A DNA stretch of 64,000 nt from an uncultured delta proteobacterium (GTDB taxonomy: Bacteria; Desulfobacterota; Binatia; Binatales; Binataceae), in NCBI GenBank assembly GCA_963842085.1, contig CAWJET010000001.1:1225565-1289564 (forward strand). The letters run 5' to 3'. The number at the start of each line of letters is the position of its first letter. Positions within the stretch are counted from its first letter, which is position 1. The notes below the pieces were generated by a model. That model made no database searches and had not been told where the DNA came from. It saw only the letters and a list, made by a program, of their open reading frames with translations. The position numbers and the translations under genes were made by a program. Below, piece after piece: positions 1-64,000 of this stretch.

Positions 1-269
1 GTGCCGATATCGACGCCGTTGTAATGGATCTTGGTCTTGCCAGCCTCCAATCCTTCCGCCGACCTCATGACCATTCTGATCTTAGGCCCCTCGCTCAGCA
101 CGCGCGTCACTGCCACCCAGGCGCCCACAACCGCCGCTACAATCGGAATGAACCAGACAAGCGAGAGCCGGGTACGGCTTCTAGGCACGGGTCGCGACTC
201 GGGGACTGAAGAGCGTGGTGGATCGCGATCGGCCATAGTGCGAAATCTCGGCGGATTCTATTCTGGGAC

Positions 270-1550
270 TTAAAATCTCCAGATGACGTTGAGTGCGGCG
301 AAGTTTAGAAGGTTCGTCGAGTAGTGTCCCTGCAGCGTTTGAGGCAGCAGCGTCTTCGATCCTCTGGTAGCACTATAGGGACCAGGCCCTGCATCCATGA
401 GCTCCCATGAGACGCCGGCTGTTAAGTCACGATTGATCTCATATTGGATGCCGGTGCCGTATCGCAGTTGGCGGTCCAGGGGCAGGACTGGATTACGGTT
501 CGCTCTCGAGACCGGCGAACTGTCATACGCAAATCCTGCGGACCACAGCCACTTCTCACCGATCTGCAACTGCTGTCCGATGGCGACGTGGCAGGTGTCC
601 GAGAAATGCAGATTCGCCTCGACGGTGTGTTGATTCTTAGCCGAGATTCCGACCGGGAACTCTCCGAAAGCCGACCAATTCTGCCATCCCACGTCACTCA
701 TCAGACTCCACTTGGGCAAGACCTCGTAGAGGCCACTCAACATCACCTGCTGCGGCTCGGTCAAAGGCACATTGAATTTTGTCCCGCCGATTCTTTGCCG
801 AAGACGGCTGAGGATCGGACCGAGACCTGTAACGTGCGGGCGAAAGCCGAACTTGTAGTCTTCGGGCGACTGATAGGTGAGTCCTATGCGAAGCTTGGAA
901 ATTGGCCTGAGCAGAATGCCGACCTTAGATCCAAACGCTTCATCCCATGACTCGAACGAGTAGCCGCCATCCTGCGCGCTCGGAAGAGGGTTATTAATCT
1001 TCGACTGAAAGGTGAGGCGCCCGACCCCAAAGCTGAAGCCCGCTCCCACTGAGAACCAGTCATTTACGTCGTAGGCAAGTGACGGGTTGATTTTGCCGGT
1101 GATTAGTGAGGCCGAGGTTATGAAATAGCGTCCGACCCAGCTTTTGCCGTAGTCGCCGTTAAGACCGTAGTCTGAATAGACCGCGACGCCGAACCGCAGT
1201 CGCTCGGACAGCTTGTTCACGTAGAAGAACGAGCCAATTGGGAAAAATACACCAGCGTTGCCGCCGCCACCGCCTTTAATCGTCGTTTGTGAGGCAACGT
1301 CGAAATTGGTCGAAGGGAGGAGTACACCCGGTGAAGTCATCAATTGCGAACGGTCGAGTAGCGTCATCCCGGCAGGATTCTTGGCTGCGGTCGAGGCGTC
1401 TTCCGCCAAAGCGGCTTGTCCGGCGCTCGCCGTACCGATATCTCCGATTTCATAAAGCTCCAGCGCAGCGCCTCGCGCGGAGGCGACAAATGCAAGTAGG
1501 ACGAGCGTCGCAAGAGAAGCTGCTCTCCGAACCTCGGCTAGTATGTGCAC
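270..1550 (-). CDS. FadL/TodX-family outer-membrane hydrophobic-compound transporter
   Basis: 426 aa. N-terminal signal peptide, beta-barrel-like composition, C-terminal aromatic residue (..IWRF) typical of FadL-type OMPs. Confidence 0.65.
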   Translation of the reverse strand: MHILAEVRRAASLATLVLLAFVASARGAALELYEIGDIGTASAGQAALAEDASTAAKNPAGMTLLDRSQLMTSPGVLLPSTNFDVASQTTIKGGGGGNAGVFFPIGSFFYVNKLSERLRFGVAVYSDYGLNGDYGKSWVGRYFITSASLITGKINPSLAYDVNDWFSVGAGFSFGVGRLTFQSKINNPLPSAQDGGYSFESWDEAFGSKVGILLRPISKLRIGLTYQSPEDYKFGFRPHVTGLGPILSRLRQRIGGTKFNVPLTEPQQVMLSGLYEVLPKWSLMSDVGWQNWSAFGEFPVGISAKNQHTVEANLHFSDTCHVAIGQQLQIGEKWLWSAGFAYDSSPVSRANRNPVLPLDRQLRYGTGIQYEINRDLTAGVSWELMDAGPGPYSATRGSKTLLPQTLQGHYSTNLLNFAALNVIWRF

Positions 1551-1693
1551 TGTTTCCTCCCCTCTATTTACTCACCGAAACGTCGTGGACTTTAAACGGA
1601 TAAGCGAAGACTTCGGCGCCGAGGAACTCCGTTACATGTTGCCTGCGAGGCGGCACATCCAAACGTTTGAATAACTCCTTTGCAGCTCAATTC

Positions 1694-2659
1694 CTATTGC
1701 CCGAAATCGAGAAGATTTCCCTTGATCAGCTTCGGTATTACTGGCGCTATTACGACCTGAATATCCCACTTCTGTCCGAACGCGTCGGGATGTACTGGCA
1801 TATACTGAGGCTGAACGACAATCCTTATCGGCAGCCGGCCCAGTTTAATCACTTTGGCAACACTCACTCCGATCGGGAACGTGACCATATTACCGCTCTT
1901 GTTTGCGTACCAGTTGACCAACATGCTGGGCGACGTGCCCACGCTCCATCCGTTGGGCAGAAAGTATGACGCGAAATACTGCATGTTCAGCTGGCTTACG
2001 GTGTTCGCGCCCGGACCACCGACTGACCACCACTGCTGCGGGAACACGCCAGCTATAAACTTATCTCCCAGGTAGCCAACTACGCCTGCCGGTCCTATCT
2101 GCCATTTATTCTGCCCGAGCCGGGAGTTGGTAGCGGTTGGGAAAATGAAAGTAGGTCCTGCAGCCAGCAGCCAACGACCTACCAGGTTCTCGGTGGGCGA
2201 CAACATCGTGACAAAGACAGTATCGCCGAAGCCTGTTACTCTATGGATATTGCCGCTCTGTGTGTTTATGTACGGGGTTGAGTTCAGCACCGGTATTACA
2301 GGCCGATTGATCAAATTCCAGTTGTCGGTCAAAGACACCGGCAACACCGGCTGAAACTGCAGATTGATGACGTTTCGATCGGCATGTCCGGTAGGCATGT
2401 TGACCCAATAGGTGTTCTCCTGGAGGGTTATCGACCAGATGCTGGAAATAGGGTTGGTAAGTTCCTTATTGACCTCAGTCAGAGATTTCTTGTCATCGGG
2501 TAGCTTCGACTCATCGATCGGTGGCGGTGCGAGTGCGCTTGAAGCAGGACTAGTCTGCGCGAAGCTCGAAGCGACAACGAATAGAGTTAAAGCACACGCG
2601 ACGGCGGAAGCTTCGACCGCTCTTCCGACCCGATTTAACATAGCGGCTCTACGATTCAT
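1694..2659 (-). CDS. Putative outer-membrane beta-barrel protein (MetA-pathway/transporter-like), paralog of 2760..3665
   Basis: 321 aa. Signal peptide (..SSFAQ), alternating hydrophobic pattern. Clear paralogy with the next gene (QFQPVLP vs QFRPLFA). Confidence 0.55.
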   Translation of the reverse strand: MNRRAAMLNRVGRAVEASAVACALTLFVVASSFAQTSPASSALAPPPIDESKLPDDKKSLTEVNKELTNPISSIWSITLQENTYWVNMPTGHADRNVINLQFQPVLPVSLTDNWNLINRPVIPVLNSTPYINTQSGNIHRVTGFGDTVFVTMLSPTENLVGRWLLAAGPTFIFPTATNSRLGQNKWQIGPAGVVGYLGDKFIAGVFPQQWWSVGGPGANTVSQLNMQYFASYFLPNGWSVGTSPSMLVNWYANKSGNMVTFPIGVSVAKVIKLGRLPIRIVVQPQYMPVHPDAFGQKWDIQVVIAPVIPKLIKGNLLDFGQ

Positions 2660-2713
2660 TGCATCCTCCCCCGCTCGTCTCGACTTTTATAGGATTCCAC
2701 TGCTCCGCCACAA

Positions 2714-2729
2714 TTGGACTTTGGTCCGA
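2714..2729. promoter_or_regulatory. TTGGAC-N4-GTCCGA element copy
   Basis: TTGGACTTTGGTCCGA, 55 bp upstream of the CDS start at 2659. Confidence 0.45.
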
Positions 2730-2759
2730 TCCCTCCCTCAAAAGAGAATTGGTTCCTCC

Positions 2760-3665
2760 TCATAGCTCCACTTGCGGCAAAAGCAGACTTACTCCAAATC
2801 TCAGGGTGAATTGCTCAGTCTGAGGGTCAAACTGCCGATAGACCATGCATTCGCTGGAGACCGATGTATCGATTGCGTAGCCTTCGCCGAATTTCCAGAC
2901 TTTCCCAAATCCCGCGCTCAGCGGCATCTCGGTTGAAGTCTTGTGACGGTAGTTGATTTTCCAAGTCGCGTCGCTCGATTTCAGATACCATCCATGACCT
3001 AGCTGATAGGACAGGATTGGTTGTATCTGAAGCGAGCTGACCGGAACCGAATGCGACGATGAGTAGGCGAACGACGTCGCCTGCTGAAAGAGACCAGCAA
3101 TTTGCAGGCTCGCAATGCCCCGGTAACCGAAGGCCCAGGCTGGCCCCATCTGCCAAGCCCCTTTGCCGGTGAACTGACTCGTGGAGGTGGGAAACACGAA
3201 ATATGGTCCGATTCCCCATCGGAAGCGCGTTTCGTTCACGTTCGGCCAAGGCATCACAAACAGGTCGAGAAGTTGGAAGTCATCGAGCGCAGTGGTGGTT
3301 GACGCGCCTTTGTTGCGAGCAACGGTGACGATTTGAATACTCGGCCGGATGAGTTGCTCGAGCGGCGTGAACAATTGTGGGCGTACTGCGAAGAGTGGCC
3401 GGAACTGCAGTGTGTTCGGCTGCGCATTCGTACCGAACTCCGCCGGCGTGTAAATGTCCTGGATCTTGAACTGAGTCAGACTCGCAGTCGGATCGTTTAC
3501 CTTCTCGGCCAGGGATTCATCGGCGCTACTCGCAGTGGTGGTTTGCTGGGCGAGACTGATCGAACACGCCCCCAGTAGGACGAGAAGCGCGGCGCCGGTA
3601 ACAATAATTCGCCACCGGTGCCGCGTGGTGTGATAACAAACGACGCCACGCGTGAGATCTATCAC
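2760..3665 (-). CDS. Putative outer-membrane beta-barrel protein, paralog of 1694..2659
   Basis: 301 aa. Signal peptide RWRIIVTGAALLVLLGACSISLAQ. Paralogous to the upstream gene. Confidence 0.55.
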   Translation of the reverse strand: MIDLTRGVVCYHTTRHRWRIIVTGAALLVLLGACSISLAQQTTTASSADESLAEKVNDPTASLTQFKIQDIYTPAEFGTNAQPNTLQFRPLFAVRPQLFTPLEQLIRPSIQIVTVARNKGASTTTALDDFQLLDLFVMPWPNVNETRFRWGIGPYFVFPTSTSQFTGKGAWQMGPAWAFGYRGIASLQIAGLFQQATSFAYSSSHSVPVSSLQIQPILSYQLGHGWYLKSSDATWKINYRHKTSTEMPLSAGFGKVWKFGEGYAIDTSVSSECMVYRQFDPQTEQFTLRFGVSLLLPQVEL

Positions 3666-3669
3666 GGTC

Positions 3670-4398
3670 CTATTGTCCTGCTGGCGTTCGTCCCTGCAGC
3701 TCGAGCAGACGAATCGTAATCCTGTGAACCCAGTAGTCCATAGCGGCCTTAGCGTCGCCCCACTGCCACTGCACCGCCTGGCTCATCGCCATCCCGCCGG
3801 CGCGCTGGTCGATCGCGCCCGCCAAGAACTGATTGGTCGATCCATCAGTCACCTTCATTTCGGCTTCGGCGGAACCCACGAATGCGTAACTGCCGGTCGC
3901 CAGCGACTGGATTGCATTGAGGGCTCGGGCCTGCGGAATTATCACCGACACCGTCCGTAGCGCCGGGGTCGCGGCGGTCGCGTTGACGATCGCGACTCGC
4001 AGCACAAGCACGCCCGGCCCCGGCTGGTCAACCAGCGTGAAATCCTTGGACAAACCTTCCTTGAGTTGGTTGTAGAAGTAGGCCCCTAGCATCTGTTGAT
4101 CAGACGCCGACACTGTCGTACTGGCGTCGTCCCAGAACTCGACCGGCTCCAGAAGAATCTTATTGTACTGGCTCCACTGTGCATTCGGGTTGACATACAC
4201 CATTGCGGCCTGGTTCCCGGTGCCGGGTTGCAGCAACGATGCATCCTGCCCGAAGAATCCGCTTATCACAGGAGCAGGCTGACCGCCCTCGACCTGCTGC
4301 ATGACGCCCGGCTTGCTCTCCACCGTTTGCGCGCATCCAGACATGAGCAGCCCGCAGAATAGAGCGGCAAGTACAGGCACTACAACTGAGACTTTCAT
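3670..4398 (-). CDS. Lipoprotein (DUF3313-like, uncertain)
   Basis: Start chosen at MKVSVVVPVLAALFCGLLMSGC (lipobox). The longer ORF to 4536 only translates the upstream palindromic element (MYWTKVQ). Confidence 0.55.
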   Translation of the reverse strand: MKVSVVVPVLAALFCGLLMSGCAQTVESKPGVMQQVEGGQPAPVISGFFGQDASLLQPGTGNQAAMVYVNPNAQWSQYNKILLEPVEFWDDASTTVSASDQQMLGAYFYNQLKEGLSKDFTLVDQPGPGVLVLRVAIVNATAATPALRTVSVIIPQARALNAIQSLATGSYAFVGSAEAEMKVTDGSTNQFLAGAIDQRAGGMAMSQAVQWQWGDAKAAMDYWVHRITIRLLELQGRTPAGQ

Positions 4399-4515
4399 AG
4401 AATGCGACCTCCCGCGATTATCTCGTTTCAGCGACAAGTCACTTGACTGGCTGCAACTCCGCCGGTCGCAACTCCGCCGACGACCAGTCTGGCGCGTCCA
4501 GTACTCGTAAGTAAA

Positions 4516-4531
4516 TTGGACCTTGGTCCAA
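4516..4531. promoter_or_regulatory. TTGGAC-N4-GTCCAA palindromic element
   Basis: TTGGACCTTGGTCCAA, 118 bp upstream of the lipoprotein start. One of at least 9 copies of this element. Confidence 0.5.
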
Positions 4532-4718
4532 TACAAACTTTCGCTTATATTTCTCTTTTGTTCTTCACCATCCGCGAACTGATAGCGAAGAATTATTGGC
4601 TGGAATGCGGTGTTGATCTCCTACTTCCTTTTTTACTGAGAAAGAAGTGCGATAGGCAGATGCGGCACCGGCCCTAAGTGCGTATATGAACGCAGACAAG
4701 TTGTGGACGAGCAAATCG

Positions 4719-5375
4719 CTACTCTGACAACTTGGCTTTTGCCCTTGAGAAGTCGTCGCCGACCGGACGAACACCAAGACGCTCCGCCATTGCCACGAGA
4801 CTGGCAAGCGAATCCGCCCGCATCTTTTCCATCACTCGCGCTCGATGAACCTTGATCGTCTTCTCGCCGGTTCCTAGCTCGTGACCGATCTGCTTATTGA
4901 GCAAACCACCGGTCACGAGAGCTAACACTTGCCGCTCGCGGGGAGTGAGAAGCTCGTATCGACGACGAAGTTCTTCAAGTTCAGCGTACGAGATTCTCTG
5001 TTTGCGGCTGCGTTCGGCGGAACGTCGAATCGCCGCGATCAGGTCTTTGTCATCGACTGGCTTCTCCAGGAAGTCCACTGCGCCAGACTGAATTGCCTTG
5101 ACGGTCATCGGGATGTCACCGTGACCTGTTATGAATACAACTGACAGATACGGCAGAGTCTTCGCCAACGTCTCCTGAAGTTCGAAGCCGTCTACGTCAG
5201 GCATTCGCACATCGCTGACAGCACAATCGAACTGATCGCGCTTGCTGTTTCCGAGAAACTCGCGTGCCGATGAAAAAGAAACTACTTGGATGCCGGCCGA
5301 CTTGATCAGTCGTGCTAATGAGGTGCGCGCTGATTCGTCATCATCTATTAGTGCGACTTTGATCGAAGCAGGCAT
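4719..5375 (-). CDS. Two-component response regulator, FixJ/NarL family (REC + LuxR HTH)
   Basis: 218 aa. Receiver D-D-K residues and a LuxR-type C-terminal HTH (..TPRERQVLALVTGGLLNKQIGHELGTGEKTIKVHR..). Confidence 0.85.
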   Translation of the reverse strand: MPASIKVALIDDDESARTSLARLIKSAGIQVVSFSSAREFLGNSKRDQFDCAVSDVRMPDVDGFELQETLAKTLPYLSVVFITGHGDIPMTVKAIQSGAVDFLEKPVDDKDLIAAIRRSAERSRKQRISYAELEELRRRYELLTPRERQVLALVTGGLLNKQIGHELGTGEKTIKVHRARVMEKMRADSLASLVAMAERLGVRPVGDDFSRAKAKLSE

Positions 5376-5390
5376 CGTACCCGACTCGAA

Positions 5391-6725
5391 TCAGGCGTGA
5401 CTTCCGATACTCGGTCCAGTCGGTAACGTGAACTCAAGCGTTGCGCCACGGTCCGTATTCTGCGTCGCCCAGACCCGGCCACCGTGGTTCTCGACGATTG
5501 AACGAACGATGGCGAGCCCCATTCCCATTCCGGTCGACTTGGTCGTGAAGAAGGGGTCGAACAGACGAGTCATAACTTTGGGGTCAATGCCCTTGCCCGA
5601 ATCCCGGACCGAGATATGCATATGGCCAGGTTCGTTGAGACCGGCACAAATGACGACGTCGCGCGCCCCCCCGGCCTCGCACACAGAATCGAATGCGTTG
5701 AGGACCAAATTCAAAACGGCTTGCGTCAATTCGGTCTTGTTCCCCAGCACCGTTGGCAGCGAGTCGGGCACTTCGATCGACAAAGAGATGTCTTTCATTC
5801 TCGCGTCGGCGCTCACGATGCGATTGACGTCCAGCAGGAGCTCTCTGACATCGACGGGAGATGTTTTCGCTTCACCTCGTCGAAAAGTCGCGCGAACATT
5901 TCGGACGATTTCGACCGCTCTGGCATCGTCGCGGATGATATCGTCCAGCGCGCTATCGACTTCGGTCAGATCTGGAGTTTTGGAAGCGAGGAGTCGCCGC
6001 GCGGCCCTCGCATTGTTCAGGATTGCGCCGAGCGGTTGATTCAACTCGTGCGCCAGCGAGGCGGTCAGCTCTCCCATCGTCACAACTTGTGAAACCTGAC
6101 GCAATTCCTCCTCCAGGAGGCGATGTTCCGCGAAGGCGAGCTTTCGCTCGAGGGCGTTTCCAACGATCTCGGCGACCAGTTTCAGACGCTGGACCTCTTT
6201 CTGAGTCCACGCTCTTTCCGCCCAACTGGTGAACGACATAGAGCCGACGACCGCTCCGCTGATCTTCAATGGGATGCTCACGTGAGCCTTGATACCATGA
6301 AGACGCGCTGTGGCCACGTCGTCGGAGGCTTCAGGTGGAAGTTCTTCAACGTGCGAGAATATGACAATTTCACCAGCGAGGACCTTGGCGGCGAGCCAAG
6401 GAAACGACTGAGTGCTGTTAACCCTCGTCCCCAAGAACGGTGTCGTACTTCCGTTTCGCGCCGCCTGATGCGTGATGTACAAAGCACCGTCGACCGGGTC
6501 CAGTTGCGTCACTATGCCCCGATCGACCTGCATCGAAAGCACGATCGCTTGAAGCCATCGCTCTATTTCGCCATCGATCTCCTCGACCGATACGCGGATG
6601 AAGGTGGAGGATAAATCCCCCAGCAGCTTCTCGAAATCTACGACTTCCGGGTTCGGAGCGGCGTATGCGGGTGAATCGGTCTCTGTCGTACAGACTTCTT
6701 CTGCTCTCTCGAAGCGATTAACCAT
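5391..6725 (-). CDS. Sensor histidine kinase with GAF domain
   Basis: 444 aa. H-box [14 protein letters not shown] and a HATPase_c C-terminus (..[22 protein letters not shown]..). N-terminal GAF-like region. Confidence 0.85.
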
Positions 6726-6813
6726 AGGGTTCAGCGCCGCCTCGATGCGCGGTCTACCGAGCGGGCATCCTTCGTGTTGGCTTCACTGGCTCTTATACGC
6801 CAGATCCACTTCT

Positions 6814-7287
6814 TCAGGAAAGAGCGAGAGCACGGGCAATTGCCCCGAGCAGCGGCTCCTCGTCGAATGGCTTGAACAGGACTGCCACCGCGTCCGACTG
6901 CGCGGCCAGCGAGCGAATCCGGGCGTCGGTTCGTCCGGTTATTAGTATGGTGGGCAGGCCGTGTCCTGAACCTTTCAGAACCTCACACATCTCGATTCCG
7001 TTCATTTCAGGCATGTCGATGTCGACGACCATGCAGGCGTTAGATCTCGGTGTCTCGCTTGCGAGTAATTCAGACGGACCATTGAACGTCTGGACTAGAA
7101 AACCAGAAGCAGAAATCAGCCTCTTCAACGAGCGAAGGACGGAAGGATCATCATCCACCACCAGCACGGTTGCCGCGATCGTTGTGTCGGTCACTTCTGT
7201 CTCTGGAGCGATTGGCTCGGCACGTTTGCGCGCTCGCTCAGGGGGGACCGCGGCCCCCTTCCTGGCCATACTTGTTGCAATTTTCAT
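6814..7287 (-). CDS. Single-domain (CheY-like) response regulator
   Basis: 157 aa, receiver domain only (VLVVDDDPSV.. / ..VVDIDMPEMNG..). Confidence 0.75.
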   Translation of the reverse strand: MKIATSMARKGAAVPPERARKRAEPIAPETEVTDTTIAATVLVVDDDPSVLRSLKRLISASGFLVQTFNGPSELLASETPRSNACMVVDIDMPEMNGIEMCEVLKGSGHGLPTILITGRTDARIRSLAAQSDAVAVLFKPFDEEPLLGAIARALALS

Positions 7288-7384
7288 TTCAGATTCATCT
7301 GCGGCCTTCTCTTGATACGCGGAGCGGTAATCTTGGACGCTGGCTCCCGCCTCTATTCTGTTACGAACGTGTGAATCAGAGCAA

Positions 7385-7400
7385 TTGGACCAAAGTCCAA
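7385..7400. promoter_or_regulatory. TTGGAC-N4-GTCCAA element copy
   Basis: TTGGACCAAAGTCCAA, ~90 bp upstream of the receiver gene start. Confidence 0.5.
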
Positions 7401-7487
7401 TATGGCCGATTCTCCACGAAGTCTCGTGTCAGGGCTGGGACCTCGCGACTTCGGCAATCGAGGTAACAGGAAAGTGCGCCTCCAACT

Positions 7488-8276
7488 CTATTGCGACGGT
7501 ACTCCGCCTGCCGATGAGTGAACTTCACCGCCATCCGCAATGGCGTGGACGGCGGCCGCTCGGGGGAGACTGACGGCCGCCGTCTCGCCAGTGGCAACCT
7601 TGCTTGAGTTGCCCAAGATCTCCAGATTCTTACGCGCGGGCTCATAGTCCGGCACGTCGCGTACGAGATCACGCCATACGAGCGACGCGCTGGCAGTCTT
7701 TCCCTCCTGAGCGTAGATAACACCTAGCAGGTTGCTTGCGTCCGGTTGCTCAGCATTCAAGCGCAGCGCGGCCAGTGTCTCGTGCTCTGCATCGGTCAGC
7801 ATTCCACGCTGTGCCTCGACGAGGGCAAGATTGAAATGTGATTCGGAGTGTTCGCCACCGAGAAAAACCGCGTGTCGCAAACTATCCGTCGCGACGTCCA
7901 GGTCGCCATTTTCGAGCTGAGCCAGCCCTAGGTTCAGGAATAAATCCCAATTCATCAGTCCAAGCGCAGCCGCGCGCTGATACTCACTGACTTCCGCGGT
8001 CCTGTCGCCGACCATTCCCAGGGCAAAACCCAGATGGTAATGAGCGAGCGCGTTGTCCGGATGCTTGCGCACGATTTCCACGTGACGACGAATCGCCTCT
8101 GAGTAGTCTTCGATGCCAAGGGAGTAATCAGCGCCGACATCGCAGACTTGCTGCTCAGCTCCACCCGCGAATACGAAGTTCGGGATCCACACTGAGAGCA
8201 GCAGCATCGTTGCCGTAATTGTTACCAGCGCGATAGTTCGCACCTTCCGCTCCTCGGCTGACTTGCCACTCGACAT
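7488..8276 (-). CDS. TPR-repeat protein with N-terminal membrane anchor
   Basis: 262 aa. N-terminal TM helix, then TPR-like AxxY/HYxLG repeats. Confidence 0.6.
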   Translation of the reverse strand: MSSGKSAEERKVRTIALVTITATMLLLSVWIPNFVFAGGAEQQVCDVGADYSLGIEDYSEAIRRHVEIVRKHPDNALAHYHLGFALGMVGDRTAEVSEYQRAAALGLMNWDLFLNLGLAQLENGDLDVATDSLRHAVFLGGEHSESHFNLALVEAQRGMLTDAEHETLAALRLNAEQPDASNLLGVIYAQEGKTASASLVWRDLVRDVPDYEPARKNLEILGNSSKVATGETAAVSLPRAAAVHAIADGGEVHSSAGGVPSQ

Positions 8277-8301
8277 TGCGCCTAATCGAGGGTGTCGTCT
8301 A

Positions 8302-8347
8302 TTGGACGTTGGTCTAATGTACTTAAGTCCATTGGACTAAGGTCCAA
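8302..8347. promoter_or_regulatory. Two TTGGAC-N4-GTCYAA elements in a divergent intergenic region
   Basis: TTGGACGTTGGTCTAA (8302-8317) and TTGGACTAAGGTCCAA (8332-8347), between the divergent genes at 8276 and 8475. Confidence 0.5.
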
Positions 8348-8474
8348 TTGCGTGAGTTAAGCTCGTGGCGCAAACTCGGCGCATAAAACGCTCCTGCAAT
8401 CGAGAGCGCTGGGCTGACTGACTCTTCCCGCAACCGGGTGTTCAAGCGCAAGCAGGGAGGAGGGAGTACAACAA

Positions 8475-8915
8475 ATGAAAAACAGGCTGCAACTTCTGGC
8501 GATCGCCGCCGCAATCACTGTTGCAGGATGCTCTGAGTCCGCGATCAAGCCTCAAGCGCGCTGCGAACTTATGACCGCGCAGATGTGTTCGCGCGCCGCG
8601 GAGTCGCAATTGCGCGATGGCACTCTTGCCGTCAGCTACATATTTCAGCCAGAGGATGCGCGGGTAGTTCCATTTGTTGTACCTGTATTTGAGAAAAACG
8701 GTACCTTGGCTGCGGAAGTAGATTGCTACGCCAGCACCGATACTCATACTTATTCGATAGTCCGATCAAACCTCGCGATTCCGCCAGCATCTCAGGAATC
8801 GGTCGACTTTCTTAGAAATCAACACTTATGCTCCGACAGCGGATCGTACGCCGACGATAGAGACCCACTTGTCGAGACGGCATCAACTCTGCCACTAGCC
8901 TCACAACGAAAATAA
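8475..8915 (+). CDS. Hypothetical lipoprotein
   Basis: Signal peptide with lipobox (..ITVAGCSES). Confidence 0.5.
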   Translation: MKNRLQLLAIAAAITVAGCSESAIKPQARCELMTAQMCSRAAESQLRDGTLAVSYIFQPEDARVVPFVVPVFEKNGTLAAEVDCYASTDTHTYSIVRSNLAIPPASQESVDFLRNQHLCSDSGSYADDRDPLVETASTLPLASQRK

Positions 8916-8970
8916 TGGTTCTCGGGCCAACCACATGTTTCAGCACCATACCAGTACACAGGAGAACGCG

Positions 8971-9318
8971 ATGCCGATTCGATACGCCTTGATCGGGCTC
9001 ATCGCTCTACTCACGGTTTCGGGGTGCGCTCCCAGTCAGCAACAAATGCTTAATAACTCCCAGGCGATGGCCGTCCAAACGGCCGTCAACCGCGGACAGT
9101 TCGACCTGCAATGCCGTTCCGCAACGGGAACAGCCATTTCCCGTGGAGTCGTCCAACCTGCATTGCAAGGTCCTTGGGTGAACGGGATCCAACCTGCCGA
9201 ATTCACCGTAGGCGTCGAGGGTTGCCGTAGGCGCAAGAGCTATATCGTCGTGTGCCCTGAGGGTGGCGGCGGGTGCTTTGCGGCTGGTCCCGGACCGTTT
9301 TATCCAGACTGGCAATAG
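8971..9318 (+). CDS. Hypothetical lipoprotein
   Basis: Start at MPIRYALIGL.. preceded by AGGAGA. Lipobox LTVSGC. Confidence 0.5.
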   Translation: MPIRYALIGLIALLTVSGCAPSQQQMLNNSQAMAVQTAVNRGQFDLQCRSATGTAISRGVVQPALQGPWVNGIQPAEFTVGVEGCRRRKSYIVVCPEGGGGCFAAGPGPFYPDWQ

Positions 9319-9397
9319 CAGCGGAAGGCTACTGCTGAGCGTTGACGGAGCACCTCAGGGCATTGAAATCCGGCGAAAAATGGGAGAAGGGACCTAA

Positions 9398-10159
9398 ATG
9401 AGAACGCTCAGGATTGTAACTCTCGGCCTCGTGCTGCTTGCCTCGGGATCGGCTCGCGCCCAGGGCGTCGTACTGCCGCTGCCGCCCCAGGACCAGCAAA
9501 GGATAACCGCACAGCTCGGACCGGGTGTCGTGGGCATCGCATTACCCAGCCAGCCAATCAGCGATCCCAGCGTCTTCTTTCCACTTCAAGCCAAAGCGCT
9601 GACCTACCAGGTCATGGCCGGCCCAAATGCCGGCAACACTCAGTCTCTGGGACTCTTCAAGACACGGCGTCCAAGCGGGGCGTCTGCATGGCGGTTTCAA
9701 TTATCGCCGTCGCTCGCTGGGTTCCTTCGTCAGAGCGCGGAGGGCGATATCATAATGCCTGCCGTGAGCGATGCCGGCGAGGGTGTGGTTGTGGTCACTA
9801 CGCCTCCTAATCCATTCGTGCCCAAGGGCATGCAGCCGGGCGAGACGCGGACCTACTCGCAGCGAGTCTCGGTAAATTACCTGGACGATCCATCGGACCA
9901 GAAATATTCCGGCTCGGTCACCGGAACTTATACTTATGTCGGCACCTATCAAGTCACTGTGCCCGCGGGTACGTTCCCGGCGGTGCTGTTTCGCGTTCAT
10001 TGTGATGGCAAGGTCGGGCCTGCTCACACGGTTAACACTGGCTACAACTTTTTTGCGCCGGGCGTCGGCATGGTCGCCATGATCTTGCAAGAAGACGTGA
10101 CGGCTTTCTGGATCTTCAACATCGATAGCACCACCGGCAAGGTGCTGATGTCGAATTGA
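9398..10159 (+). CDS. Hypothetical secreted protein
   Basis: 253 aa. Signal peptide ..SGSARAQG. RBS GGGAGAAGGG. Confidence 0.55.
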   Translation: MRTLRIVTLGLVLLASGSARAQGVVLPLPPQDQQRITAQLGPGVVGIALPSQPISDPSVFFPLQAKALTYQVMAGPNAGNTQSLGLFKTRRPSGASAWRFQLSPSLAGFLRQSAEGDIIMPAVSDAGEGVVVVTTPPNPFVPKGMQPGETRTYSQRVSVNYLDDPSDQKYSGSVTGTYTYVGTYQVTVPAGTFPAVLFRVHCDGKVGPAHTVNTGYNFFAPGVGMVAMILQEDVTAFWIFNIDSTTGKVLMSN

Positions 10160-10486
10160 AATGAGGGCGAACAGTCTGCACAAGAACAAAACTGCATCGA
10201 AAATCTGTTCAGCCGAGATGCGAGATGGCGCGGCGGGTGCGGATTTGGCAGGGGAGGCGAAATGATCATGAGATGGACCGCGGCTGGAGTTCTGGAAAGC
10301 CGAGCTCAACTTCCGCAAGGTCGCCGGCTTTGGCGCGCTCGAGAGGCTCGACACCGCCCTGCGCGCTCATGATGCCGCGATCAATCCAGGAGTTGATAAT
10401 CGAAGGCAGGCCAACTAAATTATCCAGCCGCTACTCAATTCCAACAGCGAATGGGACATCGCCCACGATTGAGGGCGCTACGTATT

Positions 10487-10753
10487 ATGCTTGGGTTCAA
10501 CCTGGACATTTGGGACTATGCGACGTTTGTCGCCATTTTCATCCAGGCCGCCGCTGCCGTTGTAGTGCTCGTTTTGCTTGCGGGATTGCCCGGTCGGATC
10601 GCGATCGGGGGGCATCATCCTGAAGCAGAAGCAGGTAAAATCATGGGCTGGGCAGGGTTTCTAGCCGCAGTTCAGTGGATCCAGGCCTTCATCTGGGCGT
10701 TCAAACCGACCGAAGGGTGGACATTCGACGCTTTCCTTCCGAAGAGCGAATAG
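10487..10753 (+). CDS. DUF3302-like small membrane protein
   Basis: TM helix then LPGRIA..HPEAEA..GW motif typical of DUF3302. Start at MLGFNLDIW chosen. Confidence 0.5.
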   Translation: MLGFNLDIWDYATFVAIFIQAAAAVVVLVLLAGLPGRIAIGGHHPEAEAGKIMGWAGFLAAVQWIQAFIWAFKPTEGWTFDAFLPKSE

Positions 10754-10964
10754 CTGAAGCAGCGGATCTCGCTCGGCTAGGTTGTGGTAAGCGGATGCCA
10801 GCCTCGGGGAATATATGCCGCCCCCCCTCCAACACCTCGGCCCGAGGGTTCTTTATAATGTGGGTGACGCGCCCCGCGAAACTAGTACGACCGGCAGTTG
10901 AGAAATTCGGCCTGGCGTGGTCGGTTAGTGCCGGTATTTCCGGCGGTTTGAAACCTCCAGTAGC

Positions 10965-11288
10965 TCAACTGAGAACCTCTCGCAAACCGTCCGACGAAGC
11001 CGTCTCGCGCGCTGCGGTTTGCCAGCGGTCGGCGAACTCCTCGGGCGCAGGGTCGCCGAGCGCACTGTGCGGGCGAACCTGGTTGTAATCTAGCCGCCAC
11101 TGCTCGAGCTTGTCGCGCGCGTCGGCCACAGTGAAGAAGACCTGTACGTTCAAGCACTCATCACGCAGCCGACCGTTGAACGATTCGACGAAAGCGTTCT
11201 GGGCCGGTTTGCCGGGTTCGATGTAATGCCACTCCAGTCGCCCGGTGGCCCAACGCAGCACTGCGCAGCTGGTGAGCTCGGTCCCGTA
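10965..11288 (-). pseudogene. IS3-family transposase OrfB, C-terminal part (interrupted)
   Basis: Resumes exactly at ..GTELTSCAVLRWA..GKPAQNAFVESFNGRLRDECLN..RPHSAL, the rve-core C-terminus. Confidence 0.75.
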
Positions 11289-11289
11289 G

Positions 11290-13046
11290 TACGTCGGGAA
11301 GCGGTCATGGCCGACGATTAACACTCCTGCGATGGTTGCGGTGCAAGCCCAACCTTTAGCGGGAGGATCTCCAGCCATGACCGAGAGCAACGATACGCCC
11401 CAACGCGTGACACTGGTAGCGGTGGACATCGCCAAGCACTATCACGATGTTCTTATCGAACCGCCGGCTCCGAAACGACGATGTCGGCTGCGACTGGCGA
11501 ACAATCTCGAGGATTTTGAGCACTTGGCCGGTTATCTGAGAGGGTTCAAGAGTTCGGTGTTGGTCGGCTTTGAAGCGACCGGGAACTATCATCGGCCGCT
11601 GGCGTATTTTCTCCACCGCCAGGGTTGCGAGCTGCGTCTGATTTCTACTCTGGCGCTGGCCCGTACTCGCGAAGCCATGCACAACTCATGGGATAAGAAC
11701 GATCCGAAGGACGCCCAAGTGATCCTCCATCTGTTGAAGACCGGATTGGCGCAGACCTGGCACGATCCAGTCGTCAACGGCATCAACGATATTCAGGAAC
11801 TCTCGAAGACCCATTTCCAGGTGACGCTGGCGCGGGTACGGGTCTGGCACACGCTGCGCAACCTCTATTTCCCGGAGATTGATCGCTTCGTTCGCTCGGA
11901 CCATAGCGTTTGGTTGATCCAACTGTTGGCCAGCTTTCCGACGCCGGCCTCGATTACCGCGTTGAGCGAAGAGGAGTTCCAGACGCGGGCGTGGAACCTG
12001 GTCGGCCGCAAAGTGAGCAAGCGGGCGCTGCTGGCGGAGATCTACACTGCCGCGAAACGGTCGATCGGTGTGCCGGTGGCGATCGATAGTGCCGCCATTG
12101 CAATGTTCCGCCTGGTTCTCGAGCAGTATTTGATCCTGCATCAGTTGCGTGAGCGGATCGCCGAACAGGCTGCGCTCCTGTTGGAAGGTAATTCCGATAG
12201 CCGGCGACTCATGACCGTGCCGGGCATCGGGCCGGCCAACGCCCTAACCATTCTTGCCGAGGCCGGCGATCTACGCCGCTTCCGGCACCATCGCCAGTCC
12301 CTGAATTTCTGCGGCTTGAACCTCTCCACCCTGCAGTCGGGTAAATCGCGTGGTCAGAGCCACATCTCGAAGTACGGCAATGCCAGGCTGCGTACCGCTT
12401 TGTGGATGGCGGCGCAGACCGCGGTCCGACTGCGGGAGAACAGTTTCCGTCGCAAGTTCGACAACTACGTTCGCGGCAATCCGCTCGATGCGGACCTCCG
12501 GCGTAAGGCTTACACTGCGGTCGCTGCCAAGCTGGCGCGAGTGATCTTCGGGTTGATCAAGCATCAGGTCGATTATCGGCCGTTTTTTGAACACCAGTTC
12601 CAGGTGGAGGAGCCCTCTCGTGCAAGTGCCGTTGGGGCGGTTTCGACCCCGTCGATAATGTTCGGGCCTTCCACCTGGGTTGGCATATCTGTTTTGAGTT
12701 CGGTGAGGACCACAGCGCTTGGCCTGCTGGATCCTGTGTTTACTATGGTGAGAGCCGCGCCCACACCTGAGGTGGAACCACTTGGATTGCCTGTTCGCAT
12801 CAGTACGGCTGCGTAGCAGTCCGGGAGCTTTAGCTCCCGCTAACTACCCACTCAGCCGCAGTGGCGGCGCCGGTCAAGGGCGGCGTCAGCCGGCGAGCTC
12901 CGCGAGCGAACCCTTGACGGTGCGCCGACACGGAGGCTACAGCGCCGGTTCACCGTCCCTAGACTATTGCGCAATCGTAGCCCACTGCTCGCTTCGCGAG
13001 CCCTCGCAGATGTGTGTTCGCTCCCGGCCATTGCTTTCTTACTTAG
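11290..13046 (+). mobile_element. IS110-family insertion sequence inserted inside the IS3 orfB
   Basis: Bounded by the two halves of the IS3 OrfB (SDNG | TELTS). No terminal IRs expected for IS110. Confidence 0.75.
11377..12816 (+). CDS. IS110-family transposase (DEDD_Tnp_IS110 + Transposase_20)
   Basis: VAVDIAKHYHDV.., GFEATGNYH.., ..TVPGIGPANALTILAEAGDLRRF..SGKS..ISKYGNARLR.. Start at MTESND. Confidence 0.85.
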   Translation: MTESNDTPQRVTLVAVDIAKHYHDVLIEPPAPKRRCRLRLANNLEDFEHLAGYLRGFKSSVLVGFEATGNYHRPLAYFLHRQGCELRLISTLALARTREAMHNSWDKNDPKDAQVILHLLKTGLAQTWHDPVVNGINDIQELSKTHFQVTLARVRVWHTLRNLYFPEIDRFVRSDHSVWLIQLLASFPTPASITALSEEEFQTRAWNLVGRKVSKRALLAEIYTAAKRSIGVPVAIDSAAIAMFRLVLEQYLILHQLRERIAEQAALLLEGNSDSRRLMTVPGIGPANALTILAEAGDLRRFRHHRQSLNFCGLNLSTLQSGKSRGQSHISKYGNARLRTALWMAAQTAVRLRENSFRRKFDNYVRGNPLDADLRRKAYTAVAAKLARVIFGLIKHQVDYRPFFEHQFQVEEPSRASAVGAVSTPSIMFGPSTWVGISVLSSVRTTALGLLDPVFTMVRAAPTPEVEPLGLPVRISTAA

Positions 13047-13595
13047 TCCGTTGTCGCTAACCACCATCCGTGGCAGTGCGCGCTCAGCTGTTAGCCGGTC
13101 CAGTTCGCGCACCACGCGCACCCCGCCCAGTGAAGTGTCCACCACCGTAGCCAGACATTCGCGGCTGAAGTCGTCGACCACGCATAGGATGCGGAAGCGC
13201 CGCCCGTCGCTCAGTGCGTCTGCCACGAAGTCCAGTGACCACCGTTGGTTGATCGCGCCCGGTAGCGTCATCGGCGCCCTGGTTCCCAGCGCCCGCTTGC
13301 GCCCTCTGCGCCGGCGTACCATGAGCTTTTCCTCGCGGTACAACCGATAGAGCTTCTTGCGGTTCAGCACGTGACCTTCCCTCTCCAGCAGCCAGCCCAG
13401 GCGCCGATAGCCGAAGCGTCTGCGCTCCGCGGCCAGCTCGCGCAGCCGCTGCCGCAGCAGCGAGTCGTCCGGCCGCCGCGGCCGATAGTTCATGCTCGAG
13501 CGATTGACTCCGACCAGCCTGCATGCGCGCACCTGGCTCAGCCCGCGCTGCTCGACCAATCGAGCAACTGCCGCCTTCCGCGCCACAGGTTTCAA
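13047..13595 (-). pseudogene. IS3-family transposase OrfB, N-terminal part (interrupted)
   Basis: HTH_21 and the start of the rve core (..RWSLDFVADAL..VVSDNG), then junk. The remainder is found at 10965..11288. Confidence 0.75.
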
Positions 13596-13858
13596 ACGTT
13601 TTTTCCGAGCAGGTCCTTCAGCGCCGCGTTGTCCAGCATCGACTCCGCCAGCAGCTTCTTCAGCCGCCGGTTCTCATCCTCCAGCGACTTCAGGCGGCGC
13701 GCCTCGGATACGTCGAGCCCGCCATACTTCGCTTTCCACTTGTAAAAGGTCGCGCTTGAGATCCCGTGGCGGCGGCCGACCTCCTCGGTCTTCGCCCCCG
13801 CCTCATGGTCGCGCAGCACCCCGATGATCTGCTCCGCGCTGAATCGGCTGCCTTTCAT
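13592..13858 (-). CDS. IS3-family transposase OrfA (HTH)
   Basis: 88 aa. ..GISSATFYKWKAKYGG.. plus a leucine-zipper-like tail, typical of IS3 OrfA. Confidence 0.85.
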   Translation of the reverse strand: MKGSRFSAEQIIGVLRDHEAGAKTEEVGRRHGISSATFYKWKAKYGGLDVSEARRLKSLEDENRRLKKLLAESMLDNAALKDLLGKNV

Positions 13859-13927
13859 TGTCCGTCTCCTTTCTGTCGACGGACTCTACCTCAATTCTGC
13901 TGGGCGTTAGGCGGGCAGGCCAGCGGT

Positions 13928-14290
13928 CTATGTACCCAAGTTTTTCATCTTGTTGGCTTTTATCGGTACCCGAGTCAGAAGTGTCGTTAGAATCAGGTGC
14001 AGGACGACCGCCGGCCACAGTAGTATGCCGTTCAAACCGCCCGCGAAGCCGACGTAGGCGAGATACAGCGTGACGGCCGCGCTGTAGGTCAACATGCCGG
14101 CCAGCGGCGGCCCCGGCCAGCACGCAATACTTAACGCGATCAGCGCGATACCGGCCACGCGGGCGGCCGGTACCGCAACGCCGGTAAGTTCCTCGCCGAA
14201 CAACAACTTCCCAACGAGCGACGGAACAATCAGCAACGCCACGCCAGTCGCCGCTTCGCCCATGGCGGCAAGAGTAAGCCACCTACTCAT
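13928..14290 (-). CDS. Hypothetical 4-TM membrane protein
   Basis: 120 aa, hydrophobic. Stop codon abuts the predicted IS3 end. Confidence 0.4.
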   Translation of the reverse strand: MSRWLTLAAMGEAATGVALLIVPSLVGKLLFGEELTGVAVPAARVAGIALIALSIACWPGPPLAGMLTYSAAVTLYLAYVGFAGGLNGILLWPAVVLHLILTTLLTRVPIKANKMKNLGT

Positions 14291-14303
14291 CGGCCGGTGC
14301 TAG

Positions 14304-16805
14304 CTAGTCCTTCGCGCGGGCCACCGCGTCCTCAATGGCCGGCATGTTCTTGCGATCCTGATCCGTGTACTGCGCCGGGCCCAGGTTGAAGGTCAGCTTG
14401 TCGATCTTGCCCGTGAACTTGAACGGACAATCATAACGATACTCGACGAGCGCAACCCCGGTTAGTGTATCCAACCCGACGTCGAAGTCTTCGTCTTCGG
14501 GGAACGTGATGGGAGTGGTGTGATCCATGTGCTTCTTATCCACTTCCTTGCCGTCCACCGATAGCACTCCCGTGCCGCCCTTGCCGAGGCCGGGGCCGTC
14601 GAGCTTGAAGTCGAACACGATCGTGTGCTCGCCGGCGCTCAGTTCCGGCCCTTCCCAAATCGTGCGCTTGAGATCGAGCAGATTGTAAAGGAACACGACC
14701 TTCCCGTGGCGGACTCCCATCTCACCCTTGGAGAGGAATAAGCCGTAGCCGCCGAAGCGACCGCCCTCGGTCACGATCATGCCTTCGGCGCCGCCCTCGG
14801 GGATGTCGACATTGGCGGTGATGGTGTAGTCCTTGTCCAGGATGTTCGGGGCGCTGCTCGGCGGCACGCCGCTCAGTTCGCCTGAATAGGTGAATGTGGT
14901 CCGTCCGGCTGTGGCGCTCGGGCGCTGCGTCAGGAAGCGAGCGAGGGTCGAGTTGTCGAGCGGGAGCACATCGTATTTCTTAGCCTGCTCATAGAAAACA
15001 TCCTGCAGTTGCTTGAGCTTGTCCGGCATCTTGTCGGCCAGGTCGTTGTACTCGGTGACATCTACATTGAGGTTGTAGAGTTCCCACTTGTAACCGGTAA
15101 TCACATCCGGCGGCGTGGCGGTGCTCAGCTCCCACGGAAGACTTACCGGCGTCGTCACCGCTATCCATCCGTCCTGGTAGATCGCGCGGTTCCCGAGCAT
15201 CTCGAAATATTGCGTCGTGTGGCGGGTTGGTGCGTCGGCGTTCTTCTTGTCCCACGTGTACACCATGCTCACGCCTTCAATCGGGCGCTGCTTGATGCCG
15301 TCGATTGTGTCGGGAGCCGGGATGCCGGTCACCTCGAGGATCGTGGGCACGATGTCGATGACGTGAGAAAACTGGCGGCGGATGCCACCGACGTCCGTGA
15401 TGTGGCCGGGCCATGACATGGCCATGCCATTGGCCGTCCCGCCGCGATGCGACGCGATCTGCTTCACCCACTTGAACGGGGTATCCATCGCCCACGCCCA
15501 GCCGGCCGCATAGAGGGGAAAGGTCCGATCCGATCCCCAGAAGTCGTACCAGAGAAACTGGTCCTTGACCGGCACGGCGACGCCGTTGAAGGTTGTGAAC
15601 TCGTTTGGCGTACCGTTGAGCATACCCTCGGCGCTCGCGCCGTTGTCGCCGCTTATATAGATGATCAAGGTGTTGTCGAGCTCGCCGAGGTCGTCGACGG
15701 CCTGGATGACGCGGCCGATTTCGTGGTCGGTGTATGCGAGGAACGCCGCATAGACGTCGGCCTGCTTGATGTACAGTTTTTTCTGCTCGAGGCTCAGGGT
15801 ATCCCACGCCGGAAGATCCTTCGGCCACGGCGTCAACTTGGCATCGGCGGGCATGATGCCAAGCCGTTTCTGGTTGGCAAAGATGGTATCGCGCAATTTG
15901 TTCCAGCCACCGTCGAACAGGTTCTGATCGCTGATCTTTTTAATCCACTCGGGCGTCGGATGATGGGGCGCGTGAGTACCGCCCGGAACGTAGTAGACGA
16001 AGAACGGCTTGCCGGGAGCGATCTCCTTGAGCTGCCTCATGTACTGGATGGCGTCGTCAGCCATCGCGGTGGTGAGATTCCAACCAGGGTGCCCCTGGAA
16101 GGGGTAGATGGCCGTCGTGTTGCGGAACAGGTTCGGTTGCCACTGGCTGGTGTCGCCGCCGATGAAGCCGTAGAAATACTCGAAGCCCATCCCGATGGGC
16201 CATTGGTCGAATGGCCCGGCCTGGCTCGCCTGGTAAAAGGGCGTGTTGTGGTCCTTGCCGAACCACGCGGTCGCGTATCCGTTTTCCTTGAGGATCTCGC
16301 CGATGGTGCCGGTATCCTTCCTTATAATCGAATCGTACCCCGGGAATCCGGTTGCCGCCTCGCCAACAACCCCAAAGCCGGCCACGTGATGATTTCGTCC
16401 CGTGATCAAGGCGGCGCGGGTGGGTGAGCATAACGACGTAGTATGGAACTGCGTGTACCGCAGCCCGCTGTTCGCAATGCGATCCAACGCCGGAGTCTCG
16501 ATGACGCCGCCAAAGGTGCTAGGCGCGCCGAAGCCTACGTCGTCGGTCATGATGAGCAGCACGTTCGGCGCACCCTTGGGCGGCACAATGCGCGGCGGCC
16601 ACCAAGGCGTTGACTCCGAGGCTCTTCCCTTGATCACCCCGCCGAATTTCGGATCGGGCGGCGGAAGTTGATTTCCGGGGATGGTCGTGGTGGCGTTAGG
16701 TGAACCCAACTCACCTGTGACTTCCTGCGCGAGGCAAGAGGATGAAGGAAGCGTAAAGGCTGCGATGCAAAGCGCTACGGCGACAACATGTCTGAGTGCA
16801 ATCAT
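14304..16805 (-). CDS. Arylsulfatase (type I sulfatase, large C-terminal extension)
   Basis: Sulfatase signature CSPTRAALITGRNHH (formylglycine motif). Start at MIALRHVVAVAL.. (signal peptide) with RBS AAGGAAAA. The longer ORF to 16973 lacks an RBS. Confidence 0.85.
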   Translation of the reverse strand: MIALRHVVAVALCIAAFTLPSSSCLAQEVTGELGSPNATTTIPGNQLPPPDPKFGGVIKGRASESTPWWPPRIVPPKGAPNVLLIMTDDVGFGAPSTFGGVIETPALDRIANSGLRYTQFHTTSLCSPTRAALITGRNHHVAGFGVVGEAATGFPGYDSIIRKDTGTIGEILKENGYATAWFGKDHNTPFYQASQAGPFDQWPIGMGFEYFYGFIGGDTSQWQPNLFRNTTAIYPFQGHPGWNLTTAMADDAIQYMRQLKEIAPGKPFFVYYVPGGTHAPHHPTPEWIKKISDQNLFDGGWNKLRDTIFANQKRLGIMPADAKLTPWPKDLPAWDTLSLEQKKLYIKQADVYAAFLAYTDHEIGRVIQAVDDLGELDNTLIIYISGDNGASAEGMLNGTPNEFTTFNGVAVPVKDQFLWYDFWGSDRTFPLYAAGWAWAMDTPFKWVKQIASHRGGTANGMAMSWPGHITDVGGIRRQFSHVIDIVPTILEVTGIPAPDTIDGIKQRPIEGVSMVYTWDKKNADAPTRHTTQYFEMLGNRAIYQDGWIAVTTPVSLPWELSTATPPDVITGYKWELYNLNVDVTEYNDLADKMPDKLKQLQDVFYEQAKKYDVLPLDNSTLARFLTQRPSATAGRTTFTYSGELSGVPPSSAPNILDKDYTITANVDIPEGGAEGMIVTEGGRFGGYGLFLSKGEMGVRHGKVVFLYNLLDLKRTIWEGPELSAGEHTIVFDFKLDGPGLGKGGTGVLSVDGKEVDKKHMDHTTPITFPEDEDFDVGLDTLTGVALVEYRYDCPFKFTGKIDKLTFNLGPAQYTDQDRKNMPAIEDAVARAKD

Positions 16806-16851
16806 GCGGGGGTTTTTCCTTCTAGACTTGGCAACAAGCTTCTCGTTGGGC

Positions 16852-17751
16852 TTACTCCCGACACTCGTTGAGGGGCGGGACCTTTCCGTTGAGCTGGACG
16901 GCCAGAGCGGCAGCCGTGCCGACAGGGGCGCCGACATAGATCGTCGAACCCGTTTTGTTAGTCGCGATGGCACCTTTGCAATATTTGAAGAAGGACTTGT
17001 CGCATGGGTAAGGCCCGAGGATCTGGTAGCTTTGGGCGTTGTCTCCAGTGGACTGGGTGATTGGGCAGGAACAGATGATCTGTCCTTTCGGCACCGGTTT
17101 GTCGAAGCCCGGGAACGTCGTCTCCTCGGTGCTTCTGAAGCATAGTCCGCCGTCGCACTGAGCGTAGGCGCCGCCCTCCTCGCCCTGGCAGGTGTAGACC
17201 GCGCCGCCTCCCTGAGGAGAGGCGATCGACTCAGGCAGGCTGTAGGTGCTGACCATGTATTTGTTGGCGGCGCCCGCGGCGTTGATCGAACAGACGTCTT
17301 CGTCCTTGCCCATCGGAAACGGCAGGCTGATGCTGTCGCCGTGCTTCACGTCGCACTGGCAGTAAGCGACGCCGTCGAACACATTGCAGCGCGCCGCGGC
17401 GCAAAGCGCGTAAGTCTGATCCTTGCAGATCTTGAATTGCGCGCCGGCCATCGCGTCGAGGAGTTTATCGAGGCAACCTTTGGAAAGCTGGCCCATCTTG
17501 TTCTGTACACAGCTCTTGATGCGTCCGACATCGGGCAGCACGTCCGAGCAGAGACTCCAGACGTCGCCGCCGCATGCTCGGACGATGCCCAAATCCTTGC
17601 TGAAGCCCTCCTGCGCCATCGAGGGGGCGGCCACGCCCACTATCAACATGAGCGCAACGGTCAACCCTGCGCCCGTCAGCCGCGTCCTCGCGGAACAAAG
17701 TCCTGACCACGTAGCCCCTTCCGCTTTCGATTTTTGGTCTCGATGCAGCAT
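16852..17751 (-). CDS. Cysteine-rich secreted hypothetical protein
   Basis: 299 aa. Signal peptide and ~22 Cys. RBS GGAAGGGA. Confidence 0.55.
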   Translation of the reverse strand: MLHRDQKSKAEGATWSGLCSARTRLTGAGLTVALMLIVGVAAPSMAQEGFSKDLGIVRACGGDVWSLCSDVLPDVGRIKSCVQNKMGQLSKGCLDKLLDAMAGAQFKICKDQTYALCAAARCNVFDGVAYCQCDVKHGDSISLPFPMGKDEDVCSINAAGAANKYMVSTYSLPESIASPQGGGAVYTCQGEEGGAYAQCDGGLCFRSTEETTFPGFDKPVPKGQIICSCPITQSTGDNAQSYQILGPYPCDKSFFKYCKGAIATNKTGSTIYVGAPVGTAAALAVQLNGKVPPLNECRE

Positions 17752-17803
17752 TGAATTCCCTTCCGTCCTTTTGGATACCTTTTAGACCCTTCGCTGTTAT
17801 TTC

Positions 17804-18370
17804 CTAGGGAGTCTGGTCCTGGATCTCAATGTTGATGCGGCGATTCTGAGCCCGCCCTTCCGGGGTGTCATTTGACGCGATCGGACGATATTGTCCGAAT
17901 GCCACCGCTGAAAGCTGATTTGGATCGAGCCCCTGAGCCACGAGGTAGCGAACCACGGAGATCGCACGGGCGGCGGAGAGGTTCCAGTTCGTTGGGAAAC
18001 GCTCGGAGAGCGGCGGCAGGATCGGCAAGTTGTCCGTGTAGCCCTGGATGACAATCTGTTTGCCGGAAACCCCCTGCAACGCCGGTACGATCTTATTCAA
18101 CTCCTGCTGTCCCTGCTGGTGTAGTTCCCATCCACCCTCGGGGAACAAAATGGCGTTAACCATCGTCACCTCCAATCGGTTCTGCAACTGTCTGACCTTT
18201 ACCTGATCGGAATTAACTTCAGAGTTGAGGCTCTGGTTGAGTTGCTGATAGGTCGAATTCAGATATTGGAGTTGCTGAGCCTGTTGGACCTCCTGATTGT
18301 ACTGTTGTTGGGGAACGCATCCTGTTATCAGCAATGAAGCGAGCAATGGAGCTAGTAGCTTGAGTTTCAT
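17804..18370 (-). CDS. OmpA-family lipoprotein (OmpA C-terminal peptidoglycan-binding domain)
   Basis: Lipobox LITGC. Q/N-rich coiled region. C-terminus ..GYTDN..NWNLSAARAISVVRYLVAQG.. Confidence 0.8.
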   Translation of the reverse strand: MKLKLLAPLLASLLITGCVPQQQYNQEVQQAQQLQYLNSTYQQLNQSLNSEVNSDQVKVRQLQNRLEVTMVNAILFPEGGWELHQQGQQELNKIVPALQGVSGKQIVIQGYTDNLPILPPLSERFPTNWNLSAARAISVVRYLVAQGLDPNQLSAVAFGQYRPIASNDTPEGRAQNRRINIEIQDQTP

Positions 18371-18388
18371 CTGATCCTCAATCCGTCG

Positions 18389-19339
18389 TTACGGCTGCGA
18401 GACCATGTAAACGACCTGGCTGCCGCTGTAGAAGGGTTTGTAGTAAACCCCGTTTGCCATGTAGTAAGTGCTTCCGTTGATCGTGGTCTCGAAAGCGCCA
18501 GGTGGGAGAGAGTAAACAGTCGACCCCATCGCTGGAGGCCCGTACGGGGCGGGCTGGTATCCATAGGGTGGGTAGTTCTCGACCACAGTTGTCGTAGGTG
18601 CTTTTGCTTGCGCATTCGCGGTTAGCATCGACCCGACCGCCATACCTCCGACCGCCCCCAGAGCGGCCGCACCGAGTGCCTCGCCGGTGCTCGAGCCGCC
18701 ATCGCTGCAGCAGTCGTTATACGGGCCGTAGTAGCCTCCGCCTCCTCCGTTGTAATTGGTATCGCCTACGTTGTTGTTGACTGTGTTCATCGTCGAATTG
18801 TGCATCGACTTTTCGGTCTGTTCGTTGTTCGCTTGCAGCGAATTGGCTTCGTTGTACTTGGACTGCTGCTGGGCCGTCTGATTGGTATTGTACGTATTGT
18901 AAGCGTTGCCATTGCCCTTCTGGTATTCGCTGGACGCTTGCGAGCTGCTGTTGGGATGGAACTCGTTTGACGATGACCCAGAACTGCTACTCGGGTGCTG
19001 CCACGAGCTGGAACCACCAGATGAATGACCCATTGACGAGCTACCGCTATGTCCGAAGCTACCGCCGCCGAAGCCATCACCACCGAAGCCTTTGAAGCCT
19101 CCGCCGCCTCCACCGCCGTGGAACCCCCCGCCTCCTCCACCTCCGCCACCGCCAAAGCCGTGGAACCCTCCTCCGCCTCCTCCACCAAAGTGACCGCCGC
19201 CTCCTCCACCAAAGCGACCACCGCCGCCGCCAAACCTTGCAGATGCTTGTGGCGCGGCGGCCAGGGAGATCGCAACCGCCATCATCGTTGCAACTGTGAA
19301 TGCGCGAGCCGTTCGCATGCCGCATATCGTGGTAATCAT
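18389..19339 (-). CDS. Gly-rich / Ser-rich / N,Q-rich low-complexity secreted protein with conserved Tyr-rich C-terminus
   Basis: 316 aa. Signal peptide, (G)nF(H/K/R) repeats, prion-like N/Q tract. Start overlaps upstream stop (ATGA). Confidence 0.6.
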   Translation of the reverse strand: MITTICGMRTARAFTVATMMAVAISLAAAPQASARFGGGGGRFGGGGGGHFGGGGGGGFHGFGGGGGGGGGGFHGGGGGGGFKGFGGDGFGGGSFGHSGSSSMGHSSGGSSSWQHPSSSSGSSSNEFHPNSSSQASSEYQKGNGNAYNTYNTNQTAQQQSKYNEANSLQANNEQTEKSMHNSTMNTVNNNVGDTNYNGGGGGYYGPYNDCCSDGGSSTGEALGAAALGAVGGMAVGSMLTANAQAKAPTTTVVENYPPYGYQPAPYGPPAMGSTVYSLPPGAFETTINGSTYYMANGVYYKPFYSGSQVVYMVSQP

Positions 19340-20124
19340 GGCTTCGACTCCTTACCCGTCAGAAACTCAATGCGCTTGAAGTCCTTGGGCACATCTGCCC
19401 GAAAACGGCTCGCCGATATTTTTTTTGGAAATTTCCAATCTGAAAGGAGTGCAATGTACTCAGGCGATCCCGGCAAGCTCCTGTAGTTAATCACGACCTT
19501 GCGAGGGATTGGCTTTCCCGAGCGATCGAGCCAGAGTTGAAAATCGGCTTTTGGCGATGAAAGAGCGATGTGATCACATTCTATTCCATTGACGTCTCCT
19601 ATTCCGACGTATCCGCCATAGGTGGTTTCCTTGCGAAGCAACTTGCATGTATCGCTCGCGGCGAGGTCGGACAGAGGAATCGTGAGGTTGTTCATCTCCG
19701 CTACCCGATCCAGCATTCCATCGATGACTGAAGGCACCGCAAGGGTCGTATAGACCATGCGCGAGGGGTCGAGGATGGTTAAAGTGCCGTCGCTGTACCA
19801 AAGCTCCTTGGCGCCCAGGTCGCTCTGGTAATCGACGGCGAGCTCGTCCGGCCGTTGAACGGCGAAGTCCATGGCGCCTGCGAACTGAACCTTCACGTTG
19901 GGAGGCAGAACCTGATCGAACATGATTTCGGCGTGGAAGCTGAACGCGTCAGCCGAACTCAGCGCCTGGCATGCCTTGGTCAACAGCTTGTCCGCGTATG
20001 GTGCAATGCCACTCGGCCGGGCGCTGGATGTCGACGTCGGTTCGGCGGCGAATGTCACACAATAAGCGCCGAGCATCGCGGCAATCAAAAACCCGAGGTT
20101 GACGATAAATACTTTGCTACGCAT
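19336..20124 (-). CDS. Periplasmic LolA-fold/DUF2092-like protein (putative)
   Basis: 262 aa. Signal peptide. RBS AGGTAAGAGG. Confidence 0.5.
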   Translation of the reverse strand: MRSKVFIVNLGFLIAAMLGAYCVTFAAEPTSTSSARPSGIAPYADKLLTKACQALSSADAFSFHAEIMFDQVLPPNVKVQFAGAMDFAVQRPDELAVDYQSDLGAKELWYSDGTLTILDPSRMVYTTLAVPSVIDGMLDRVAEMNNLTIPLSDLAASDTCKLLRKETTYGGYVGIGDVNGIECDHIALSSPKADFQLWLDRSGKPIPRKVVINYRSLPGSPEYIALLSDWKFPKKISASRFRADVPKDFKRIEFLTGKESKP

Positions 20125-20203
20125 GTTCGCCTCTTACCTGGATCTGATTTCTGTTTCCTATGCTATCTGGAACAACTGTCGCAAATTACACAACCAAGAG
20201 ATA

Positions 20204-20219
20204 TTGGACTTTGGTCCAA
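20204..20219. promoter_or_regulatory. TTGGAC-N4-GTCCAA element copy
   Basis: TTGGACTTTGGTCCAA, 80 bp upstream of the operon 20124 -> 17804. Confidence 0.5.
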
Positions 20220-20411
20220 CACCTTATAGCTCTCATAGGTCGCTGCGGAGGGGCAACGGCCGCCGTTCGGGCCAAAGCAGCCTCGCGTTGGCTGCCTAAA
20301 GACGATAGGTGGGCATGCAAGCACAGCGGCGGAAGCAGCCGTGGCAACGAACAGGAGAGCGGATATCTCCATCGTCTTTCTCGATAAGTGCGTTTCCCAT
20401 TCAAAGCATTT

Positions 20412-21134
20412 TTAAGACGACCACCCCTGTCGATTGTAGTAGTTGACTACCTGCTGAACGATCTGATCGGTGGTCTTATCCACGAGATAACCGGTTGAAG
20501 AGGTAATGTTCTTGACGCCTCCGGCAGCGAGATTCACCCCCAGCGACGCGGCCGCGGTGGCGCCGCCCGCAGCTGCTCCGGCTGGTCCGGTGATTCCTGC
20601 ACCGGGCATGTATCCGCTGTTAGCGTTCGTAGCGAAGTCAATTATCTCGGTCGAGCCTTGATCGGTCTTTTGAATAACCTGAACTACTGTGTCGACTTTC
20701 GATGCGCCCGCGCCAAGGCCGATCACCATTCGACGTAGCCGGTTTCCTTGGCTGATGTCCGTGAACTGGCCATCCAATATGAGAACATTGTTGCCGGTCG
20801 GAGGCACACCCCGCTGCAGGCAGGTAGTATTGATACCCTTTCCCGTCAGGTTCGCCGCGACCTGGACGCAGATATTATGTGCCGTCTGGCGGGCGATCTC
20901 TTGCTCTTGGGCAGTCTGGTTGTCATCCGTCATGTTTCGGTAGGCTACCTGGAAGATGCTGGAGTTGAGTGAGACATCCGAAACACTTACGGCGAATGGA
21001 TAAACGACCACTGCGGAGGGTGGTGTGGCCGAGATCGGCGCTGCAGAACTCTCTTGTGTCACATGCGCACCCGCGCATCCGAACGTCGCCAAGGCTAACA
21101 GCACATATGTTCGACTAAGAATTTGAAACCTCAT
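20412..21134 (-). CDS. Hypothetical lipoprotein (DUF4410-like?)
   Basis: Lipobox TFGCAG. RBS AAAGAGGAA. Confidence 0.5.
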   Translation of the reverse strand: MRFQILSRTYVLLALATFGCAGAHVTQESSAAPISATPPSAVVVYPFAVSVSDVSLNSSIFQVAYRNMTDDNQTAQEQEIARQTAHNICVQVAANLTGKGINTTCLQRGVPPTGNNVLILDGQFTDISQGNRLRRMVIGLGAGASKVDTVVQVIQKTDQGSTEIIDFATNANSGYMPGAGITGPAGAAAGGATAAASLGVNLAAGGVKNITSSTGYLVDKTTDQIVQQVVNYYNRQGWSS

Positions 21135-21216
21135 GGTATTCCTCTTTTAAGCTGGAGTTGATTCCTTCTAGTCGTTTTCTTGTCCGAGTTTTGCATATTG
21201 AACTGGCTCTCCACAA

Positions 21217-21254
21217 TTGGACTTTGGTCCAATTGGTCCCTGGTCCTACTGGTG
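21217..21254. promoter_or_regulatory. TTGGAC-N4-GTCCAA element plus degenerate GGTCC-N3-GTCCTACTGG half-copy
   Basis: TTGGACTTTGGTCCAA then TTGGTCCCTGGTCCTACTGG, 82 bp upstream of the start at 21134. Upstream context TGTCCGAGTTTTGCATATTGAAC is shared with the site at 21866. Confidence 0.5.
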
Positions 21255-21444
21255 CCACGCTCACTTAGTCTGCTGCAGTGCCGGCGGCTTCTACGACCTG
21301 TCGAGCGCGGTCTTTTGAGGTCAATAGAAACGCATCACCATTGAAATTCTCTTCTGAGCCATCGCCTTCATTCCACTAAAATGGAGACAGCTTGGGCCTG
21401 AATGTCAGGACCATCGCGTCAACTCAGGGCCAGTCGCGCCTCTG

Positions 21445-21768
21445 CTAATTGGCAAAGCCGCTCTGGACGAAGACGCTACCTTTCGGTCCGATTCGGACGC
21501 ATTCGGCCTGGCCGTTATAGTCGGGACTGCAAATGGGCTTGTCGACGGACGGACACTTGTACAAACCCGTGTCGATCTGCTGGCACGTGTTGATATTGAA
21601 ATGTAACTCGGTCTTCGCCAGTGAGGCTTGCTGAGCCGCCGATGGTTCAGACGACGAGCACCCGCCAAGCGCGAGCAGCCCAACAACCGCGATCGTTGAA
21701 ATCGCACGCTTGGTAATTCTTCGACCGTTCGAGACTTGATTCCAATTTAGCACAATAGCACCTCCCAT
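21445..21768 (-). CDS. Small hypothetical lipoprotein
   Basis: 107 aa, lipobox LALGGCSS. Start uncertain. Confidence 0.45.
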   Translation of the reverse strand: MGGAIVLNWNQVSNGRRITKRAISTIAVVGLLALGGCSSSEPSAAQQASLAKTELHFNINTCQQIDTGLYKCPSVDKPICSPDYNGQAECVRIGPKGSVFVQSGFAN

Positions 21769-21902
21769 CAGTTGATCTGTGTATCAGGACTGCGCGGCAG
21801 ACTTTTCCTTCAGTTGTAGAATACGATTCCATATTTCCTGTGCCGGTAATCCATATCCTCTTCACTGTCCGAGTTTTTGGCAGATTGAACCGCGCAAAAC
21901 AA

Positions 21903-21940
21903 TTGGACTTTGGTCCATTGGACCTTGGTCCTATTGGTCC
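21903..21940. promoter_or_regulatory. Tandem overlapping TTGGAC-N4-GTCCWW elements
   Basis: TTGGACTTTGGTCCATTGGACCTTGGTCCTATTGGTCC, preceded by the shared context TGTCCGAGTTTTTGGCAGATTGAAC. Confidence 0.5.
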
Positions 21941-22236
21941 CCGTATCTGTGATTCTCTCGGTCGTGTTCTTCTTGATCGCAGATATAGACACCCCACGTG
22001 AAGCTCGCTCAATCGCATTGGCAGCGAAAACACGGGGTAGGCCATTCCGGCTCCCATCGCCGCTCGCTTCTAATGTCCTTCTAACCAGATTGAATTTGAC
22101 CATTTCCGGGGAAAGATAGTCGACCGGTTTGACTGATGCGAATCGATTCGTAATGAAAAATGGAAAGTGGGTTGTAGAGAGGGAAAACCATTAGTCCGGT
22201 CCACCATTTGTCCCTCGCGCGCCTGTCTGCTAAATC

Positions 22237-22530
22237 ATGGGCATGAACCCCCTCCACGCCACCGCGCTCGCGCTCGTGGGCTGGTATTTGATGGTGCCAC
22301 CTCTCGAACGATTCCCTAATGGGTGGGAGGCTTTCGACTTCAACGCACCGCTGAGTCAATGGGATCGCTGGGATTCCTATTATACTGCGCGCGAATGTTC
22401 GGATGTTGATCGGAATTTAATTGAGAGAAGCCAGAGCATTCTTCATATTGATCCGCAAAACGAAGCAGCGAACGCGTATTTACAAGCGCGATGCATGGCG
22501 AGCGACGATCCGCGCCTCAAGGAAGAATAA
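22237..22530 (+). CDS. Small hypothetical protein
   Basis: 97 aa ORF, weak RBS, N-terminal hydrophobic stretch. Confidence 0.3.
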   Translation: MGMNPLHATALALVGWYLMVPPLERFPNGWEAFDFNAPLSQWDRWDSYYTARECSDVDRNLIERSQSILHIDPQNEAANAYLQARCMASDDPRLKEE

Positions 22531-23312
22531 TTGAGCTAATTTAGCTCAATTTTGCATAATTCCAAATTTATTTGGGACATCCCCTCTCTCTGTTACTTAG
22601 GCCAGTCAGTTGCGATTTAGGACAGTGCCAGCTTGGGACGAAGCCTTGAACGAAAGAGACCGAGCGCCCTTTCGGGCCTAGTCCCTGTCTGTGGATTCCA
22701 AACCCCCGGTATCGTTCAAGGGAAGGCTGGGTGCTCCGCGGCCCTTCCAAATCGGCGCTCAAACTCTCAGGGCTCTCGAAGGATTGTTAATCCTCCGCGT
22801 GCTCACGGGCTAAACCACCCGCGAAGGGTGCCACCCGTCCCCGGATTGCCCGCAAACACCGCGTGACGAGAAGGCATCCTGGACCGAAGTCCGGCACTCC
22901 GCCGTCCTCAGCCGGCGTTTGAAGTCAGCGGTTCTTCAAGCCTGATGTCGCGTGCCGCAATTAACTTTACGGTGCATAATGATTTTCTCAAGTGCAGACG
23001 CGGCCAAAATGATCCAACAATCAAGACCGATTTGGGAGACACAACACTAGTTTGCCGTCTTCGACGTATAGCGCCTGAGCGCTCGTCGTTAAGAATCGAT
23101 CGCGAATCACACCGGAGGTTTGCCCACCGCGGCGAGGCTGGTGATAGCCGATGACGAGCTTGTTGCGGCGGGCGGAGCGGAGGTACCACGCAGCGCGTGG
23201 CGTCGACGGCGGCCATCGACGCAGCCTGTTGGCAGAACGTTATAGCCCGAGTTCCCAGATGGTCTGGGGCGCAAGGTTCCATGATTCGGGCTTTCATGCT
23301 ACATAGCTATAT

Positions 23313-23636
23313 ATGCGAACACTGGGACGGTTCATCGTTGAGCGGCGCAAGGAGCTTGGACTGGCCGGACGCGAGGTGGTGGCGGAGGTGCGCAACTCCG
23401 ATGGCAAGCCGATCTCGATTCCGTTCCTGGTCGACCTCGAACACGACCGCCGCAAGCCTTCCGACGAAGTGCTTGAACAACTCGCCAAGGTTCTCAAGGT
23501 CGATTCGGATGTGCTCTACTTTTTGGCAGGGCGGTTTCCCGCCGACCTCAGCGCGACGACCGTCAACAGTGCGCAGGAACTCGCGGCTGGCTGGAAGGCG
23601 TTTCGCCGAGAAGTTAAGCGCAAGAAGCGGCCGTGA
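23313..23636 (+). CDS. XRE-family HTH transcriptional regulator (ImmR-like)
   Basis: 107 aa. HTH ..RRKELGLAGREVVAEV... Stop overlaps the downstream start (ATGA). Confidence 0.75.
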   Translation: MRTLGRFIVERRKELGLAGREVVAEVRNSDGKPISIPFLVDLEHDRRKPSDEVLEQLAKVLKVDSDVLYFLAGRFPADLSATTVNSAQELAAGWKAFRREVKRKKRP

Positions 23637-24298
23637 AGATGATACCGGACAGGACCCGACGCTTCCCGGAGCGTCCGCACTGGGAGATCCGGGAGCTCGA
23701 GCAGATGTGCGAGGAGAGGATCACCACCTTTCTGCGCCTGCACTTCGGGTTTGAGCGCATCCCGGTTCCGACCGAGGCGGTCACGATGTTGATCGAGCGT
23801 GACGCCGCCGACCTCGACCTGGCAACGAATCTTTCCGACGACATCCACGAGGTCTTTGGGTTCACCCAGTTCGAGCGCGGCCGAAAGCCGCGGGTCGCAA
23901 TCGCGCGCGAACTGTGGGAGCAACGGCATCGCAACAATCGGTTGCGTACAACCCTGACCCACGAATATGGCCACGTGATGCTCCACACCTGGCTGTACGA
24001 CAAGTACGGCGTTGCCGGCGGTCCGCATCGCTGTTACTGGCAGAGCCTGCTTCCAACCGAGCGGGTGTTCGACTGGTTTGAGTGGCAGGCGGGCTACGCC
24101 TCAGGTGCCTTGCTGATGCCGGAGAGCTTTGCGCGGCGCACGGTCGAGGCGTATTTCCAGAATCGATCCGAGCGTCCGCCGGTGGCCAAGGAATCGCCGG
24201 AAGCGTCAGTGCTCTGCCAGCGTATCTCCCTCGCGTTCGATGTATCCGTCGAGGCCGCCACCGTGCGGCTCTCCCAGCTCGGCTATCTGACCGCGTAG
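23633..24298 (+). CDS. ImmA/IrrE-family zinc metallopeptidase (DUF955)
   Basis: 221 aa. HExxH motif HEYGHVMLH. Classic pairing with an XRE regulator (COG2856). Confidence 0.8.
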   Translation: MKMIPDRTRRFPERPHWEIRELEQMCEERITTFLRLHFGFERIPVPTEAVTMLIERDAADLDLATNLSDDIHEVFGFTQFERGRKPRVAIARELWEQRHRNNRLRTTLTHEYGHVMLHTWLYDKYGVAGGPHRCYWQSLLPTERVFDWFEWQAGYASGALLMPESFARRTVEAYFQNRSERPPVAKESPEASVLCQRISLAFDVSVEAATVRLSQLGYLTA

Positions 24299-24411
24299 CC
24301 TGCCAACCAAACCCTCGACCTTTTCGTCCAGACCGATCTTCCCACTTGACACTCGCGCCGTGTATCGCTACATAGCGAGTTAGTCATGTAGCCAAGGGCT
24401 CCACAGTTCCC

Positions 24412-24741
24412 ATGATCCCAATCGCAGTAAAGCAAGCACCGAAGTCGAACCTCCGATGGCGCATCGCCGCCTGCGCCGCGGTCCTCCTCGCGCTTCATGC
24501 CGCGCCGTCGTCGGCCGCACAATACGCCGATGTCCTGCCTTGGGATCAGACGCTCGGCGCGCTTCAGGACATCCTTATCGGTCCCGTGGCTCACGCAGTA
24601 ATAGCGCTGAACTTCACGTTGTCGGCGATCCTGTACGCGGTCGGCAGCCATCAGCGAGCAGGCCGCTTATTGGCTGGCGGATTGGCAGCTTACGCCGCGC
24701 TGATTGCTGTTCACTTGCTGACTTTTCTCTTGCCCTTTTGA
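24412..24741 (+). CDS. TrbC/VirB2-like small membrane protein (putative conjugative pilin)
   Basis: 109 aa. Signal peptide plus two TM segments. ..LQDILIGPVAHAVIALNFTLSAILYA.. resembles TrbC. Confidence 0.4.
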   Translation: MIPIAVKQAPKSNLRWRIAACAAVLLALHAAPSSAAQYADVLPWDQTLGALQDILIGPVAHAVIALNFTLSAILYAVGSHQRAGRLLAGGLAAYAALIAVHLLTFLLPF

Positions 24742-24778
24742 GCAGTCCATTCCAAACGACCATTGGTGGAGGTCCGAT

Positions 24779-25054
24779 ATGAAACTCGCACGCATCGCAA
24801 AGCCGCTTCGTTCCCTACAGATGCGCGTGACGCTGCCCGGCGACCTGAACGCCGCGCTCGAGAGCTACGCGCGCTATTACGAACACGTTCACCGCGAGGC
24901 CGTGGATTCGAAGGCGCTGATTCCGGAGATTCTCAGTGCCTTCCTCGACGCCGACCGTGAGTTCCAGTCGTGGTCGCGCTCTGGCGCTCACAGTCAGCAG
25001 CGCCACGCCCGAACCGCGTTTTCGACCAACGGCAGCACCAAGGCACAACGGTGA
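24779..25054 (+). CDS. DUF2274-like small protein (mobile-element associated)
   Basis: ..MRVTLPGDLNAALESYARYY..ALIPEILSAFLDADREF.. pattern, as seen in proteins upstream of traG in integrative elements. Confidence 0.4.
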   Translation: MKLARIAKPLRSLQMRVTLPGDLNAALESYARYYEHVHREAVDSKALIPEILSAFLDADREFQSWSRSGAHSQQRHARTAFSTNGSTKAQR

Positions 25055-25251
25055 CTGCCTTCAACGCCAGCACCTATGCCGTGCTTCGCACGTGTCTGCA
25101 ATTGACACGTCACTCATCGCCTGGATGAACGCGAATCGTGCAAGTGCCCGTAAACATTGCGCAGACGCTGTCTACAGCAACACGCGTGAAGCAGGCTAAG
25201 TCCCCGCCAAATCAGCGTAAACACCCGTCTACAGCACCCTTTGGAGAATCA

Positions 25252-25599
25252 GACATGAGCACCCGATCGATCTCAACCCGAGTCCCGCAGGAAATCGCCG
25301 ATCACCTCGCGGCCGAAGCGCGCCGCCGAAGCGTCACCGAGAGCGATCTCATCCGCGAGATTCTCGCCGTGCGCTATCTCGCCGCCGGTCCATCACAGAT
25401 GGAACCTCAGCCACACAGCCAACCGTTGGACGGGTACGCGCAGCTCATCTTCGAGATCGCCAAGACCCGTTCCGTCGTTCTGCATTCGCTCGACCACACG
25501 CTGGGAGCGGACGTGGTCGACGAGATCATCGAGGCCTCCGAGCAGACCGCAAGAGAACACGTCGCGCAGGTGCTCAAGAGCAAGGAGATCCAGTCATGA
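25252..25599 (+). CDS. Ribbon-helix-helix (CopG-like) protein, possible relaxosome/regulatory accessory
   Basis: Start at MSTRSISTRVPQEIADHLAAEARRRSVTESDLIREIL preceded by GGAGAA. Confidence 0.5.
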   Translation, partial: DMSTRSISTRVPQEIADHLAAEARRRSVTESDLIREILAVRYLAAGPSQMEPQPHSQPLDGYAQLIFEIAKTRSVVLHSLDHTLGADVVDEIIEASEQTAREHVAQVLKSKEIQS

Positions 25600-27389
25600 C
25601 GCCCGCCATCCGTCAGGCAATTCACGAACACACTCTCCTTGCTTCGCTGGAGTTCAGACTCAGAGAGGCGCTCCGCTACCTCCTTCTGACTGCGGTGATT
25701 TGGGTCGAGATGACAGTGTGCCTCGTCTGGCACTGGACCGGACATTATGGTGGCCCCGCCGCGCACCGCTATTTCATTCGCTGGTTTCTGGCGTGGTTCC
25801 TGACTCAGGAAATTCCGCTGACCTTCGCGTCGCTCCCCTACCGCGGCGGGCGCTACACCATCACCAGCATGTACGCCTTTCTCAATTACAAGTATTACCT
25901 CGGCGGCTCGTTCGCTTCATGGTATTGGCATTACGCCCCCTGGGGCGCGGTACTCACCGGTCTGATCGAGGCAGCGTGCATCGCCGTTCTCTTCCTGCGG
26001 CTGGGTCCATCAGAAGCCAGACATATTCGCGGCATCACTCTGGTTTCGGCGCGCAAACTCGCCCGCAAGCTGGGCAGCCGCGCGGGCATTCAGCTGGCCG
26101 GCATTCGGATACCGCGCGCGCTGGAGTGCCAACACTTTCTCATCGCCGGCTCGACCGGCTCCGGCAAGTCGGTCGCGATACGTTCGCTGCTGCGACAGAT
26201 CAAGGAGCGGGGAGAGACCGCGGTCGTCGTGGACCCGGAGTGCGAGTTCGTCGCGGAGTTCTACCAGCCCGGTCGCGGCGACTTCATCCTGAATCCGCTC
26301 GACGCCCGCTGCCCACGCTGGTCACCTTTGTATGAGCTCCGCGATGAGAGTCACGACGCAGACTGCGAGGCGCTAGCCGCCTCGCTGCTCCCTGATCCAC
26401 CCGATGCTTACCACGAGGGTGGGGCGAGCTTCTTCTTCCGTCAGAGCAGCCGGACGCTGCTGACGAGCATCTTCCGCATAGCCGAGCCCAAGGAAGCCGC
26501 GTCGATCCCGCGCCTGCTGACCCTGCCGCGAGCTGATCTCAGACGGGCGCTGGCAGGGACGCCAGCCGAAGCGCTCATCGATCCCGGAGCGCACGAGCAG
26601 GGTGCCGGCATAGTCGCCACCGCCGCGAATGCGACCAAGTCGTTCCAGTACCTGCCCGTGCAGGCGCCGCGAACTTGGAGCGCACTGGAGTGGTCGGCGC
26701 AGCGCAACGGCTGGCTCTTCCTGACTTCGTCGGAGGAGTCAAAGGACGCTGCGCTTCAGCTGCAGAGCGTGTGGCTCGATTGCATCATCCATCGGCTGAT
26801 GAGCGGCGAAGTTGGGCCGCGCCGACGTGAACAGGTCTGGATAGTAGCCGACGAGCTTGCGGTGCTGAGACGGCAGGCGAAGCTCGAGGATCTGGTCGTC
26901 CGCGGGCGTAAGCGCGGCCTCGCGGTCGTGCTTGGCTTTCAGGCCATCACCCAATTGCGAACGATTTACGGCGCCAACCAGGCCGCCACACTGGTCGCCT
27001 CGCCCGCCACCAAGCTGATTCTGAGAACCGGAGAGCCTGAGACGGCGCAATGGTGCAGCGCGCAGATCGGCGAGCACGAGGTTGAGCGCGGCCATCTGAG
27101 CGCTAACGCGAGCCATGGAGAGCGATACTCGTTCGGTATTCGCGAACAGCGAACGACCGAACCCGCGGTGATGCCCGCCGAGATGCAGCTGCTCCAGCCG
27201 CTGTCGGGCTACCTCTGCATCACAGGTCATCACCGCTCGTTCGTGCGCTTCGACTATCTTGCGCCCGAAGTCCGACAGGAAGGTTTCATCCCGCGCGTCA
27301 ATCTGCCTGCGCCGGTGAAGCCAGCGCGACGGGCGCAGGTGATCCCGCTGCATTCCGCAGCGGCGAGCAAACGAAGGGAACGGATCTGA
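25596..27389 (+). CDS. Type IV secretion coupling protein (VirD4/TraG/TraD family)
   Basis: 597 aa. N-terminal TM helices. Walker A GSTGSGKS. Start overlaps the upstream stop. Confidence 0.85.
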   Translation: MTPAIRQAIHEHTLLASLEFRLREALRYLLLTAVIWVEMTVCLVWHWTGHYGGPAAHRYFIRWFLAWFLTQEIPLTFASLPYRGGRYTITSMYAFLNYKYYLGGSFASWYWHYAPWGAVLTGLIEAACIAVLFLRLGPSEARHIRGITLVSARKLARKLGSRAGIQLAGIRIPRALECQHFLIAGSTGSGKSVAIRSLLRQIKERGETAVVVDPECEFVAEFYQPGRGDFILNPLDARCPRWSPLYELRDESHDADCEALAASLLPDPPDAYHEGGASFFFRQSSRTLLTSIFRIAEPKEAASIPRLLTLPRADLRRALAGTPAEALIDPGAHEQGAGIVATAANATKSFQYLPVQAPRTWSALEWSAQRNGWLFLTSSEESKDAALQLQSVWLDCIIHRLMSGEVGPRRREQVWIVADELAVLRRQAKLEDLVVRGRKRGLAVVLGFQAITQLRTIYGANQAATLVASPATKLILRTGEPETAQWCSAQIGEHEVERGHLSANASHGERYSFGIREQRTTEPAVMPAEMQLLQPLSGYLCITGHHRSFVRFDYLAPEVRQEGFIPRVNLPAPVKPARRAQVIPLHSAAASKRRERI

Positions 27390-27392
27390 GCC

Positions 27393-30125
27393 ATGCTGGT
27401 AATGTCGAAAGGCGCGCTCAGTGTCGGCCAGGCCGAGACCTACTATCAGGAGAAGTACTCCGAGGATGATTACTATACCGAGTCGCACCGCGTCACCGGC
27501 GAATGGTACGGAGGAGGGGCCGAAACTCTCGGGCTGAGCGGCGCAGTCAGCGAGGAGGATTTTCGGACCGTGCTGCGGGGAATGAGACCCGGTACGAGCG
27601 CGGTCCTCGTCAGCGCCGCCGCCGGCCGGGACGAGCGCCGCGCAGGCTGGGATGCGACCTTCAATGCGCCCAAGTCAGTCAGCATCCAGGCGCTGGTTGG
27701 CGAAGATTCGCGCCTGCTAGAGGCGCACCGGCGTGCGGTCGAGCGCGCGCTTTCGGAACTTGAAAAGTTCGCCCAGGCGCGTCAACACCGGGGACAGGAG
27801 TGGGTTACCAGCGCCAACATCGTGGCCGCCCGCTTCGACCACATTGCCGCGCGGCCATCGGAGACCGGTGCTAAAGACGGCTACGGCCCCGACCCTCACC
27901 TCCACACCCACGTCGTAATCGCCAACATGACGCTTAGGCCGGACGGCATGTGGCGGAGTCTCGACCCGGTTGAGATCTATCGCAGCCAGAGCTTCGCGAC
28001 CGCGGTTTACCGCTCGGAACTTGGCCGCGAGGTCCAAGCGCTTGGGTATCGAATCAGCGTGACTGCGGCCGACGGGCGCTGGGAGCTGCAGGGATACACG
28101 CGCGAACAGGTAATGGCGTTTTCGCGCAGACGCCAGGACATTGAAGCACTTCTGAATCGCCAAAACTCGACCGGAGCGGCAGCGGCGCAGATCGCCGCCC
28201 ATCAGAGCCGGCTTGCCAAAGAAAAGCGCAACGAAAACGAGCTTCGCGCGGAATGGAAGGCGCGCGCTCATGACAATCAAATCGCGGTCGCCGAGATTTC
28301 GGAACTCGCGCTCGCACGCGGCCCCTCGCGGGCGGTTTCTCCGGTGGCGATCGAGGAAGCGCTCAGCTTCAGCGTAGCTCACAACACCGAACGCGAGGCC
28401 GTTACTGACCGGCGGGCTCTGGAACGCACCGCTCTTCAGTACGCGATGGGAATCGCCGATCTCGAGGGCGTGCGGCGCGAGACCGGCATTCGGGAATCAC
28501 GTGGCGATCTAATCGCCCTCGCTGTCTCCCCTTCGTTCCCGGGAGTCGTCTACACCACACCCGAGATGGTGGCGCTGGAGCGCGAGAATCTCGAACTTAT
28601 GCGCCTCGGCAGAGGGCGCGCCCAGGCGATCACTACCGAACAGCACGCGCGCAGTTGGGCGTCGGGGCGCTCGATATCCGCCGAACAGGCACAGGCCGCG
28701 GCGCTGACACTGACTGCTACCGATTGGCTTACCTCGATCGAGGGGCGCGCAGGCGCAGCGAAGACGACTACGGTTGGAGCGCTCAACGACTTCGCTGAGA
28801 ACGCTGGCTACGCGGTGCGCGGTTTCGCTCCGACCACGCGCGCGGTCAAGGCGTTGTCCGAAGCGGGCATCGAGTCGAGGACCGTGGCAAGTCTGCTCGC
28901 AAGCCCGCTTCCTGATCGGGCACCCAAAGAGGTGTGGATCATCGATGAGTCGAGCTTGCTCGGTACTCACCAGATGAACGCCCTGCTGCACAAGGCGCGA
29001 GAGGCCGGGGCCGGTCGGGTCGTCTTCGTCGGCGATCAGCGCCAGCATCACGCCATCGAGGCCGGCCGGCCCATCCAACAGATGCAGCAGGCGGGCATGT
29101 CCGTCGCGCGATTGGAGACCATCCGTCGCCAAGTCGATCCCGGATTGCGTGAAGCGGTCACGCTCGCTTCGCGCGGAGAAATCGGACACGCGATCGCACT
29201 ACTCGAGCAGCAGGGCCGCATCCGCGAGATTGTCGATCCGAATGAGCGCCACGCAGCGATTGCGCGCGAATATCTTGCCGCGCACGAAGGAGCTGAAAAG
29301 GTTCTCGTCGTCAGCCCGGCCAACGACGAGCGCCGCCAGTTGAACGCCGCAATTCGCGCGGCCCTCAAGGACCGCGGGCACATCGGCTCCGACGGACGAG
29401 AACAGATCGTGCTCGTCAACCGCGATCTGACCCGACCCCAGCGCAAACGCGTCCAGAGTTACGAGGTCGGCGACGTGCTCCGATTCCGCCGCGGAAGTGC
29501 GCGCCTGAGTATCGAGCGCGGAAGTTACGCCGGGATCGAAGCAATCGATCCGGAACGGAACCAAATGGTGGTACGAGATGAAAGAGGAAAGGCTGTCACC
29601 TACGATCCCTCGCGCCTGTCCGGAGTCGAGGTCTTCCATCAAGAGCGGCGCGTATTCGGCATGGGCGACCGGATTCAATTCCGCGCGCCGGATCGTGCGC
29701 TCGGTGTCGCCAATGGAGAGTTTGCGGCAATCATTGCCATAGACGATCGCAAAGCACGTCTGCAGATCGACAACGGGCGCGAGATCAGCGCGGCCATCGC
29801 TCGTCTCAAGCACATCGACTACGGCTACGCGTCGACTTCTCATTCAAGCCAGGGCGCCACGGTTGATCGTGTGATCGCAAATATCGATACGCTCCGCTCG
29901 GCTGAGCTTGTTAACCGCAAACAGTTCTATGTCTCGATCAGCCGGGCACGCCTCGCAGCGACGATCTACACCGACGACCGTTCGGCCCTACAGCACGCGG
30001 TCAGCCGCACTCGCGAAAAGTCGATTGCCTTGGAGCGTCTCCATCTAAACGCGGGACGAGAAGTCACGATGGTTCCGGAACCACGCCGCCAGACCATCAC
30101 GCCCAGCTACGGAATCCGCAGGTGA
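27393..30125 (+). CDS. MobF-family relaxase/helicase (TrwC/TraI-like)
   Basis: 910 aa. N-terminal TrwC relaxase (..YYQEKYSEDDYYTES..GEWYGGGAE.. / HLHTHVV 3-His motif). C-terminal helicase domain. Confidence 0.9.
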   Translation: MLVMSKGALSVGQAETYYQEKYSEDDYYTESHRVTGEWYGGGAETLGLSGAVSEEDFRTVLRGMRPGTSAVLVSAAAGRDERRAGWDATFNAPKSVSIQALVGEDSRLLEAHRRAVERALSELEKFAQARQHRGQEWVTSANIVAARFDHIAARPSETGAKDGYGPDPHLHTHVVIANMTLRPDGMWRSLDPVEIYRSQSFATAVYRSELGREVQALGYRISVTAADGRWELQGYTREQVMAFSRRRQDIEALLNRQNSTGAAAAQIAAHQSRLAKEKRNENELRAEWKARAHDNQIAVAEISELALARGPSRAVSPVAIEEALSFSVAHNTEREAVTDRRALERTALQYAMGIADLEGVRRETGIRESRGDLIALAVSPSFPGVVYTTPEMVALERENLELMRLGRGRAQAITTEQHARSWASGRSISAEQAQAAALTLTATDWLTSIEGRAGAAKTTTVGALNDFAENAGYAVRGFAPTTRAVKALSEAGIESRTVASLLASPLPDRAPKEVWIIDESSLLGTHQMNALLHKAREAGAGRVVFVGDQRQHHAIEAGRPIQQMQQAGMSVARLETIRRQVDPGLREAVTLASRGEIGHAIALLEQQGRIREIVDPNERHAAIAREYLAAHEGAEKVLVVSPANDERRQLNAAIRAALKDRGHIGSDGREQIVLVNRDLTRPQRKRVQSYEVGDVLRFRRGSARLSIERGSYAGIEAIDPERNQMVVRDERGKAVTYDPSRLSGVEVFHQERRVFGMGDRIQFRAPDRALGVANGEFAAIIAIDDRKARLQIDNGREISAAIARLKHIDYGYASTSHSSQGATVDRVIANIDTLRSAELVNRKQFYVSISRARLAATIYTDDRSALQHAVSRTREKSIALERLHLNAGREVTMVPEPRRQTITPSYGIRR

Positions 30126-30617
30126 CCGATTCATGCCGAGCGTTGCTGTCGAATCGTTCCGTCCATCGTCGCTGCGCTATGAGCGCGGGCACTCGGGCTC
30201 CGCAAGCTTCGCCGCTCGGCCACGCGGCGCACGGCGCCGCTCGCGCTCCGCTTCGCGCCGCTGCGAAGGTAGCGCTTGCTGCGCTTGCAAACGCGCCACC
30301 GGCGCTGTCGCGCCGGACGCTGCGCTCGTCACGGTTGCAGCGCTCCACTGCGCGCATCTCAGAATCCAGCGCCGCCCTCCAGACTCGGTTGAGAGGGCGG
30401 CGCCTTCAAAATGCTGCGCACTCACTCAGGCATCGGCACGCCCTGGCCCTTCGGGCACGCGGGCGGAGACAATTCAGATTGGAGCCCTCGGGCTTCGTAA
30501 CAATGGCGGCTTAAATCTGCTCTTGACTTAAACTTCGTAATTAGCTAGATAGCTAGTTATGCTGTAAAGGGAATTTCATTCGAGTCTGGACTGACAGCGC
30601 CAGCCAATTTTTGTTCG

Positions 30618-30908
30618 ATGGCTGCGAACCACAAATTTGAACGCGAAAGCGAAGGAGCAGCGGCACGGCAAGTGGCGCTATCGGCTGTACTGCGCGCGAC
30701 CGCTGGGGATGCCAAAGTCCTCGAACTCTATCAGCTTCTCACCGCAGAACAGGCGGCCCGCTTTCTCGGCCTGGCTGAGCCGACCCTTCGCGACATGACT
30801 TATCGACACGAGTTGCCTCACGTAAAGGTTGGCAAGAGAGGCGTCCGTTATCGCGTTATTGATTTGATTGGCTGGAGCGACCGGCGGAGTGTTGCAGCTG
30901 CATCTTGA
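30618..30908 (+). CDS. Excisionase/AlpA-like DNA-binding protein
   Basis: ..LLTAEQAARFLGLAEPTLRDMTYRHELPHVKVGKRGVRYRVIDLIGW. Immediately upstream of the integrase. Confidence 0.6.
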   Translation: MAANHKFERESEGAAARQVALSAVLRATAGDAKVLELYQLLTAEQAARFLGLAEPTLRDMTYRHELPHVKVGKRGVRYRVIDLIGWSDRRSVAAAS

Positions 30909-31006
30909 GCGAGTGATCACGAAATAGCGAAACCGTGCTGACCAGGCCTTTTGTAACAGGAAACACGCCTGCTACCGGCTGACCGGCGGAGGAGGAGGCG
31001 ACGAAG

Positions 31007-32095
31007 ATGGCACGAGTGGGTAGCAGGGATCGCGGCCTTTTTGAGCGGCCGACGGGTTCCGGATCTTGGTGGATTAGGTATCACGATGTGAACGGAACAG
31101 AGCGGCGGGAGAAGGCCGGCCCGAAAGGACTTGCGCGCAAGCTTTACGAGAAGCGAAAGACTGAAATCCGTGAAGGCCGCTACTTTCCACCCGAACGCCG
31201 AAAACCGGTGATGTTTGCCGATATCCTCCAAAGCTACCAGCGCGCCGCAGAAGCGGAAGGCCGGTCTGAGGGATGGGGTCCAGAACGTTACCGCCGCTTG
31301 CGCGAGAGGTTCGGCGGCCAACCTGCAGCCTCAATTACTCCAGCAGCGGTCGAGGCTTTCCGTGATGAATTGTCGCGCGACCACGCGCCTGCAACCGTCA
31401 ACCGCCACCTCCAACTCTTGCGCGCCATTTTTCTCCGAGCGCTCCGCGACGGCAAAGTCGAATCAGCTCCAACTGGCAAGGTCAGATTCTATCGCGAGAA
31501 CAACAAGCGCGTGCGCTATCTGAGCGATGAGGAGGAACTCCGGCTCTTCGATGCGTTGCCGAATTGGTTACGTCCCCTCGTTACCATCGCGCTCCACACG
31601 GGTATGCGCAGAGGAGAGCTGCTCAATCTCAATTGGGCCGACGTTGATTTCACCAGCGGAACTATCACGGTCCGCGAACCGAAGTCAGGAGAAAACGAGC
31701 ACGTCGTGATGAACGATACCGCGAGCCAGACGCTTCGAGCTCTATGGGAGAAGCGATCAAAAGTCGTCGCGATCAAGCCTCGGGGACAAGACAATTCGGG
31801 CGGTTACGTTTTCACCGCACCTGAAGGCGGTTACATTCACACTCTCAACCGATACTGGTACCCAGCGCTAGGACGCGCCCAGATCGAATCCTTCCGCTTC
31901 CACGACCTGCGACACACCTTCGCGTCGCGCGCTGCTATGAGCGGCGTCGATCTGTATACTCTACAAGGTCTCATGAGGCACCGAAGTCCACAGATGACGC
32001 AACGCTATGCGCACCTAAGCGTGGCGCATCAGCGAGAGGCCGTTCGGACGCTTGACCGCTGGCAGCAGCGACAAAATGCGGCGTCGCAGAGTTGA
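31007..32095 (+). CDS. Tyrosine recombinase / phage-type integrase
   Basis: 362 aa. N-terminal arm-binding region (GSWWIRY..). Catalytic C-terminus ..HDLRHTFASRAAMSGVDLYTLQGLMRHRSPQMTQRYAHL. RBS GGAGGAGGAGG. Confidence 0.9.
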   Translation: MARVGSRDRGLFERPTGSGSWWIRYHDVNGTERREKAGPKGLARKLYEKRKTEIREGRYFPPERRKPVMFADILQSYQRAAEAEGRSEGWGPERYRRLRERFGGQPAASITPAAVEAFRDELSRDHAPATVNRHLQLLRAIFLRALRDGKVESAPTGKVRFYRENNKRVRYLSDEEELRLFDALPNWLRPLVTIALHTGMRRGELLNLNWADVDFTSGTITVREPKSGENEHVVMNDTASQTLRALWEKRSKVVAIKPRGQDNSGGYVFTAPEGGYIHTLNRYWYPALGRAQIESFRFHDLRHTFASRAAMSGVDLYTLQGLMRHRSPQMTQRYAHLSVAHQREAVRTLDRWQQRQNAASQS

Positions 32096-32217
32096 GGATT
32101 GGTGCCGGTTCTGGTGCCGGTTCGCCAACGAATTTCGACGGAATCCAACGAGTTCAGACGATGAAAAGTCTTTGTATTTCTTGGATTCTTGAGTAGCAGT
32201 ATCGGCGTCGGCGCGTT

Positions 32218-32259
32218 CTCATAACCCGGAGGTCGAAGGTTCAAATCCTTCCCCCGCAA
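32218..32259 (+). other. 3' fragment (anticodon loop to acceptor) of initiator tRNA-fMet(CAU); putative att site of the integrative element
   Basis: CTCATAACCCGGAGGTCGAAGGTTCAAATCCTTCCCCCGCAA matches tRNA-fMet from the anticodon loop to the discriminator. The 5' half cannot be paired, so this is not an intact gene. Confidence 0.6.
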
Positions 32260-32459
32260 ATAATCCCTATTTTTGGGCACGATTCCGCAATCGAGCTCAG
32301 GGCTTTGAACCACACTCCTGAGCAGAGAATTTTGCAAGTCAGCGGGAAAGGCCTGTCAAAATCTTGATTTTTGGTAGCAAGCGGGCACGCTAGACTCGCC
32401 CCCTTGGGTCAAATTGGAGGGGTTCGAGGTCGACAGTCTGCCGAACAGACTTTTAGCGT

Positions 32460-34166
32460 TTAGCCGGGAATCGAGGGCTCGAGCCCCTGCCCCGCAACCA
32501 TCAAACCAAACACCTTGCCTGTGAAGAGCAGACCGCCTGCGGTTGGCTTGATGGTCAAACGGGTGCACCTGTTGAAGCCAAGCCGAGGGAATTTGCGGTA
32601 GCTCTCTTCAAGTCCAAGACCGTGCTTCTCGAGATGCTGCGGGGTGAGTTTCTTCAACGCCTTCTTGCATATCGGGCACGAAATTTCCCGTTCACCGACG
32701 TCGGCGATCGTTATGCACTCCAGGGTTTGCTGCAAAAACTCCCGACCCAAATCGACGTGCGCGCACAGCGTCTCCGGCAAACGCGAGATGAAGTCCTCGA
32801 CAACCGTGCGATCGTATCGAACCTCATTGACAGGCGACCGAGGATCCGAACGAGCCCCCTTCTCCAGCGATTGAACCTGGTCCCAGATCTGTTGATATGA
32901 AAGCAGCGCCTCTTCCAGCGCACGGCCACCTAGCGCACCGCTCTTGACGGCGTCCATTATTGCATCGGCCTGAGCCCTCATTTTCTTGAGCTGTAGATGC
33001 GTGTCACCATTAGCATTGCGTTGAACGATCTGCGTCGCCGCCTTGACCAGATCATCGACGAAGCAGGTCAGACGGGACGCGAGTTCGGACAAAATAACAT
33101 GTTCAAGTGAGATGCGATGGATGCGGATCGGGTTCGAGCAAATCCCTGACTCGGCGTGGCTGCGACACCCGTAATGATTTTTGCCAACAACACTGAGGCA
33201 CGCTTCGCATGTCTCACAAAACAGGAGGCCCGAAAGCAGATGCGCAGTCCGGGAACGTCCATGTGCGAACAGACGTCTTCGGGTGCGCAGGCGGTGCTGG
33301 ACCGCTGCCCAGAGGTCGTCGTCAATGATACGGAGATCCTCGGATTGCCTGACCTCCCATTGCTCAGGCGGCCGCCAGCGATAAGCGCGACGTCCGGTCG
33401 AGGGATTCTTAAGCCACTCCCTGCGATTGAAGACGAAGTGCCCAATGTACTTTTGATTTTGAAGTATCAGGAAAACCGTGTTGGGCCGCCACGATCGCCC
33501 GTTCTTCTCAGCATTCAGGCGCTTCGCTACGGCCTTTTCGCCGTTACCTTCTCGGAACTCCTGAAAGATGCGCCGAACAACCACCGCTTCAGCAGGATTT
33601 ATCTTGATCCTGTAGCCGACCGGTTCCGATCTTCCGTGAGATCCTCCGGCCTCTGATGCACTCAGGCCGTGCACCGGCTCAGAAATGAATCCGTAGGTTC
33701 GGCCGCCGGTTGCGTAACCTTTTAGGAACTGACCGTCTAAACCGCGTTTCGTCGCTTTTCTGAGATCATCGAGATAGAGCTCGTTGACCAGGGATTTCAC
33801 CGTCACGCTGATCTTGGTTGTATCGTCCGCTGTGTTGATGTTGTCGGCGACGGCGATGACGCTGATTCCGATGAATCGCAAGCGCTTGATAATCGCATCG
33901 GTATCACCAATGTCGCGCGAGAGCCTCGAGAGCTGATCGACAACGATGGCATCAAACGGGCGCGGCTCAGCAGCTGCCGCGTCGAGTGCTCTTTGCAGCC
34001 CCAACAGCAACTTAAGGCTAGCGCCGGACGTGGCCTCGTCTGAGAACTCTGAAATGATCTTATGCCCGCGTTGATACGACCATCTCTGCACGATGCGCAG
34101 TTGGTCGGCGATCGACGTTTCCCGTTGATTGTCGGAACTGAAGCGACCGTAAAACGCGAGTCTCAC
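32460..34166 (-). CDS. Large serine recombinase (resolvase N-domain + recombinase + zinc-ribbon)
   Basis: 568 aa. N-terminus MRLAFYGRFSSDNQ (catalytic Ser). C-terminal Cys-rich zinc ribbon and coiled coil. Confidence 0.85.
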   Translation of the reverse strand: MRLAFYGRFSSDNQRETSIADQLRIVQRWSYQRGHKIISEFSDEATSGASLKLLLGLQRALDAAAAEPRPFDAIVVDQLSRLSRDIGDTDAIIKRLRFIGISVIAVADNINTADDTTKISVTVKSLVNELYLDDLRKATKRGLDGQFLKGYATGGRTYGFISEPVHGLSASEAGGSHGRSEPVGYRIKINPAEAVVVRRIFQEFREGNGEKAVAKRLNAEKNGRSWRPNTVFLILQNQKYIGHFVFNRREWLKNPSTGRRAYRWRPPEQWEVRQSEDLRIIDDDLWAAVQHRLRTRRRLFAHGRSRTAHLLSGLLFCETCEACLSVVGKNHYGCRSHAESGICSNPIRIHRISLEHVILSELASRLTCFVDDLVKAATQIVQRNANGDTHLQLKKMRAQADAIMDAVKSGALGGRALEEALLSYQQIWDQVQSLEKGARSDPRSPVNEVRYDRTVVEDFISRLPETLCAHVDLGREFLQQTLECITIADVGEREISCPICKKALKKLTPQHLEKHGLGLEESYRKFPRLGFNRCTRLTIKPTAGGLLFTGKVFGLMVAGQGLEPSIPG

Positions 34167-34454
34167 GAAGGTTCAACCGGATCGCGAAGCAAGACGGTAC
34201 AGATTCGATGTGATTTTCCGCTGTTCTCGACAATTCTGAAGCGGCTCGGATTGGTCTCGACGTACTTGCGAAAGCATCGGATCAGGGTATCTAACGTAGG
34301 GCGCAGACGATTCAAACTTTGCCGACGGTTGTACTTGTGCTTGCTTGGCATGATTTATCTTTCAAGAATTCATTGGATATCAAATATCCTAAATTGGGAT
34401 ATTCCAAATTCGAATGTATCATCCAGAACAAGACTTGGGAAGAGGCAGTAGGCA

Positions 34455-34676
34455 ATGGGGCGGAGTCTGCATTCCGAGAGATACAAGCACCTGCTCGCGC
34501 GCTTGCGAGAAGCTCGACGTCAAGTGGAGCTCACCCAGGTCGAGGTCGCACGCCGGCTGCGGCGTCCTCAATCGTACGTCTCAAAGTGTGAATCCGGAGA
34601 AAGACGGATTGACGTGATCGAGTTGGCCGAATTCGCGAATCTGTACGGAAAAAGCATTGAGTTTTTTGTCCGGTAA
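34455..34676 (+). CDS. XRE-family HTH transcriptional regulator
   Basis: 73 aa. ..LTQVEVARRLRRPQSYVSKCESGERRIDVIELAEFANLYG.. Confidence 0.65.
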   Translation: MGRSLHSERYKHLLARLREARRQVELTQVEVARRLRRPQSYVSKCESGERRIDVIELAEFANLYGKSIEFFVR

Positions 34677-34774
34677 GAGCGACGACTCGCTTTGCTCTCT
34701 GCAGCTCTTTTGGTTGTTTGACGGTCGGATACTGCGCACAAACCGCAGGCCGAATTTCCCCCATAGAAGCCATT

Positions 34775-34810
34775 GCGGTACCGGGGGTTCGAATCCGCCC
34801 CTCTCCGCCA
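34775..34810 (+). other. tRNA-Ser-like 3' fragment (T-arm + acceptor + encoded CCA)
   Basis: GGTACCGGGGGTTCGAATCCGCCCCTCTCCGCCA resembles the tRNA-Ser 3' end. No matching 5' acceptor strand (GGAGAGG) upstream. Confidence 0.4.
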
Positions 34811-35026
34811 GACAGTCTGTAGTGCTTCCCTATAATCTGGAGTGAGCGGAAAATCCCCGCGTGAGGCGGCGCTTGTGCGCTTGATGCGAACCGGAGAGCG
34901 CGAGACCTGCACCCGCTTCGGCGAATTTCCCGGGTTTGTCTCCAGGCGCAGAAAAGCCGGTTCGCTTCACGCTTCGAGCGAAATTCGCTCATCCATCGCC
35001 TTTCTGAAATGGGGCCGGTCGTGGCT

Positions 35027-36712
35027 CTAGTCGATTCCGATCGCCTTCAACTGCGCCGGCCATTCGAGCGGCAGATCGATCCGGTTGAGCAAAGTTTCGG
35101 TACTGAGCTCAGTTGGCTGTCGTCCTTGGCAGATTGCCTCGACGATGCCGGGTGCTGTGAATGCCAGGCGAGAGAGACGCTCGACGTAACGCACAGCGAT
35201 GCGCTCGCGTCGCGCGATCTCCGCTAACGAGCGCACGCCGCCCGAGGCCAACTCTTCAAACCACCCCCTCGAACGCGCCACCGCCTTGAGCAGTGCGGGA
35301 TCTACCTTCCGTGGCAGATCGTCACCGGCCGCGATGATAATGCGTGTCTCCACCCCGCGTCGTTTCATTCTGAGCGGGACGAAGCGAGATAAGTTGAGGT
35401 TGCTGCTGGTCCGCAGGCCTGCACGCGAGCACTGGACTTCGATTCGGAGTGTCACCGTTATGCCGTCATCGTGCATTTCGACTTTGCTCACGATCTCGAC
35501 AAGGGCCGCTGCGGCATCGGCCTCATTCTGCAGCCTCCGCGAGAAATTCGACGCCGATTCGAGAGTGGCTCTGAGATCGGGCGAATCGATGCCTGACTTC
35601 TCAAGCTCCTCCAGCAGTCCCGCCCGATCGCTCAGGATGTGTCGCGCGGCGATCGCTACCGCGCGCTCAAGCTCGGGCGCCGAGAGTCGCCACCGTTTTC
35701 CGTTGTCTCTCGCCGAGCCACCAACCAGGCACTTCGAGACGTAGTAGCGGTAGCGCCGCGTGCCCTTGGTCGCTCCCTGTACGTACAACGGCTGACCATC
35801 GGCGTCGAAGAGCTTTCCGGCAAGGGGACTACTAATCGATCTGTTTGATGTACCGCGACCGCGTGCGGCGTTCTCATTGAGCCGCTGCTGCACTCTCTCC
35901 CAGAGTTCCTTCGACAGAATCGCTTCGTGCAGCCCCGGATGGCGTTCCTGCTTGTGCCGGATTTCACCTATGTAAATCGAGTTAGCCAGCAGCTCGTACA
36001 ATGCTCCACGAGAGAACCGGCACCCTCCCGACTTGATGCCGTTGCGAGAGACGCGGACTTTCGACTTTATCCCTCTCTGCTCCAGTTCCTTGCTCAGCTG
36101 CCGGACGCACCCCAGTTCTAGGTAGCGCTCATAGATGTGCCTGACAGTTTTGGCTTCCGCAGGATTGACGACCAGCCGCCGCTCGCGAATGTCATATCCC
36201 AGCGGCGGCACGCCTCCCATCCACATGCCTTTGCGCTTGGAGGCGGCTATTTTGTCCCGGATGCGCTCGCCCGTTACCTCCCGTTCGAATTGGGCGAAGG
36301 AAAGCAGGACATTGAGCGTCAGCCGGCCCATCGAGGTGGTGGTGTTAAACTGTTGCGTGACGGCGACGAACGACACTCCGTGCGCATCGAACAGTTCGAC
36401 CATCTTGGCGAAGTCGGCCAGCGAGCGGGTCAGGCGATCCACCTTGTAGACCACGACCACATCAACGAGGCCTTCACCGATATCAGCGAGCAGGCGCCTT
36501 AGCGCGGGCCGCTCCATGGTGCCGCCCGATAGTCCGCCATCGTCGTATGCGGTCTTTACAAGTTTCCAGCCCTCGCTTGCCTGGCTCTTGATGAACGCCT
36601 CGCACGCTTCGCGCTGGGCGTGCAGAGAGTTGAAGTTCTGCTCGAGCCCTTCCTCAGAGCTCTTGCGCGTATAGATCGCGCAGCGGCGGGACCGAGGTTT
36701 AGATTGCTCCAT
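35027..36712 (-). CDS. Large serine recombinase
   Basis: 561 aa. N-terminus ..CAIYTRKSSEEG.. resolvase catalytic domain. Recombinase and C-terminal extension. Confidence 0.85.
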   Translation of the reverse strand: MEQSKPRSRRCAIYTRKSSEEGLEQNFNSLHAQREACEAFIKSQASEGWKLVKTAYDDGGLSGGTMERPALRRLLADIGEGLVDVVVVYKVDRLTRSLADFAKMVELFDAHGVSFVAVTQQFNTTTSMGRLTLNVLLSFAQFEREVTGERIRDKIAASKRKGMWMGGVPPLGYDIRERRLVVNPAEAKTVRHIYERYLELGCVRQLSKELEQRGIKSKVRVSRNGIKSGGCRFSRGALYELLANSIYIGEIRHKQERHPGLHEAILSKELWERVQQRLNENAARGRGTSNRSISSPLAGKLFDADGQPLYVQGATKGTRRYRYYVSKCLVGGSARDNGKRWRLSAPELERAVAIAARHILSDRAGLLEELEKSGIDSPDLRATLESASNFSRRLQNEADAAAALVEIVSKVEMHDDGITVTLRIEVQCSRAGLRTSSNLNLSRFVPLRMKRRGVETRIIIAAGDDLPRKVDPALLKAVARSRGWFEELASGGVRSLAEIARRERIAVRYVERLSRLAFTAPGIVEAICQGRQPTELSTETLLNRIDLPLEWPAQLKAIGID

Positions 36713-37178
36713 TGGTCTGCTCCTGGCGATTCGCCTTCAGTCCGAAGAAGCGCGGCCCCGACCACTTGGTGCCGGTGATTCGGTAAGCGACCTCTGACAG
36801 CGACTTGTACGGCTTGCCCCGGAAGACGATGCCGTCCTCGCGGACGATCACCTGATGCTGGGTGCCGTGCCACTCGCGTAGCAGAACTGTTCCCGGTTTG
36901 AGAGTCGGTTGAGGTGCCACGCGCATCGGCCGGTGTGCCGACGCAGCGGCGGCGACCTTTGCCAGCAATCGGCGCGTCGAGGGCTTGAGCCCACCGAGCG
37001 CCTTTTCCTGGATCCGATAGGCAAGGGCGCGCACCAGCAGATCGCGGCTGATGCGCCCCGGCGGTTCGGTGCAGTAGAGCGCCCACCAGCGTTCCTTGAG
37101 ATCGGCCGGAGTAGCCTGTCGTAGCGCCGCGATTTCGTGCGCCAGTGCCGAAGTAGTTGAAGATAATTTGTGTTTCAT
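36699..37178 (-). CDS. DUF2924-family protein (serine-recombinase-associated)
   Basis: 159 aa, overlaps the start of the downstream serine recombinase. DUF2924 commonly precedes large serine recombinases in integrative elements. Confidence 0.55.
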   Translation of the reverse strand: MKHKLSSTTSALAHEIAALRQATPADLKERWWALYCTEPPGRISRDLLVRALAYRIQEKALGGLKPSTRRLLAKVAAAASAHRPMRVAPQPTLKPGTVLLREWHGTQHQVIVREDGIVFRGKPYKSLSEVAYRITGTKWSGPRFFGLKANRQEQTNGAI

Positions 37179-37387
37179 GTGCTGCCCGCCCTCCAGCGCG
37201 GGCAGTCACACACATCGCTCTGGTTCGCCTCCGAAGCCAGTCAACGTGTTCACGCTCCGTTCGCCTTCTCATCGCCTTCGCTCGCGCTGGCAGGTCGCAG
37301 GAAAATGAGCGCTCACCGCTCGCTTCGTGGGCGCAACAGAGCAAACATCCACGGTCAGCCAATATATGGCTGAAGGAGACCAAGAAA

Positions 37388-37627
37388 ATGGAACGCGCGA
37401 AATTGGCAAGTGGTAAGAAGATTGAACCGACCGACACCAAGCATCGGCGACTGCCAGGGAACAAGGCCGAGCGCAAGCCGAAGGCAGAGAAGCTCGTATG
37501 CCGCTACTGCGGCTCTGACGACCTGGCGCCGAGCTTCATCAAGCGACGCGATCGGCGGTGCCGAAAGTGTTTCAGCAAGCGGTACGGTTCGGCGGCGCGG
37601 GAGAAAAAGGCAAAGAGCAAAAAGTAG
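37388..37627 (+). CDS. Small basic zinc-ribbon-like protein
   Basis: 79 aa. RBS AAGGAGA. CRYCGSDD..CRKC pair of CxxC motifs. Lys/Arg-rich. Confidence 0.4.
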   Translation: MERAKLASGKKIEPTDTKHRRLPGNKAERKPKAEKLVCRYCGSDDLAPSFIKRRDRRCRKCFSKRYGSAAREKKAKSKK

Positions 37628-38032
37628 CGCCACGAGGCACGACAGGGGATCGGGCGCCCACACGCTCGGTCCCTTCTTCGCTCCGCGTAACCCTCTCGGC
37701 CGGGGCCGGTTCCAGTCTGCTACAGGAAGTCGCCTGAGAGTTCGAAACAACTGCGCTCCACCATCCAGTCTCTGGGGTCGCGGACATCTCGGAGAATCAA
37801 TCGAAATCCGCGCGTGTGCGCGCGATTCGCGATCACCCGGGGACCCGGAGAGCATCTCTTTCGGCGGGATTCGCCCGAATTGGCCAATTCCTCTCTCGGC
37901 GCGATTTGTCTAGCAGGCTGCGGAAAAAGTTCGATTAGTTAGGAATTTGTCCACTCGGGTTAGTTGTAAGTGTTGCTGAGCGAACATCTAAAGGGCTGCG
38001 GAGTAGAGGACCGACAGGTTCAGGTGTTTGCT

Positions 38033-38578
38033 TCAGGTGGCGATTGGCAAGAGGTTGCGCATCCTCACCAAGTTGTAGGCGGCGGCCGCGAAGGTAAACA
38101 CCCAACCGACCCGGGCGGCACCCCGATGCCGGGTTTTGCGCAAGCCGCCGATGGTCTTGATCCAACCGAAGATCTCTTCCACCCGTTTGCGCTTGATCTG
38201 ACTGATGGCGTAACCGGGATGGCGAGTGGTGCGGCGGTCGATGGCGCTGTGCATTTTGCGCGCGATGTGCGGAGTGACCTGATACGCGCGCAACTCGCGC
38301 ACCAATTCCTTGCGGTCGTAACCCTTATCGGCGCCCAGTGTGACTCGATGCTGGCCCACGATCTGTGCCGCCATCGCGAGGGCCGCCTCGGGTTCGGCGC
38401 TGCCGCTGGCCTGAGTCAGCCGGGTGTTGACCACCAAGCCGTGGCGATTGTCCATCTGCACGTGGCCGGCGTAACAGAGCTTGGCCTCTTTGCCCGACCC
38501 TTTGCGGGCCAGCCGTGCCTGGGGATCGGTGGTCGATTGGTGCGTGGCGTTGGTGCGGCGCTCACCATGGAAGTCCAC
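38033..38578 (-). pseudogene. IS5-family transposase C-terminal DDE part (frameshifted relative to N-part)
   Basis: DFHGERRTNATHQSTTDPQARLARKG..GHVQMDNRHGLVV.. No obvious slippery heptamer, so either a frameshift mutation or programmed frameshifting. Confidence 0.75.
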
Positions 38579-38582
38579 GCTC

Positions 38583-39117
38583 GGGTTACCGGATCATCGG
38601 GCGGGATTTGCTCGTCCTCTCCTTCGCGCTTGAAACTCTTGTGTCCGGCCCAGGCTTCGATCAGCGTGCCGTCCACCGTGAAATGCTCGTTGGAGAGCAG
38701 GTCTTGGGCACGCGCCTGCTCGAGCACCGCGTTGAAAAAGCCCTGCGCTACCTCGCCCACCAGCAAACGCTCGCGGTTCTTGGTGAAAACGGTCACGTCC
38801 CATACCGGGTCGTCGATGTTGAGCCCCACAAACCAACGAAACAGGAAGTTGTAATCGAGCTGCTCCATCAAAAGTCGCTCGCTGCGCACCGTGTAGAGCA
38901 CCTGCAAGAGCAGCGCGCGCAGCAGCTTTTCCGGCGCGATCGACGGCCGCCCGCTGTTCGTGTACACCGCGTCGAAGCGCCACGACGACTCCTTAAGCGC
39001 GGCGTCCACCATTACCCGGATCGCTCGCAACGGATGATCCTTGGGTACTCGCCGCTCCGCCGATATGTAACTGAACATTCCGCTCTGCTGATGGTCCACC
39101 CCACGCATCACCGTCAC
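38583..39117 (-). pseudogene. IS5-family transposase N-terminal part (DUF772/InsH_N)
   Basis: MFSYISAERRVPKDHPLRAIR.. typical IS5 N-domain. Frame ends near 38583. Confidence 0.75.
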
Positions 39118-39430
39118 CTCCTCTTACAACCTCTTCCTACTCCACTATATCCGATCGAGCGGAAAACTCCTCGTTTTTCCGCAGCCTGCTAGTATCCTGT
39201 CCCGCAAATAACTTTATGTCGTCGGCGCCATTTGTCCGCGAAAGTGCGTCAGAAAATCATCGGTACAAGTAAACTTATTAATGGGACATGACACTAGGTC
39301 CGGGGATCGTCGCTTTAGATTCGCCTTTGGGGTTTCCGCCGACGAGATGGCGCATGGTCGCCGCGAGAGGCGTAGTCGCCCACGGATCGCTTCCAGCGAT
39401 CACGGACATTGGCACTAACCTGCGGCCTAT

Positions 39431-39670
39431 ATGGCCGGCCTCGAGCGCGTACTGCGTGCGCTGGGGAATCGCGGCTACGGCGACGCGCACCTGGAGGCGG
39501 GAATTCTCGGCGGCCGGGCCTGTCTTGCGGCGTATTCGCTCGGCCGCGGTGGGACGGGACTCACGTTCTATGACGACGACACGACTAAATTCTTTGAAGC
39601 TCACGCTGCCGGCAAGAGCCCGCTGCTGATGGTGGCGGTGGGTGTCCCACGCTCGCGCACATTGTCATAA
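39431..39670 (+). pseudogene. C-terminal fragment of an unidentified gene, apparently truncated by the IS5 insertion
   Basis: 79 aa ORF; upstream reading frames are nonsense. Confidence 0.2.
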
Positions 39671-39706
39671 GGCTCTCGTGCAGAATTAGATCGACCGCCT
39701 TTTCGG

Positions 39707-40819
39707 ATGGCGTGGCTTTTGCTTCCCTCACTCGGAAGTATGAGGGTTCCCGGTTTTAATCAGTTCGATCTCGACATCGCGCGCGCCCGTATCGTGCTCT
39801 CGATACTGGCGATGATTTCCTTGTATGTCGACCCGAGCGCCGCCGGCGGGTTATTTCATCTGACGCCGGTCGTCCTCGGTATATTGCTTTGTCACTTCGC
39901 CTACAGTTCCGGGGTCTATGCCGCGAGCCGAAAGGGGATGGGGGCGCGCTCGCTCCCGTTTATCACGATCGTACTGGATATCTTCTTTGCGAGCGCGATT
40001 GCGTTTCTGACCGAAGGACAGACCGGGCCGTCGTACGTTTTTTTGGTGTTCGCGATTATCGCAGTGGGGATGCGCGCCGGGCTGGCGGTCACAATGCGCG
40101 TAACGCTGGGCGCTGTCGCGCTTTACCTCATCGTGGTTGCGATCTCCACGGGTCTCAGCGGCATCTACGTGATGCGCGCTGTTTACCTTGCGATCGCAGG
40201 TTATCTGATTGGATTCTTCGGCCAGCAGCGCGCGCATTACGAGGAACGGCTGCGCGAGCTGGAGGCGCAGGCCGCGCGCCATTCGATCGCGCGCTCGCTC
40301 CACGACAGTTACGTGCAATCGCTGGCGGGCGTGGACTTGCGGCTGCAGACCTGCCGCGAATTGATCCGGCGCGGGCGATCCGATGACGCGGCTAACGAGC
40401 TGCTCGGCCTTCAGACAGGCGTCGAACGCGAATACGCTGAAGTTCGTAAATATATTCGCACGTTGGCAGGAATAGAGGCGACGCCTACGCCGGCTGCGAT
40501 CGAGGCAGCCGATCCGATGGTGACGTTAAAACTCGCGATTGACGCGCGCAGTCCGCTGGCTGAGCGGATCCTGAAGATCGCACTCGAGGGGTTGGCCAAC
40601 GCACGAAAGCATTCGCACGCAACAGCGGTTGAAATAACAGCAACGCAAAGTGCTGACGGGGTAGCGATCACGATCGGCGACGACGGAGTGGGATTTCCCA
40701 AGCCGGCCGATCCGCCGTGGACGATCGCTTCACATGTAGCCGAGTCCGGCGGTCGGCTTAACATCCGTGGCAACGGTTCGACCCGTCTCGAAATCGCAAT
40801 TCCGAACGCCGGAAATTGA
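39707..40819 (+). CDS. Membrane sensor histidine kinase, NarX/UhpB type (HisKA_3)
   Basis: 370 aa. ~5 N-terminal TM helices. H-box ARSLHDSYVQSLAG. HATPase_c. Confidence 0.8.
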   Translation: MAWLLLPSLGSMRVPGFNQFDLDIARARIVLSILAMISLYVDPSAAGGLFHLTPVVLGILLCHFAYSSGVYAASRKGMGARSLPFITIVLDIFFASAIAFLTEGQTGPSYVFLVFAIIAVGMRAGLAVTMRVTLGAVALYLIVVAISTGLSGIYVMRAVYLAIAGYLIGFFGQQRAHYEERLRELEAQAARHSIARSLHDSYVQSLAGVDLRLQTCRELIRRGRSDDAANELLGLQTGVEREYAEVRKYIRTLAGIEATPTPAAIEAADPMVTLKLAIDARSPLAERILKIALEGLANARKHSHATAVEITATQSADGVAITIGDDGVGFPKPADPPWTIASHVAESGGRLNIRGNGSTRLEIAIPNAGN

Positions 40820-41451
40820 GCATGTCAATTCGTCTGATCCTCGCTGACGACCACGCGCTGTTCCGTCAAGGGCTATCGGCGCTGCTCAGGCTCGAGCCGG
40901 ATTTCGAGGTCGTCGCCGAAGTGGAGCGTCTCTCCGATCTGGATCTGGTGATGTCCGCGACTCCGTGCGACATGCTGCTGCTCGATTTGCAGATGGAACG
41001 ATGGTCGATGGAAGAGATCCCGCGGCTTGCGAAGATGGCGTCGGTTATCGTCCTGACCGCAACTGAGAGCCCTGAGAGCGGGATCACGGCGATTCGTCTT
41101 GGCGCGCGCGCGATCGTGCAAAAGCATTTTGCGATCGAATACCTGGTCACTGCGATCCGCGCGGTGGCTGAGGGCCACGTGTGGATGCCGCCGGCGATTC
41201 AGGCTGCAATTGTGCGGCAAGGGATTGTGAGTGGGAAGCGCCTGACGTCGCGCGAATCGGAGATCGTGCGCTTCGTGGCCATGGGGATGCGCAATTCTGA
41301 AGTGGCGCAGCGGCTCGAGGTCAGCGAAAACACCGTCAAGACGCATCTCTCGAATATCTTTGAGAAGCTCAAGATTCGCGATCGCCAGGAGCTCACGCAC
41401 TACGCCATCAGAACGGGACTTATCACGGTTCAGAATCCCGGCGGCGACTGA
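40816..41451 (+). CDS. Response regulator, NarL/LuxR family
   Basis: 211 aa. REC + LuxR HTH (..SRESEIVRFVAMGMRNSEVAQRLEVSENTVKTHLSNIF..). Start overlaps the kinase stop. Confidence 0.85.
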   Translation: MSMSIRLILADDHALFRQGLSALLRLEPDFEVVAEVERLSDLDLVMSATPCDMLLLDLQMERWSMEEIPRLAKMASVIVLTATESPESGITAIRLGARAIVQKHFAIEYLVTAIRAVAEGHVWMPPAIQAAIVRQGIVSGKRLTSRESEIVRFVAMGMRNSEVAQRLEVSENTVKTHLSNIFEKLKIRDRQELTHYAIRTGLITVQNPGGD

Positions 41452-41672
41452 AAATCGTCTCTGCAACTCCGGGCCGTGACTACTTAGCGCCTTCGAAATA
41501 ACAGGCACCTGCCCCTTCGCTAGGCAGTTCTACCTAAACGACTCGCAATTCAGCTGATCGTTTATTATCTCGCGATTTAGAATCGAGCTGACACTTTCGG
41601 GTGATCTTCGGATCATCCCCTATGAGTAGGCCATCTGCTCTCACAGTCTGACTTTTGCGATCTCAAAGTGGC

Positions 41673-41687
41673 GGCATGGCCGTTGCT
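41673..41687 (+). promoter_or_regulatory. Candidate sigma-54 (-24/-12) promoter
   Basis: GGCATGGCCGTTGCT fits GG-N10-GC / TTGCW, ~90 bp upstream of the small-membrane-protein/amt/glnK gene set. Confidence 0.35.
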
Positions 41688-41769
41688 CTAGCGGCCCCTG
41701 TAGTCGCCGCTCTCTCGCTCAGAAAAGAAAACATGGCAGAACCAAAAGAACAGAGGAGAACTTTGCTCG

Positions 41770-41997
41770 ATGGGTGCGAATAGTCAACAAGGTTGGGCGC
41801 TTCTTTTGTTCCTCATCGGCTTCACATTCTTGCCGGCGGGTCTTTTCGCGCTGGGGCCAATCTTTGTGATCGCAGGCTTGGTATGCCTAATCGCATCGTT
41901 CGCCTGGTTTATGAGGATTAAGCCGCTCGAGCATCTGGAAAGCGGGAATAGTCCGGCGCAAGAGACTAATCCCGACCGAAAAGCCACTGCGGCCTAA
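41770..41997 (+). CDS. Small membrane protein
   Basis: 75 aa, two TM helices. Confidence 0.4.
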   Translation: MGANSQQGWALLLFLIGFTFLPAGLFALGPIFVIAGLVCLIASFAWFMRIKPLEHLESGNSPAQETNPDRKATAA

Positions 41998-42025
41998 ATC
42001 TAGAGAAGACGATCGGAGGGAAACA

Positions 42026-42205
42026 ATGAGGATTCTAGGTCTGCTGGTATGCGTTCTAGGCTGGTTCATAGCCGTCTTGAGCGTGAAGGTTCCCGGAGTA
42101 TACGCGCAGTTACTGGTCGCGGTCGTGGGATTCATCATCGCTGCCTTGGGTTCAATGGCGATCGTCAACCGCTATCACCTGCAAAAGGCTAATTGGAAAG
42201 AATGA
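42026..42205 (+). CDS. Small membrane protein (59 aa)
   Basis: Strong RBS GGAGGG. Two hydrophobic helices. Below the ORF-track cutoff. Confidence 0.4.
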   Translation: MRILGLLVCVLGWFIAVLSVKVPGVYAQLLVAVVGFIIAALGSMAIVNRYHLQKANWKE

Positions 42206-42219
42206 GGGGAAAGCACTCG

Positions 42220-43932
42220 ATGCTCATAAGAATCAATCGCTCACGCTATCGGCTCACCAGGCTTATCGTTCTGCTCTTGAGCGTTGCATGGCTTCTACCT
42301 ACGACGCTCGTTCTGGCGCAAGCACCAGCCGCGTCGCCGTCGGCAGCCGCTTCGCCGGCTCCGCCGCCATCCGTGCCTCTCAGTACAGGCGACATCAGAT
42401 CGATCAGCGGCCCTTCCGCCGCAGATTTGGCGAAGGGAGATCCGAGCGGAACTCTTACGGGTACGGTGAATGATGTCCCGGTCAGCGATACGAAGGCCGG
42501 TCTCACAATCGCCAACGTAGTTAACCAGGTGGGGCAGAATCGCATAGCGGCCAACTTCATTTGGACGCTGGTGACCGGTTATCTGGTCATGTTCATGCAG
42601 GCTGGCTTCGCCGCGGTTGAAACCGGACTCTGCCGCGCGAAAAACGCGAACCACACCTTCATGATGAACTTCATGGTGTACGGCTGGGGACTGTTCGCGT
42701 ACTGGGTAATGGGATTCGCGCTGCAGCAGGGAGGATGCGCTCCTGTCAGCACCTTAGGTGGCCTCAGCCCTCTCAACTCGGAATTCACGTTCAACTTTAT
42801 AGGCGGCAAGCCCTGGGGACTCTTCGGCCAGAAGGGATTCTTCCTGTCCGGTTCGGGCTACGACGTGGGCATCATGGTGATGTTCCTGTTCCAAATGGTG
42901 TTCATGGACACCGCTGCGACGATAGTCACCGGCGCCGCCGCCGAGCGATGGAAGTTTGCCGCCTTCTCAATGTCGAGCGTGTTTCTCGCCGCCATTACTT
43001 ACCCGCTTTACGCGAACTGGGCATGGGGTGGTGGTTGGACGTCAGCGCTCGGGGCGAACTACGGGCTCGGACATGGATATTGCGATTTCGCCGGATCAGG
43101 TGTCGTGCATGCTGTGGGCGGGATTTCGGCCTTGGCTGTCTCGATGATCATCGGCCCGCGGATCGGCAAGTATCAGCGGAGTGGCAAGCCAAATCCGATG
43201 CCAGGGCACGATATGACCATGGTTCTGATCGGATGCTTCATCCTGGCGTTTGGATGGTTCGGGTTTAACCCAGGCAGCACTCTCGGTGCGTCAGCTAACG
43301 GCGATTTGCGGATAGGAACTATCGCGGTCAACACAATGCTCGCAGGATGCACGGGTTCTATCGCGTCGCTGCTCTACATGTGGATTCGCTACGGTAAGCC
43401 TGATGCATCGATGGCAGGCAACGGACTGCTGGCGGGGCTTGTCGCGATTACCGCCCCCAGTGGTTTCGTGAACACAGTGGGAGCAACGATTATCGGCTTC
43501 TTTGCCGGAATGCTCGTTTGCTTGAGCGTAGAATTCATCGAGCGCGTACTGAAGGTCGACGATCCAGTCGGTGCCATCTCAGTACATGGGACGTGCGGTC
43601 TCTGGGGTGTCATATCAGTAGGTTTGTTCGCAGATGGCACCAGCAATTACGGCGGCAGTTGGAACGGTGTCAATGGCAACGTGACTGGACTGTTCTATGG
43701 CGACCCGAGCCAGTTGGTCGCCCAGTTCATAGGGTGCGCGACCCTGATCGGGATCGTCTTTTCGCTCGCATATGTCCTCAACTGGTTCGTCGACCTCGTC
43801 GTCGGACAGAGGGTCGGAGCCCACAGCGAGCTTGAAGGTCTCGATCTGCCGGAGATGGGAGCGCTCGGTTATCCCGAGTTCCAGCTAGTTACATCAGGCC
43901 TTGGCCGTTCAATCGACGTGGCAGCCGACTAG
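42220..43932 (+). CDS. amt: Ammonium transporter (Amt family) with signal peptide and N-terminal extension
   Basis: Amt core (..AGFAAVETG.. / ..NLVDLVVGQRVG..). Start at MLIRINRS.. with RBS GAGGGG. Immediately followed by glnK. Confidence 0.85.
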   Translation: MLIRINRSRYRLTRLIVLLLSVAWLLPTTLVLAQAPAASPSAAASPAPPPSVPLSTGDIRSISGPSAADLAKGDPSGTLTGTVNDVPVSDTKAGLTIANVVNQVGQNRIAANFIWTLVTGYLVMFMQAGFAAVETGLCRAKNANHTFMMNFMVYGWGLFAYWVMGFALQQGGCAPVSTLGGLSPLNSEFTFNFIGGKPWGLFGQKGFFLSGSGYDVGIMVMFLFQMVFMDTAATIVTGAAAERWKFAAFSMSSVFLAAITYPLYANWAWGGGWTSALGANYGLGHGYCDFAGSGVVHAVGGISALAVSMIIGPRIGKYQRSGKPNPMPGHDMTMVLIGCFILAFGWFGFNPGSTLGASANGDLRIGTIAVNTMLAGCTGSIASLLYMWIRYGKPDASMAGNGLLAGLVAITAPSGFVNTVGATIIGFFAGMLVCLSVEFIERVLKVDDPVGAISVHGTCGLWGVISVGLFADGTSNYGGSWNGVNGNVTGLFYGDPSQLVAQFIGCATLIGIVFSLAYVLNWFVDLVVGQRVGAHSELEGLDLPEMGALGYPEFQLVTSGLGRSIDVAAD

Positions 43933-43948
43933 GTCAAAAGGAGAACTT

Positions 43949-44041
43949 ATGGCAGCTCAAATTGCATTCGCGGTGATCATGCTCGCGGTATTCGTAGGAT
44001 GGATGTTTATCAAACCCGGCAAGAGCATCTTCGATAAGTAG
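43949..44041 (+). CDS. Small hydrophobic peptide (30 aa)
   Basis: MAAQIAFAVIMLAVFVGWMFIKPGKSIFDK. Strong RBS AAAGGAGAA, 17 bp after the amt stop. Confidence 0.35.
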   Translation: MAAQIAFAVIMLAVFVGWMFIKPGKSIFDK

Positions 44042-44050
44042 AAAACTCCG

Positions 44051-44548
44051 GTGGAATTGAATACGACAGCTATGCAGGAAGAGCTAACAGATCCGATGGC
44101 TGGAAAGCGCCCGACGCCCATAGTTCGCGACGCTCACGCGTTGCTGCTGCGAGGGATTGACGCCTTGGAGCGCAATCATATCGAAGAGGCTATCGCCCTG
44201 CTGCGCCAGGCGGTCCAACTCGATGCCGAGTCTTTCCACAGCCAGCTCGCGCTCGGCATCGCGCTCACCAAGGGTCTCGAGATTCCAGCTGCCGAAGCCG
44301 CCCTGGAGGCGGCGATAAGTCTCGAACCTCGAAGCTTCTGGGCCCACTTTCGAATGGGCGAACTGTTCCAGCGCGTCGGGGTTCCAGGAAAAGCAAAAGA
44401 GGAATTCCAGACTGCGCTGGACCTGGCGCAGACCAGCGAGGAAAAGAAGATCGCCCGAGACCGCCTGGAAAGTGAACAGAAACGCGACCCAGTACGCGCG
44501 TGGCGGCCAGACTTCGCCGGCTTGTTGCGTAGAAAGAAGCGGAAGTGA
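44051..44548 (+). CDS. TPR-repeat protein
   Basis: 165 aa, TPR-like helices. Confidence 0.55.
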   Translation: MELNTTAMQEELTDPMAGKRPTPIVRDAHALLLRGIDALERNHIEEAIALLRQAVQLDAESFHSQLALGIALTKGLEIPAAEAALEAAISLEPRSFWAHFRMGELFQRVGVPGKAKEEFQTALDLAQTSEEKKIARDRLESEQKRDPVRAWRPDFAGLLRRKKRK

Positions 44549-45092
<544 letters not shown>

Positions 45093-45125
45093 GTCTCGGT
45101 TCGTCCATTTTGAGCCGGTCTGCCG

Positions 45126-46136
45126 ATGGTCTATGGCTTAGGAGTAACGCTAGTCGTCGTCTTGTTGGGCCCGGTGATGTTCGAGCCGATCGGACAGAAC
45201 ATCGAGATGTTCTTTCTAGTCGTCGGCGCCTTTGCTTCCGCTATCAGTGGGCAATGGGGACACGATCTGCTTCACGCAGCACTCACCGAACCGATCGCCT
45301 TGACGATCGCGGTTCTGGTCTTTGGCGTGGTCATGCGCGTGACGCGACCTTGGCTCGACCAGGGGGTGAAACGACTGGTGCAGGTCGTCGATCCGCGATG
45401 GATCTATTTCGCTTTGATCATAGTTTTGGGACTGCTTTCGAGCGTCATCACTGCGGTAATCGCGGCCCTGGTCTTGGTCGAAGCGATTGCTTTGCTGAAG
45501 CTTGATCGCCGCAGCGAGATAGCAGCCGTCGTGCTGGCTTGCTTTGCGATCGGCTTGGGCGCCGCACTTACCCCGGTCGGCGAACCTCTCGGCACGATAG
45601 CGATCGCGGCGCTGAAGACGGACTTCTGGTACCTCGCGCGACTTTTGGGGCCAATGGTCGTTACCGGCATCGCGATCGTTGGAATTTTCAGTCTGTTCCT
45701 GCCGGCGAAGTACGGACACTCACTGAAAGCTGACGCCCACACGGAGAATTGGTCCGAGATTTTCTTTCGCGCAGGGAAAGTTTATCTGTTTGTCGCGGGA
45801 CTGGTTGGACTTTCGTGGGGACTGCGCCCGCTCGTCGACGCCTACATCAGCCACTTGCCGCAGGGTGTATTGTTTTGGCTGAACTCGATTTCAGCGGTCG
45901 TCGACAACGCCACGCTCACTGCCGCCGAGATTGGCCCCTCGCTGTCGACCGCGCAGCAGCGCGGTGTGCTGATGGGTCTCTTGATCAGCGGTGGCATGCT
46001 TATTCCTGGCAACATTCCCAACATCGTAGCAGCCGGGCGTTTGGGAATTTCGAGCCGCGAATGGGCTCGTGTTGGATTGGTAGCCGGGGTTCCACTAATG
46101 GCGCTCTGCTTCGCCGCTCTCTATTTGATGGCATGA
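45126..46136 (+). CDS. DUF1646-like polytopic membrane protein (putative cation/solute transporter)
   Basis: 336 aa, ~10 TM helices. Confidence 0.6.
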   Translation: MVYGLGVTLVVVLLGPVMFEPIGQNIEMFFLVVGAFASAISGQWGHDLLHAALTEPIALTIAVLVFGVVMRVTRPWLDQGVKRLVQVVDPRWIYFALIIVLGLLSSVITAVIAALVLVEAIALLKLDRRSEIAAVVLACFAIGLGAALTPVGEPLGTIAIAALKTDFWYLARLLGPMVVTGIAIVGIFSLFLPAKYGHSLKADAHTENWSEIFFRAGKVYLFVAGLVGLSWGLRPLVDAYISHLPQGVLFWLNSISAVVDNATLTAAEIGPSLSTAQQRGVLMGLLISGGMLIPGNIPNIVAAGRLGISSREWARVGLVAGVPLMALCFAALYLMA

Positions 46137-47215
46137 GTCAAAGGCAACATCTTCACGATCCTAGAATATCCAGGCGGAGAATTTATCTCCGGGGCCTCGT
46201 CGGACCTCATGAAAGCGACGAGGGGGAGACTGCGATTGAAACCCTGATGCCATCCCAGACCCGCCCGACGACAACTGGTGCGAAAGACGACGAGCTTCTC
46301 CTTGAGAGCCACAGCCTCCCAATGACTGAGTTTATCGAGGCAGGGCATCGAGCCGCCTTCGCCAACGCAACCGTTCTACTGACCGGCGACAGCGGCACCG
46401 GGAAAAGCGCCTTCGCGCGCCAGATACATAGATGGAGTCGGCGAAGCGAGGCGCCATTTTTAAGCGTCGACTGTGCAGCGATATCCGAGCACATTCGCGA
46501 GAGCGATCCCTTCGAGGATTTAAGGAACTCGCTGGCGGCTTTGCCCGCTGAACGCGACGGCGAAAGCGACGTTTCGGACTCCGCTACCCTGCTTTTGGAC
46601 AATCTCGTGGATCTCCCGCATGCCGCTCAGGCCAGGCTTTTGCAGTTCGTCGAAGGGCGGCAATCTAGCCCGCATCTGCCCTCTTCGCGGTTGAGAGTAA
46701 GGATCGTTGCTGCTTCTAGTCGCGATCTTTCCGAAGAGGTTTCGGCCGGTCGTTTCCGCCGCGATCTCTTCTATCGGATCAACGTGATCGCGCTGAGGAT
46801 TCCCGCGCTGGCCGATCGCCGCGGAGATATTCTTCCATTAGCCGAGCACTTATTGGCGAACTTCGCACTGCAAAACCATCGGTTTGGATTGCACCTATCA
46901 GCCGAAGCTGAGGCCGCGATCGCGAGCTATCAGTGGCCTGGCAATGTCCGGGAATTGAGAAACGCCATCGAGCGCGCGGCCGTCCTATGCACCCGGGATT
47001 TGATCGGCGAACAACTTCTCCCACATGCGGTCTTGTCCGCCAAACGACTTTACTCCTTTCCGGAACCCAAACCAGTCAGTAGTCTCGAAGAGGTCGAGCG
47101 CCGGCAGATCATAGAAGTGCTCAAAGAATCCGCGACCATGGAAGAGGCTGCGGCCGCACTCGGCATCAACTCCACGACACTCTGGCGAAAGCGAAAACTT
47201 TACAATATCCACTAG
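46133..47215 (+). CDS. bEBP-like AAA+ transcriptional regulator (sigma-54 interaction domain with degenerate GAFTGA, Fis-type HTH, no receiver/sensor domain)
   Basis: Walker A GDSGTGKS, ..RFRRDLFYRINV.., ..WPGNVRELRNAIERA.., C-terminal HTH. GAFTGA region replaced by ..ESDPFEDLRNSLAALPAERDG... Start overlaps the DUF1646 stop (ATGA). Confidence 0.65.
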   Translation: MSQRQHLHDPRISRRRIYLRGLVGPHESDEGETAIETLMPSQTRPTTTGAKDDELLLESHSLPMTEFIEAGHRAAFANATVLLTGDSGTGKSAFARQIHRWSRRSEAPFLSVDCAAISEHIRESDPFEDLRNSLAALPAERDGESDVSDSATLLLDNLVDLPHAAQARLLQFVEGRQSSPHLPSSRLRVRIVAASSRDLSEEVSAGRFRRDLFYRINVIALRIPALADRRGDILPLAEHLLANFALQNHRFGLHLSAEAEAAIASYQWPGNVRELRNAIERAAVLCTRDLIGEQLLPHAVLSAKRLYSFPEPKPVSSLEEVERRQIIEVLKESATMEEAAAALGINSTTLWRKRKLYNIH

Positions 47216-47449
47216 CGTGCGTGATGCATGATTCGGGTCGCATATCCTTGGGCAATCTGGCTTCTTCTGTTTTACGAGTGCAAACGACCGATTAGGGCTG
47301 AGAGCGGATTTGCCACTTCGATCGGTTGGATTTGGATCCTTGAGTTTGCAGGATGGCAGGAGCGATAGGACCACTGCCATACATCTGATCGGAAGGGCGA
47401 AAGGCGCGGCTATGCGAAAACACCAGCAGTTCACTCTTGCCGGAGAAAG

Positions 47450-47884
47450 ATGATGAAGATGGAGCGGATTCTGGTGCCCGTCGACTTTTCTGAACATTCG
47501 CTCGCGGCACTAATGTACGCGATAGAACTAGCGCACGAGTATGAATGCGAGGTGCTCCTCGTTCACGTCGTAGAGCCGCTACCTCGCGGGACCATGCGCT
47601 GGTCTGATGACACCAGTTTACTTGAGCAGCACCGTGAGAAGGCATGCGACGAACTCAAGCGTTTCGAGCAGGAAGCAACACGGCTCTATCCAAAATGCCG
47701 TTCGGAACTCTACTTTGGCATAACTCACGACGTGATCGAGGAAGTGGTTAGCCGGTTGGAGGTTGATCTTGTAGTTATATCCATCCATGAAAAAACTCCA
47801 CTGGTCGACCTATTGACCGGCGGCACCGCTCATCATTTGCTGCGCCATGCCCGGTGCCCTGTCTTGAGGTTACTTGCTGACTGA
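47450..47884 (+). CDS. Universal stress protein (UspA family)
   Basis: ..ILVPVDFSEHS..VLLVHVVE.. Usp fold motifs. Confidence 0.8.
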   Translation: MMKMERILVPVDFSEHSLAALMYAIELAHEYECEVLLVHVVEPLPRGTMRWSDDTSLLEQHREKACDELKRFEQEATRLYPKCRSELYFGITHDVIEEVVSRLEVDLVVISIHEKTPLVDLLTGGTAHHLLRHARCPVLRLLAD

Positions 47885-48029
47885 CTACGATAAGTCTCCA
47901 GTTTTTGTATTCCACTGTTCCCTCGTGGCGATCCGCCAGACGAACGAGTGGTCCGAGCGGCATTGCTTTGCGCAACCTTTGCCAATCGCGTAGATTGCAA
48001 ATTGCAAGACGAATGGTTTCCGCACTCGA

Positions 48030-50084
48030 ATGACATCACCGACCACAGGTTCGAAGAATACCCGCTCGAACGGGAGCAAGCGTACCCTGAGTGACGTAAT
48101 TATCGGTCCGGCGCGCGATGTCCGTGACCCCCAGATCTTCCACAACCTTTCGCTGGTCGCATTTCTGGCATGGGTCGGGCTGGGCTCCGACGGTTTGAGC
48201 TCTTCCTGCTATGGCCCTGAAGAAGCTTTCCTGGCACTCGGGCACCATCAGTATTTGGCCGTGTTCCTCGCGATGCTTATGGCGCTGACGGTTTTCATCA
48301 TCTCGGCGTCTTATTCGCAAACGATCGATCTGTTTCCAACTGGCGGTGGCGGTTACCTGGTCGCGACCAAGCTCCTCGGCAAATATTCCGGCCTGGTCTC
48401 AGGATCGGCGCTGGTCGTCGACTACGTGCTGACTATCGCGATTTCGATTGCGAGCGGCGCCGACGCAATTTTCAGCTTTCTGCCGGTCGCATGGCTGCCG
48501 TACAAATTCTGGGTCTGTCTTTTGGTCGTGGTGTTGATGGTGGTGATGAACCTGCGCGGGGTGAAGGAATCGGTGCTGTCGCTGCTGCCGATCTTCCTTG
48601 CCTTTATCGTCATGCATGTGTGGCTGGTCGGCTACGCGATTCTCAGCCGCGCGCCGGAGCTGCCGTCAGTTGTCGGCCACGCCATGCGCGAGGTGCATGC
48701 CAGCACGCACAGCCTGGGGATGTTGGCGGTCGCGGTGATTTTTTTCCGCGCCTATAGCCTTGGCGGCGGCACCTACACCGGAATCGAGGCGGTCAGCAAC
48801 GGCCTGCCGATTCTGCGCGAGCCACGCACCGAGACCGGCAAACGCACGATGATCTACATGGCGATCTCGCTGGCGTTCGTTGCCGGCGGAATTCTGCTCG
48901 GCTACCTGCTGCTCAACGTAGAGGCGGCCACCGGCAAGACCCTCAACGCCGTAATGTTCGATCGGCTTGCTTCCAACTGGCAGCTGTTCGGCTTCAGCGT
49001 TGGCCCCGGGATAGTCACATTCGCGCTCCTGACTGAAGGCGCGTTGCTGTTCGTGGCCGCGCAGACCGGATTCGTGGACGGGCCGCGCGTGCTGGCAACG
49101 ATGGCGTCCGATCGATGGCTGCCGCGACGCTTCGCCAACCTGAGCGCGCGACTGGTGACGCAGGACGGCGTCGTCACGATGGGGCTGGGCGCGATACTGC
49201 TTCTTATCGGCACCGAGGCGAAGGTCGACGTGCTGGTCGTCCTGTACGCGATCAACGTATTCGTTACGTTCACGCTCTCGCAGCTCGGGATGACGACGCA
49301 CTGGTGGCTGGAGCGCAAGAACGAAAAGCGCTGGCGCCGCAAGATGCTCATCAACGGGATCGGGACGCTCTTTACGGCCACCATCCTCATGATCACGCTG
49401 ACGCTCAAGTTCTACGACGGCGGATGGGTTACCGTGGTTATCACCGGCGGCATGATTGCGCTCTGTTACGGGGTAAGGCGGCACTACGAACGCGTATCGA
49501 AGGCGATCGAGCAGCTCGAGGCCGATATTCTGCCCAAGCTGTACGCCGCGAAAAGGCACGAACCGGCCAAACGCGATCCCGAGGCGCCCACGGCCGCCAT
49601 CCTGGTGAGCGGTTACAACGGTCTGGGCCTGGCGACCCTGATCGCGGTAACGCAATTGTTCAAGGACGAATTCCACAACGTGGTTTTCATCGGAGTCGGC
49701 GAGGTCGACGCAGCCTTGTTGAAGGGTCACGAGGAAGTCCACGAGCTCGAGAACCGGATGAGCGAAGACCTCAATGAGTATTGCCAGTTCGCGACTGACC
49801 TGGGACTTCATCCGGAGTTGCGCGCGGGTCTTGCCCCCGACGTGGTCGTCGAGTTGCGCCGCTTGTGTCTGGAAGTCGCGCACGAATTTCCACACGCAGT
49901 GTTCTTCGCCGGCAAGCTCATCTTCTCGGACGAGATGGAAGGGTTCATCGGCCGTTTCCTGCACAATCACACCTCGATGGAACTCCAGAACTGGCTCCAA
50001 CTCTACGGATACAGTCTTGTGATTCTGCCGATCCGCGTGGGGATCGGCTCGATGGCGAGAGTGCCAATCTCAAGGGCAGCGTAA
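48030..50084 (+). CDS. APC-superfamily amino-acid permease with ~230-aa C-terminal cytoplasmic (Usp-like) domain
   Basis: 12-TM APC core (..GGGYLVATKLLGKYSG.. ..VVDYVLTIAISIASGADA..). Long hydrophilic tail. Confidence 0.8.
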   Translation: MTSPTTGSKNTRSNGSKRTLSDVIIGPARDVRDPQIFHNLSLVAFLAWVGLGSDGLSSSCYGPEEAFLALGHHQYLAVFLAMLMALTVFIISASYSQTIDLFPTGGGGYLVATKLLGKYSGLVSGSALVVDYVLTIAISIASGADAIFSFLPVAWLPYKFWVCLLVVVLMVVMNLRGVKESVLSLLPIFLAFIVMHVWLVGYAILSRAPELPSVVGHAMREVHASTHSLGMLAVAVIFFRAYSLGGGTYTGIEAVSNGLPILREPRTETGKRTMIYMAISLAFVAGGILLGYLLLNVEAATGKTLNAVMFDRLASNWQLFGFSVGPGIVTFALLTEGALLFVAAQTGFVDGPRVLATMASDRWLPRRFANLSARLVTQDGVVTMGLGAILLLIGTEAKVDVLVVLYAINVFVTFTLSQLGMTTHWWLERKNEKRWRRKMLINGIGTLFTATILMITLTLKFYDGGWVTVVITGGMIALCYGVRRHYERVSKAIEQLEADILPKLYAAKRHEPAKRDPEAPTAAILVSGYNGLGLATLIAVTQLFKDEFHNVVFIGVGEVDAALLKGHEEVHELENRMSEDLNEYCQFATDLGLHPELRAGLAPDVVVELRRLCLEVAHEFPHAVFFAGKLIFSDEMEGFIGRFLHNHTSMELQNWLQLYGYSLVILPIRVGIGSMARVPISRAA

Positions 50085-50299
50085 TTTCCCTCTGAGGCGT
50101 TCGACGTAGCCGTTCTGCTATGGCGAGCGGGAGGGTCGGACGATCGCGGACCCTGCGGTCTACCAAAAGCTCCGAAAGCGGCGAAAAGTCTAGAGTTTTG
50201 AGAATCACTGCCTTAGTGTCGGCGCCATGCATAAGCCCGAGCGATCAATCGTCTCTATGCTTGCCCGTCGATTCCGTAGTCGGGCGGTGGTCGAGCTAT

Positions 50300-50486
50300 A
50301 GAATCTCGCGCTCCGCCCTCAACTGCACGTTCTTCGCCGCCAGCGGCCGGGTCGACCGCGGCTGCCTACTTTCGACAGCTTATCTCTGGGTCTTGCGCTA
50401 CCGACTCTGGCCGCGCTGTTTGGACGCGATGGTGTTGGTCAAGCCGGCAACGGTAATCCAATGGCACCGGCAGGGATTCCGTGCGG
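50300..50486 (+). pseudogene. Remnant of an rve-type transposase N-terminus (related to 51366..52400)
   Basis: ..CLDAMVLVKPATVIQWHRQGFRA vs ..VLDAIVIVKPETVLGWHRRGFRA in the intact copy. Confidence 0.4.
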
Positions 50487-50737
50487 CGCTGGCCGACACG
50501 TTCGACAGATCGAGTTACGCCAACGGCACTGCGCGATTGTTATCGAGCGCGAGCGGCGTCGCGGATTGGAGATCTGCGATCGGCGGAACGCATGGCCCGC
50601 CGCGCAGCATTCTGCTAACTCAAATCTCGATGAACCCCGCCACGCTGCCGAGCCTCACGCTTGTGCACAGCGAGGTTTCCACACCTATCGGGGTTTGAGG
50701 CGCAACGCAGATGATGAAGCACCTGCCTCTCTGTTAT

Positions 50738-50830
50738 CACGTTGCGTAGGCCGATGCGCCGCTGTAAAAAAAACCAATCGCTAGAACGAGGAAGGTGCCG
50801 ACCAACAAGAGAGCTGCTTCGATAGCCATT
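50738..50830 (-). CDS. Small hydrophobic peptide (30 aa)
   Basis: MAIEAALLLVGTFLVLAIGFFYSGASAYAT with strong RBS GGGAGGA. Below the ORF-track cutoff. Confidence 0.3.
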
Positions 50831-51365
50831 GTTGGAATCCTCCCTGTAGAGATTAAAGATTTTCTTACCGCTGAACAACGGATATTGCAATAAGGAACGG
50901 GCCAGCGACGGAGGGATCCATTGCCGACCCGAGCACCGGTTGCCGTAAGTGTGGCGGCGAGCCTATTGTGCGTTCGTGGGGATAGTGGTGGGGAGTATCT
51001 TCCCGCCCAGCGCCAGCGTGGATTCTCCCCTCCATGCTAGCGCACTTCGTCGCATGATTCCTCATCCCATCTGATTTCGGCTTCGCTCCTGTTTATCCCA
51101 GCAAATGAAGCCACCCTCAAATCAAAAGACGCCAGTCAATGGCTGTCGCGCTGAGATGACGCCAGTACCGGCGTAGGGTCGGGACCTGATCGCCGAGAAG
51201 GTTGACGGCGCTGGCCGACACGTTCGCCAGATCGCAGTGTGCGGGCGCATTGCGAGATCGTCATCCAGCGCGAGCGGGGTAGCGGGCTTGAGATCTCATA
51301 TCGGCGGAATGAATGAGCGCCTGTGCTTCGTCAAAACGTCATCCGCGTGACGAAGCTCGGCGAGT

Positions 51366-52400
51366 GTGATAGTCGAACGCGCAATGTTTGGTTTGCTGAC
51401 TCGGGTTTTGCGCACGCTGCTGTCGGTGCTTGCTGCTCGCGGCTCGCGTGAGGCCGAGATCCTCGTCCTGCGCCAGCAGCTATTGGTTCTGAGCCGCAAG
51501 GCGCCAAAGCGCGCCCGACTGCGAAACATCGATCGCCTGATTCTCGTCTGGCTGTCTCGGCTCTTCCCGTCGGTGTTGGATGCCATAGTCATCGTCAAGC
51601 CTGAGACTGTGCTGGGCTGGCATCGACGCGGGTTCCGCGCCTACTGGCGCTGGAAGTCCTGGCGGCGTGGCGGACGGCCCCGGATCGATCGCGAGCTCCG
51701 CGAGTTGATCCTCCGTATGAGCAGAGAAAATCCGCTCTGGGGCGCGCCCCGGATCCATGGCGAACTGCTGATGCTCGGGATCGACGTCAGCGAATCAACC
51801 GTTGGACGATACATGGTCAGGACGCGGCGACCGCGCTCGCAGGGTTGGAAGACCTTCCTGCGCAACCAGGCCGCCGGGATCGCCTCCATCGATCTATTCG
51901 TAGTCAGAACCATCTCGTTCAAGCTGCTCTACGGACTAGTGATCCTCCACCACGCCCGAAGGCGGCTGGCGAGGATCGCCGTGACCACTAATCCGACCGC
52001 AGAATGGATCGCAGGCCAGGTGACCGAAGCCTTTCCCTGGAGCGAAGCGCCGCGTCATCTGATCCGTGACCGCGACCGTGCGTTCGGATCGGCGTACACC
52101 CGGCGGGTTCATGCGATGGGTATCCGCGATCATCCAACTGCGGCACGCTCGCCCTGGCAGAACGGACACGTCGAGCGGCTCATTGGCTCGGTTCGGCGCG
52201 AATGCCTCGACCACGTCTTGGTGTTCGGCGAAGCGGATCTGCGTCGCGTCCTCAAAACCTACGCCGGCTACTACAACAAGGTCCGAACCCACTTGTCGTT
52301 AGACAAAGACGCGCCCCACTGCCGACGCACACAGACCGTCGGTGCCATCGTCGCAGTGCCGGTTCTCAAGGGACTCCATCATCAATACGTTCGAGTTTGA
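51366..52400 (+). CDS. DDE transposase/integrase-core protein (rve; IS481/IS3-like)
   Basis: 344 aa. ..IVKPETVLGWHRRGFRAYW.. N-domain. rve core with ..SPWQNGHVERLIGSVRRE.. Confidence 0.75.
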   Translation: MIVERAMFGLLTRVLRTLLSVLAARGSREAEILVLRQQLLVLSRKAPKRARLRNIDRLILVWLSRLFPSVLDAIVIVKPETVLGWHRRGFRAYWRWKSWRRGGRPRIDRELRELILRMSRENPLWGAPRIHGELLMLGIDVSESTVGRYMVRTRRPRSQGWKTFLRNQAAGIASIDLFVVRTISFKLLYGLVILHHARRRLARIAVTTNPTAEWIAGQVTEAFPWSEAPRHLIRDRDRAFGSAYTRRVHAMGIRDHPTAARSPWQNGHVERLIGSVRRECLDHVLVFGEADLRRVLKTYAGYYNKVRTHLSLDKDAPHCRRTQTVGAIVAVPVLKGLHHQYVRV

Positions 52401-52655
52401 ATTTTGATTATGGACAGGCCACCGAGACACATGATCACGTAGAGCATGATCATCGCCCCGAGCGTGCTCTTGCCAGATTTTTTGGGCGCCGAAAAGATCA
52501 GTTCGGAATACAGCAGCCGGCCATCCGCGGTCAGCCTCAGCGCTTTCGACAGGAAACGTCGTTGCGCGCGGTTTAGTTCGAACGGCTGGTTGGTCTCAGG
52601 GTTGCGCAGAACTTAGCCAATGAACGCGATCGGATCGTGGCGCCAGCGCGCGATG

Positions 52656-53099
52656 TCATTCGGGCTTATCGCCACTGACGACCTCCTCGTCCTTCCCGGC
52701 CTGCACTATGGCAAGCGCGAGATCGAACTGCGCGCGCGTTCCCGACGCCCGGATCGCCATCCTCGATGCCGGTGTCAGGCCCAGTTCACGTTCGTAAGCG
52801 AGTTGCGCTTGGCGGAGCTGTCGCAATTCGGTGAGAAGGCGCCGTGGTTCGCCTTCAGAGTTCGTCACCCCGTTGACGACCAGTTCGGCAAATATGCTCG
52901 CACCAAGAATTTCAAACTCAGCCCACGCACGCGCGGCCGGAATGTCGCTCGGTTCGAGCCATGGCAGCACGCGTCGCATCTTCTCGACCAGCCGTCGCAC
53001 GCGTCGATGGCGAAGTCTGAGACCGCTAGCCGCTTTCAAATACAGTCCGGTTCGCGCGCGTCGTACGCCCGAAGCCAGTCTTTCGTCTTGAGCATCCAT
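52656..53099 (-). CDS. Phage terminase small subunit (P27 family), probable prophage remnant
   Basis: 147 aa. ..ERELGLTPASRMAIRA.. motif typical of the P27-family small terminase. Confidence 0.5.
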   Translation of the reverse strand: MDAQDERLASGVRRARTGLYLKAASGLRLRHRRVRRLVEKMRRVLPWLEPSDIPAARAWAEFEILGASIFAELVVNGVTNSEGEPRRLLTELRQLRQAQLAYERELGLTPASRMAIRASGTRAQFDLALAIVQAGKDEEVVSGDKPE

Positions 53100-53176
53100 A
53101 GGAACCTCTACTCTTCAACTTAGGGGAAAATTTCCCTGATGCTCTTCGTGAGACAAATCGTGCGACACGCTAAAAT

Positions 53177-54034
53177 ATGAAACGTATGCGACCGATTCAG
53201 ATCTGGCTTCCGACTCTTGGGCCGAGTCCGAATCTGAGCGAAGTGGCTCGCGACCGCGACCGCGCGTTCCGGGCTTGGGAAGGCGAGTCGAGCGTTTGGC
53301 TGATGCCCGACCTAAACAGGCAGACCCGCTGGGACAAGGACGGAATCCGAGACTTGGCCATCCCTGCCGAGCGTTTCGATCACTTGGAAGTGTTTCATGT
53401 CAGTGAAAAAGGCCAAGTCTCTGGGCCCTCGGTTAACGACTATTTCCCGGGAGGGCGGCTAGATGGCTTGCTCCAGGCCTGGCTTAACGTGTGGAAGCTC
53501 GGCGGCGTCGCCCTCCATCCCGTGCCAAATCACTTCGAAATGGAAGTTCCGGAGATCACTTCCAATGGCGTTCGATATCGCAAGAGGAAGATCACTTTAG
53601 AGGGCGCACCCTCATTCCCCCTCCACCCTCCAGAACCCAATTCGGAAACCTCGGAGCTTCGATGGCCTCCAAGAGGTTGCCCGCCTACGGTTTCTCCGGA
53701 CGCTGAAATCATGACTCGCCGGTCGCATACCGGCACCCACGCCGATGACAAACGCTTGACTCTAGAGTCCGGTGGCATGCTGATGCAATTTCTCCTTAAC
53801 TGGCCCAAACCCCTCGATAACTTCCTGCCGATCTTGAGCGGTTTGGACGACCTGTCCTGCCAAGCCATCATGTCGGACATTGCACGAGATAGCCGGCGCG
53901 AACAGGAGAGATCGATCATCAAAGTCCGGGAGCTCTGCTTGCCGACGAGAATTGGCGGAAGGAACTGGCGCGCCCAGTTTCACGGGTATTTGACCGGCAA
54001 GGCCAGGCGCAATCGGTTGGACTCGTTTGGCTGA
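53177..54034 (+). CDS. Hypothetical protein
   Basis: 285 aa ORF, no recognisable motif. Confidence 0.4.
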   Translation: MKRMRPIQIWLPTLGPSPNLSEVARDRDRAFRAWEGESSVWLMPDLNRQTRWDKDGIRDLAIPAERFDHLEVFHVSEKGQVSGPSVNDYFPGGRLDGLLQAWLNVWKLGGVALHPVPNHFEMEVPEITSNGVRYRKRKITLEGAPSFPLHPPEPNSETSELRWPPRGCPPTVSPDAEIMTRRSHTGTHADDKRLTLESGGMLMQFLLNWPKPLDNFLPILSGLDDLSCQAIMSDIARDSRREQERSIIKVRELCLPTRIGGRNWRAQFHGYLTGKARRNRLDSFG

Positions 54035-54244
54035 TGGCAGTCTTGGTGGCAGTTGTGGTCGGAGAACCTGAAATTAGGAACTAGAAGCGATACCCTGTCG
54101 GTACCGAAAACCGGTCTTCTCTTTTAACCAGCCAAACTCGCCGGCAAACTTTAGGTTGTTCGCGCGGTCTCGCCGCTGCCCGAAGTGAATGATGTTCCGC
54201 CTCTTGGCAATCGATGTTGTGACGGCGCGAGCCCGCCGCAACGC

Positions 54245-54277
54245 ATTCTTACAAGCCGGGGGCGCAGGTTCGAAACC
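54245..54277 (+). other. tRNA-like 3' fragment (T-arm + acceptor), possible att remnant
   Basis: GCAGGTTCGAAACCCTGCACCACCCA. No 5' acceptor partner (GGGTGGT) upstream. T-loop has an unusual 8 nt. Confidence 0.25.
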
Positions 54278-54471
54278 CTGCACCACCCACAGTAGAGTCA
54301 GGCGCTTACGAGATTCGGCTCGCTCCCCTCAGTCGTCTGGTGCTGGTTGGAAATGCGCGACTATCCCCAAAAACATCACAGCTACGGTTCGCGGTTTCGC
54401 CCGAATCTACCCTGCTCAAAATGAAGGCTTGCCGAGAACCGTTCATTTTGGAAACCGCCCACACACGGTAC

Positions 54472-54598
54472 CTAGCAGGTTGCGGAAAAAGGGTTTTTGA
54501 CTCCTGATGACATTGATCCAAGACGCATTCTCGTGATCGTAGTAATGCTTACTCTTCGCCGAAATCGTCTTTCATTGAGTTTTTCCGCAACCTGCTAG
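54472..54598. mobile_element. 127-bp MITE, copy 1, with 19-bp TIRs CTAGCAGGTTGCGGAAAAA (IS5-derived)
   Basis: Identical to copy 2 at 62920..63046. TIRs differ at one position from those of the IS5-family element at 37910..39192. CTAG borders. Confidence 0.75.
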
Positions 54599-54616
54599 CA
54601 CCTGCTGAACGAGGCG

Positions 54617-55951
54617 TCATTCAATATGGTATCGCTTTCTCTTGCGCCAGAGCGTTGGGATGCTTATGCCGAGGGTGGCGGCGGCATCTTCGAGCGTCGG
54701 AGCAACCGCCAGCACTCGCTTGATGTGTTCTTCCTCCAGCTCCTCGAGGCTTGAATCGGCTGATAGCTGGATCGGGCGCTGAGTGCTCGGCACAAAGAGC
54801 ACGTCCGAGAGATCTTCCTTGCGTATGACCGTGCCCCGGCTCAGAACGACCGCACGTTCCACCACGTTGCGAAGCTCTCTGATGTTCCCCGGCCACGGAT
54901 ATGGAATCAGGGCCTTCCTGGCCTCATCTGAGAACCGGAGATCAGGGCGGCGATTTCGCGCAGCCGCCTCGGACAACAGCTTCTCGGCCAGTGGCAGAAT
55001 ATCCTCAGGGTGCTCGCGTAGTGCGGGTACTCGGAGGCTGATCACGTTGAGCCGGTAATACAAGTCTGCTCGGAACCGGCTGGCTGCGATCTCCTGTTGC
55101 AGGTCGCGATTAGTGGCAGCGATGACGCGCGCGTCGACCGAAATGGTCTCTTGCCCACCAATCCTTTCGAAGCATCCGTCCTGCAGGAAACGAAGAAATT
55201 TCGTCTGAAGAGATAGCGACAGCTCCGCGATCTCGTCAAGAAACAGCGTGCCCTGATTCGCCGCTTCGAGCCGGCCCGGTTTGTCCTTAATCGCGCCCGT
55301 AAAGGACCCCTTCATATGGCCGAACAGTTCGCTTTCCAGCAGATGCTCTGAAAGGGTGGTGCAATTCACCGTTACGAAAGGATGCTCGTGTCGCGGGCTC
55401 CACTCATGTATCTGGCGCGCGAGCACATTCTTGCCGGTACCGCTCTCGCCGGTGAGCAGAATACTCGCCTCGCTGCCGGCCGCCGTGAACGCGACTTCGA
55501 TCAGCTCGCGAAACCGAGTGTCGGCGGAGGCCAGCAACGGAACGCCGTCGATCGAGTCGCGCAGTGCACGATTTTGAGAGCGCAAATTCTGGACCTCGAG
55601 AGCGCGCTCAACCGCGTGCTGAACCTGATCAAGGGAAAACGGCTTGATGAAATAATCATATGCACCCGCCTTCATGGCCGCGACTGCGTTGTCGATCGTG
55701 CCGTAAGCGGTCATGAGAATCACAATTGTTCCGGGAAACTTCGCCTTGATGCTTTTGAGCAGCTCCAAACCATTCATCTCGGCCATCCGCCAATCGCTCA
55801 AGACCAGGTCGAAGTCCCCGCACTTCGACATAACATCCAGCGCCTGGCGCCCGCTGTCCGCGGTGGCAACCTGGTAATTGCAAGACTCGAGGAACTTGGC
55901 GAGTGTCTGCCGAATGTTCCTTTCGTCATCTACGATCAGCAGTTTAGGCAT
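54617..55951 (-). CDS. Sigma-54-dependent response regulator (NtrC family: REC + AAA+ + Fis HTH)
   Basis: 444 aa. ..LVLSDWRMAEMNG.. receiver. GESGTGKN Walker A. ESELFGHMKGSFTGA. ..WPGNIRELRNVVERA.. Confidence 0.9.
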   Translation of the reverse strand: MPKLLIVDDERNIRQTLAKFLESCNYQVATADSGRQALDVMSKCGDFDLVLSDWRMAEMNGLELLKSIKAKFPGTIVILMTAYGTIDNAVAAMKAGAYDYFIKPFSLDQVQHAVERALEVQNLRSQNRALRDSIDGVPLLASADTRFRELIEVAFTAAGSEASILLTGESGTGKNVLARQIHEWSPRHEHPFVTVNCTTLSEHLLESELFGHMKGSFTGAIKDKPGRLEAANQGTLFLDEIAELSLSLQTKFLRFLQDGCFERIGGQETISVDARVIAATNRDLQQEIAASRFRADLYYRLNVISLRVPALREHPEDILPLAEKLLSEAAARNRRPDLRFSDEARKALIPYPWPGNIRELRNVVERAVVLSRGTVIRKEDLSDVLFVPSTQRPIQLSADSSLEELEEEHIKRVLAVAPTLEDAAATLGISIPTLWRKRKRYHIE

Positions 55952-57021
55952 CAGGACTCCAGGGAAAGCGGCAGCGTCAACGCTACTCTGCCGCCGTCTT
56001 GAAACGTTTCCGCGAACAATCTGCCGCCGTGCGCCTCGACGATCTCCCTCGCGATCGCGAGGCTGACTCCGCCTTCGGGGTTGTCCAAGACTGCGCCGGC
56101 CTGAGGCGTATTCTCGAAGATCAGTTCTCGAACACGAGGCGGAATTCCCGGGCCGCTGTCCCAGACAGATACTCTGACCTGTCTGTCTTCCTGCTCCGCA
56201 GTCAAATCGATCCTTCCCATCTCAGGAGTATAGCGCAGCGCATTGCCGACAAGAGTAGCTATCACCCACGACAGCTTCAGCGGATCGCCTGTGACTGCCG
56301 GAATCTTTTCGGCGCGCACCGCGAATTGGATTTTCCGACGCTCAAACCGGCCTTCAAATTTTCTGCAAACGAAGTCGAACAGAGTCCTGAGTTCGAAATC
56401 CATATTCTCAAGCGCGATCGATCCTGGTCGCCCGCGCACAAAATTAAGAAAGTCAGCAGATGCATGGTTGAGCCGATCAACATCTTCGATGATCTCACGG
56501 ATCAGTTCGTTCTGCTCCTCTCTGCCGCGTTGCAGTAGTCCCGCTGCCAGAGACAGGGATGTCAGCGGAGTATTGAGCCGCTGGGCAACGGCCGCGACAG
56601 CGGTATCGTGAGCCCTGCTTCTTTCGCGACGTAGGGAAATATCATGAAGGACGACCAACGTACCAAGAGAATTGCCGCTCCCGTGGCGCAGCGGGGCAGC
56701 CTTCAGAAGATATTCATGATCGCGGCCTTGCACTGTCAGACTAACTTCCGCCTGCTGCTCGCCGGGTGGAAAGCTCCTGGCGCTTTCGAGCGCCGCTCGA
56801 ACGAGCGGGAAACTGGCGCAGTGATGTTCGATGTCGTGATTGAATTGATGACCGATGACTCGATCGCGATCGATGGCCAGGATCTCAGCAGCCGCCCGAT
56901 TCATGTGGACGACGGTCCCGGCCTGATCGAGGACGAACGCAGGTTCGTCAAGACTATCGACTATCGCCGCGGCCCGATCGTCTTCAGTGGAAGATCCTCG
57001 CCGTACCGTCTGCGCGGCCAT
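55951..57021 (-). CDS. PAS-domain sensor histidine kinase
   Basis: 356 aa. PAS (..FVLDQAGTVVHMNRAAAEIL..). HisKA. HATPase (..DSGPGIPP..GGVSLAIAREIVEAHGGRL..). Confidence 0.85.
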   Translation of the reverse strand: MAAQTVRRGSSTEDDRAAAIVDSLDEPAFVLDQAGTVVHMNRAAAEILAIDRDRVIGHQFNHDIEHHCASFPLVRAALESARSFPPGEQQAEVSLTVQGRDHEYLLKAAPLRHGSGNSLGTLVVLHDISLRRERSRAHDTAVAAVAQRLNTPLTSLSLAAGLLQRGREEQNELIREIIEDVDRLNHASADFLNFVRGRPGSIALENMDFELRTLFDFVCRKFEGRFERRKIQFAVRAEKIPAVTGDPLKLSWVIATLVGNALRYTPEMGRIDLTAEQEDRQVRVSVWDSGPGIPPRVRELIFENTPQAGAVLDNPEGGVSLAIAREIVEAHGGRLFAETFQDGGRVALTLPLSLES

Positions 57022-57030
57022 CCAAGTGAT

Positions 57031-57627
57031 CTACTTCGTCATGGCGGTCGGTTGATTGCCGGTGGTTGCGTCGAGCGCGAGATTGAGTTCCAGGACGTTC
57101 ACGCCGGGCTCGCCCAGAAACCCAGCCCATCGCGGCTGCGTGTTGGCGTTGACGAGGGCACGCACAGTATCCGCGCTGATGCCACGAACCTTGGCCACCC
57201 GTTCAATTTGAATCTCGGCGGCAGCGGGGCTGATCTGCGGGTCAAGGCCGCTGCCGGAGGCTGTTACCATATCCACCGGGACCTGCGACGCCGAAACACT
57301 ATCTTCCTCCACAACGGCCTTGGTCCGCTGCTTGACGGAATCGATAAAGCTCTTGTTGGTCGGGCCAAGGTTAGAACCGCCTGAGCTGGTCGGATCATAG
57401 CCGTTGTTTCCCGCGGCAGAAGGGCGGGGATGAAAGTAGCGAGCGGCTTTGAAGTTCTGGGCTATCAGCGCGGATCCTACGGGCGATCCGTTCCGATAGA
57501 TCAGGCTGCCGCCAGCCTGGTCGGGAAATAATACGTGACCGACCTCAAGCATCGCGATTGGATACACTATCCCAGTCAAAAGGGTCAGGACGACCGTCAT
57601 CTTGATAGCAACCATCAGAGAACGCAT
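57031..57627 (-). CDS. kdpC: K+-transporting ATPase subunit C
   Basis: 198 aa. ..LLTGIVYPIAM.. N-terminal TM, ..VPVDMVTASGSGLDPQISPAAA.., ..GEPGVNVLELNLALD. Confidence 0.9.
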   Translation of the reverse strand: MRSLMVAIKMTVVLTLLTGIVYPIAMLEVGHVLFPDQAGGSLIYRNGSPVGSALIAQNFKAARYFHPRPSAAGNNGYDPTSSGGSNLGPTNKSFIDSVKQRTKAVVEEDSVSASQVPVDMVTASGSGLDPQISPAAAEIQIERVAKVRGISADTVRALVNANTQPRWAGFLGEPGVNVLELNLALDATTGNQPTAMTK

Positions 57628-57639
57628 TCGAATTCTCCT

Positions 57640-59688
57640 CTAAGCCAAATGAATCGTGGTGATCAGCAGGTCAATCGCCTTGATGCCAATGAAAGGCGCG
57701 ATGATGCCGCCAAGCCCATAGATGAGCAGATTGCGAGCGAGTATTCCGGCCGCTCCGACTGGACGATACTGCACGCCGCGTAGAGCGAGCGGGATCAAGG
57801 CGATGATGATCAAGGCGTTGAAGATGACCGCTGACAGAATCGCGCTCTCGGGCGTCGCGAGATGCATGATGTTGAGCGCCTGCAGCTCAGGATAAGCCAG
57901 CAGGAACATCGCGGGAATAATCGCGAAGTACTTCGCGACGTCATTTGCCACTGAAAAGGTAGTCAGCGCGCCGCGCGTAATCAGCAACTGCTTTCCAATC
58001 TCGACCACTTCCATGATCTTGGTCGGGTTGGAATCAAGATCGACCATGTTTCCGGCTTCGCGCGCTGCCTGAGTGCCAGCGTTCATTGCGATTCCCACGT
58101 CCGCCTGCGCCAAGGCCGGCGCGTCGTTGGTGCCATCGCCGATCATCGCCACCAGCTTGCCTTGGGCCTGCTCGTCGCGAATCAGGCGCAGTTTAGTCTC
58201 AGGAGTGGCCTCAGCTCGAAAATCATCGACGCCAGCTTCAAAAGCAATGGCGGATGCGGTCAGGGGATTGTCGCCGGTTATCATCACGGTGCGTAGTCCC
58301 ATGGCCCGCAGTCTCGCGAAGCGTTCCTTGATACCTTCCTTTATGACGTCCTTGAGGTGGATAACTCCGAGAATGTGATTGTTCTCCGCGACCACGAGCG
58401 GGGTGCCACCGCTCTTTGAGATTCGTTCCACTATCCCGTCGAGTTCCTGTGGAATGCTGCCACCCGCATCGCGAGCAAACTTAATCACGCGATCCGAAGC
58501 ACCTTTACGGATTTTGCGTCCTGGCATGTCGACGCCGCTCATCCGCGTCTGCGCCGAAAATGCAATGAACTCGGTATCCTTTTCCTCCAGTTCGCGTCCG
58601 CGGATGTTGAATTCCCGCTTGGCGAGAACCACGATCGATCGTCCTTCGGGGGTTTCATCCGCGAGCGACGCAAGCTGGGCAGCATCGGCCAACTGTTCGA
58701 CCCGCACGTCGAGTACGGGGATGAACTCAACCGCCATTCGGTTGCCGAGCGTGATGGTCCCGGTCTTGTCGAGTAGAAGCGTATCGACGTCCCCTGCTGC
58801 TTCCACCGCGCGTCCGGACATTGCCAGCACGTTGTGCTGCACCAAGCGGTCCATTCCGGCGATACCTATCGCGGATAATAGTCCCCCGATTGTCGTCGGG
58901 ATAAGGCAGACCAGCAGGGCAACCAGCACGGGTAACGTTAACGATGCGTTGCCGTAAAGACCGAATGGGTAGAGGCTCACGCAGACCAGCATGAACACGA
59001 GGGTCAGACCCGACAGTAATATGCTCAGGGCGATCTCATTCGGCGTTTTCTGGCGTGCCGCGCCTTCAACCAGGGCAATCATTCGATCAAGGAAGGTCTC
59101 GCCTGGATTGGCGGTGATCCGCACCTTGATCCAGTCGGAAATAACAGTAGTGCCGCCAGTTACGGCGCTGCGATCGCCGCCGCTCTCGCGAATCACTGGC
59201 GCCGACTCGCCGGTAATAGCAGCCTCGTTGACCGCCGCCATCCCTTCGATCACCTCGCCATCACCAGGGATCGATTCACCAGCGCGTACTATGACTACAT
59301 CGCCACGGCGTAGTGAAGTCGCCTGTACAGTTTCCTCCTTGCCATCGCGCAGCACCGCAGCGTGCATTTCGATCCGAGTCTTACGCAGGTTGTCGGCTTG
59401 CGCCTTCCCGCGTCCTTCAGCCATTGCCTCGGCGAAGTTGGCAAAGAGGACCGTGAACCACAGCCATATCGCAATCTGTAGCTCGAATCCGATAAGTCCG
59501 GCCTTACCTGTAAACAAATCGCGGAAGATGATTATCGTCACCGCCACTGCGGTAACTTCCACCACAAACATCACCGGGTTACGGGCCTGGATGCGCGGAT
59601 CGAGCTTGCCGAGCGATTCGAACGCAGCGCGTTTCACAATCTCCGGCTGCCACAGGGGCGTTACCTTACGTTCAGTCGTATTAGCCAC
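57640..59688 (-). CDS. kdpB: K+-transporting P-type ATPase subunit B
   Basis: 682 aa. DKTGTIT phosphorylation motif. [18 protein letters not shown]. Confidence 0.95.
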
Positions 59689-59703
59689 TTTCGTTCAGCC
59701 TCG

Positions 59704-61431
59704 TTAGTAAAGTTTTCCGCTCATCATCGCCAGATGTTCAACAATCGGACCCAGCGACCAACTGGCGAAAAAGGTTAGAGCGCCGACGATGAGCACTACC
59801 GCGGCGAGGAGGATTACAAACAGACCACCGTTAGTCGGGAAGGTGCCTGCGCTCACCGGTACGGCCTTCTTCTCGACCACAGAACCAGCGATCGCCAGCA
59901 CCGGGATCATGGTGCCGAAGCGCCCAAACAACATCACCGTTCCTAGGATGACGTTGTAAAACATGGTGTTAGCGTTCAACCCAGCAAACGCCGAACCGTT
60001 GTTAGCAGCGGCTGACGAGAACGCGTAAAGAATCTCGCTAAAGCCGTGCGGTCCCGCATTAGCTATTGAAGAAAGCGCACCCTTATTAACTACAGCAGCT
60101 GCCGTTGGAAGCAGTATCACTGCCGCGAAGATCAGGATGTACAGCATCGCCAATTTCATCTCGCGTGCCTGTATCTTCTTGCCCAGGTACTCCGGCGTGC
60201 GCCCTACCATCAGCCCCGCGATGAACACCGTCAGGATCGCCATTACGATCATTCCCGCGAGTCCGGTACCTACACCGCCGAACACCACTTCGCCGAGGTG
60301 CAGATTGAAGATCGGAACCAGGCCGCCTATTGGAGTGAAGCTGTCGTGCATCGAATTGACGGACCCATTGGACGCGTCGGTAGTAGCAGTGGCCCACATC
60401 GCGGAGTTGACGATCCCGAAGCGCACCTCCTTGCCTTCCATGTTGCCGCCGCTCTGCTGAGCAGATGCGGTTTGGTTGATTCCGATGGAAGCGAACTGCG
60501 GGTTGCCGCGCTGTTCAGCCCGCGTGCATACAACTACGGCGCCCAGAAAGAGCAGACCCATCGTTGCGTAGAGTGCCCATCCTTGGCGTTTGTCCCCGAC
60601 CATCTTGCCAAACGTATGGGGCAACGCGGCGCCAAGGATAAAGATCGCAAACAGCTCAAGAAAATTAGTAAGCGGTGTTGGATTCTCGAACGGATGAGCT
60701 GAGTTGGCGTTGAAGAAGCCGCCGCCATTGGTGCCCAGCTGCTTGATCGCAATCTGCGATGCTACCGGACCTTGGGCGATACTCTGTGCGGCTCCTTCGA
60801 CTGTCTTTACGCTAGTGTAGGCGCTGAAGTTATCGGGCACGCCCTGCCATATCAGAACCAGAGTGAAAACTATGCAGATCGGAATCAGGATCCACAGCGT
60901 CGCGCGGACCAGGTCGTACCAGAAGTTTCCAATGGTACGGATGCCGTGTCGAGCAAAACCCCGGATGACGGCGATCGCGATCGCCAAACCCGCTGCCGCC
61001 GATACGAAGTTGTGGAACGCGAGGCCCGCCATCTGAGTCAGATAACTCATGGTGGATTCGCCTGAGTAAGCCTGCCAGTTGGTATTGGTCGTGAAGCTTG
61101 CCGCGGTATTGAATGCGAGCCCGGGTTCGACCCCGGCAAATCCCTGCGGATTCAGCGGCAGGAAATACTGCAAGCGTTCCAGCGCGTATAAGACTATCAT
61201 CCCGACGAAACTGAACAGCAGCACCGAGATCGTATATTCGACCCAGGTCTGCTCCGTTGCCGGCTTGACCCCGCACAGCCGATAAATCAGACGCTCGACT
61301 GGCGTAAGGACCGGATCCAGAAACGTGCGCTCGCCTGCAAAAACGCGCGCCATGTAAAGCCCGAGCGGCACGCTAATGATGGTGAGAACCACCGAGTAGA
61401 AACCGATTTGAATTAAAGCGTTACTAAACAC
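59704..61431 (-). CDS. kdpA: K+-transporting ATPase subunit A
   Basis: 575 aa polytopic KdpA with selectivity-filter-like ..NGGGF.. segments. Confidence 0.95.
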   Translation of the reverse strand: MFSNALIQIGFYSVVLTIISVPLGLYMARVFAGERTFLDPVLTPVERLIYRLCGVKPATEQTWVEYTISVLLFSFVGMIVLYALERLQYFLPLNPQGFAGVEPGLAFNTAASFTTNTNWQAYSGESTMSYLTQMAGLAFHNFVSAAAGLAIAIAVIRGFARHGIRTIGNFWYDLVRATLWILIPICIVFTLVLIWQGVPDNFSAYTSVKTVEGAAQSIAQGPVASQIAIKQLGTNGGGFFNANSAHPFENPTPLTNFLELFAIFILGAALPHTFGKMVGDKRQGWALYATMGLLFLGAVVVCTRAEQRGNPQFASIGINQTASAQQSGGNMEGKEVRFGIVNSAMWATATTDASNGSVNSMHDSFTPIGGLVPIFNLHLGEVVFGGVGTGLAGMIVMAILTVFIAGLMVGRTPEYLGKKIQAREMKLAMLYILIFAAVILLPTAAAVVNKGALSSIANAGPHGFSEILYAFSSAAANNGSAFAGLNANTMFYNVILGTVMLFGRFGTMIPVLAIAGSVVEKKAVPVSAGTFPTNGGLFVILLAAVVLIVGALTFFASWSLGPIVEHLAMMSGKLY

Positions 61432-61447
61432 TTTTGTCTTCTCGCCT

Positions 61448-61540
61448 TTAGAATTTTTCCGGCCGCAACAACGCGTAGACCAAGTACACAGTCAGGCCGA
61501 CAGCCATTATCGAACCCATTGCTATTTCCCAAGGCGTCAT
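61448..61540 (-). CDS. kdpF: K+-transporting ATPase subunit F
   Basis: 30 aa: MTPWEIAMGSIMAVGLTVYLVYALLRPEKF (YLVYALL.PE.F KdpF signature), directly upstream of kdpA. Confidence 0.7.
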   Translation of the reverse strand: MTPWEIAMGSIMAVGLTVYLVYALLRPEKF

Positions 61541-61620
61541 AGTTTTTCGCACCCCCATACGTATGCGACCGCAACTAGAAAGAACGCCACCGTTCCGATG
61601 AGGAAAATTGTATCGAGCAT
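61537..61620 (-). CDS. Small hydrophobic ORF overlapping the kdpF start (ATGA)
   Basis: MLDTIFLIGTVAFFLVAVAYVWGCEKL. No clear RBS. Lies between the predicted sigma-54 promoter and kdpF. Confidence 0.2.
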   Translation of the reverse strand: MLDTIFLIGTVAFFLVAVAYVWGCEKL

Positions 61621-61644
61621 AGTTAGTCTCGAGAGGAAGGCAGC

Positions 61645-61660
61645 AGCATAAAGCGTGCCT
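61645..61660 (-). promoter_or_regulatory. Candidate sigma-54 promoter of the kdp operon
   Basis: Minus-strand AGGCACGCTTTATGCT fits TGGCACG-N4-TTGCW with correct GG-N10-GC spacing, ~25 bp upstream of the small ORF. Confidence 0.45.
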
Positions 61661-61811
61661 CCGGATCTTCCATGCGAATGTGGATTTTTTCGTCAGTCGC
61701 CAACGGGCAGGGATTTCAAAATGATATGTGACACTGCGAATCGAAACAGGGAGCCAGCGTCGAAGAGCCGCATTAGCAGTTTCCGGGATGGAGCGATCGG
61801 ATACAAAAAGC

Positions 61812-61842
61812 TTGCGGGATCCGCATAGTCGCGACCCCGCAA
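61812..61842. promoter_or_regulatory. Inverted repeat TTGCGGG-N17-CCCGCAA (with inner TGCGG-GAT-CCGCA), candidate enhancer/UAS for the NtrC-family regulator
   Basis: Located ~170 bp upstream of the -24/-12 element. Confidence 0.25.
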
Positions 61843-61875
61843 ACTTTTACTTAAAGAGAGAGAAAACCGGACTGC

Positions 61876-62889
61876 CTATTGTGGCGTCTCGTAGCGGCTT
61901 GCCAATTGCAAATTGACCAGAAGAACATTGACGAACTTTTCCCCAAACAGACCGCCAAGGGGAGCCGAAGCGTTTGCCTCCAGGATTTGCTCGATTTGAT
62001 CGTGCACCTGCTTCGGGTCCAGTTTCTTATCAGCCGCCCACTTCTGAGCGACGCGATCCAACTGATATTCCGCGTTATCCAGCGTGATATCCGGATCAAG
62101 GCCCGACGCCGATGCCATAACCATGTCAGCGGGGACATCCTGGAGCGGCGCATCTGGATGGTCCTGTCTCCACATATCGAAGAAGATCGATTGGACGTCC
62201 GATCCGCTGGCGACCAGTTCGATGTCGGTTTGCGATTTGCCATTAGGCAGCTGCTTGGTCACTGACGATGGGAACTTGCCCGGATTGTCCTTGGAGAAAT
62301 TCTCGAAGAACAGGACGGCAAGGTCCGACGCCTGCGGCTGAGGCGTGCCCGGATTCTGCTTGATCCAGTCGTCCACCGCGCTCTTGTGACTCTTGGACCA
62401 GTCAGTTACGTACTGAGCGTGAGCAGGATCAGCGCTTACCCATCCTTGCGCGAGCCCATTGTGGTTGTCGGCCCATTGTGCAACGAGGTGGGGCTGCCCC
62501 TGGTATTGATCTTTCTGAAACCACGCCTCGATGTCGGGAGCAACCAACTGGCCAGCTTCGGGGCCGCTCTTGTATTTGACGATGGGCCCCAGCATCCGCG
62601 CGACCCTATCTCGCAGCGCATAGTTGGACGCCGCGAGTGCCGACGAGGTACTGGCGGAGGCATCATAAGACGCGGCTGAAGGCCGTGGCCAGAAGTACTC
62701 GTCCTTGGTGAACGGCTGTGCGATCTGCAGCGAGCCGACTGGCTTGCCGTCCGGTCCCGTGACCATGCTGCTGTTGGCGGTGAATGGAAAGAAGGTCTGG
62801 CCGATAGCCCACACTGCGAGCGGATAGGCTATAGCGCAAATTACGACCGTCGCAGCTAGAAGCATCAGGCTTTTGATTATGTTTCGCAT
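61876..62889 (-). CDS. kdpC: KdpC paralog with ~140-aa internal insertion
   Basis: N-terminus (..AYPLAVWAIGQTFFPFTANSSMVTGPDGKPVGSLQIAQPF..RPSAAS..) and C-terminus (..VPADMVMASASGLDPDITLDNAEYQLDRVA..GEKFVNVLLVNLQL) are KdpC. The middle W/D/Q-rich segment is absent from canonical KdpC. Confidence 0.8.
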   Translation of the reverse strand: MRNIIKSLMLLAATVVICAIAYPLAVWAIGQTFFPFTANSSMVTGPDGKPVGSLQIAQPFTKDEYFWPRPSAASYDASASTSSALAASNYALRDRVARMLGPIVKYKSGPEAGQLVAPDIEAWFQKDQYQGQPHLVAQWADNHNGLAQGWVSADPAHAQYVTDWSKSHKSAVDDWIKQNPGTPQPQASDLAVLFFENFSKDNPGKFPSSVTKQLPNGKSQTDIELVASGSDVQSIFFDMWRQDHPDAPLQDVPADMVMASASGLDPDITLDNAEYQLDRVAQKWAADKKLDPKQVHDQIEQILEANASAPLGGLFGEKFVNVLLVNLQLASRYETPQ

Positions 62890-62919
62890 CGTTTTTCCTG
62901 TCTTCGAAGAAGACGGTCT

Positions 62920-63046
62920 CTAGCAGGTTGCGGAAAAAGGGTTTTTGACTCCTGATGACATTGATCCAAGACGCATTCTCGTGATCGTAGTAATGCTTAC
63001 TCTTCGCCGAAATCGTCTTTCATTGAGTTTTTCCGCAACCTGCTAG
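62920..63046. mobile_element. 127-bp MITE, copy 2 (identical to 54472..54598)
   Basis: Lies between the kdpB' stop and the kdpC' start. Its terminal CTAG overlaps the kdpB' stop codon. Confidence 0.75.
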
Positions 63047-64000
63047 GCCACCACGTGCAAGGTGGTGAGCATTACGTCGATGAGCTTTATGCCGATGAAC
63101 GGTAGAATGACGCCGCCGACTCCCCAGACCATCAGATTTTTGCGCAACAAAGCATCGGCGCCGAGTGGCTGATACTTGACACCTTTCAGCGCCACTGGGA
63201 TCAGGATTGGAATGATGACGGCGTTGAAGATGACCGCCGACAAGATCGCGGACGTGGTCGAATGAAGATTCATGATATCCATGGCCTTCAGCCACGGCAG
63301 TGTTCCGGCAAATAGCGCCGGAATGATCGCGAAGTACTTGGCGACGTCGTTGGCGACCGAAAATGTCGTGAGCGCGCCGCGGGTCATCAGGAGCTGCTTG
63401 CCGATCTCGACGACCTCGATCAGCTTGGTGGGATCGGAATCGAGGTCCACCATGTTGCCGGCTTCCTTAGCAGCCTGCGTTCCGGAGTTCATCGCCAGCC
63501 CAACGTCGGCCTGGGCCAGCGCCGGAGCGTCGTTGGTGCCATCACCGACCATCGCCACGAGTTTGCCTTCGCCCTGCTCCTTGCGGATGTAAGCCAGCTT
63601 CGATTCGGGAGTGCATTGCGCGACGAAATCATCGACGCCGGCGTGCTTCGCAATCGTCGCAGCAGTGAGCGGATTATCGCCGGTGATCATCACGCTGCGT
63701 ACGCCCATCGCGCGCAGACGTTGCAGACGCTCGCTGATGCCGGTCTTGAGAACGTCGGACAGCACAATGACCCCAACAATGTTTGCGCCCTCGGCAACCA
63801 CGAGCGGCGTCGCTCCCTGCGAGCCTATAGCATCGACGACGGAATCAAGATCCGACGGAATCGAACCTGACTGGTGCTCGACAAATTTGGCCACCGCGTC
63901 CGGCGCTCCTTTGCGGATCGGTTTGCCGTCGGGAAGATCGACACCACTCATGCGTGTCTGCGCGGAAAAAGCGACAAAGCTCGTGCCATTGGGCGCCGTG
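63043..64000 (-). CDS. kdpB: K+-transporting ATPase subunit B paralog, C-terminal part (gene continues beyond window)
   Basis: ~75% identical to the C-terminus of kdpB at 57640..59688 (..[14 protein letters not shown].. [18 protein letters not shown]..). Confidence 0.9.

Follow-up and report, generated by a model that had tools for sequence, protein, structure and literature searches.

Candidate operator of a FixJ/StyR-type response regulator upstream of envelope and stress genes in uncultured soil bacteria

Introduction

Regulators of the StyR/TodT type recognize ATAAAC-N4-GTTTAT (PMC5874301). A dimer of phosphorylated StyR binds the STY2 site at about -40 and activates transcription, and several sites can occur per promoter (PMC2442086). 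FixJ sites are imperfect palindromes of 16–18 bp near -35 to -69 (PMC4999443), and FixLJ induces the single-domain receiver FixT, which inhibits FixL (PMC7078487). DosR contacts bases through Lys179 and Lys182 (PMC4082495), and the LOV-HTH protein EL222 binds the consensus RGNCYWWRGNCY (PMC10521638).

Here we analyze a 16-bp dyad that recurs in a 64,000-nt stretch of DNA from an uncultured delta proteobacterium (the window). An earlier annotation made from the letters alone, the sequence-only reading, proposed that the dyad is the operator of a dimeric transcription factor that defines a regulon. Intergenic restriction, fixed phasing, linkage to orthologous regulators in other phyla, helix co-variation, target recurrence and promoter conservation all favor that proposal. 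We think it likely that the dyad is the operator of the FixJ/StyR-type regulator encoded at 4719–5375, which would most probably activate from near -43.5.

Approach

Genes were called with a home-made codon-usage caller, with some starts taken from public assembly calls. A metagenome scan with an 18-mer query matched at least 120 contigs. This set was selected by the motif, so conservation of flanks and spacer is partly present by construction; the downstream promoter, the regulator linkage and the target families are not built in. A genome set of 80 loci (1.3 Mb) was chosen by regulator similarity alone. Motif statistics, intergenic restriction, promoter phasing, regulator linkage and co-variation, regulon recurrence and orthologous footprints were computed directly. 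Features of the locus are collected in Table 1.

Table 1. Candidate operators, regulatory genes and putative targets in the window
Feature	Position	Strand	Basis or remark
Putative targets: DUF3313 lipoprotein (3670–4398), 301-aa and 321-aa paralog pair without family, FadL-like porin (270–1550)	270–4398	-	Pfam, NCBIfam; paralogy
Candidate operator copy TTGGACTTTGGTCCGA, 1 mismatch	2714–2729		54 nt upstream of 321-aa gene (1694–2659, -)
Candidate operator copy, exact	4516–4531		Between regulator gene stop and DUF3313 lipoprotein gene (start 4398)
Response regulator, REC + GerE/LuxR HTH, proposed dyad binder	4719–5375	-	Pfam; PDB matches; helix signature co-varying with box
Soluble sensor histidine kinase, GAF + HisKA + HATPase	5391–6725	-	Pfam
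Single-domain receiver, first gene of REC-HK-RR operon	6814–7287	-	Phospho-acceptor Asp91 present
Candidate operator copy, exact	7385–7400		Upstream of REC-HK-RR operon (autoregulation)
Putative target: TPR protein	7488–8243	-	Pfam; start from public gene call
Candidate operator copy, 1 mismatch	8302–8317		Oriented to TPR gene (-)
Candidate operator copy, exact	8332–8347		Faces plus-strand operon 8475–10753; YAAR-in-gene-direction rule
Probable divergent target operon: 146-aa, 115-aa and 253-aa proteins, DUF3302	8475–10753	+	Public-assembly gene calls (L001)
Putative targets: 107-aa lipoprotein, DUF4410, DUF2092, DUF6515, OmpA-like, 299-aa unknown, sulfatase	14304–21768	-	Pfam; family recurrence behind motif elsewhere
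Candidate operator copy, exact	20204–20219		79 nt upstream of DUF2092 gene
Candidate operator pair	21217–21248		Proximal exact (21217–21232) and weak, 2 mismatches (21233–21248); upstream of DUF4410 lipoprotein gene
Two overlapping candidate operator copies, 1 mismatch each	21903–21933		Upstream of 107-aa lipoprotein ORF (21445–21768)

Results

A mismatch-tolerant pattern search recovered all nine copies that the sequence-only reading had placed between 2714 and 21918. Five match TTGGACNNNNGTCCAA (TTGGAC-N4-GTCCAA) exactly (4516, 7385, 8332, 20204 and 21217; 0.00 expected from 100 dinucleotide shuffles) and four have one mismatch (2714, 8302, 21903 and 21918). With up to two mismatches the 64-kb window holds 11 matches against 1.8 expected, a number that none of the shuffles reaches. 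The additional ones are a two-mismatch copy at 21233, abutting the 21217 copy, and a match at 57191 that is likely a chance hit. The other 10 (5 exact, 5 with one or two mismatches) are confined to 2.7–22 kb. As had been claimed, none of these lies inside a called gene and the mobile-element half of the window has no copies. The 4516 copy falls within the longest-ORF extension of the DUF3313 gene, and the public-assembly start at 4398 places it outside. The tandem and overlapping arrangements also hold: 8302 and 8332, in a divergent intergenic region, are 30 bp apart, and 21903 and 21918 share one base. The spacer had been written as N4, mostly TTTG or CTTG. It is not free: it is YTTR or YAAR in all window copies except 8302 (GTTG), and the extended form is (A)TTGGAC-YWWR-GTCCAA(T). 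ORFs of the WTKVQ or WTLVQ type are artefacts, as suspected, with TGG ACC AAA GTC CAA reading W-T-K-V-Q in the genetic code.

Two candidate regulators had been named, the FixJ/NarL-type protein and the receiver-only protein. Linkage and helix co-variation point to the first. The second is without a DNA-binding domain, so that it drops out as a binder and stands instead as the best-conserved target. Its gene does sit behind a site, as noted before, and of 115 genes downstream of the motif in metagenomes 11 are of its family, more than of any other. The FixJ-like regulator has the recognition helix E171-K172-T173-I174-K175-V176-H177-R178 and the phospho-acceptor D55. Its closest solved structures are StyR (1yio, E 1e-47) and FixJ (5xso), and it scores below the NCBIfam FixJ equivalog cut-off (205.8 versus 255 bits). 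The neighboring kinase keeps its earlier assignment as a GAF histidine kinase and can be refined as soluble, with no hydrophobic segment found (maximum Kyte-Doolittle over 19 residues, 1.36). Its core most resembles FixL, matching FixL kinase modules in both PDB and NCBIfam, and its score lies below the FixL equivalog cut-off (179.5 versus 850 bits).

Promoter phasing was measured on 77 non-redundant oriented promoters. A -35-like hexamer, T(A/T)(T/G)ACA, directly follows the motif, and a TA lies at offset 23 in 41 promoters and at offset 24 in 13 (70% together), with at most 6 at any other offset. A dyad that abuts the hexamer, with TA 23–24 nt downstream, has its centre near -43.5, which would be an activator position like that of the StyR STY2 site. 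In 57 of the 77 the spacer, read toward the gene, is YAAR (p = 3e-5). Spacer orientation and spacing make the 8332 copy face the plus-strand operon, contrary to the statement that every site lies before a minus-strand gene. No window copy has a promoter by a strict sigma-70 consensus scan, and -10 candidates in the window are weak (nAnnnT at offsets 21–25) except for TATAAA, 22 nt downstream of the 2714 copy in the gene direction.

The same regulator on the same operator could instead repress, if it kept RNA polymerase from reaching the neighboring -35. No gap separates the dyad from the -35-like hexamer, double and overlapping sites could form a repressive array, and StyR also has extra sites used in repression (PMC2442086). 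We nonetheless consider repression unlikely. The core hexamers begin downstream of the dyad and are not overlapped by it, weak -35 and -10 elements that fail the consensus scan are expected of activator-dependent promoters, fixed spacing and orientation bias fit polymerase contact, and the closest characterised homolog, StyR, activates from about -40. It is hardly credible that the dyad is itself a promoter element of an alternative sigma factor of the ECF type. TGGAC does look like the GGAAC-type -35 elements, and ECF sigma genes are among the downstream genes in two to three contigs, but the -10 TA, 23–24 nt past the dyad end, is more distant than a -35/-10 pair allows, sigma elements do not show perfect two-fold symmetry, and such an element leaves no room for co-variation with a regulator HTH residue.

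Metagenome copies are likewise mostly intergenic (119 of 136), and 3 of the 136 lie deep in ORFs, where 54% of random positions fall. Two exact 16-mer copies each are present on 16 of the at least 120 contigs, among those listed, and a FixJ-like regulator is encoded on 27 of 120 motif-matched contigs listed. All 15 FixJ-like regulators within 1.1 kb of a motif copy have E-K-T/N in the recognition helix (signature E-K-T-[IV]-K), which appears in about 13% of regulators in the genome set chosen without the motif. In that 80-locus set, L060 and L076 carry the exact motif next to the regulator gene, and L015 carries a one-mismatch copy there. Across 44 regulator-to-receiver intergenic regions, GGAC-N4-GTCC is present for 5 of 5 K-type and 0 of 39 non-K regulators; those of I/V type mostly have CTATAC-N4-GTATAG-type boxes. 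GGAC-N4-GTCC was not found in the available DNA of K-type loci L030, L032, L035 and L047, and in L036, also K-type, it occurs, but not within 1 kb of the regulator gene. A 76%-identical relative, with an E-R-T helix, has variant boxes, so the recognition code is only partly settled.

These data bear on whether the dyad could be the operator of another factor, its proximity to FixJ-like genes being coincidental. Candidates are a CRP/FNR-type protein, whose class II sites are also typically 5-N6-5 or 6-N4-6 dyads with a centre near -42, and a second LuxR-type regulator in the window, of NarL type (40816–41451). Either is very unlikely: in contigs chosen by motif, the regulators adjacent to it are always FixJ-like with the K-type helix (15 of 15), the box turns to CTATAC when the K residue is I or V, the NarL-type regulator has a NarL-like helix (SENTVKTH), and CRP/FNR genes are not among the 25 commonest families behind the motif.

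Phylogenetic footprinting, suggested by the sequence-only reading, bore out its view. In L203, whose regulator is 87% identical to that of the window, upstream regions are 41–61% identical overall and the 16-mers are kept at 15–16 of 16 positions at five promoters (TPR; REC, 7975; DUF3313, 10794; DUF4410, proximal site, 12574; DUF2092, 14930). The 8302/8332 double site is kept in L203 (7019/7049) and L206 (6985/7015), and the REC-HK-RR promoter footprint (7385 copy) is kept in L193, agreeing with L203. The dyad and one regulator subfamily are conserved together across phyla. A REP/MITE-like structural or selfish repeat, an RNA hairpin or a terminator might also be a short perfect palindrome found only in intergenic DNA; two copies were flagged as terminator-like by a simple scan, and many lie just past the stop codon of a regulator gene. 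Like the sequence-only reading, which had dismissed a REP-type repeat, we regard this as extremely unlikely. The element is only 16–18 bp long and is followed by no consistent T-tract. Its intergenic copies lie upstream of genes in a preferred orientation, conservation beyond them takes the form of a phased -35/-10, and they accompany one regulator subfamily across phyla and persist at orthologous promoters while the flanks diverge.

The candidate operator precedes at least eight transcription units in the window: the REC-HK-RR operon; the DUF3313, DUF4410 and 107-aa lipoproteins; DUF2092/DUF6515/OmpA(/sulfatase); the 321-aa family; the TPR gene; and the plus-strand operon. The FadL-like porin is possibly co-transcribed, and the unnamed 321-aa family comprises putative outer-membrane proteins. 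DUF2092 may be the first gene of a DUF2092-DUF6515-OmpA-(299 aa)-sulfatase unit, to which we infer that the 299-aa gene and the sulfatase belong. The 107-aa ORF has the lipobox LALGGC; for about 95 nt its promoter and that of DUF4410 are paralogous. No family match was found for the 146-aa, 115-aa and 253-aa proteins in a Pfam/NCBIfam-type search. Families directly behind the motif elsewhere include the receiver-only protein (11), sulfatase (3), OmpA (2) and DUF2092 (2), with DUF2092, OmpA and sulfatase homologs in L113, L184, L105, L152, L123 and L104, and 321-aa protein homologs in L142, L188 and L149 (2 in the target-family tally). The term ‘envelope regulon’ fits in part. A crude heuristic gives an enrichment of about 2-fold for signal-peptide-like N-termini, but cytoplasmic and stress proteins are among the targets elsewhere. 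In uncultured soil bacteria the predicted operator would most likely turn on a set of envelope and stress genes that is conserved.

From these patterns we infer the following scheme, in which the FixJ/StyR-type regulator almost certainly docks on the dyad. The GAF kinase with the FixL-like core, in response to a presumed signal, would phosphorylate the regulator at Asp55. The regulator would then dimerise, its two GerE-type HTH domains reading the two TTGGAC half-sites, and selection of the GG of the half-site probably falls to Lys172, where the recognition helix begins. With the dyad centre near -43.5, the bound dimer beside a weak -35 most likely recruits RNA polymerase, in a class-II-like activation. 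Where sites are double or overlapping, two dimers probably bind in a cooperative manner. Feedback on the kinase probably comes from the induced single-domain receiver, acting either in the way FixT does or as a sink for phosphate.

Comparison with known systems

By its 6-N4-6 layout the dyad appears to belong with the StyR/TodT/FixJ operator class. StyR, TodT and TmoT of Pseudomonas aromatic catabolism use a 16-bp 6-N4-6 inverted repeat with the same AC-N4-GT centre. StyR is the best PDB match to the window regulator, with collinear residue numbering, and its proposed DNA-contact residues K175 and V176 are identical here. The half-site is TTGGAC here and ATAAAC in StyR/TodT boxes, and StyR has Val and His at positions 172 and 179, which are Lys and Ala here. 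In place of a large double kinase such as StyS/TodS there is a small, soluble kinase with a GAF domain. The predicted targets, instead of one catabolic operon, are numerous genes for envelope and stress functions, and no IHF dependence is evident.

The alphaproteobacterial FixL-FixJ pair is closest in kinase core and regulator in NCBIfam and PDB, and FixT parallels the receiver-only gene. Here a GAF domain takes the place of the FixL haem-PAS, the operator sequence differs from FixJ sites, and the site stands directly before many structural genes, with no FixK-type intermediate seen. The receiver keeps the phospho-acceptor Asp but is without the 4-Cys motif reported for Caulobacter FixT (PMC7078487).

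The EL222 HTH is the fourth-best PDB match (E 1e-10), and the EL222 consensus fits the inner 12 bp of all exact window copies (e.g. GGACC-AA-AGTCC). EL222 is a one-component photoreceptor, however, and its consensus is degenerate and without the outer TT/AA of the window dyad.

The mycobacterial Dos box (consensus TTSGGGACTWWAGTCCCSAA) shares a GGAC-N4-GTCC core and T/A-rich spacer with the window dyad; it is 20 bp with GGGAC half-sites, whereas the dyad is 16 bp. In the alignment, the counterparts of Lys172 and Lys175 are Lys179 and Lys182 of DosR (E-K-T-[IV]-K with E-K179-T-V-K182), DosR N183 is Val here, and the C-terminal domains are 42% identical over 43 residues only. DosR/DevR partner kinases are GAF-domain sensors, as here, but DosR is of the NarL branch and is paired with HisKA_3 kinases in which two GAF domains stand in tandem, while this kinase has HisKA and one GAF. 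Set beside these systems, the predicted dyad switch is of an ordinary kind, in a well-defined and apparently undescribed version.

Dyad copies and the genes around them

All copy coordinates that the sequence-only reading had listed for the palindrome TTGGAC-N4-GTCCAA proved correct on a pattern search. Five copies in the window match TTGGACNNNNGTCCAA exactly, at 4516, 7385, 8332, 20204 and 21217 (start positions), and 100 dinucleotide-preserving shuffles gave no exact match. Four copies carry one mismatch (2714, 8302, 21903 and 21918), and a two-mismatch copy at 21233 abuts the one at 21217. Up to two mismatches, there are 11 matches in the window against 1.8 expected; the one at 57191 is a probable chance match. 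The spacer is not free, reading YTTR/YAAR in all window copies except one, and most copies are flanked by A and T, so that (A)TTGGAC-YWWR-GTCCAA(T) describes the element better. At 22881-22896, CTGGACCGAAGTCCGG matches the GGAC-N4-GTCC core only.

Each window copy lies between called genes, in line with the earlier claim that the dyad is kept out of coding DNA. The claim that every site serves a minus-strand gene stands otherwise, but must be corrected for the 8302/8332 pair, which occupies a divergent intergenic region with a plus-strand operon starting at 8475 (public gene calls).

Genes linked to the dyad in the window
Feature	Position	Strand	Basis
FadL-like porin		minus	Pfam
321-aa and 301-aa paralogs	1694-3665	minus	paralogy
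DUF3313 lipoprotein		minus	Pfam
REC+GerE response regulator	4719-5375	minus	Pfam
GAF-HisKA-HATPase kinase	5391-6725	minus	Pfam
Receiver-only protein	6814-7287	minus	Pfam
TPR protein		minus	Pfam
Sulfatase, 299-aa unknown, OmpA-like, DUF6515, DUF2092, DUF4410, 107-aa ORF	past IS110/IS3 insertion	minus	

The kinase has no hydrophobic segment and its core is closest to FixL. The receiver-only protein keeps the phospho-acceptor Asp, and the 107-aa ORF has a lipobox. No Pfam or NCBIfam family matched the 321-aa and 301-aa paralogs; homologs of these lie directly behind the motif at two other loci (L142 and L188), and in L149 a third is separated from a copy by about 2 kb. The promoters of the DUF4410 and 107-aa lipoprotein genes (21100-21260 and 21735-21950) are paralogous over about 95 nt, in which both have a weak site distally, a strong one proximally and the leader ..GTTCAAT.TGC.AAAACTCGGACA.

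The island formed by these target genes and the kinase/regulator/receiver-only operon is split at 10965-13858 by insertion sequences: an rve_3 fragment, an IS110-family transposase (11332-12816) and an IS3-type HTH+rve pair (12852-13858). Conjugative or integrative genes adjoin it at 25596-36712, encoding a TrwB-type coupling protein, a TrwC relaxase-helicase, a tyrosine integrase and two large serine recombinases. One genome may hold two paralogous islands. A second two-component pair, unrelated to the motif, lies at 39707-41451 (HisKA_3 kinase and NarL-type regulator). At 54617-62889, the genes after kdpA, kdpB and kdpC encode a PAS histidine kinase and a sigma-54-dependent (NtrC-type) response regulator in place of KdpD/KdpE; upstream of the kdp genes is an additional 337-aa gene that has a partial KdpC domain.

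Conservation in close relatives

A protein search found close relatives only in metagenomes and MAGs; one 87%-identical cluster is labelled by NCBI as coming from Candidatus Binatus sp., phylum Binatota. The locus of this 87%-identical relative (L203/L204) carries a compact, IS-free version of the island, with motif copies preceding the TPR gene (a double copy), REC, DUF3313, DUF4410, DUF2092, OmpA and three small genes. Phylogenetic footprinting, suggested in the sequence-only reading as a check, favours the element: at five shared promoters the 200 nt upstream of the gene are only 41-61% identical to the window, whereas the 16-mers are conserved at 15-16 of 16 positions. Another locus (L193) shows the same footprint at the REC promoter. 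The target genes are contiguous in L203, and a 19-nt insertion in the window's DUF4410 promoter relative to that locus separates the dyad from CAATATGC.

Linkage of regulator and motif

We used two independent samplings, genome loci selected by regulator protein and metagenome contigs selected by motif. Scanning a genome collection with the regulator gave 80 loci (1.3 Mb), with regulator identities of 47-55% to the window protein. Exact dyads adjoin the regulator gene in L060, a MAG labelled delta proteobacterium, and in L076 from Blastocatellia, against about 0.08 exact copies expected in the whole 1.3 Mb; L015 (Acidobacteriaceae) has a one-mismatch copy 30 nt past the regulator gene. An exact match in L031, inside a coding region and with an atypical spacer, was set aside as chance.

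Scanning a metagenome collection with ATTGGACYTTRGTCCAAT gave at least 120 contigs, and at least 16 motif-matched contigs hold two exact 16-mer copies. Genes were called with a codon-usage caller trained on long ORFs. This replaced a length-based greedy ORF picker that assigned half of the metagenomic copies to ORFs, because no frame of the dyad contains a stop codon and GC-rich DNA carries long antisense ORFs. With the codon-usage caller, 119 of 136 exact copies among the matches listed are intergenic, 14 fall within the first 150 nt of a longest-ORF extension and 3 are deep inside ORFs, against 54% of random positions in the same contigs. The 120 contigs listed are mostly short; among them, a FixJ-like regulator occurs in 27, a receiver in 26, a related kinase in 15 and a related sulfatase in 8, and the order kinase, regulator, motif, receiver-only gene is a frequent one. 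A cognate REC+GerE regulator near the site is thus documented by Pfam and PDB matches in the window and by the motif beside its orthologs in L015, L060, L076 and at least 15 metagenome contigs.

Both the FixJ/NarL-type regulator at 4719-5375 and the receiver-only regulator had been put forward as binders. The former is the predicted binder, given its cross-genome linkage to the motif and the co-variation of its recognition helix with the box; the latter has no DNA-binding domain and is dropped. The same linkage and co-variation make it unlikely that a different transcription factor binds the dyad. The window's second LuxR-type regulator (40816-41451), which we considered for that role, has a NarL-like helix (SENTVKTH) and was rejected.

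Recognition helix and box

In the window regulator, the recognition helix is G-E171-K172-T-I-K175-V-H-R (numbered on this protein). Regulators within 1.1 kb of a motif have E-K-T/N in 15 of 15 cases among the metagenome contigs listed, compared with only about 13% of the regulator-selected genome set, most of which has E-I/V-T. For co-variation we took the 44 genome loci with a receiver-only gene after the regulator gene and compared the intergenic region. GGAC-N4-GTCC occurs there in 5/5 loci with Lys at position 172 and in 0/39 of the others. Instead, 20 of these 39 have CTATAC-N4-GTATAG (up to two mismatches), and the Bradyrhizobium loci have CAAAC-CTAA-GTATG, fixed 17-23 nt past the HTH-coding region of the regulator gene. 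These sister boxes imply that the order kinase, regulator, box, receiver-only gene is general in this FixJ-like family. CTATAC-N4-GTATAG lies between an I/V172 regulator gene and the receiver-only gene in L005, L012, L017, L022, L023, L029, L046, L049, L072, L073 and other loci.

The boxes share a 6-N4-6 layout with an AC-N4-GT centre, as in the StyR/TodT/FixJ family, and half-site positions 3-4 are TA where residue 172 is I/V and GG where it is K. In this comparison, the type of site tracks the recognition helix of the regulator. A 76%-identical relative (L206) with E-R-T has the variant boxes TTGTAC-N4-GTACAA and TGGTAC..GTCCAA (at 3215, 6744 and 6985-7030), and its receiver promoter has a degenerate site only. 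It hints at a third specificity flavour, and its boxes leave the code only partly worked out.

Promoter position and direction of regulation

Metagenomic promoters from the contigs listed were oriented by their single downstream gene and made non-redundant (n = 77). Among these, a -35-like T(A/T)(T/G)ACA directly follows the dyad on its 3' side, and 'TA' occurs at offset 23 in 41/77 and at offset 24 in 13/77, compared with at most 6 of 77 at any other offset from 14 to 33. As the standard -10 element spans -12 to -7, these offsets would put the dyad at about -51 to -36, centred near -43.5. Read in the gene direction, the spacer is YAAR in 57 of the 77 (p = 3e-5), so the site is functionally asymmetric.

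REP and MITE elements are longer imperfect palindromes, mostly at gene 3' ends or between convergent genes, without a fixed relation to promoters. The dyad is 16-18 bp long, lies upstream of genes, is orientation-biased and is phased with the -35 and -10. Neither a REP/MITE element nor a terminator or sigma-factor element fits, since size, position, orientation bias, phasing and co-variation all oppose them; the REP-type repeat had already been discounted in the sequence-only reading.

Phosphorylated StyR activates from the STY2 site at about -40 (PMC2442086), and by this analogy we infer class-II-like activation from the dyad. The -10 candidates in the window itself are weaker (nAnnnT at offsets 21-25, with TATAAA at 2714), and none of the window copies has a promoter in a strict sigma-70 scan, which fits dependence on an activator but does not prove it. 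That the same regulator represses from the same dyad we regard as improbable.

Many metagenomic promoters before unrelated genes also contain TAGAAAGAnCTCAG, a -10 with a conserved CTCAG/TTAG about 8-12 nt later; it lies 30-40 nt after the dyad in L095, L096, L142, L170, L187, L202 and other loci. One possibility is a discriminator or start-site signature specific to a lineage.

Regulon content

We scanned the 115 genes directly downstream of the listed metagenomic copies with Pfam. The families found were receiver domain (11), sulfatase (3), ECF sigma (2-3) and, with two each, DUF2092, OmpA, HdeA, DUF1254, patatin, AI-2E transporter, DUF3309 and acyltransferase; single matches include lysine/arginine decarboxylase, polyphosphate kinase and MlaE. 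By clustering, five window families are again directly behind the motif in unrelated contigs: the receiver-only protein, sulfatase, OmpA-like, DUF2092 and the 321/301-aa family. A stricter but still crude signal-peptide heuristic was positive for 31% of motif-downstream proteins in the contigs listed and 16% of control genes; a looser one was uninformative (54% vs 51%). Envelope proteins are thus common in the regulon, though other kinds occur as well, and the envelope regulon proposed earlier holds to that extent. FixT, a single-domain receiver induced by FixLJ, inhibits FixL (PMC7078487); by analogy, the receiver-only protein would probably provide feedback.

Significance

The earlier proposal of a dimeric transcription-factor operator defining a regulon is supported, with refinements. 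Judged from sequence, the dyad is a predicted StyR/TodT/FixJ-class operator whose half-site is distinct. It would be part of a two-component system that has a GAF sensor and, in uncultured soil bacteria, a conserved and apparently undescribed regulon; a literature search for the motif returned primer-type matches only and no earlier description. A broader joint reading is plausible, though we stop short of calling it probable: an undescribed regulon across phyla (Binatota, Acidobacteriota and others) would remodel envelope and stress defences in uncultured soil bacteria on an intracellular signal, with a portable code in which I/V, K or R at position 172 reads TATAC, TGGAC or TGTAC, and with an island that is perhaps duplicated or mobile, since it adjoins a conjugative element and its two versions may share one contig.

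The mechanism itself is of no new kind. The result is a map of regulator, operator and targets for never-cultured bacteria (probably Candidatus Binatota, plus Acidobacteriota), which links to a single signalling pathway several families of unknown function, namely DUF3313, DUF4410, DUF2092, DUF6515 and two that are unnamed. One helix residue pairs cleanly with two operator bases, I/V with TA and K with GG. For the FixJ/StyR family, which is very large, this makes a testable rule of specificity that could serve for regulon prediction from sequence or the design of orthogonal switches.

Comparison with known systems

The window regulator is nearest StyR (1yio, E 1e-47) and FixJ (5xso). StyR/TodT-type regulators have the consensus ATAAAC-N4-GTTTAT and carry V172, with K175, V176 and H179 proposed as DNA contacts (PMC5874301). 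The dyad is the same kind of inverted repeat, two 6-bp half-sites with a 4-bp gap and an AC-N4-GT centre, but its half-site is distinct. FixLJ has a haem-binding PAS domain in the kinase, whereas Pfam finds GAF, HisKA and HATPase here, without PAS. Scores fall below the NCBI equivalog cut-offs for both FixJ (205.8 vs 255 bits) and FixL (179.5 vs 850 bits).

DosR/DevR is a NarL-branch regulator with a HisKA_3 tandem-GAF kinase, unlike the HisKA (PF00512), single-GAF kinase here, and the window regulator is far nearer StyR/FixJ than DevR (E 3e-16). K172 and K175 presumably align with DosR K179 and K182, with Val176 in place of N183; the numbering of the DosR sequence used is self-consistent. DosR K179 and K182 contact bases (PMC4082495). 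EL222, a close HTH relative of the window regulator, binds RGNCYWWRGNCY, which is the inner 12 bp of the dyad (PMC10521638).

Follow-up and report, generated by a model that had tools for sequence, protein, structure and literature searches.

The analysed stretch of DNA, here called the window, has a length of 64 kb and carries a kdp operon on its minus strand. The operon begins with a small open reading frame (ORF) of 27 codons, followed by kdpF, kdpA, kdpB, kdpC, a gene for a protein with PAS, HisKA, and HATPase domains, and a gene for a REC-AAA+-HTH activator (Table 1). The gene placement of the preliminary description was correct, and the coordinates of kdpA, kdpB, and kdpC are given by Pfam. 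The ATG codon of kdpF overlaps the stop codon of the small ORF, and kdpB is 96% identical to its counterparts in the loci L081, L084, and L088. The gene encoding the PAS protein, expected within 10 bp of kdpC, is separated from it by 9 nt. The activator gene overlaps the gene before it by 1 nt and encodes a GSFTGA loop, as had been described. The claimed absence of a kdpD or kdpE homologue agrees with the results of tblastn and of a Pfam scan of ORFs in the window. The KdpD N-terminal domain was not detectable in the window by tblastn with a KdpD-N protein (best E 0.27), there is no OmpR-type regulator among the ORFs scanned, and the kinase-like protein has neither PF02702 nor Usp in Pfam.

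Table 1. Genes and sequence elements of the kdp region of the window.
Feature	Position	Strand	Evidence or remark
NtrC-family sigma-54 activator, 444 aa	54617..55951	(-)	Pfam Response_reg 2e-29, Sigma54_activat 9e-67, HTH_8 6e-08
PAS-DHp-CA protein, cytoplasmic, 356 aa	55951..57021	(-)	Pfam PAS, HisKA, HATPase_c
kdpC	57031..57627	(-)	Pfam KdpC 5e-74
kdpB, P-type ATPase subunit	57640..59688	(-)	Pfam E1-E2_ATPase and Hydrolase
kdpA	59704..61431	(-)	Pfam KdpA 1e-244
kdpF, 30 aa, MTPWEIAMGS...LLRPEKF	61448..61540	(-)	Pfam Potass_KdpF 2e-10, TIGR02115 7e-11
Hydrophobic small ORF, 27 aa, MLDTIFLIGTVAFFLVAVAYVWGCEKL	61537..61620	(-)	Conserved; first gene of the operon
Candidate sigma-54 promoter AGGCACGCTTTATGCT	61645..61660	(-)	-24 GG at 61659-61658, -12 GC at 61647-61646
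Promoter-proximal block CGAAAAAATCCACATTCGCATGGAAGATCC, partly conserved	61663..61692	(-)	Alignment of related loci
Best candidate enhancer (UAS) TTTCGATTCGCAGTGTCACATATCATTTTGAAA	61714..61746	(-)	Conserved block in 8 loci
Intrinsic terminator of kdpC2 (palindrome and T-run)	61803..61848	(-)	Fold, compensatory pairs
kdpC2, 337 aa, of the upstream second kdp operon	61876..62889	(-)	Pfam and NCBIfam KdpC, two stretches
3' part of kdpB2, cut by the window end	63043..64000	(-)	Pfam Hydrolase

The small ORF, located between the promoter and kdpF, was overlooked in the preliminary description. It is conserved in related loci with changes at third codon positions; among 67 kdp operons, at least 38, from several phyla, have it upstream of kdpF. 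It matches no Pfam or NCBIfam family, and its 27-aa product might serve the K+ pump as an additional small subunit or regulator, so far undescribed. A second kdp operon directly upstream was likewise overlooked; its long KdpC and the C-terminus of its KdpB lie in the window. The kdpC2 gene carries an insertion of ~137 aa, and its product matches KdpC at residues 5–100 and 238–330. The two operons are on the same strand, with 255 nt between them. The tandem layout is also found in L081–L084, L086, and L088, and a full kdpA2-kdpB2 upstream is visible in L086.

The inverted repeat TTGCGGG-N17-CCCGCAA, previously put forward as a plausible enhancer, is indeed present at 61812–61842 and unique in the window (0.02 expected by chance). 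It starts 34 nt past the stop codon of kdpC2, and is explained by the end of the second kdp operon just upstream. The 86-nt segment with the hairpin has a folding energy of -28 kcal/mol (z -3.2), and the T-run GCTTTTTGT follows the hairpin. Among related loci the structure is conserved through four compensatory pairs, with a loop that varies, and is seen solely downstream of kdpC2-type genes. It is missing from L089, a locus without an upstream kdpC2, despite the same promoter and upstream block. The palindrome is the intrinsic terminator of kdpC2. It was rejected as an enhancer, since it tracks the ends of kdpC2-type genes and its compensatory pairing is that of a hairpin.

The candidate sigma-54 promoter fits 10 of the 12 consensus positions and lies 24 nt before the first ATG. 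Its GG and GC dinucleotides are 10 nt apart on the coding strand, in a context similar to TGGCACG-N4-TTGCW, and the -24 element begins with AGG, not TGG. The sigma-54 element reported upstream of kdpF is thus present, and it is conserved across loci, whereas the match itself is not significant in the window, where the pattern with two mismatches occurs 9 times against 11 expected. In eight orthologous promoters, GGCA..CTTTATGCTG is invariant and the entire 16-mer nearly so, while the flanks diverge. Elements with at least 10 of 12 matching positions are found in 15 of 56 kdpA upstream regions, compared with ~1.6% expected, and the Binatus group has further 11/12 sites ~620 nt upstream. The promoter is well supported because all related loci examined retain it at the corresponding position. 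There was no Rfam leader, no sigma-70-like site in the intergenic segment 61621–61875, and no ORF with an RpoN box in the 64-kb window. It is highly improbable that most kdp transcripts arise through read-through of kdp2 or from an unrecognised sigma-70 promoter, with a fortuitous GG-N10-GC. The lack of enrichment of the sigma-54 pattern and the short distance between the co-oriented operons would agree with such transcription, but between the operons lies a strong hairpin followed by a T-run, the spacer has no sigma-70-like site, and the element is retained in L089 and L034, neither of which has an operon upstream. As the preliminary description proposed, the kdp operon very probably depends on sigma-54 and is under the control of the NtrC-family activator encoded with it; the conserved GG-N10-GC, the absent sigma-70-like site, and the recurring gene order support this. 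We expect this dependence on sigma-54 to hold in vivo.

The activator has complete receiver, AAA+, and Fis-type HTH domains. The receiver keeps DD8/9, D53, T81, and K103, and the AAA+ domain contains GESGTGK together with GSFTGA, a loop variant also listed for DVU3220 (PMC4641369). Judged by these motifs, the protein is an NtrC-family response regulator, or bacterial enhancer-binding protein. The dN/dS of its gene is 0.06–0.10. The regulator is likely to bind the block that is the best candidate for an upstream activating sequence (UAS), centred ~71 bp upstream of the -24 GG. Within it, TTTCGATT-GCA and TATCA-TTTGAAA are invariant in eight loci and the flanks vary; the block is unique in the window, with 0 expected. 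It is homologous to TGCATYG-N7-CGATGCA...TTTTGAAAT, positioned at the same distance in the loci that encode a longer kinase, where it forms a clear palindrome, whereas its dyad symmetry is weak here. The promoter-proximal block contains an A-tract and a second ATTCGCA, and the two ATTCGCA copies are 62 bp apart. The distal block would be the one recognised by the regulator.

The gene upstream of the activator encodes a kinase-like protein with an H-box of AQRLNTPL, which aligns with SHELRTPL of solved kinases. Residue Q147 occupies the phospho-acceptor position and aligns with the phospho-histidine of VicK, ThkA, and 8u4x; the DHp helix contains no other conserved histidine. A protein without a phospho-acceptor histidine is not expected to undergo canonical autophosphorylation. 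The histidine is missing in 58 of 62 aligned short homologues, kept in the other four, and present in all 50 long homologues, to which the window protein aligns just over residues ~247–594. It was lost at least twice independently, to Gln or Glu and to Asn, Ser, or Asp, according to a neighbour-joining tree without bootstrap support. The phosphatase-specific Thr at position +4 (T151) is invariant in all 62 short and all 50 long forms. Constraint on the kinase-only +1 Glu and on the G2 glycine is relaxed among the short forms: in the window protein +1 Glu is replaced by Arg, and its closest relatives also lack +1 Glu and have a degenerate G2. The ATP-binding domain keeps N260 of the N-box and D288-x-G-x-G of the G1 box, while G2 reads GVSL compared with GLGL and the F-box FER is changed. 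With a dN/dS of 0.21–0.32, the gene is under purifying selection.

The protein had been described as a PAS histidine kinase simply replacing KdpD, which does not agree with the glutamine at position 147. It is very unlikely that it is a working kinase that senses an intracellular signal and phosphorylates the activator, which then binds the palindrome. A PAS-HisKA-HATPase protein beside a receiver-containing activator is the classical two-component layout, and the intact N-box and G1 box, as well as the four short homologues with a histidine, are compatible with kinase function. Nevertheless, the missing histidine, the Arg at +1, and the degenerate G2 argue against it, and the palindrome behaves as a terminator. 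In CrdS, a kinase paired with an NtrC-like regulator, the acidic residue at +1 is needed solely for kinase activity and Thr or Asn at +4 solely for phosphatase activity; the variants H371A and E372A lose the kinase and keep the phosphatase, with most of this activity retained in H371A (PMC3510030). The same pattern occurs naturally here, although the CrdS variants are laboratory mutants of bifunctional kinases, whereas the short forms are a natural conserved family known from sequence. EnvZ H243 and NtrB H139N variants are likewise kinase-dead and phosphatase-competent. Rather than phosphorylating the activator, the histidine-less protein most likely modulates it or acts as its phosphatase.

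Because +1 Glu is lost and G2 is degenerate, the protein could also be catalytically inert and act by binding alone. It might alternatively be a stoichiometric anti-activator that binds the activator and blocks or releases it depending on its PAS domain and bound nucleotide, without phosphoryl chemistry, as NifL does with NifA. The loss of kinase residues with retention of the nucleotide-binding N and G1 boxes would suit this role, the gene overlap favours equimolar synthesis, and the NifL-NifA complex and the pseudokinases DivL and RetS are among the Foldseek matches. All three reuse the kinase fold without histidine phosphorylation, and NifL controls a sigma-54 activator, but they have no specific sequence relationship to the window protein, and DivL has Tyr at the histidine position. 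Furthermore, the receiver of the activator keeps every phosphorylation residue and the phosphatase-specific Thr151 is invariant, whereas NifA has a GAF domain and no receiver. We consider an anti-activator improbable.

In most of a set of 80 loci, the kdpABC genes are accompanied by the kinase-like gene and the activator gene. The preliminary description had asked how widespread the synteny of kdpC, PAS kinase, and enhancer-binding protein is, and this order is shared by dozens of loci that belong to several phyla. Most relatives have a separate KdpD-like K+ sensor and a long, histidine-containing kinase. The sensor, a stand-alone non-kinase protein modelled by NCBIfam as NF038185, is encoded between kdpC and the kinase in nearly all long-kinase loci, and is absent from the window and from L001–L006. 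The window operon may be a satellite of a master kdp system elsewhere that comprises a KdpD-N sensor, a long kinase, and an activator, in which case the long kinase would phosphorylate the window activator or heterodimerise with the short protein, and K+ sensing would still be KdpD-based. At least one of six metagenome-assembled genomes (MAGs) with a short form also contains a long-form locus, as the pair L001 and L026. In L090 a gene for a long kinase follows the short form at a distance of two genes, and the two types resemble each other in their DHp helices and receiver surfaces. On the other hand, five of the six MAGs have no long form among the matches listed, and both the recognition helices of the activators and the upstream blocks differ between short-form and long-form loci. 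A satellite arrangement is therefore possible but unlikely.

The wiring of kdp genes to sigma-54 and an NtrC-type regulator, which the preliminary description regarded as little characterised, has already been mapped experimentally in Desulfovibrio vulgaris (PMC3333781, PMC4641369). The operon DVU3334-DVU3339 of strain Hildenborough likewise contains kdpFABC, a PAS kinase-type gene, and a terminal NtrC-family regulator gene. The regulator DVU3334 has a binding site upstream of the kdp operon that encodes it (PMC3333781), and belongs with that operon to the sigma-54 regulome (PMC4641369). The same layout is found in most of the Binatota loci fetched. In D. vulgaris, DVU3336 is a KdpD-N/Usp protein, DVU3335 a sensory-box kinase, and DVU3334 the sigma-54 response regulator, whereas the window has no KdpD-N/Usp gene, and its kinase-like protein is short, without a membrane or HAMP part and without the histidine. 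The window operon also differs in the extra 27-aa ORF before kdpF and in the second kdp operon directly upstream. It thus shares with this split-KdpD type the terminal NtrC-type regulator and the candidate sigma-54 promoter, but not a membrane HAMP-PAS kinase with an intact H-box. The gene of the usual K+ sensor is missing here, and the partner kinase has lost its phosphorylatable histidine.

The KdpD/KdpE system of Escherichia coli is likewise a two-component-type pair encoded beside kdpFABC, and such a neighbouring pair is presumed to control the transporter genes. In the window, the KdpD N-terminal, Usp, and membrane domains are missing, the regulator is of the NtrC type with an AAA+ domain instead of the OmpR type, and the putative promoter is of the sigma-54 and not the sigma-70 type. 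The long forms share two membrane helices, HAMP, PAS, HisKA, and HATPase domains, and an NtrC-family regulator with the KinB-AlgB pairs. This likeness is one of architecture and name alone: the pairs act on different targets, and the window encodes a truncated histidine-less form. JGI names many of the homologues KinB (KEGG 'NtrC family sensor histidine kinase KinB').

We favour, with moderate confidence, a model in which the operon is a sigma-54 unit with a self-encoded NtrC-type activator and a histidine-less phosphatase or modulator, derived by reduction from a split-KdpD system. The unit would extend from the promoter at 61645–61660 through the regulator gene. The regulator would bind the block at 61714–61746, ~70 bp upstream of the -24 element, and drive the ATP-dependent opening of the sigma-54 RNA polymerase complex. 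As it would be made from the same transcript as the kdp genes, the operon would activate its own regulator. The wiring is that of D. vulgaris and is common in Binatota and other soil phyla, where KdpD consists of two proteins, a stand-alone KdpD-N/Usp K+ sensor and a histidine kinase with membrane, HAMP, and PAS parts. The window carries a reduced derivative, which lacks the sensor gene, the membrane and HAMP parts, and the phospho-acceptor histidine (Q147). The histidine-less protein would act on the intact receiver, either as a phosphatase gated by PAS or as a modulator that binds it, with phosphoryl groups supplied by acetyl phosphate or another kinase.

More tentatively, we suggest that a widespread family of histidine-less HisKA/HATPase proteins, with at least 58 sequences in two clades that lost the histidine independently, may replace the split-KdpD sensor and kinase in sigma-54 Kdp operons of soil bacteria, as dedicated PAS-gated phosphatases of an NtrC-type activator or as modulators that sense its phosphorylation state. 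If so, the K+ pump would be controlled without a KdpD module, by dephosphorylation rather than by phosphorylation.

The kdp locus on the minus strand encodes the structural Kdp proteins, a PAS-HisKA-HATPase_c protein, and an NtrC-type activator. All the genes named in the preliminary description were identified by Pfam searches. The kinase-like gene starts 9 nt after the end of kdpC and shares one base with the activator gene. The activator contains both GESGTGK and the GSFTGA loop reported previously. Two elements had been overlooked: a second kdp operon directly 5' of the main one, and a 27-residue ORF, the stop codon of which overlaps the kdpF ATG.

Features of the kdp locus and of the ammonium transporter cluster in the window
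Feature	Position	Strand	Basis or remark
kdpB2, C-terminal part, runs off the window	63043-64000	minus	KdpB match
kdpC2, 337-aa KdpC of second kdp operon	61876-62889	minus	Pfam match in two parts
Terminator palindrome TTGCGGG-N17-CCCGCAA	61812-61842
Candidate enhancer, 33 bp, TTTCGATTCGCAGTGTCACATATCATTTTGAAA	61714-61746		Conservation; centre ~71 bp upstream of the -24 GG
Second block, partly conserved	61663-61692		A-tract and repeated ATTCGCA
Predicted sigma-54 promoter AGGCACGCTTTATGCT	61645-61660	minus	24 nt 5' of first ATG
Small ORF, 27 aa, MLDTIFLIGTVAFFLVAVAYVWGCEKL	61537-61620	minus	Between promoter and kdpF
kdpF, 30 aa	61448-61540	minus	Pfam Potass_KdpF, TIGR02115
KdpA	59704-61431	minus	Pfam, E 1e-244
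KdpB	57640-59688	minus	Pfam
KdpC	57031-57627	minus	Pfam
Kinase-like protein, 356 aa	55951-57021	minus	Pfam PAS, HisKA, HATPase_c
Activator, 444 aa	54617-55951	minus	Pfam Response_reg, Sigma54_activat, AAA_lid_14, HTH_8
Ammonium transporter/P-II cluster	41672-47215	plus
Candidate sigma-54 promoter CGGCATGGCCGTTGCT	41672-41687		5' of the ammonium transporter/P-II cluster
Ammonium transporter	42193-43932	plus
P-II protein	44754-45092	plus
DUF1646 protein	45126-46136	plus
Activator-like protein	about 46300-47215	plus	Sigma54_activat and HTH_8; without receiver or GAFTGA loop

Matches to TGGCACG-N4-TTGCW with two mismatches occur nine times in the window, against 11 expected; the pattern alone is therefore uninformative, and support for the -24/-12 element proposed in the preliminary description was sought by comparing loci. 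The comparison drew on an alignment of 34 homologues of the kinase-like protein and on 80 genomic loci, mainly from Candidatus Binatota MAGs, and for the remainder from Acidobacteriota, Planctomycetota, Desulfobacterota, Methylomirabilota, Gemmatimonadota, and Clostridia. GG-N10-GC elements matching at least 10 of 12 consensus positions are present in 15 of the 56 kdpA upstream regions (450 nt each), against an expectation of about 1.6% from the background rate of these loci. The Binatus group (loci L017-L022, L026, L029, L033, and L036) has more distant 11/12 sites (TGGCACGCGCGGTGCT), located ~620 nt upstream of kdpA; the promoter and the small ORF are separated there by an additional ORF of ~100 aa that contains Cys (...YHCARCKWSF...). 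Embedded in variable sequence, an invariant GGCA..CTTTATGCTG is shared by the eight loci closest to the window. A promoter scan of the 255-nt kdp spacer detected no sigma-70-like site, and no riboswitch or leader in the window matched Rfam. Conservation and enrichment across loci, together with these two negative searches, make the predicted promoter well supported at the level of sequence comparison. The comparison supports the proposed element, although its pattern is not enriched in the window. Sigma-54 wiring of the kdp operon is highly probable, and it is very improbable that the operon is transcribed by read-through or from a sigma-70 promoter. The rpoN gene is not in the window.

The palindrome previously taken for an enhancer is the terminator of the upstream kdp2 operon. 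It is unique in the window (0.02 occurrences expected by chance), begins 34 nt past the kdpC2 stop codon, and extends to a 16-bp stem followed by GCTTTTTGT. The surrounding 86-nt segment folds with an energy of -28 kcal/mol (z -3.2), and six related loci have a hairpin at the same position, in which four pairs are compensatory, the loop varies, and the tail is rich in T. The exact pattern, compared across 91 loci, is found only just 3' of kdpC2-type genes. A locus without the upstream kdp operon (L089) has the promoter and upstream block as in the window and no hairpin. In L003, which has a kdpC2, the hairpin after that gene differs from that of the window. The palindrome was discarded as an enhancer on the grounds of its position, folding, covariation, and distribution. 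The correction matters for binding experiments: the fragment suggested for them earlier, 61800-61850, is the terminator.

A candidate binding site for the activator is the 33-bp block, in which TTTCGATT-GCA and TATCA-TTTGAAA are invariant across eight loci. The block occurs once in the window. Its dyad symmetry is limited to the outer TTTC...GAAA, and the site is thus defined by conservation alone. Loci encoding the long kinase contain a homologous block at the same distance, with a clear palindrome TGCATYG-N7-CGATGCA followed by TTTTGAAAT. The recognition helices of the activators differ between the two groups (LGISIPTLW versus LGINVTTLW), which fits the divergence of the upstream site between short- and long-kinase loci.

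In all likelihood, kdp is indeed under sigma-54 control through an NtrC-type regulator. This wiring has a precedent: although described as little characterised, it was already known from Desulfovibrio vulgaris. In that species DVU3334, a sigma-54 regulator, binds upstream of the operon that encodes it, which comprises kdpFABC, DVU3336 (KdpD sensor domain and Usp), DVU3335 (sensory-box kinase), and DVU3334 (PMC3333781). The sigma-54 regulome lists this operon under potassium uptake (PMC4641369). The synteny noted for the window recurs: kdpABC adjoins a kinase-type gene and an NtrC-type activator gene in most of the 80 fetched loci, from several phyla. The D. vulgaris layout prevails among the long-kinase loci, where kdpC is followed by a 385-aa ORF that matches Pfam KdpD and Usp and NCBIfam NF038185 ('KdpD-like non-kinase potassium sensor'), then by a HAMP-PAS kinase of ~595 aa, and then by the activator. 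Nearly all long-kinase loci contain the sensor gene. It was not found in loci L001-L006 or in the window (tblastn best E 0.27), in agreement with the earlier reading that the window contains no KdpD. Compared with the D. vulgaris-type system, the window locus is without the K+ sensor gene, the membrane or HAMP part, and the phospho-His, and therefore represents a reduced derivative of the known system.

The order kdpA2B2C2, small ORF-kdpFABC, short form, and activator is the same in the window and in L081-L084, L086, and L088. Two operons of the long-KdpC type are present in L001 and L085, and one in L089 and L090. One MAG contains a short and a long locus together (L001 and L026), and no long form is among the matches listed for five other short-form MAGs. 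It is unlikely that the window locus is a satellite under a master KdpD-N and long-kinase system elsewhere, an arrangement that would be compatible with the explanation we prefer. In L090, a 599-aa HAMP-PAS kinase (13256-15055) is encoded two genes 3' of the activator and the short form (P0036) keeps its His; this single examined context of that type gives a hint of possible cooperation between short and long forms.

The H-box of the 356-aa protein reads A-Q147-R-L-N-T-P-L, and in phmmer alignments with solved kinases Q147 corresponds to the phospho-acceptor His of VicK, ThkA, and 8u4x. No other His of the DHp helix is conserved among the aligned homologues, including H138, which was rejected as an alternative acceptor. 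The protein previously described as a PAS histidine kinase thus lacks the residue to be phosphorylated.

H-box and ATP-box residues in aligned short forms (about 353 aa, 62 sequences) and long forms (585-605 aa, 50 sequences)
Position	Short forms	Long forms
Phospho-acceptor	His 4, Gln 34, Asn 20, Glu 2, Ser 1, Asp 1	His 50/50
+1 Glu	38/62 (Arg in the window)	50/50
+4 Thr	62/62	50/50
N-box Asn	61/62	50/50
G1 box first Gly (G290)	62/62	50/50
G1 box second Gly (G292)	60/62	50/50
G2 box second Gly	13/62	50/50

A regular-expression count that covered more of the top 120 homologues gave the same contrast, with the His missing from 63 of 67 short forms and kept in all 50 long forms. A neighbour-joining tree without bootstrap divides the short forms into two clades, H-to-Q/E and H-to-N/S/D, which points to at least two independent losses of the His; the four short forms that keep it are at the base of the H-to-Q/E clade. 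The dN/dS of the kinase-like gene against its orthologues, 0.21-0.32, exceeds those of the activator (0.06-0.10), KdpB (0.04), and KdpC (0.12-0.17), yet is far below 1. On this range, and with the ORF intact in more than 60 lineages, a decaying pseudogene was rejected. The activator receiver keeps DD8/9, D53, T81, and K103 in all short-form loci, so that the activator is probably still subject to phosphorylation.

The residue pattern of the short forms mirrors that of a kinase-dead, phosphatase-competent protein. In CrdS, a kinase partnering an NtrC-like regulator, kinase activity alone depends on the +1 acid, and phosphatase activity alone on the +4 Thr/Asn (Willett and Kirby, PMC3510030), and the H371A mutant retains most phosphatase activity (PMC3510030). 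It is very improbable that a canonical phosphorelay operates here and that the palindrome is its enhancer. The AlphaFold2 monomer model of the 356-aa protein (pLDDT 72) is confident for the PAS and CA domains and low for DHp, and its Foldseek matches, the generic PAS kinases WalK, VicK, ThkA, and YF1 as well as DivL, RetS, and NifL-NifA, are not decisive. It is rather unlikely that the protein is a NifL-like stoichiometric anti-activator. In the explanation that we prefer, the co-transcribed NtrC-type regulator would activate the sigma-54 promoter from the conserved 33-bp block, and the His-less PAS protein would act on its receiver as a phosphatase or modulator, providing built-in negative control. 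We favour this scheme as a whole slightly over its being wrong, and regard the phosphatase or modulator role itself as tentative, with chances just short of even. Taken together, the preliminary description holds in part, both in what it observed and in how it read the locus. What is new here is that a natural, conserved, His-less derivative of a kinase occurs together with the loss of the KdpD sensor; we found no description of this in the literature searched.

The Pfam match of the kdpC2 product is interrupted by an insertion of ~137 aa, and the KdpA of the upstream operon (L086, 5695-11014) is only ~36% identical to that of the main operon. The tandem layout is kept in L081-L084 and L088. 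The upstream operon has its own kdpF and its own 31-aa small ORF (MNLWIWLPATFVLGLAGLGLCYLFLIGCENI). No GG-N10-GC promoter precedes kdpA2 in L086 (4562-5923, outside the window), where the best match is 6/12 and AAGCACCGAAGTTGCT has AG in place of GG. Two perfect TTTCA-N3-TGAAA palindromes (5311-5323 and 5466-5478) are located there, similar to the TATCATTTTGAAA part of the candidate enhancer block of the window. The hydrophobic 27-aa ORF product of the main operon ends in ...GCEKL, is translationally coupled to kdpF, and matches no Pfam or NCBIfam family. In at least 38 of 67 kdp operons, kdpF is preceded by a small ORF of this type, ending in [GA]C[EDG]x[LIF]; the operons concerned belong to Binatota, Planctomycetota, Acidobacteriota, and Desulfobacterota, and none to Clostridia. 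The 27-aa product could be a small subunit or regulator of Kdp that has not been described before.

The region next to the kdp locus has the appearance of a mosaic of integrative or conjugative elements. Many mobile-element genes are located at 11290-12816, 25221-30125, 30983-36736, and 51351-52400, and encode an IS110-family transposase, a type IV coupling protein (TrwB/TraG), a TrwC relaxase-helicase, a tyrosine integrase, two large serine recombinases, and an rve_3 integrase. In the ~2 kb that separate the activator gene from the IS integrase (52400-54600), all ORFs are without Pfam matches, for instance 53177-54034. The metagenome contig of L086 ends right after the activator gene.

The textbook account of Kdp regulation rests almost wholly on KdpD/KdpE. 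The window locus represents a second, sigma-54-based way of controlling Kdp, which has its experimental anchor in Desulfovibrio only and is common among the fetched loci of Binatota, Acidobacteriota, Planctomycetota, and Desulfobacterota. The window variant has dropped both the recognised K+ sensor and the kinase His, yet is under purifying selection, and it thus lends itself as a natural experiment, both on the working of a two-component pair with a dead kinase half and on the signal that controls a K+ pump without KdpD.
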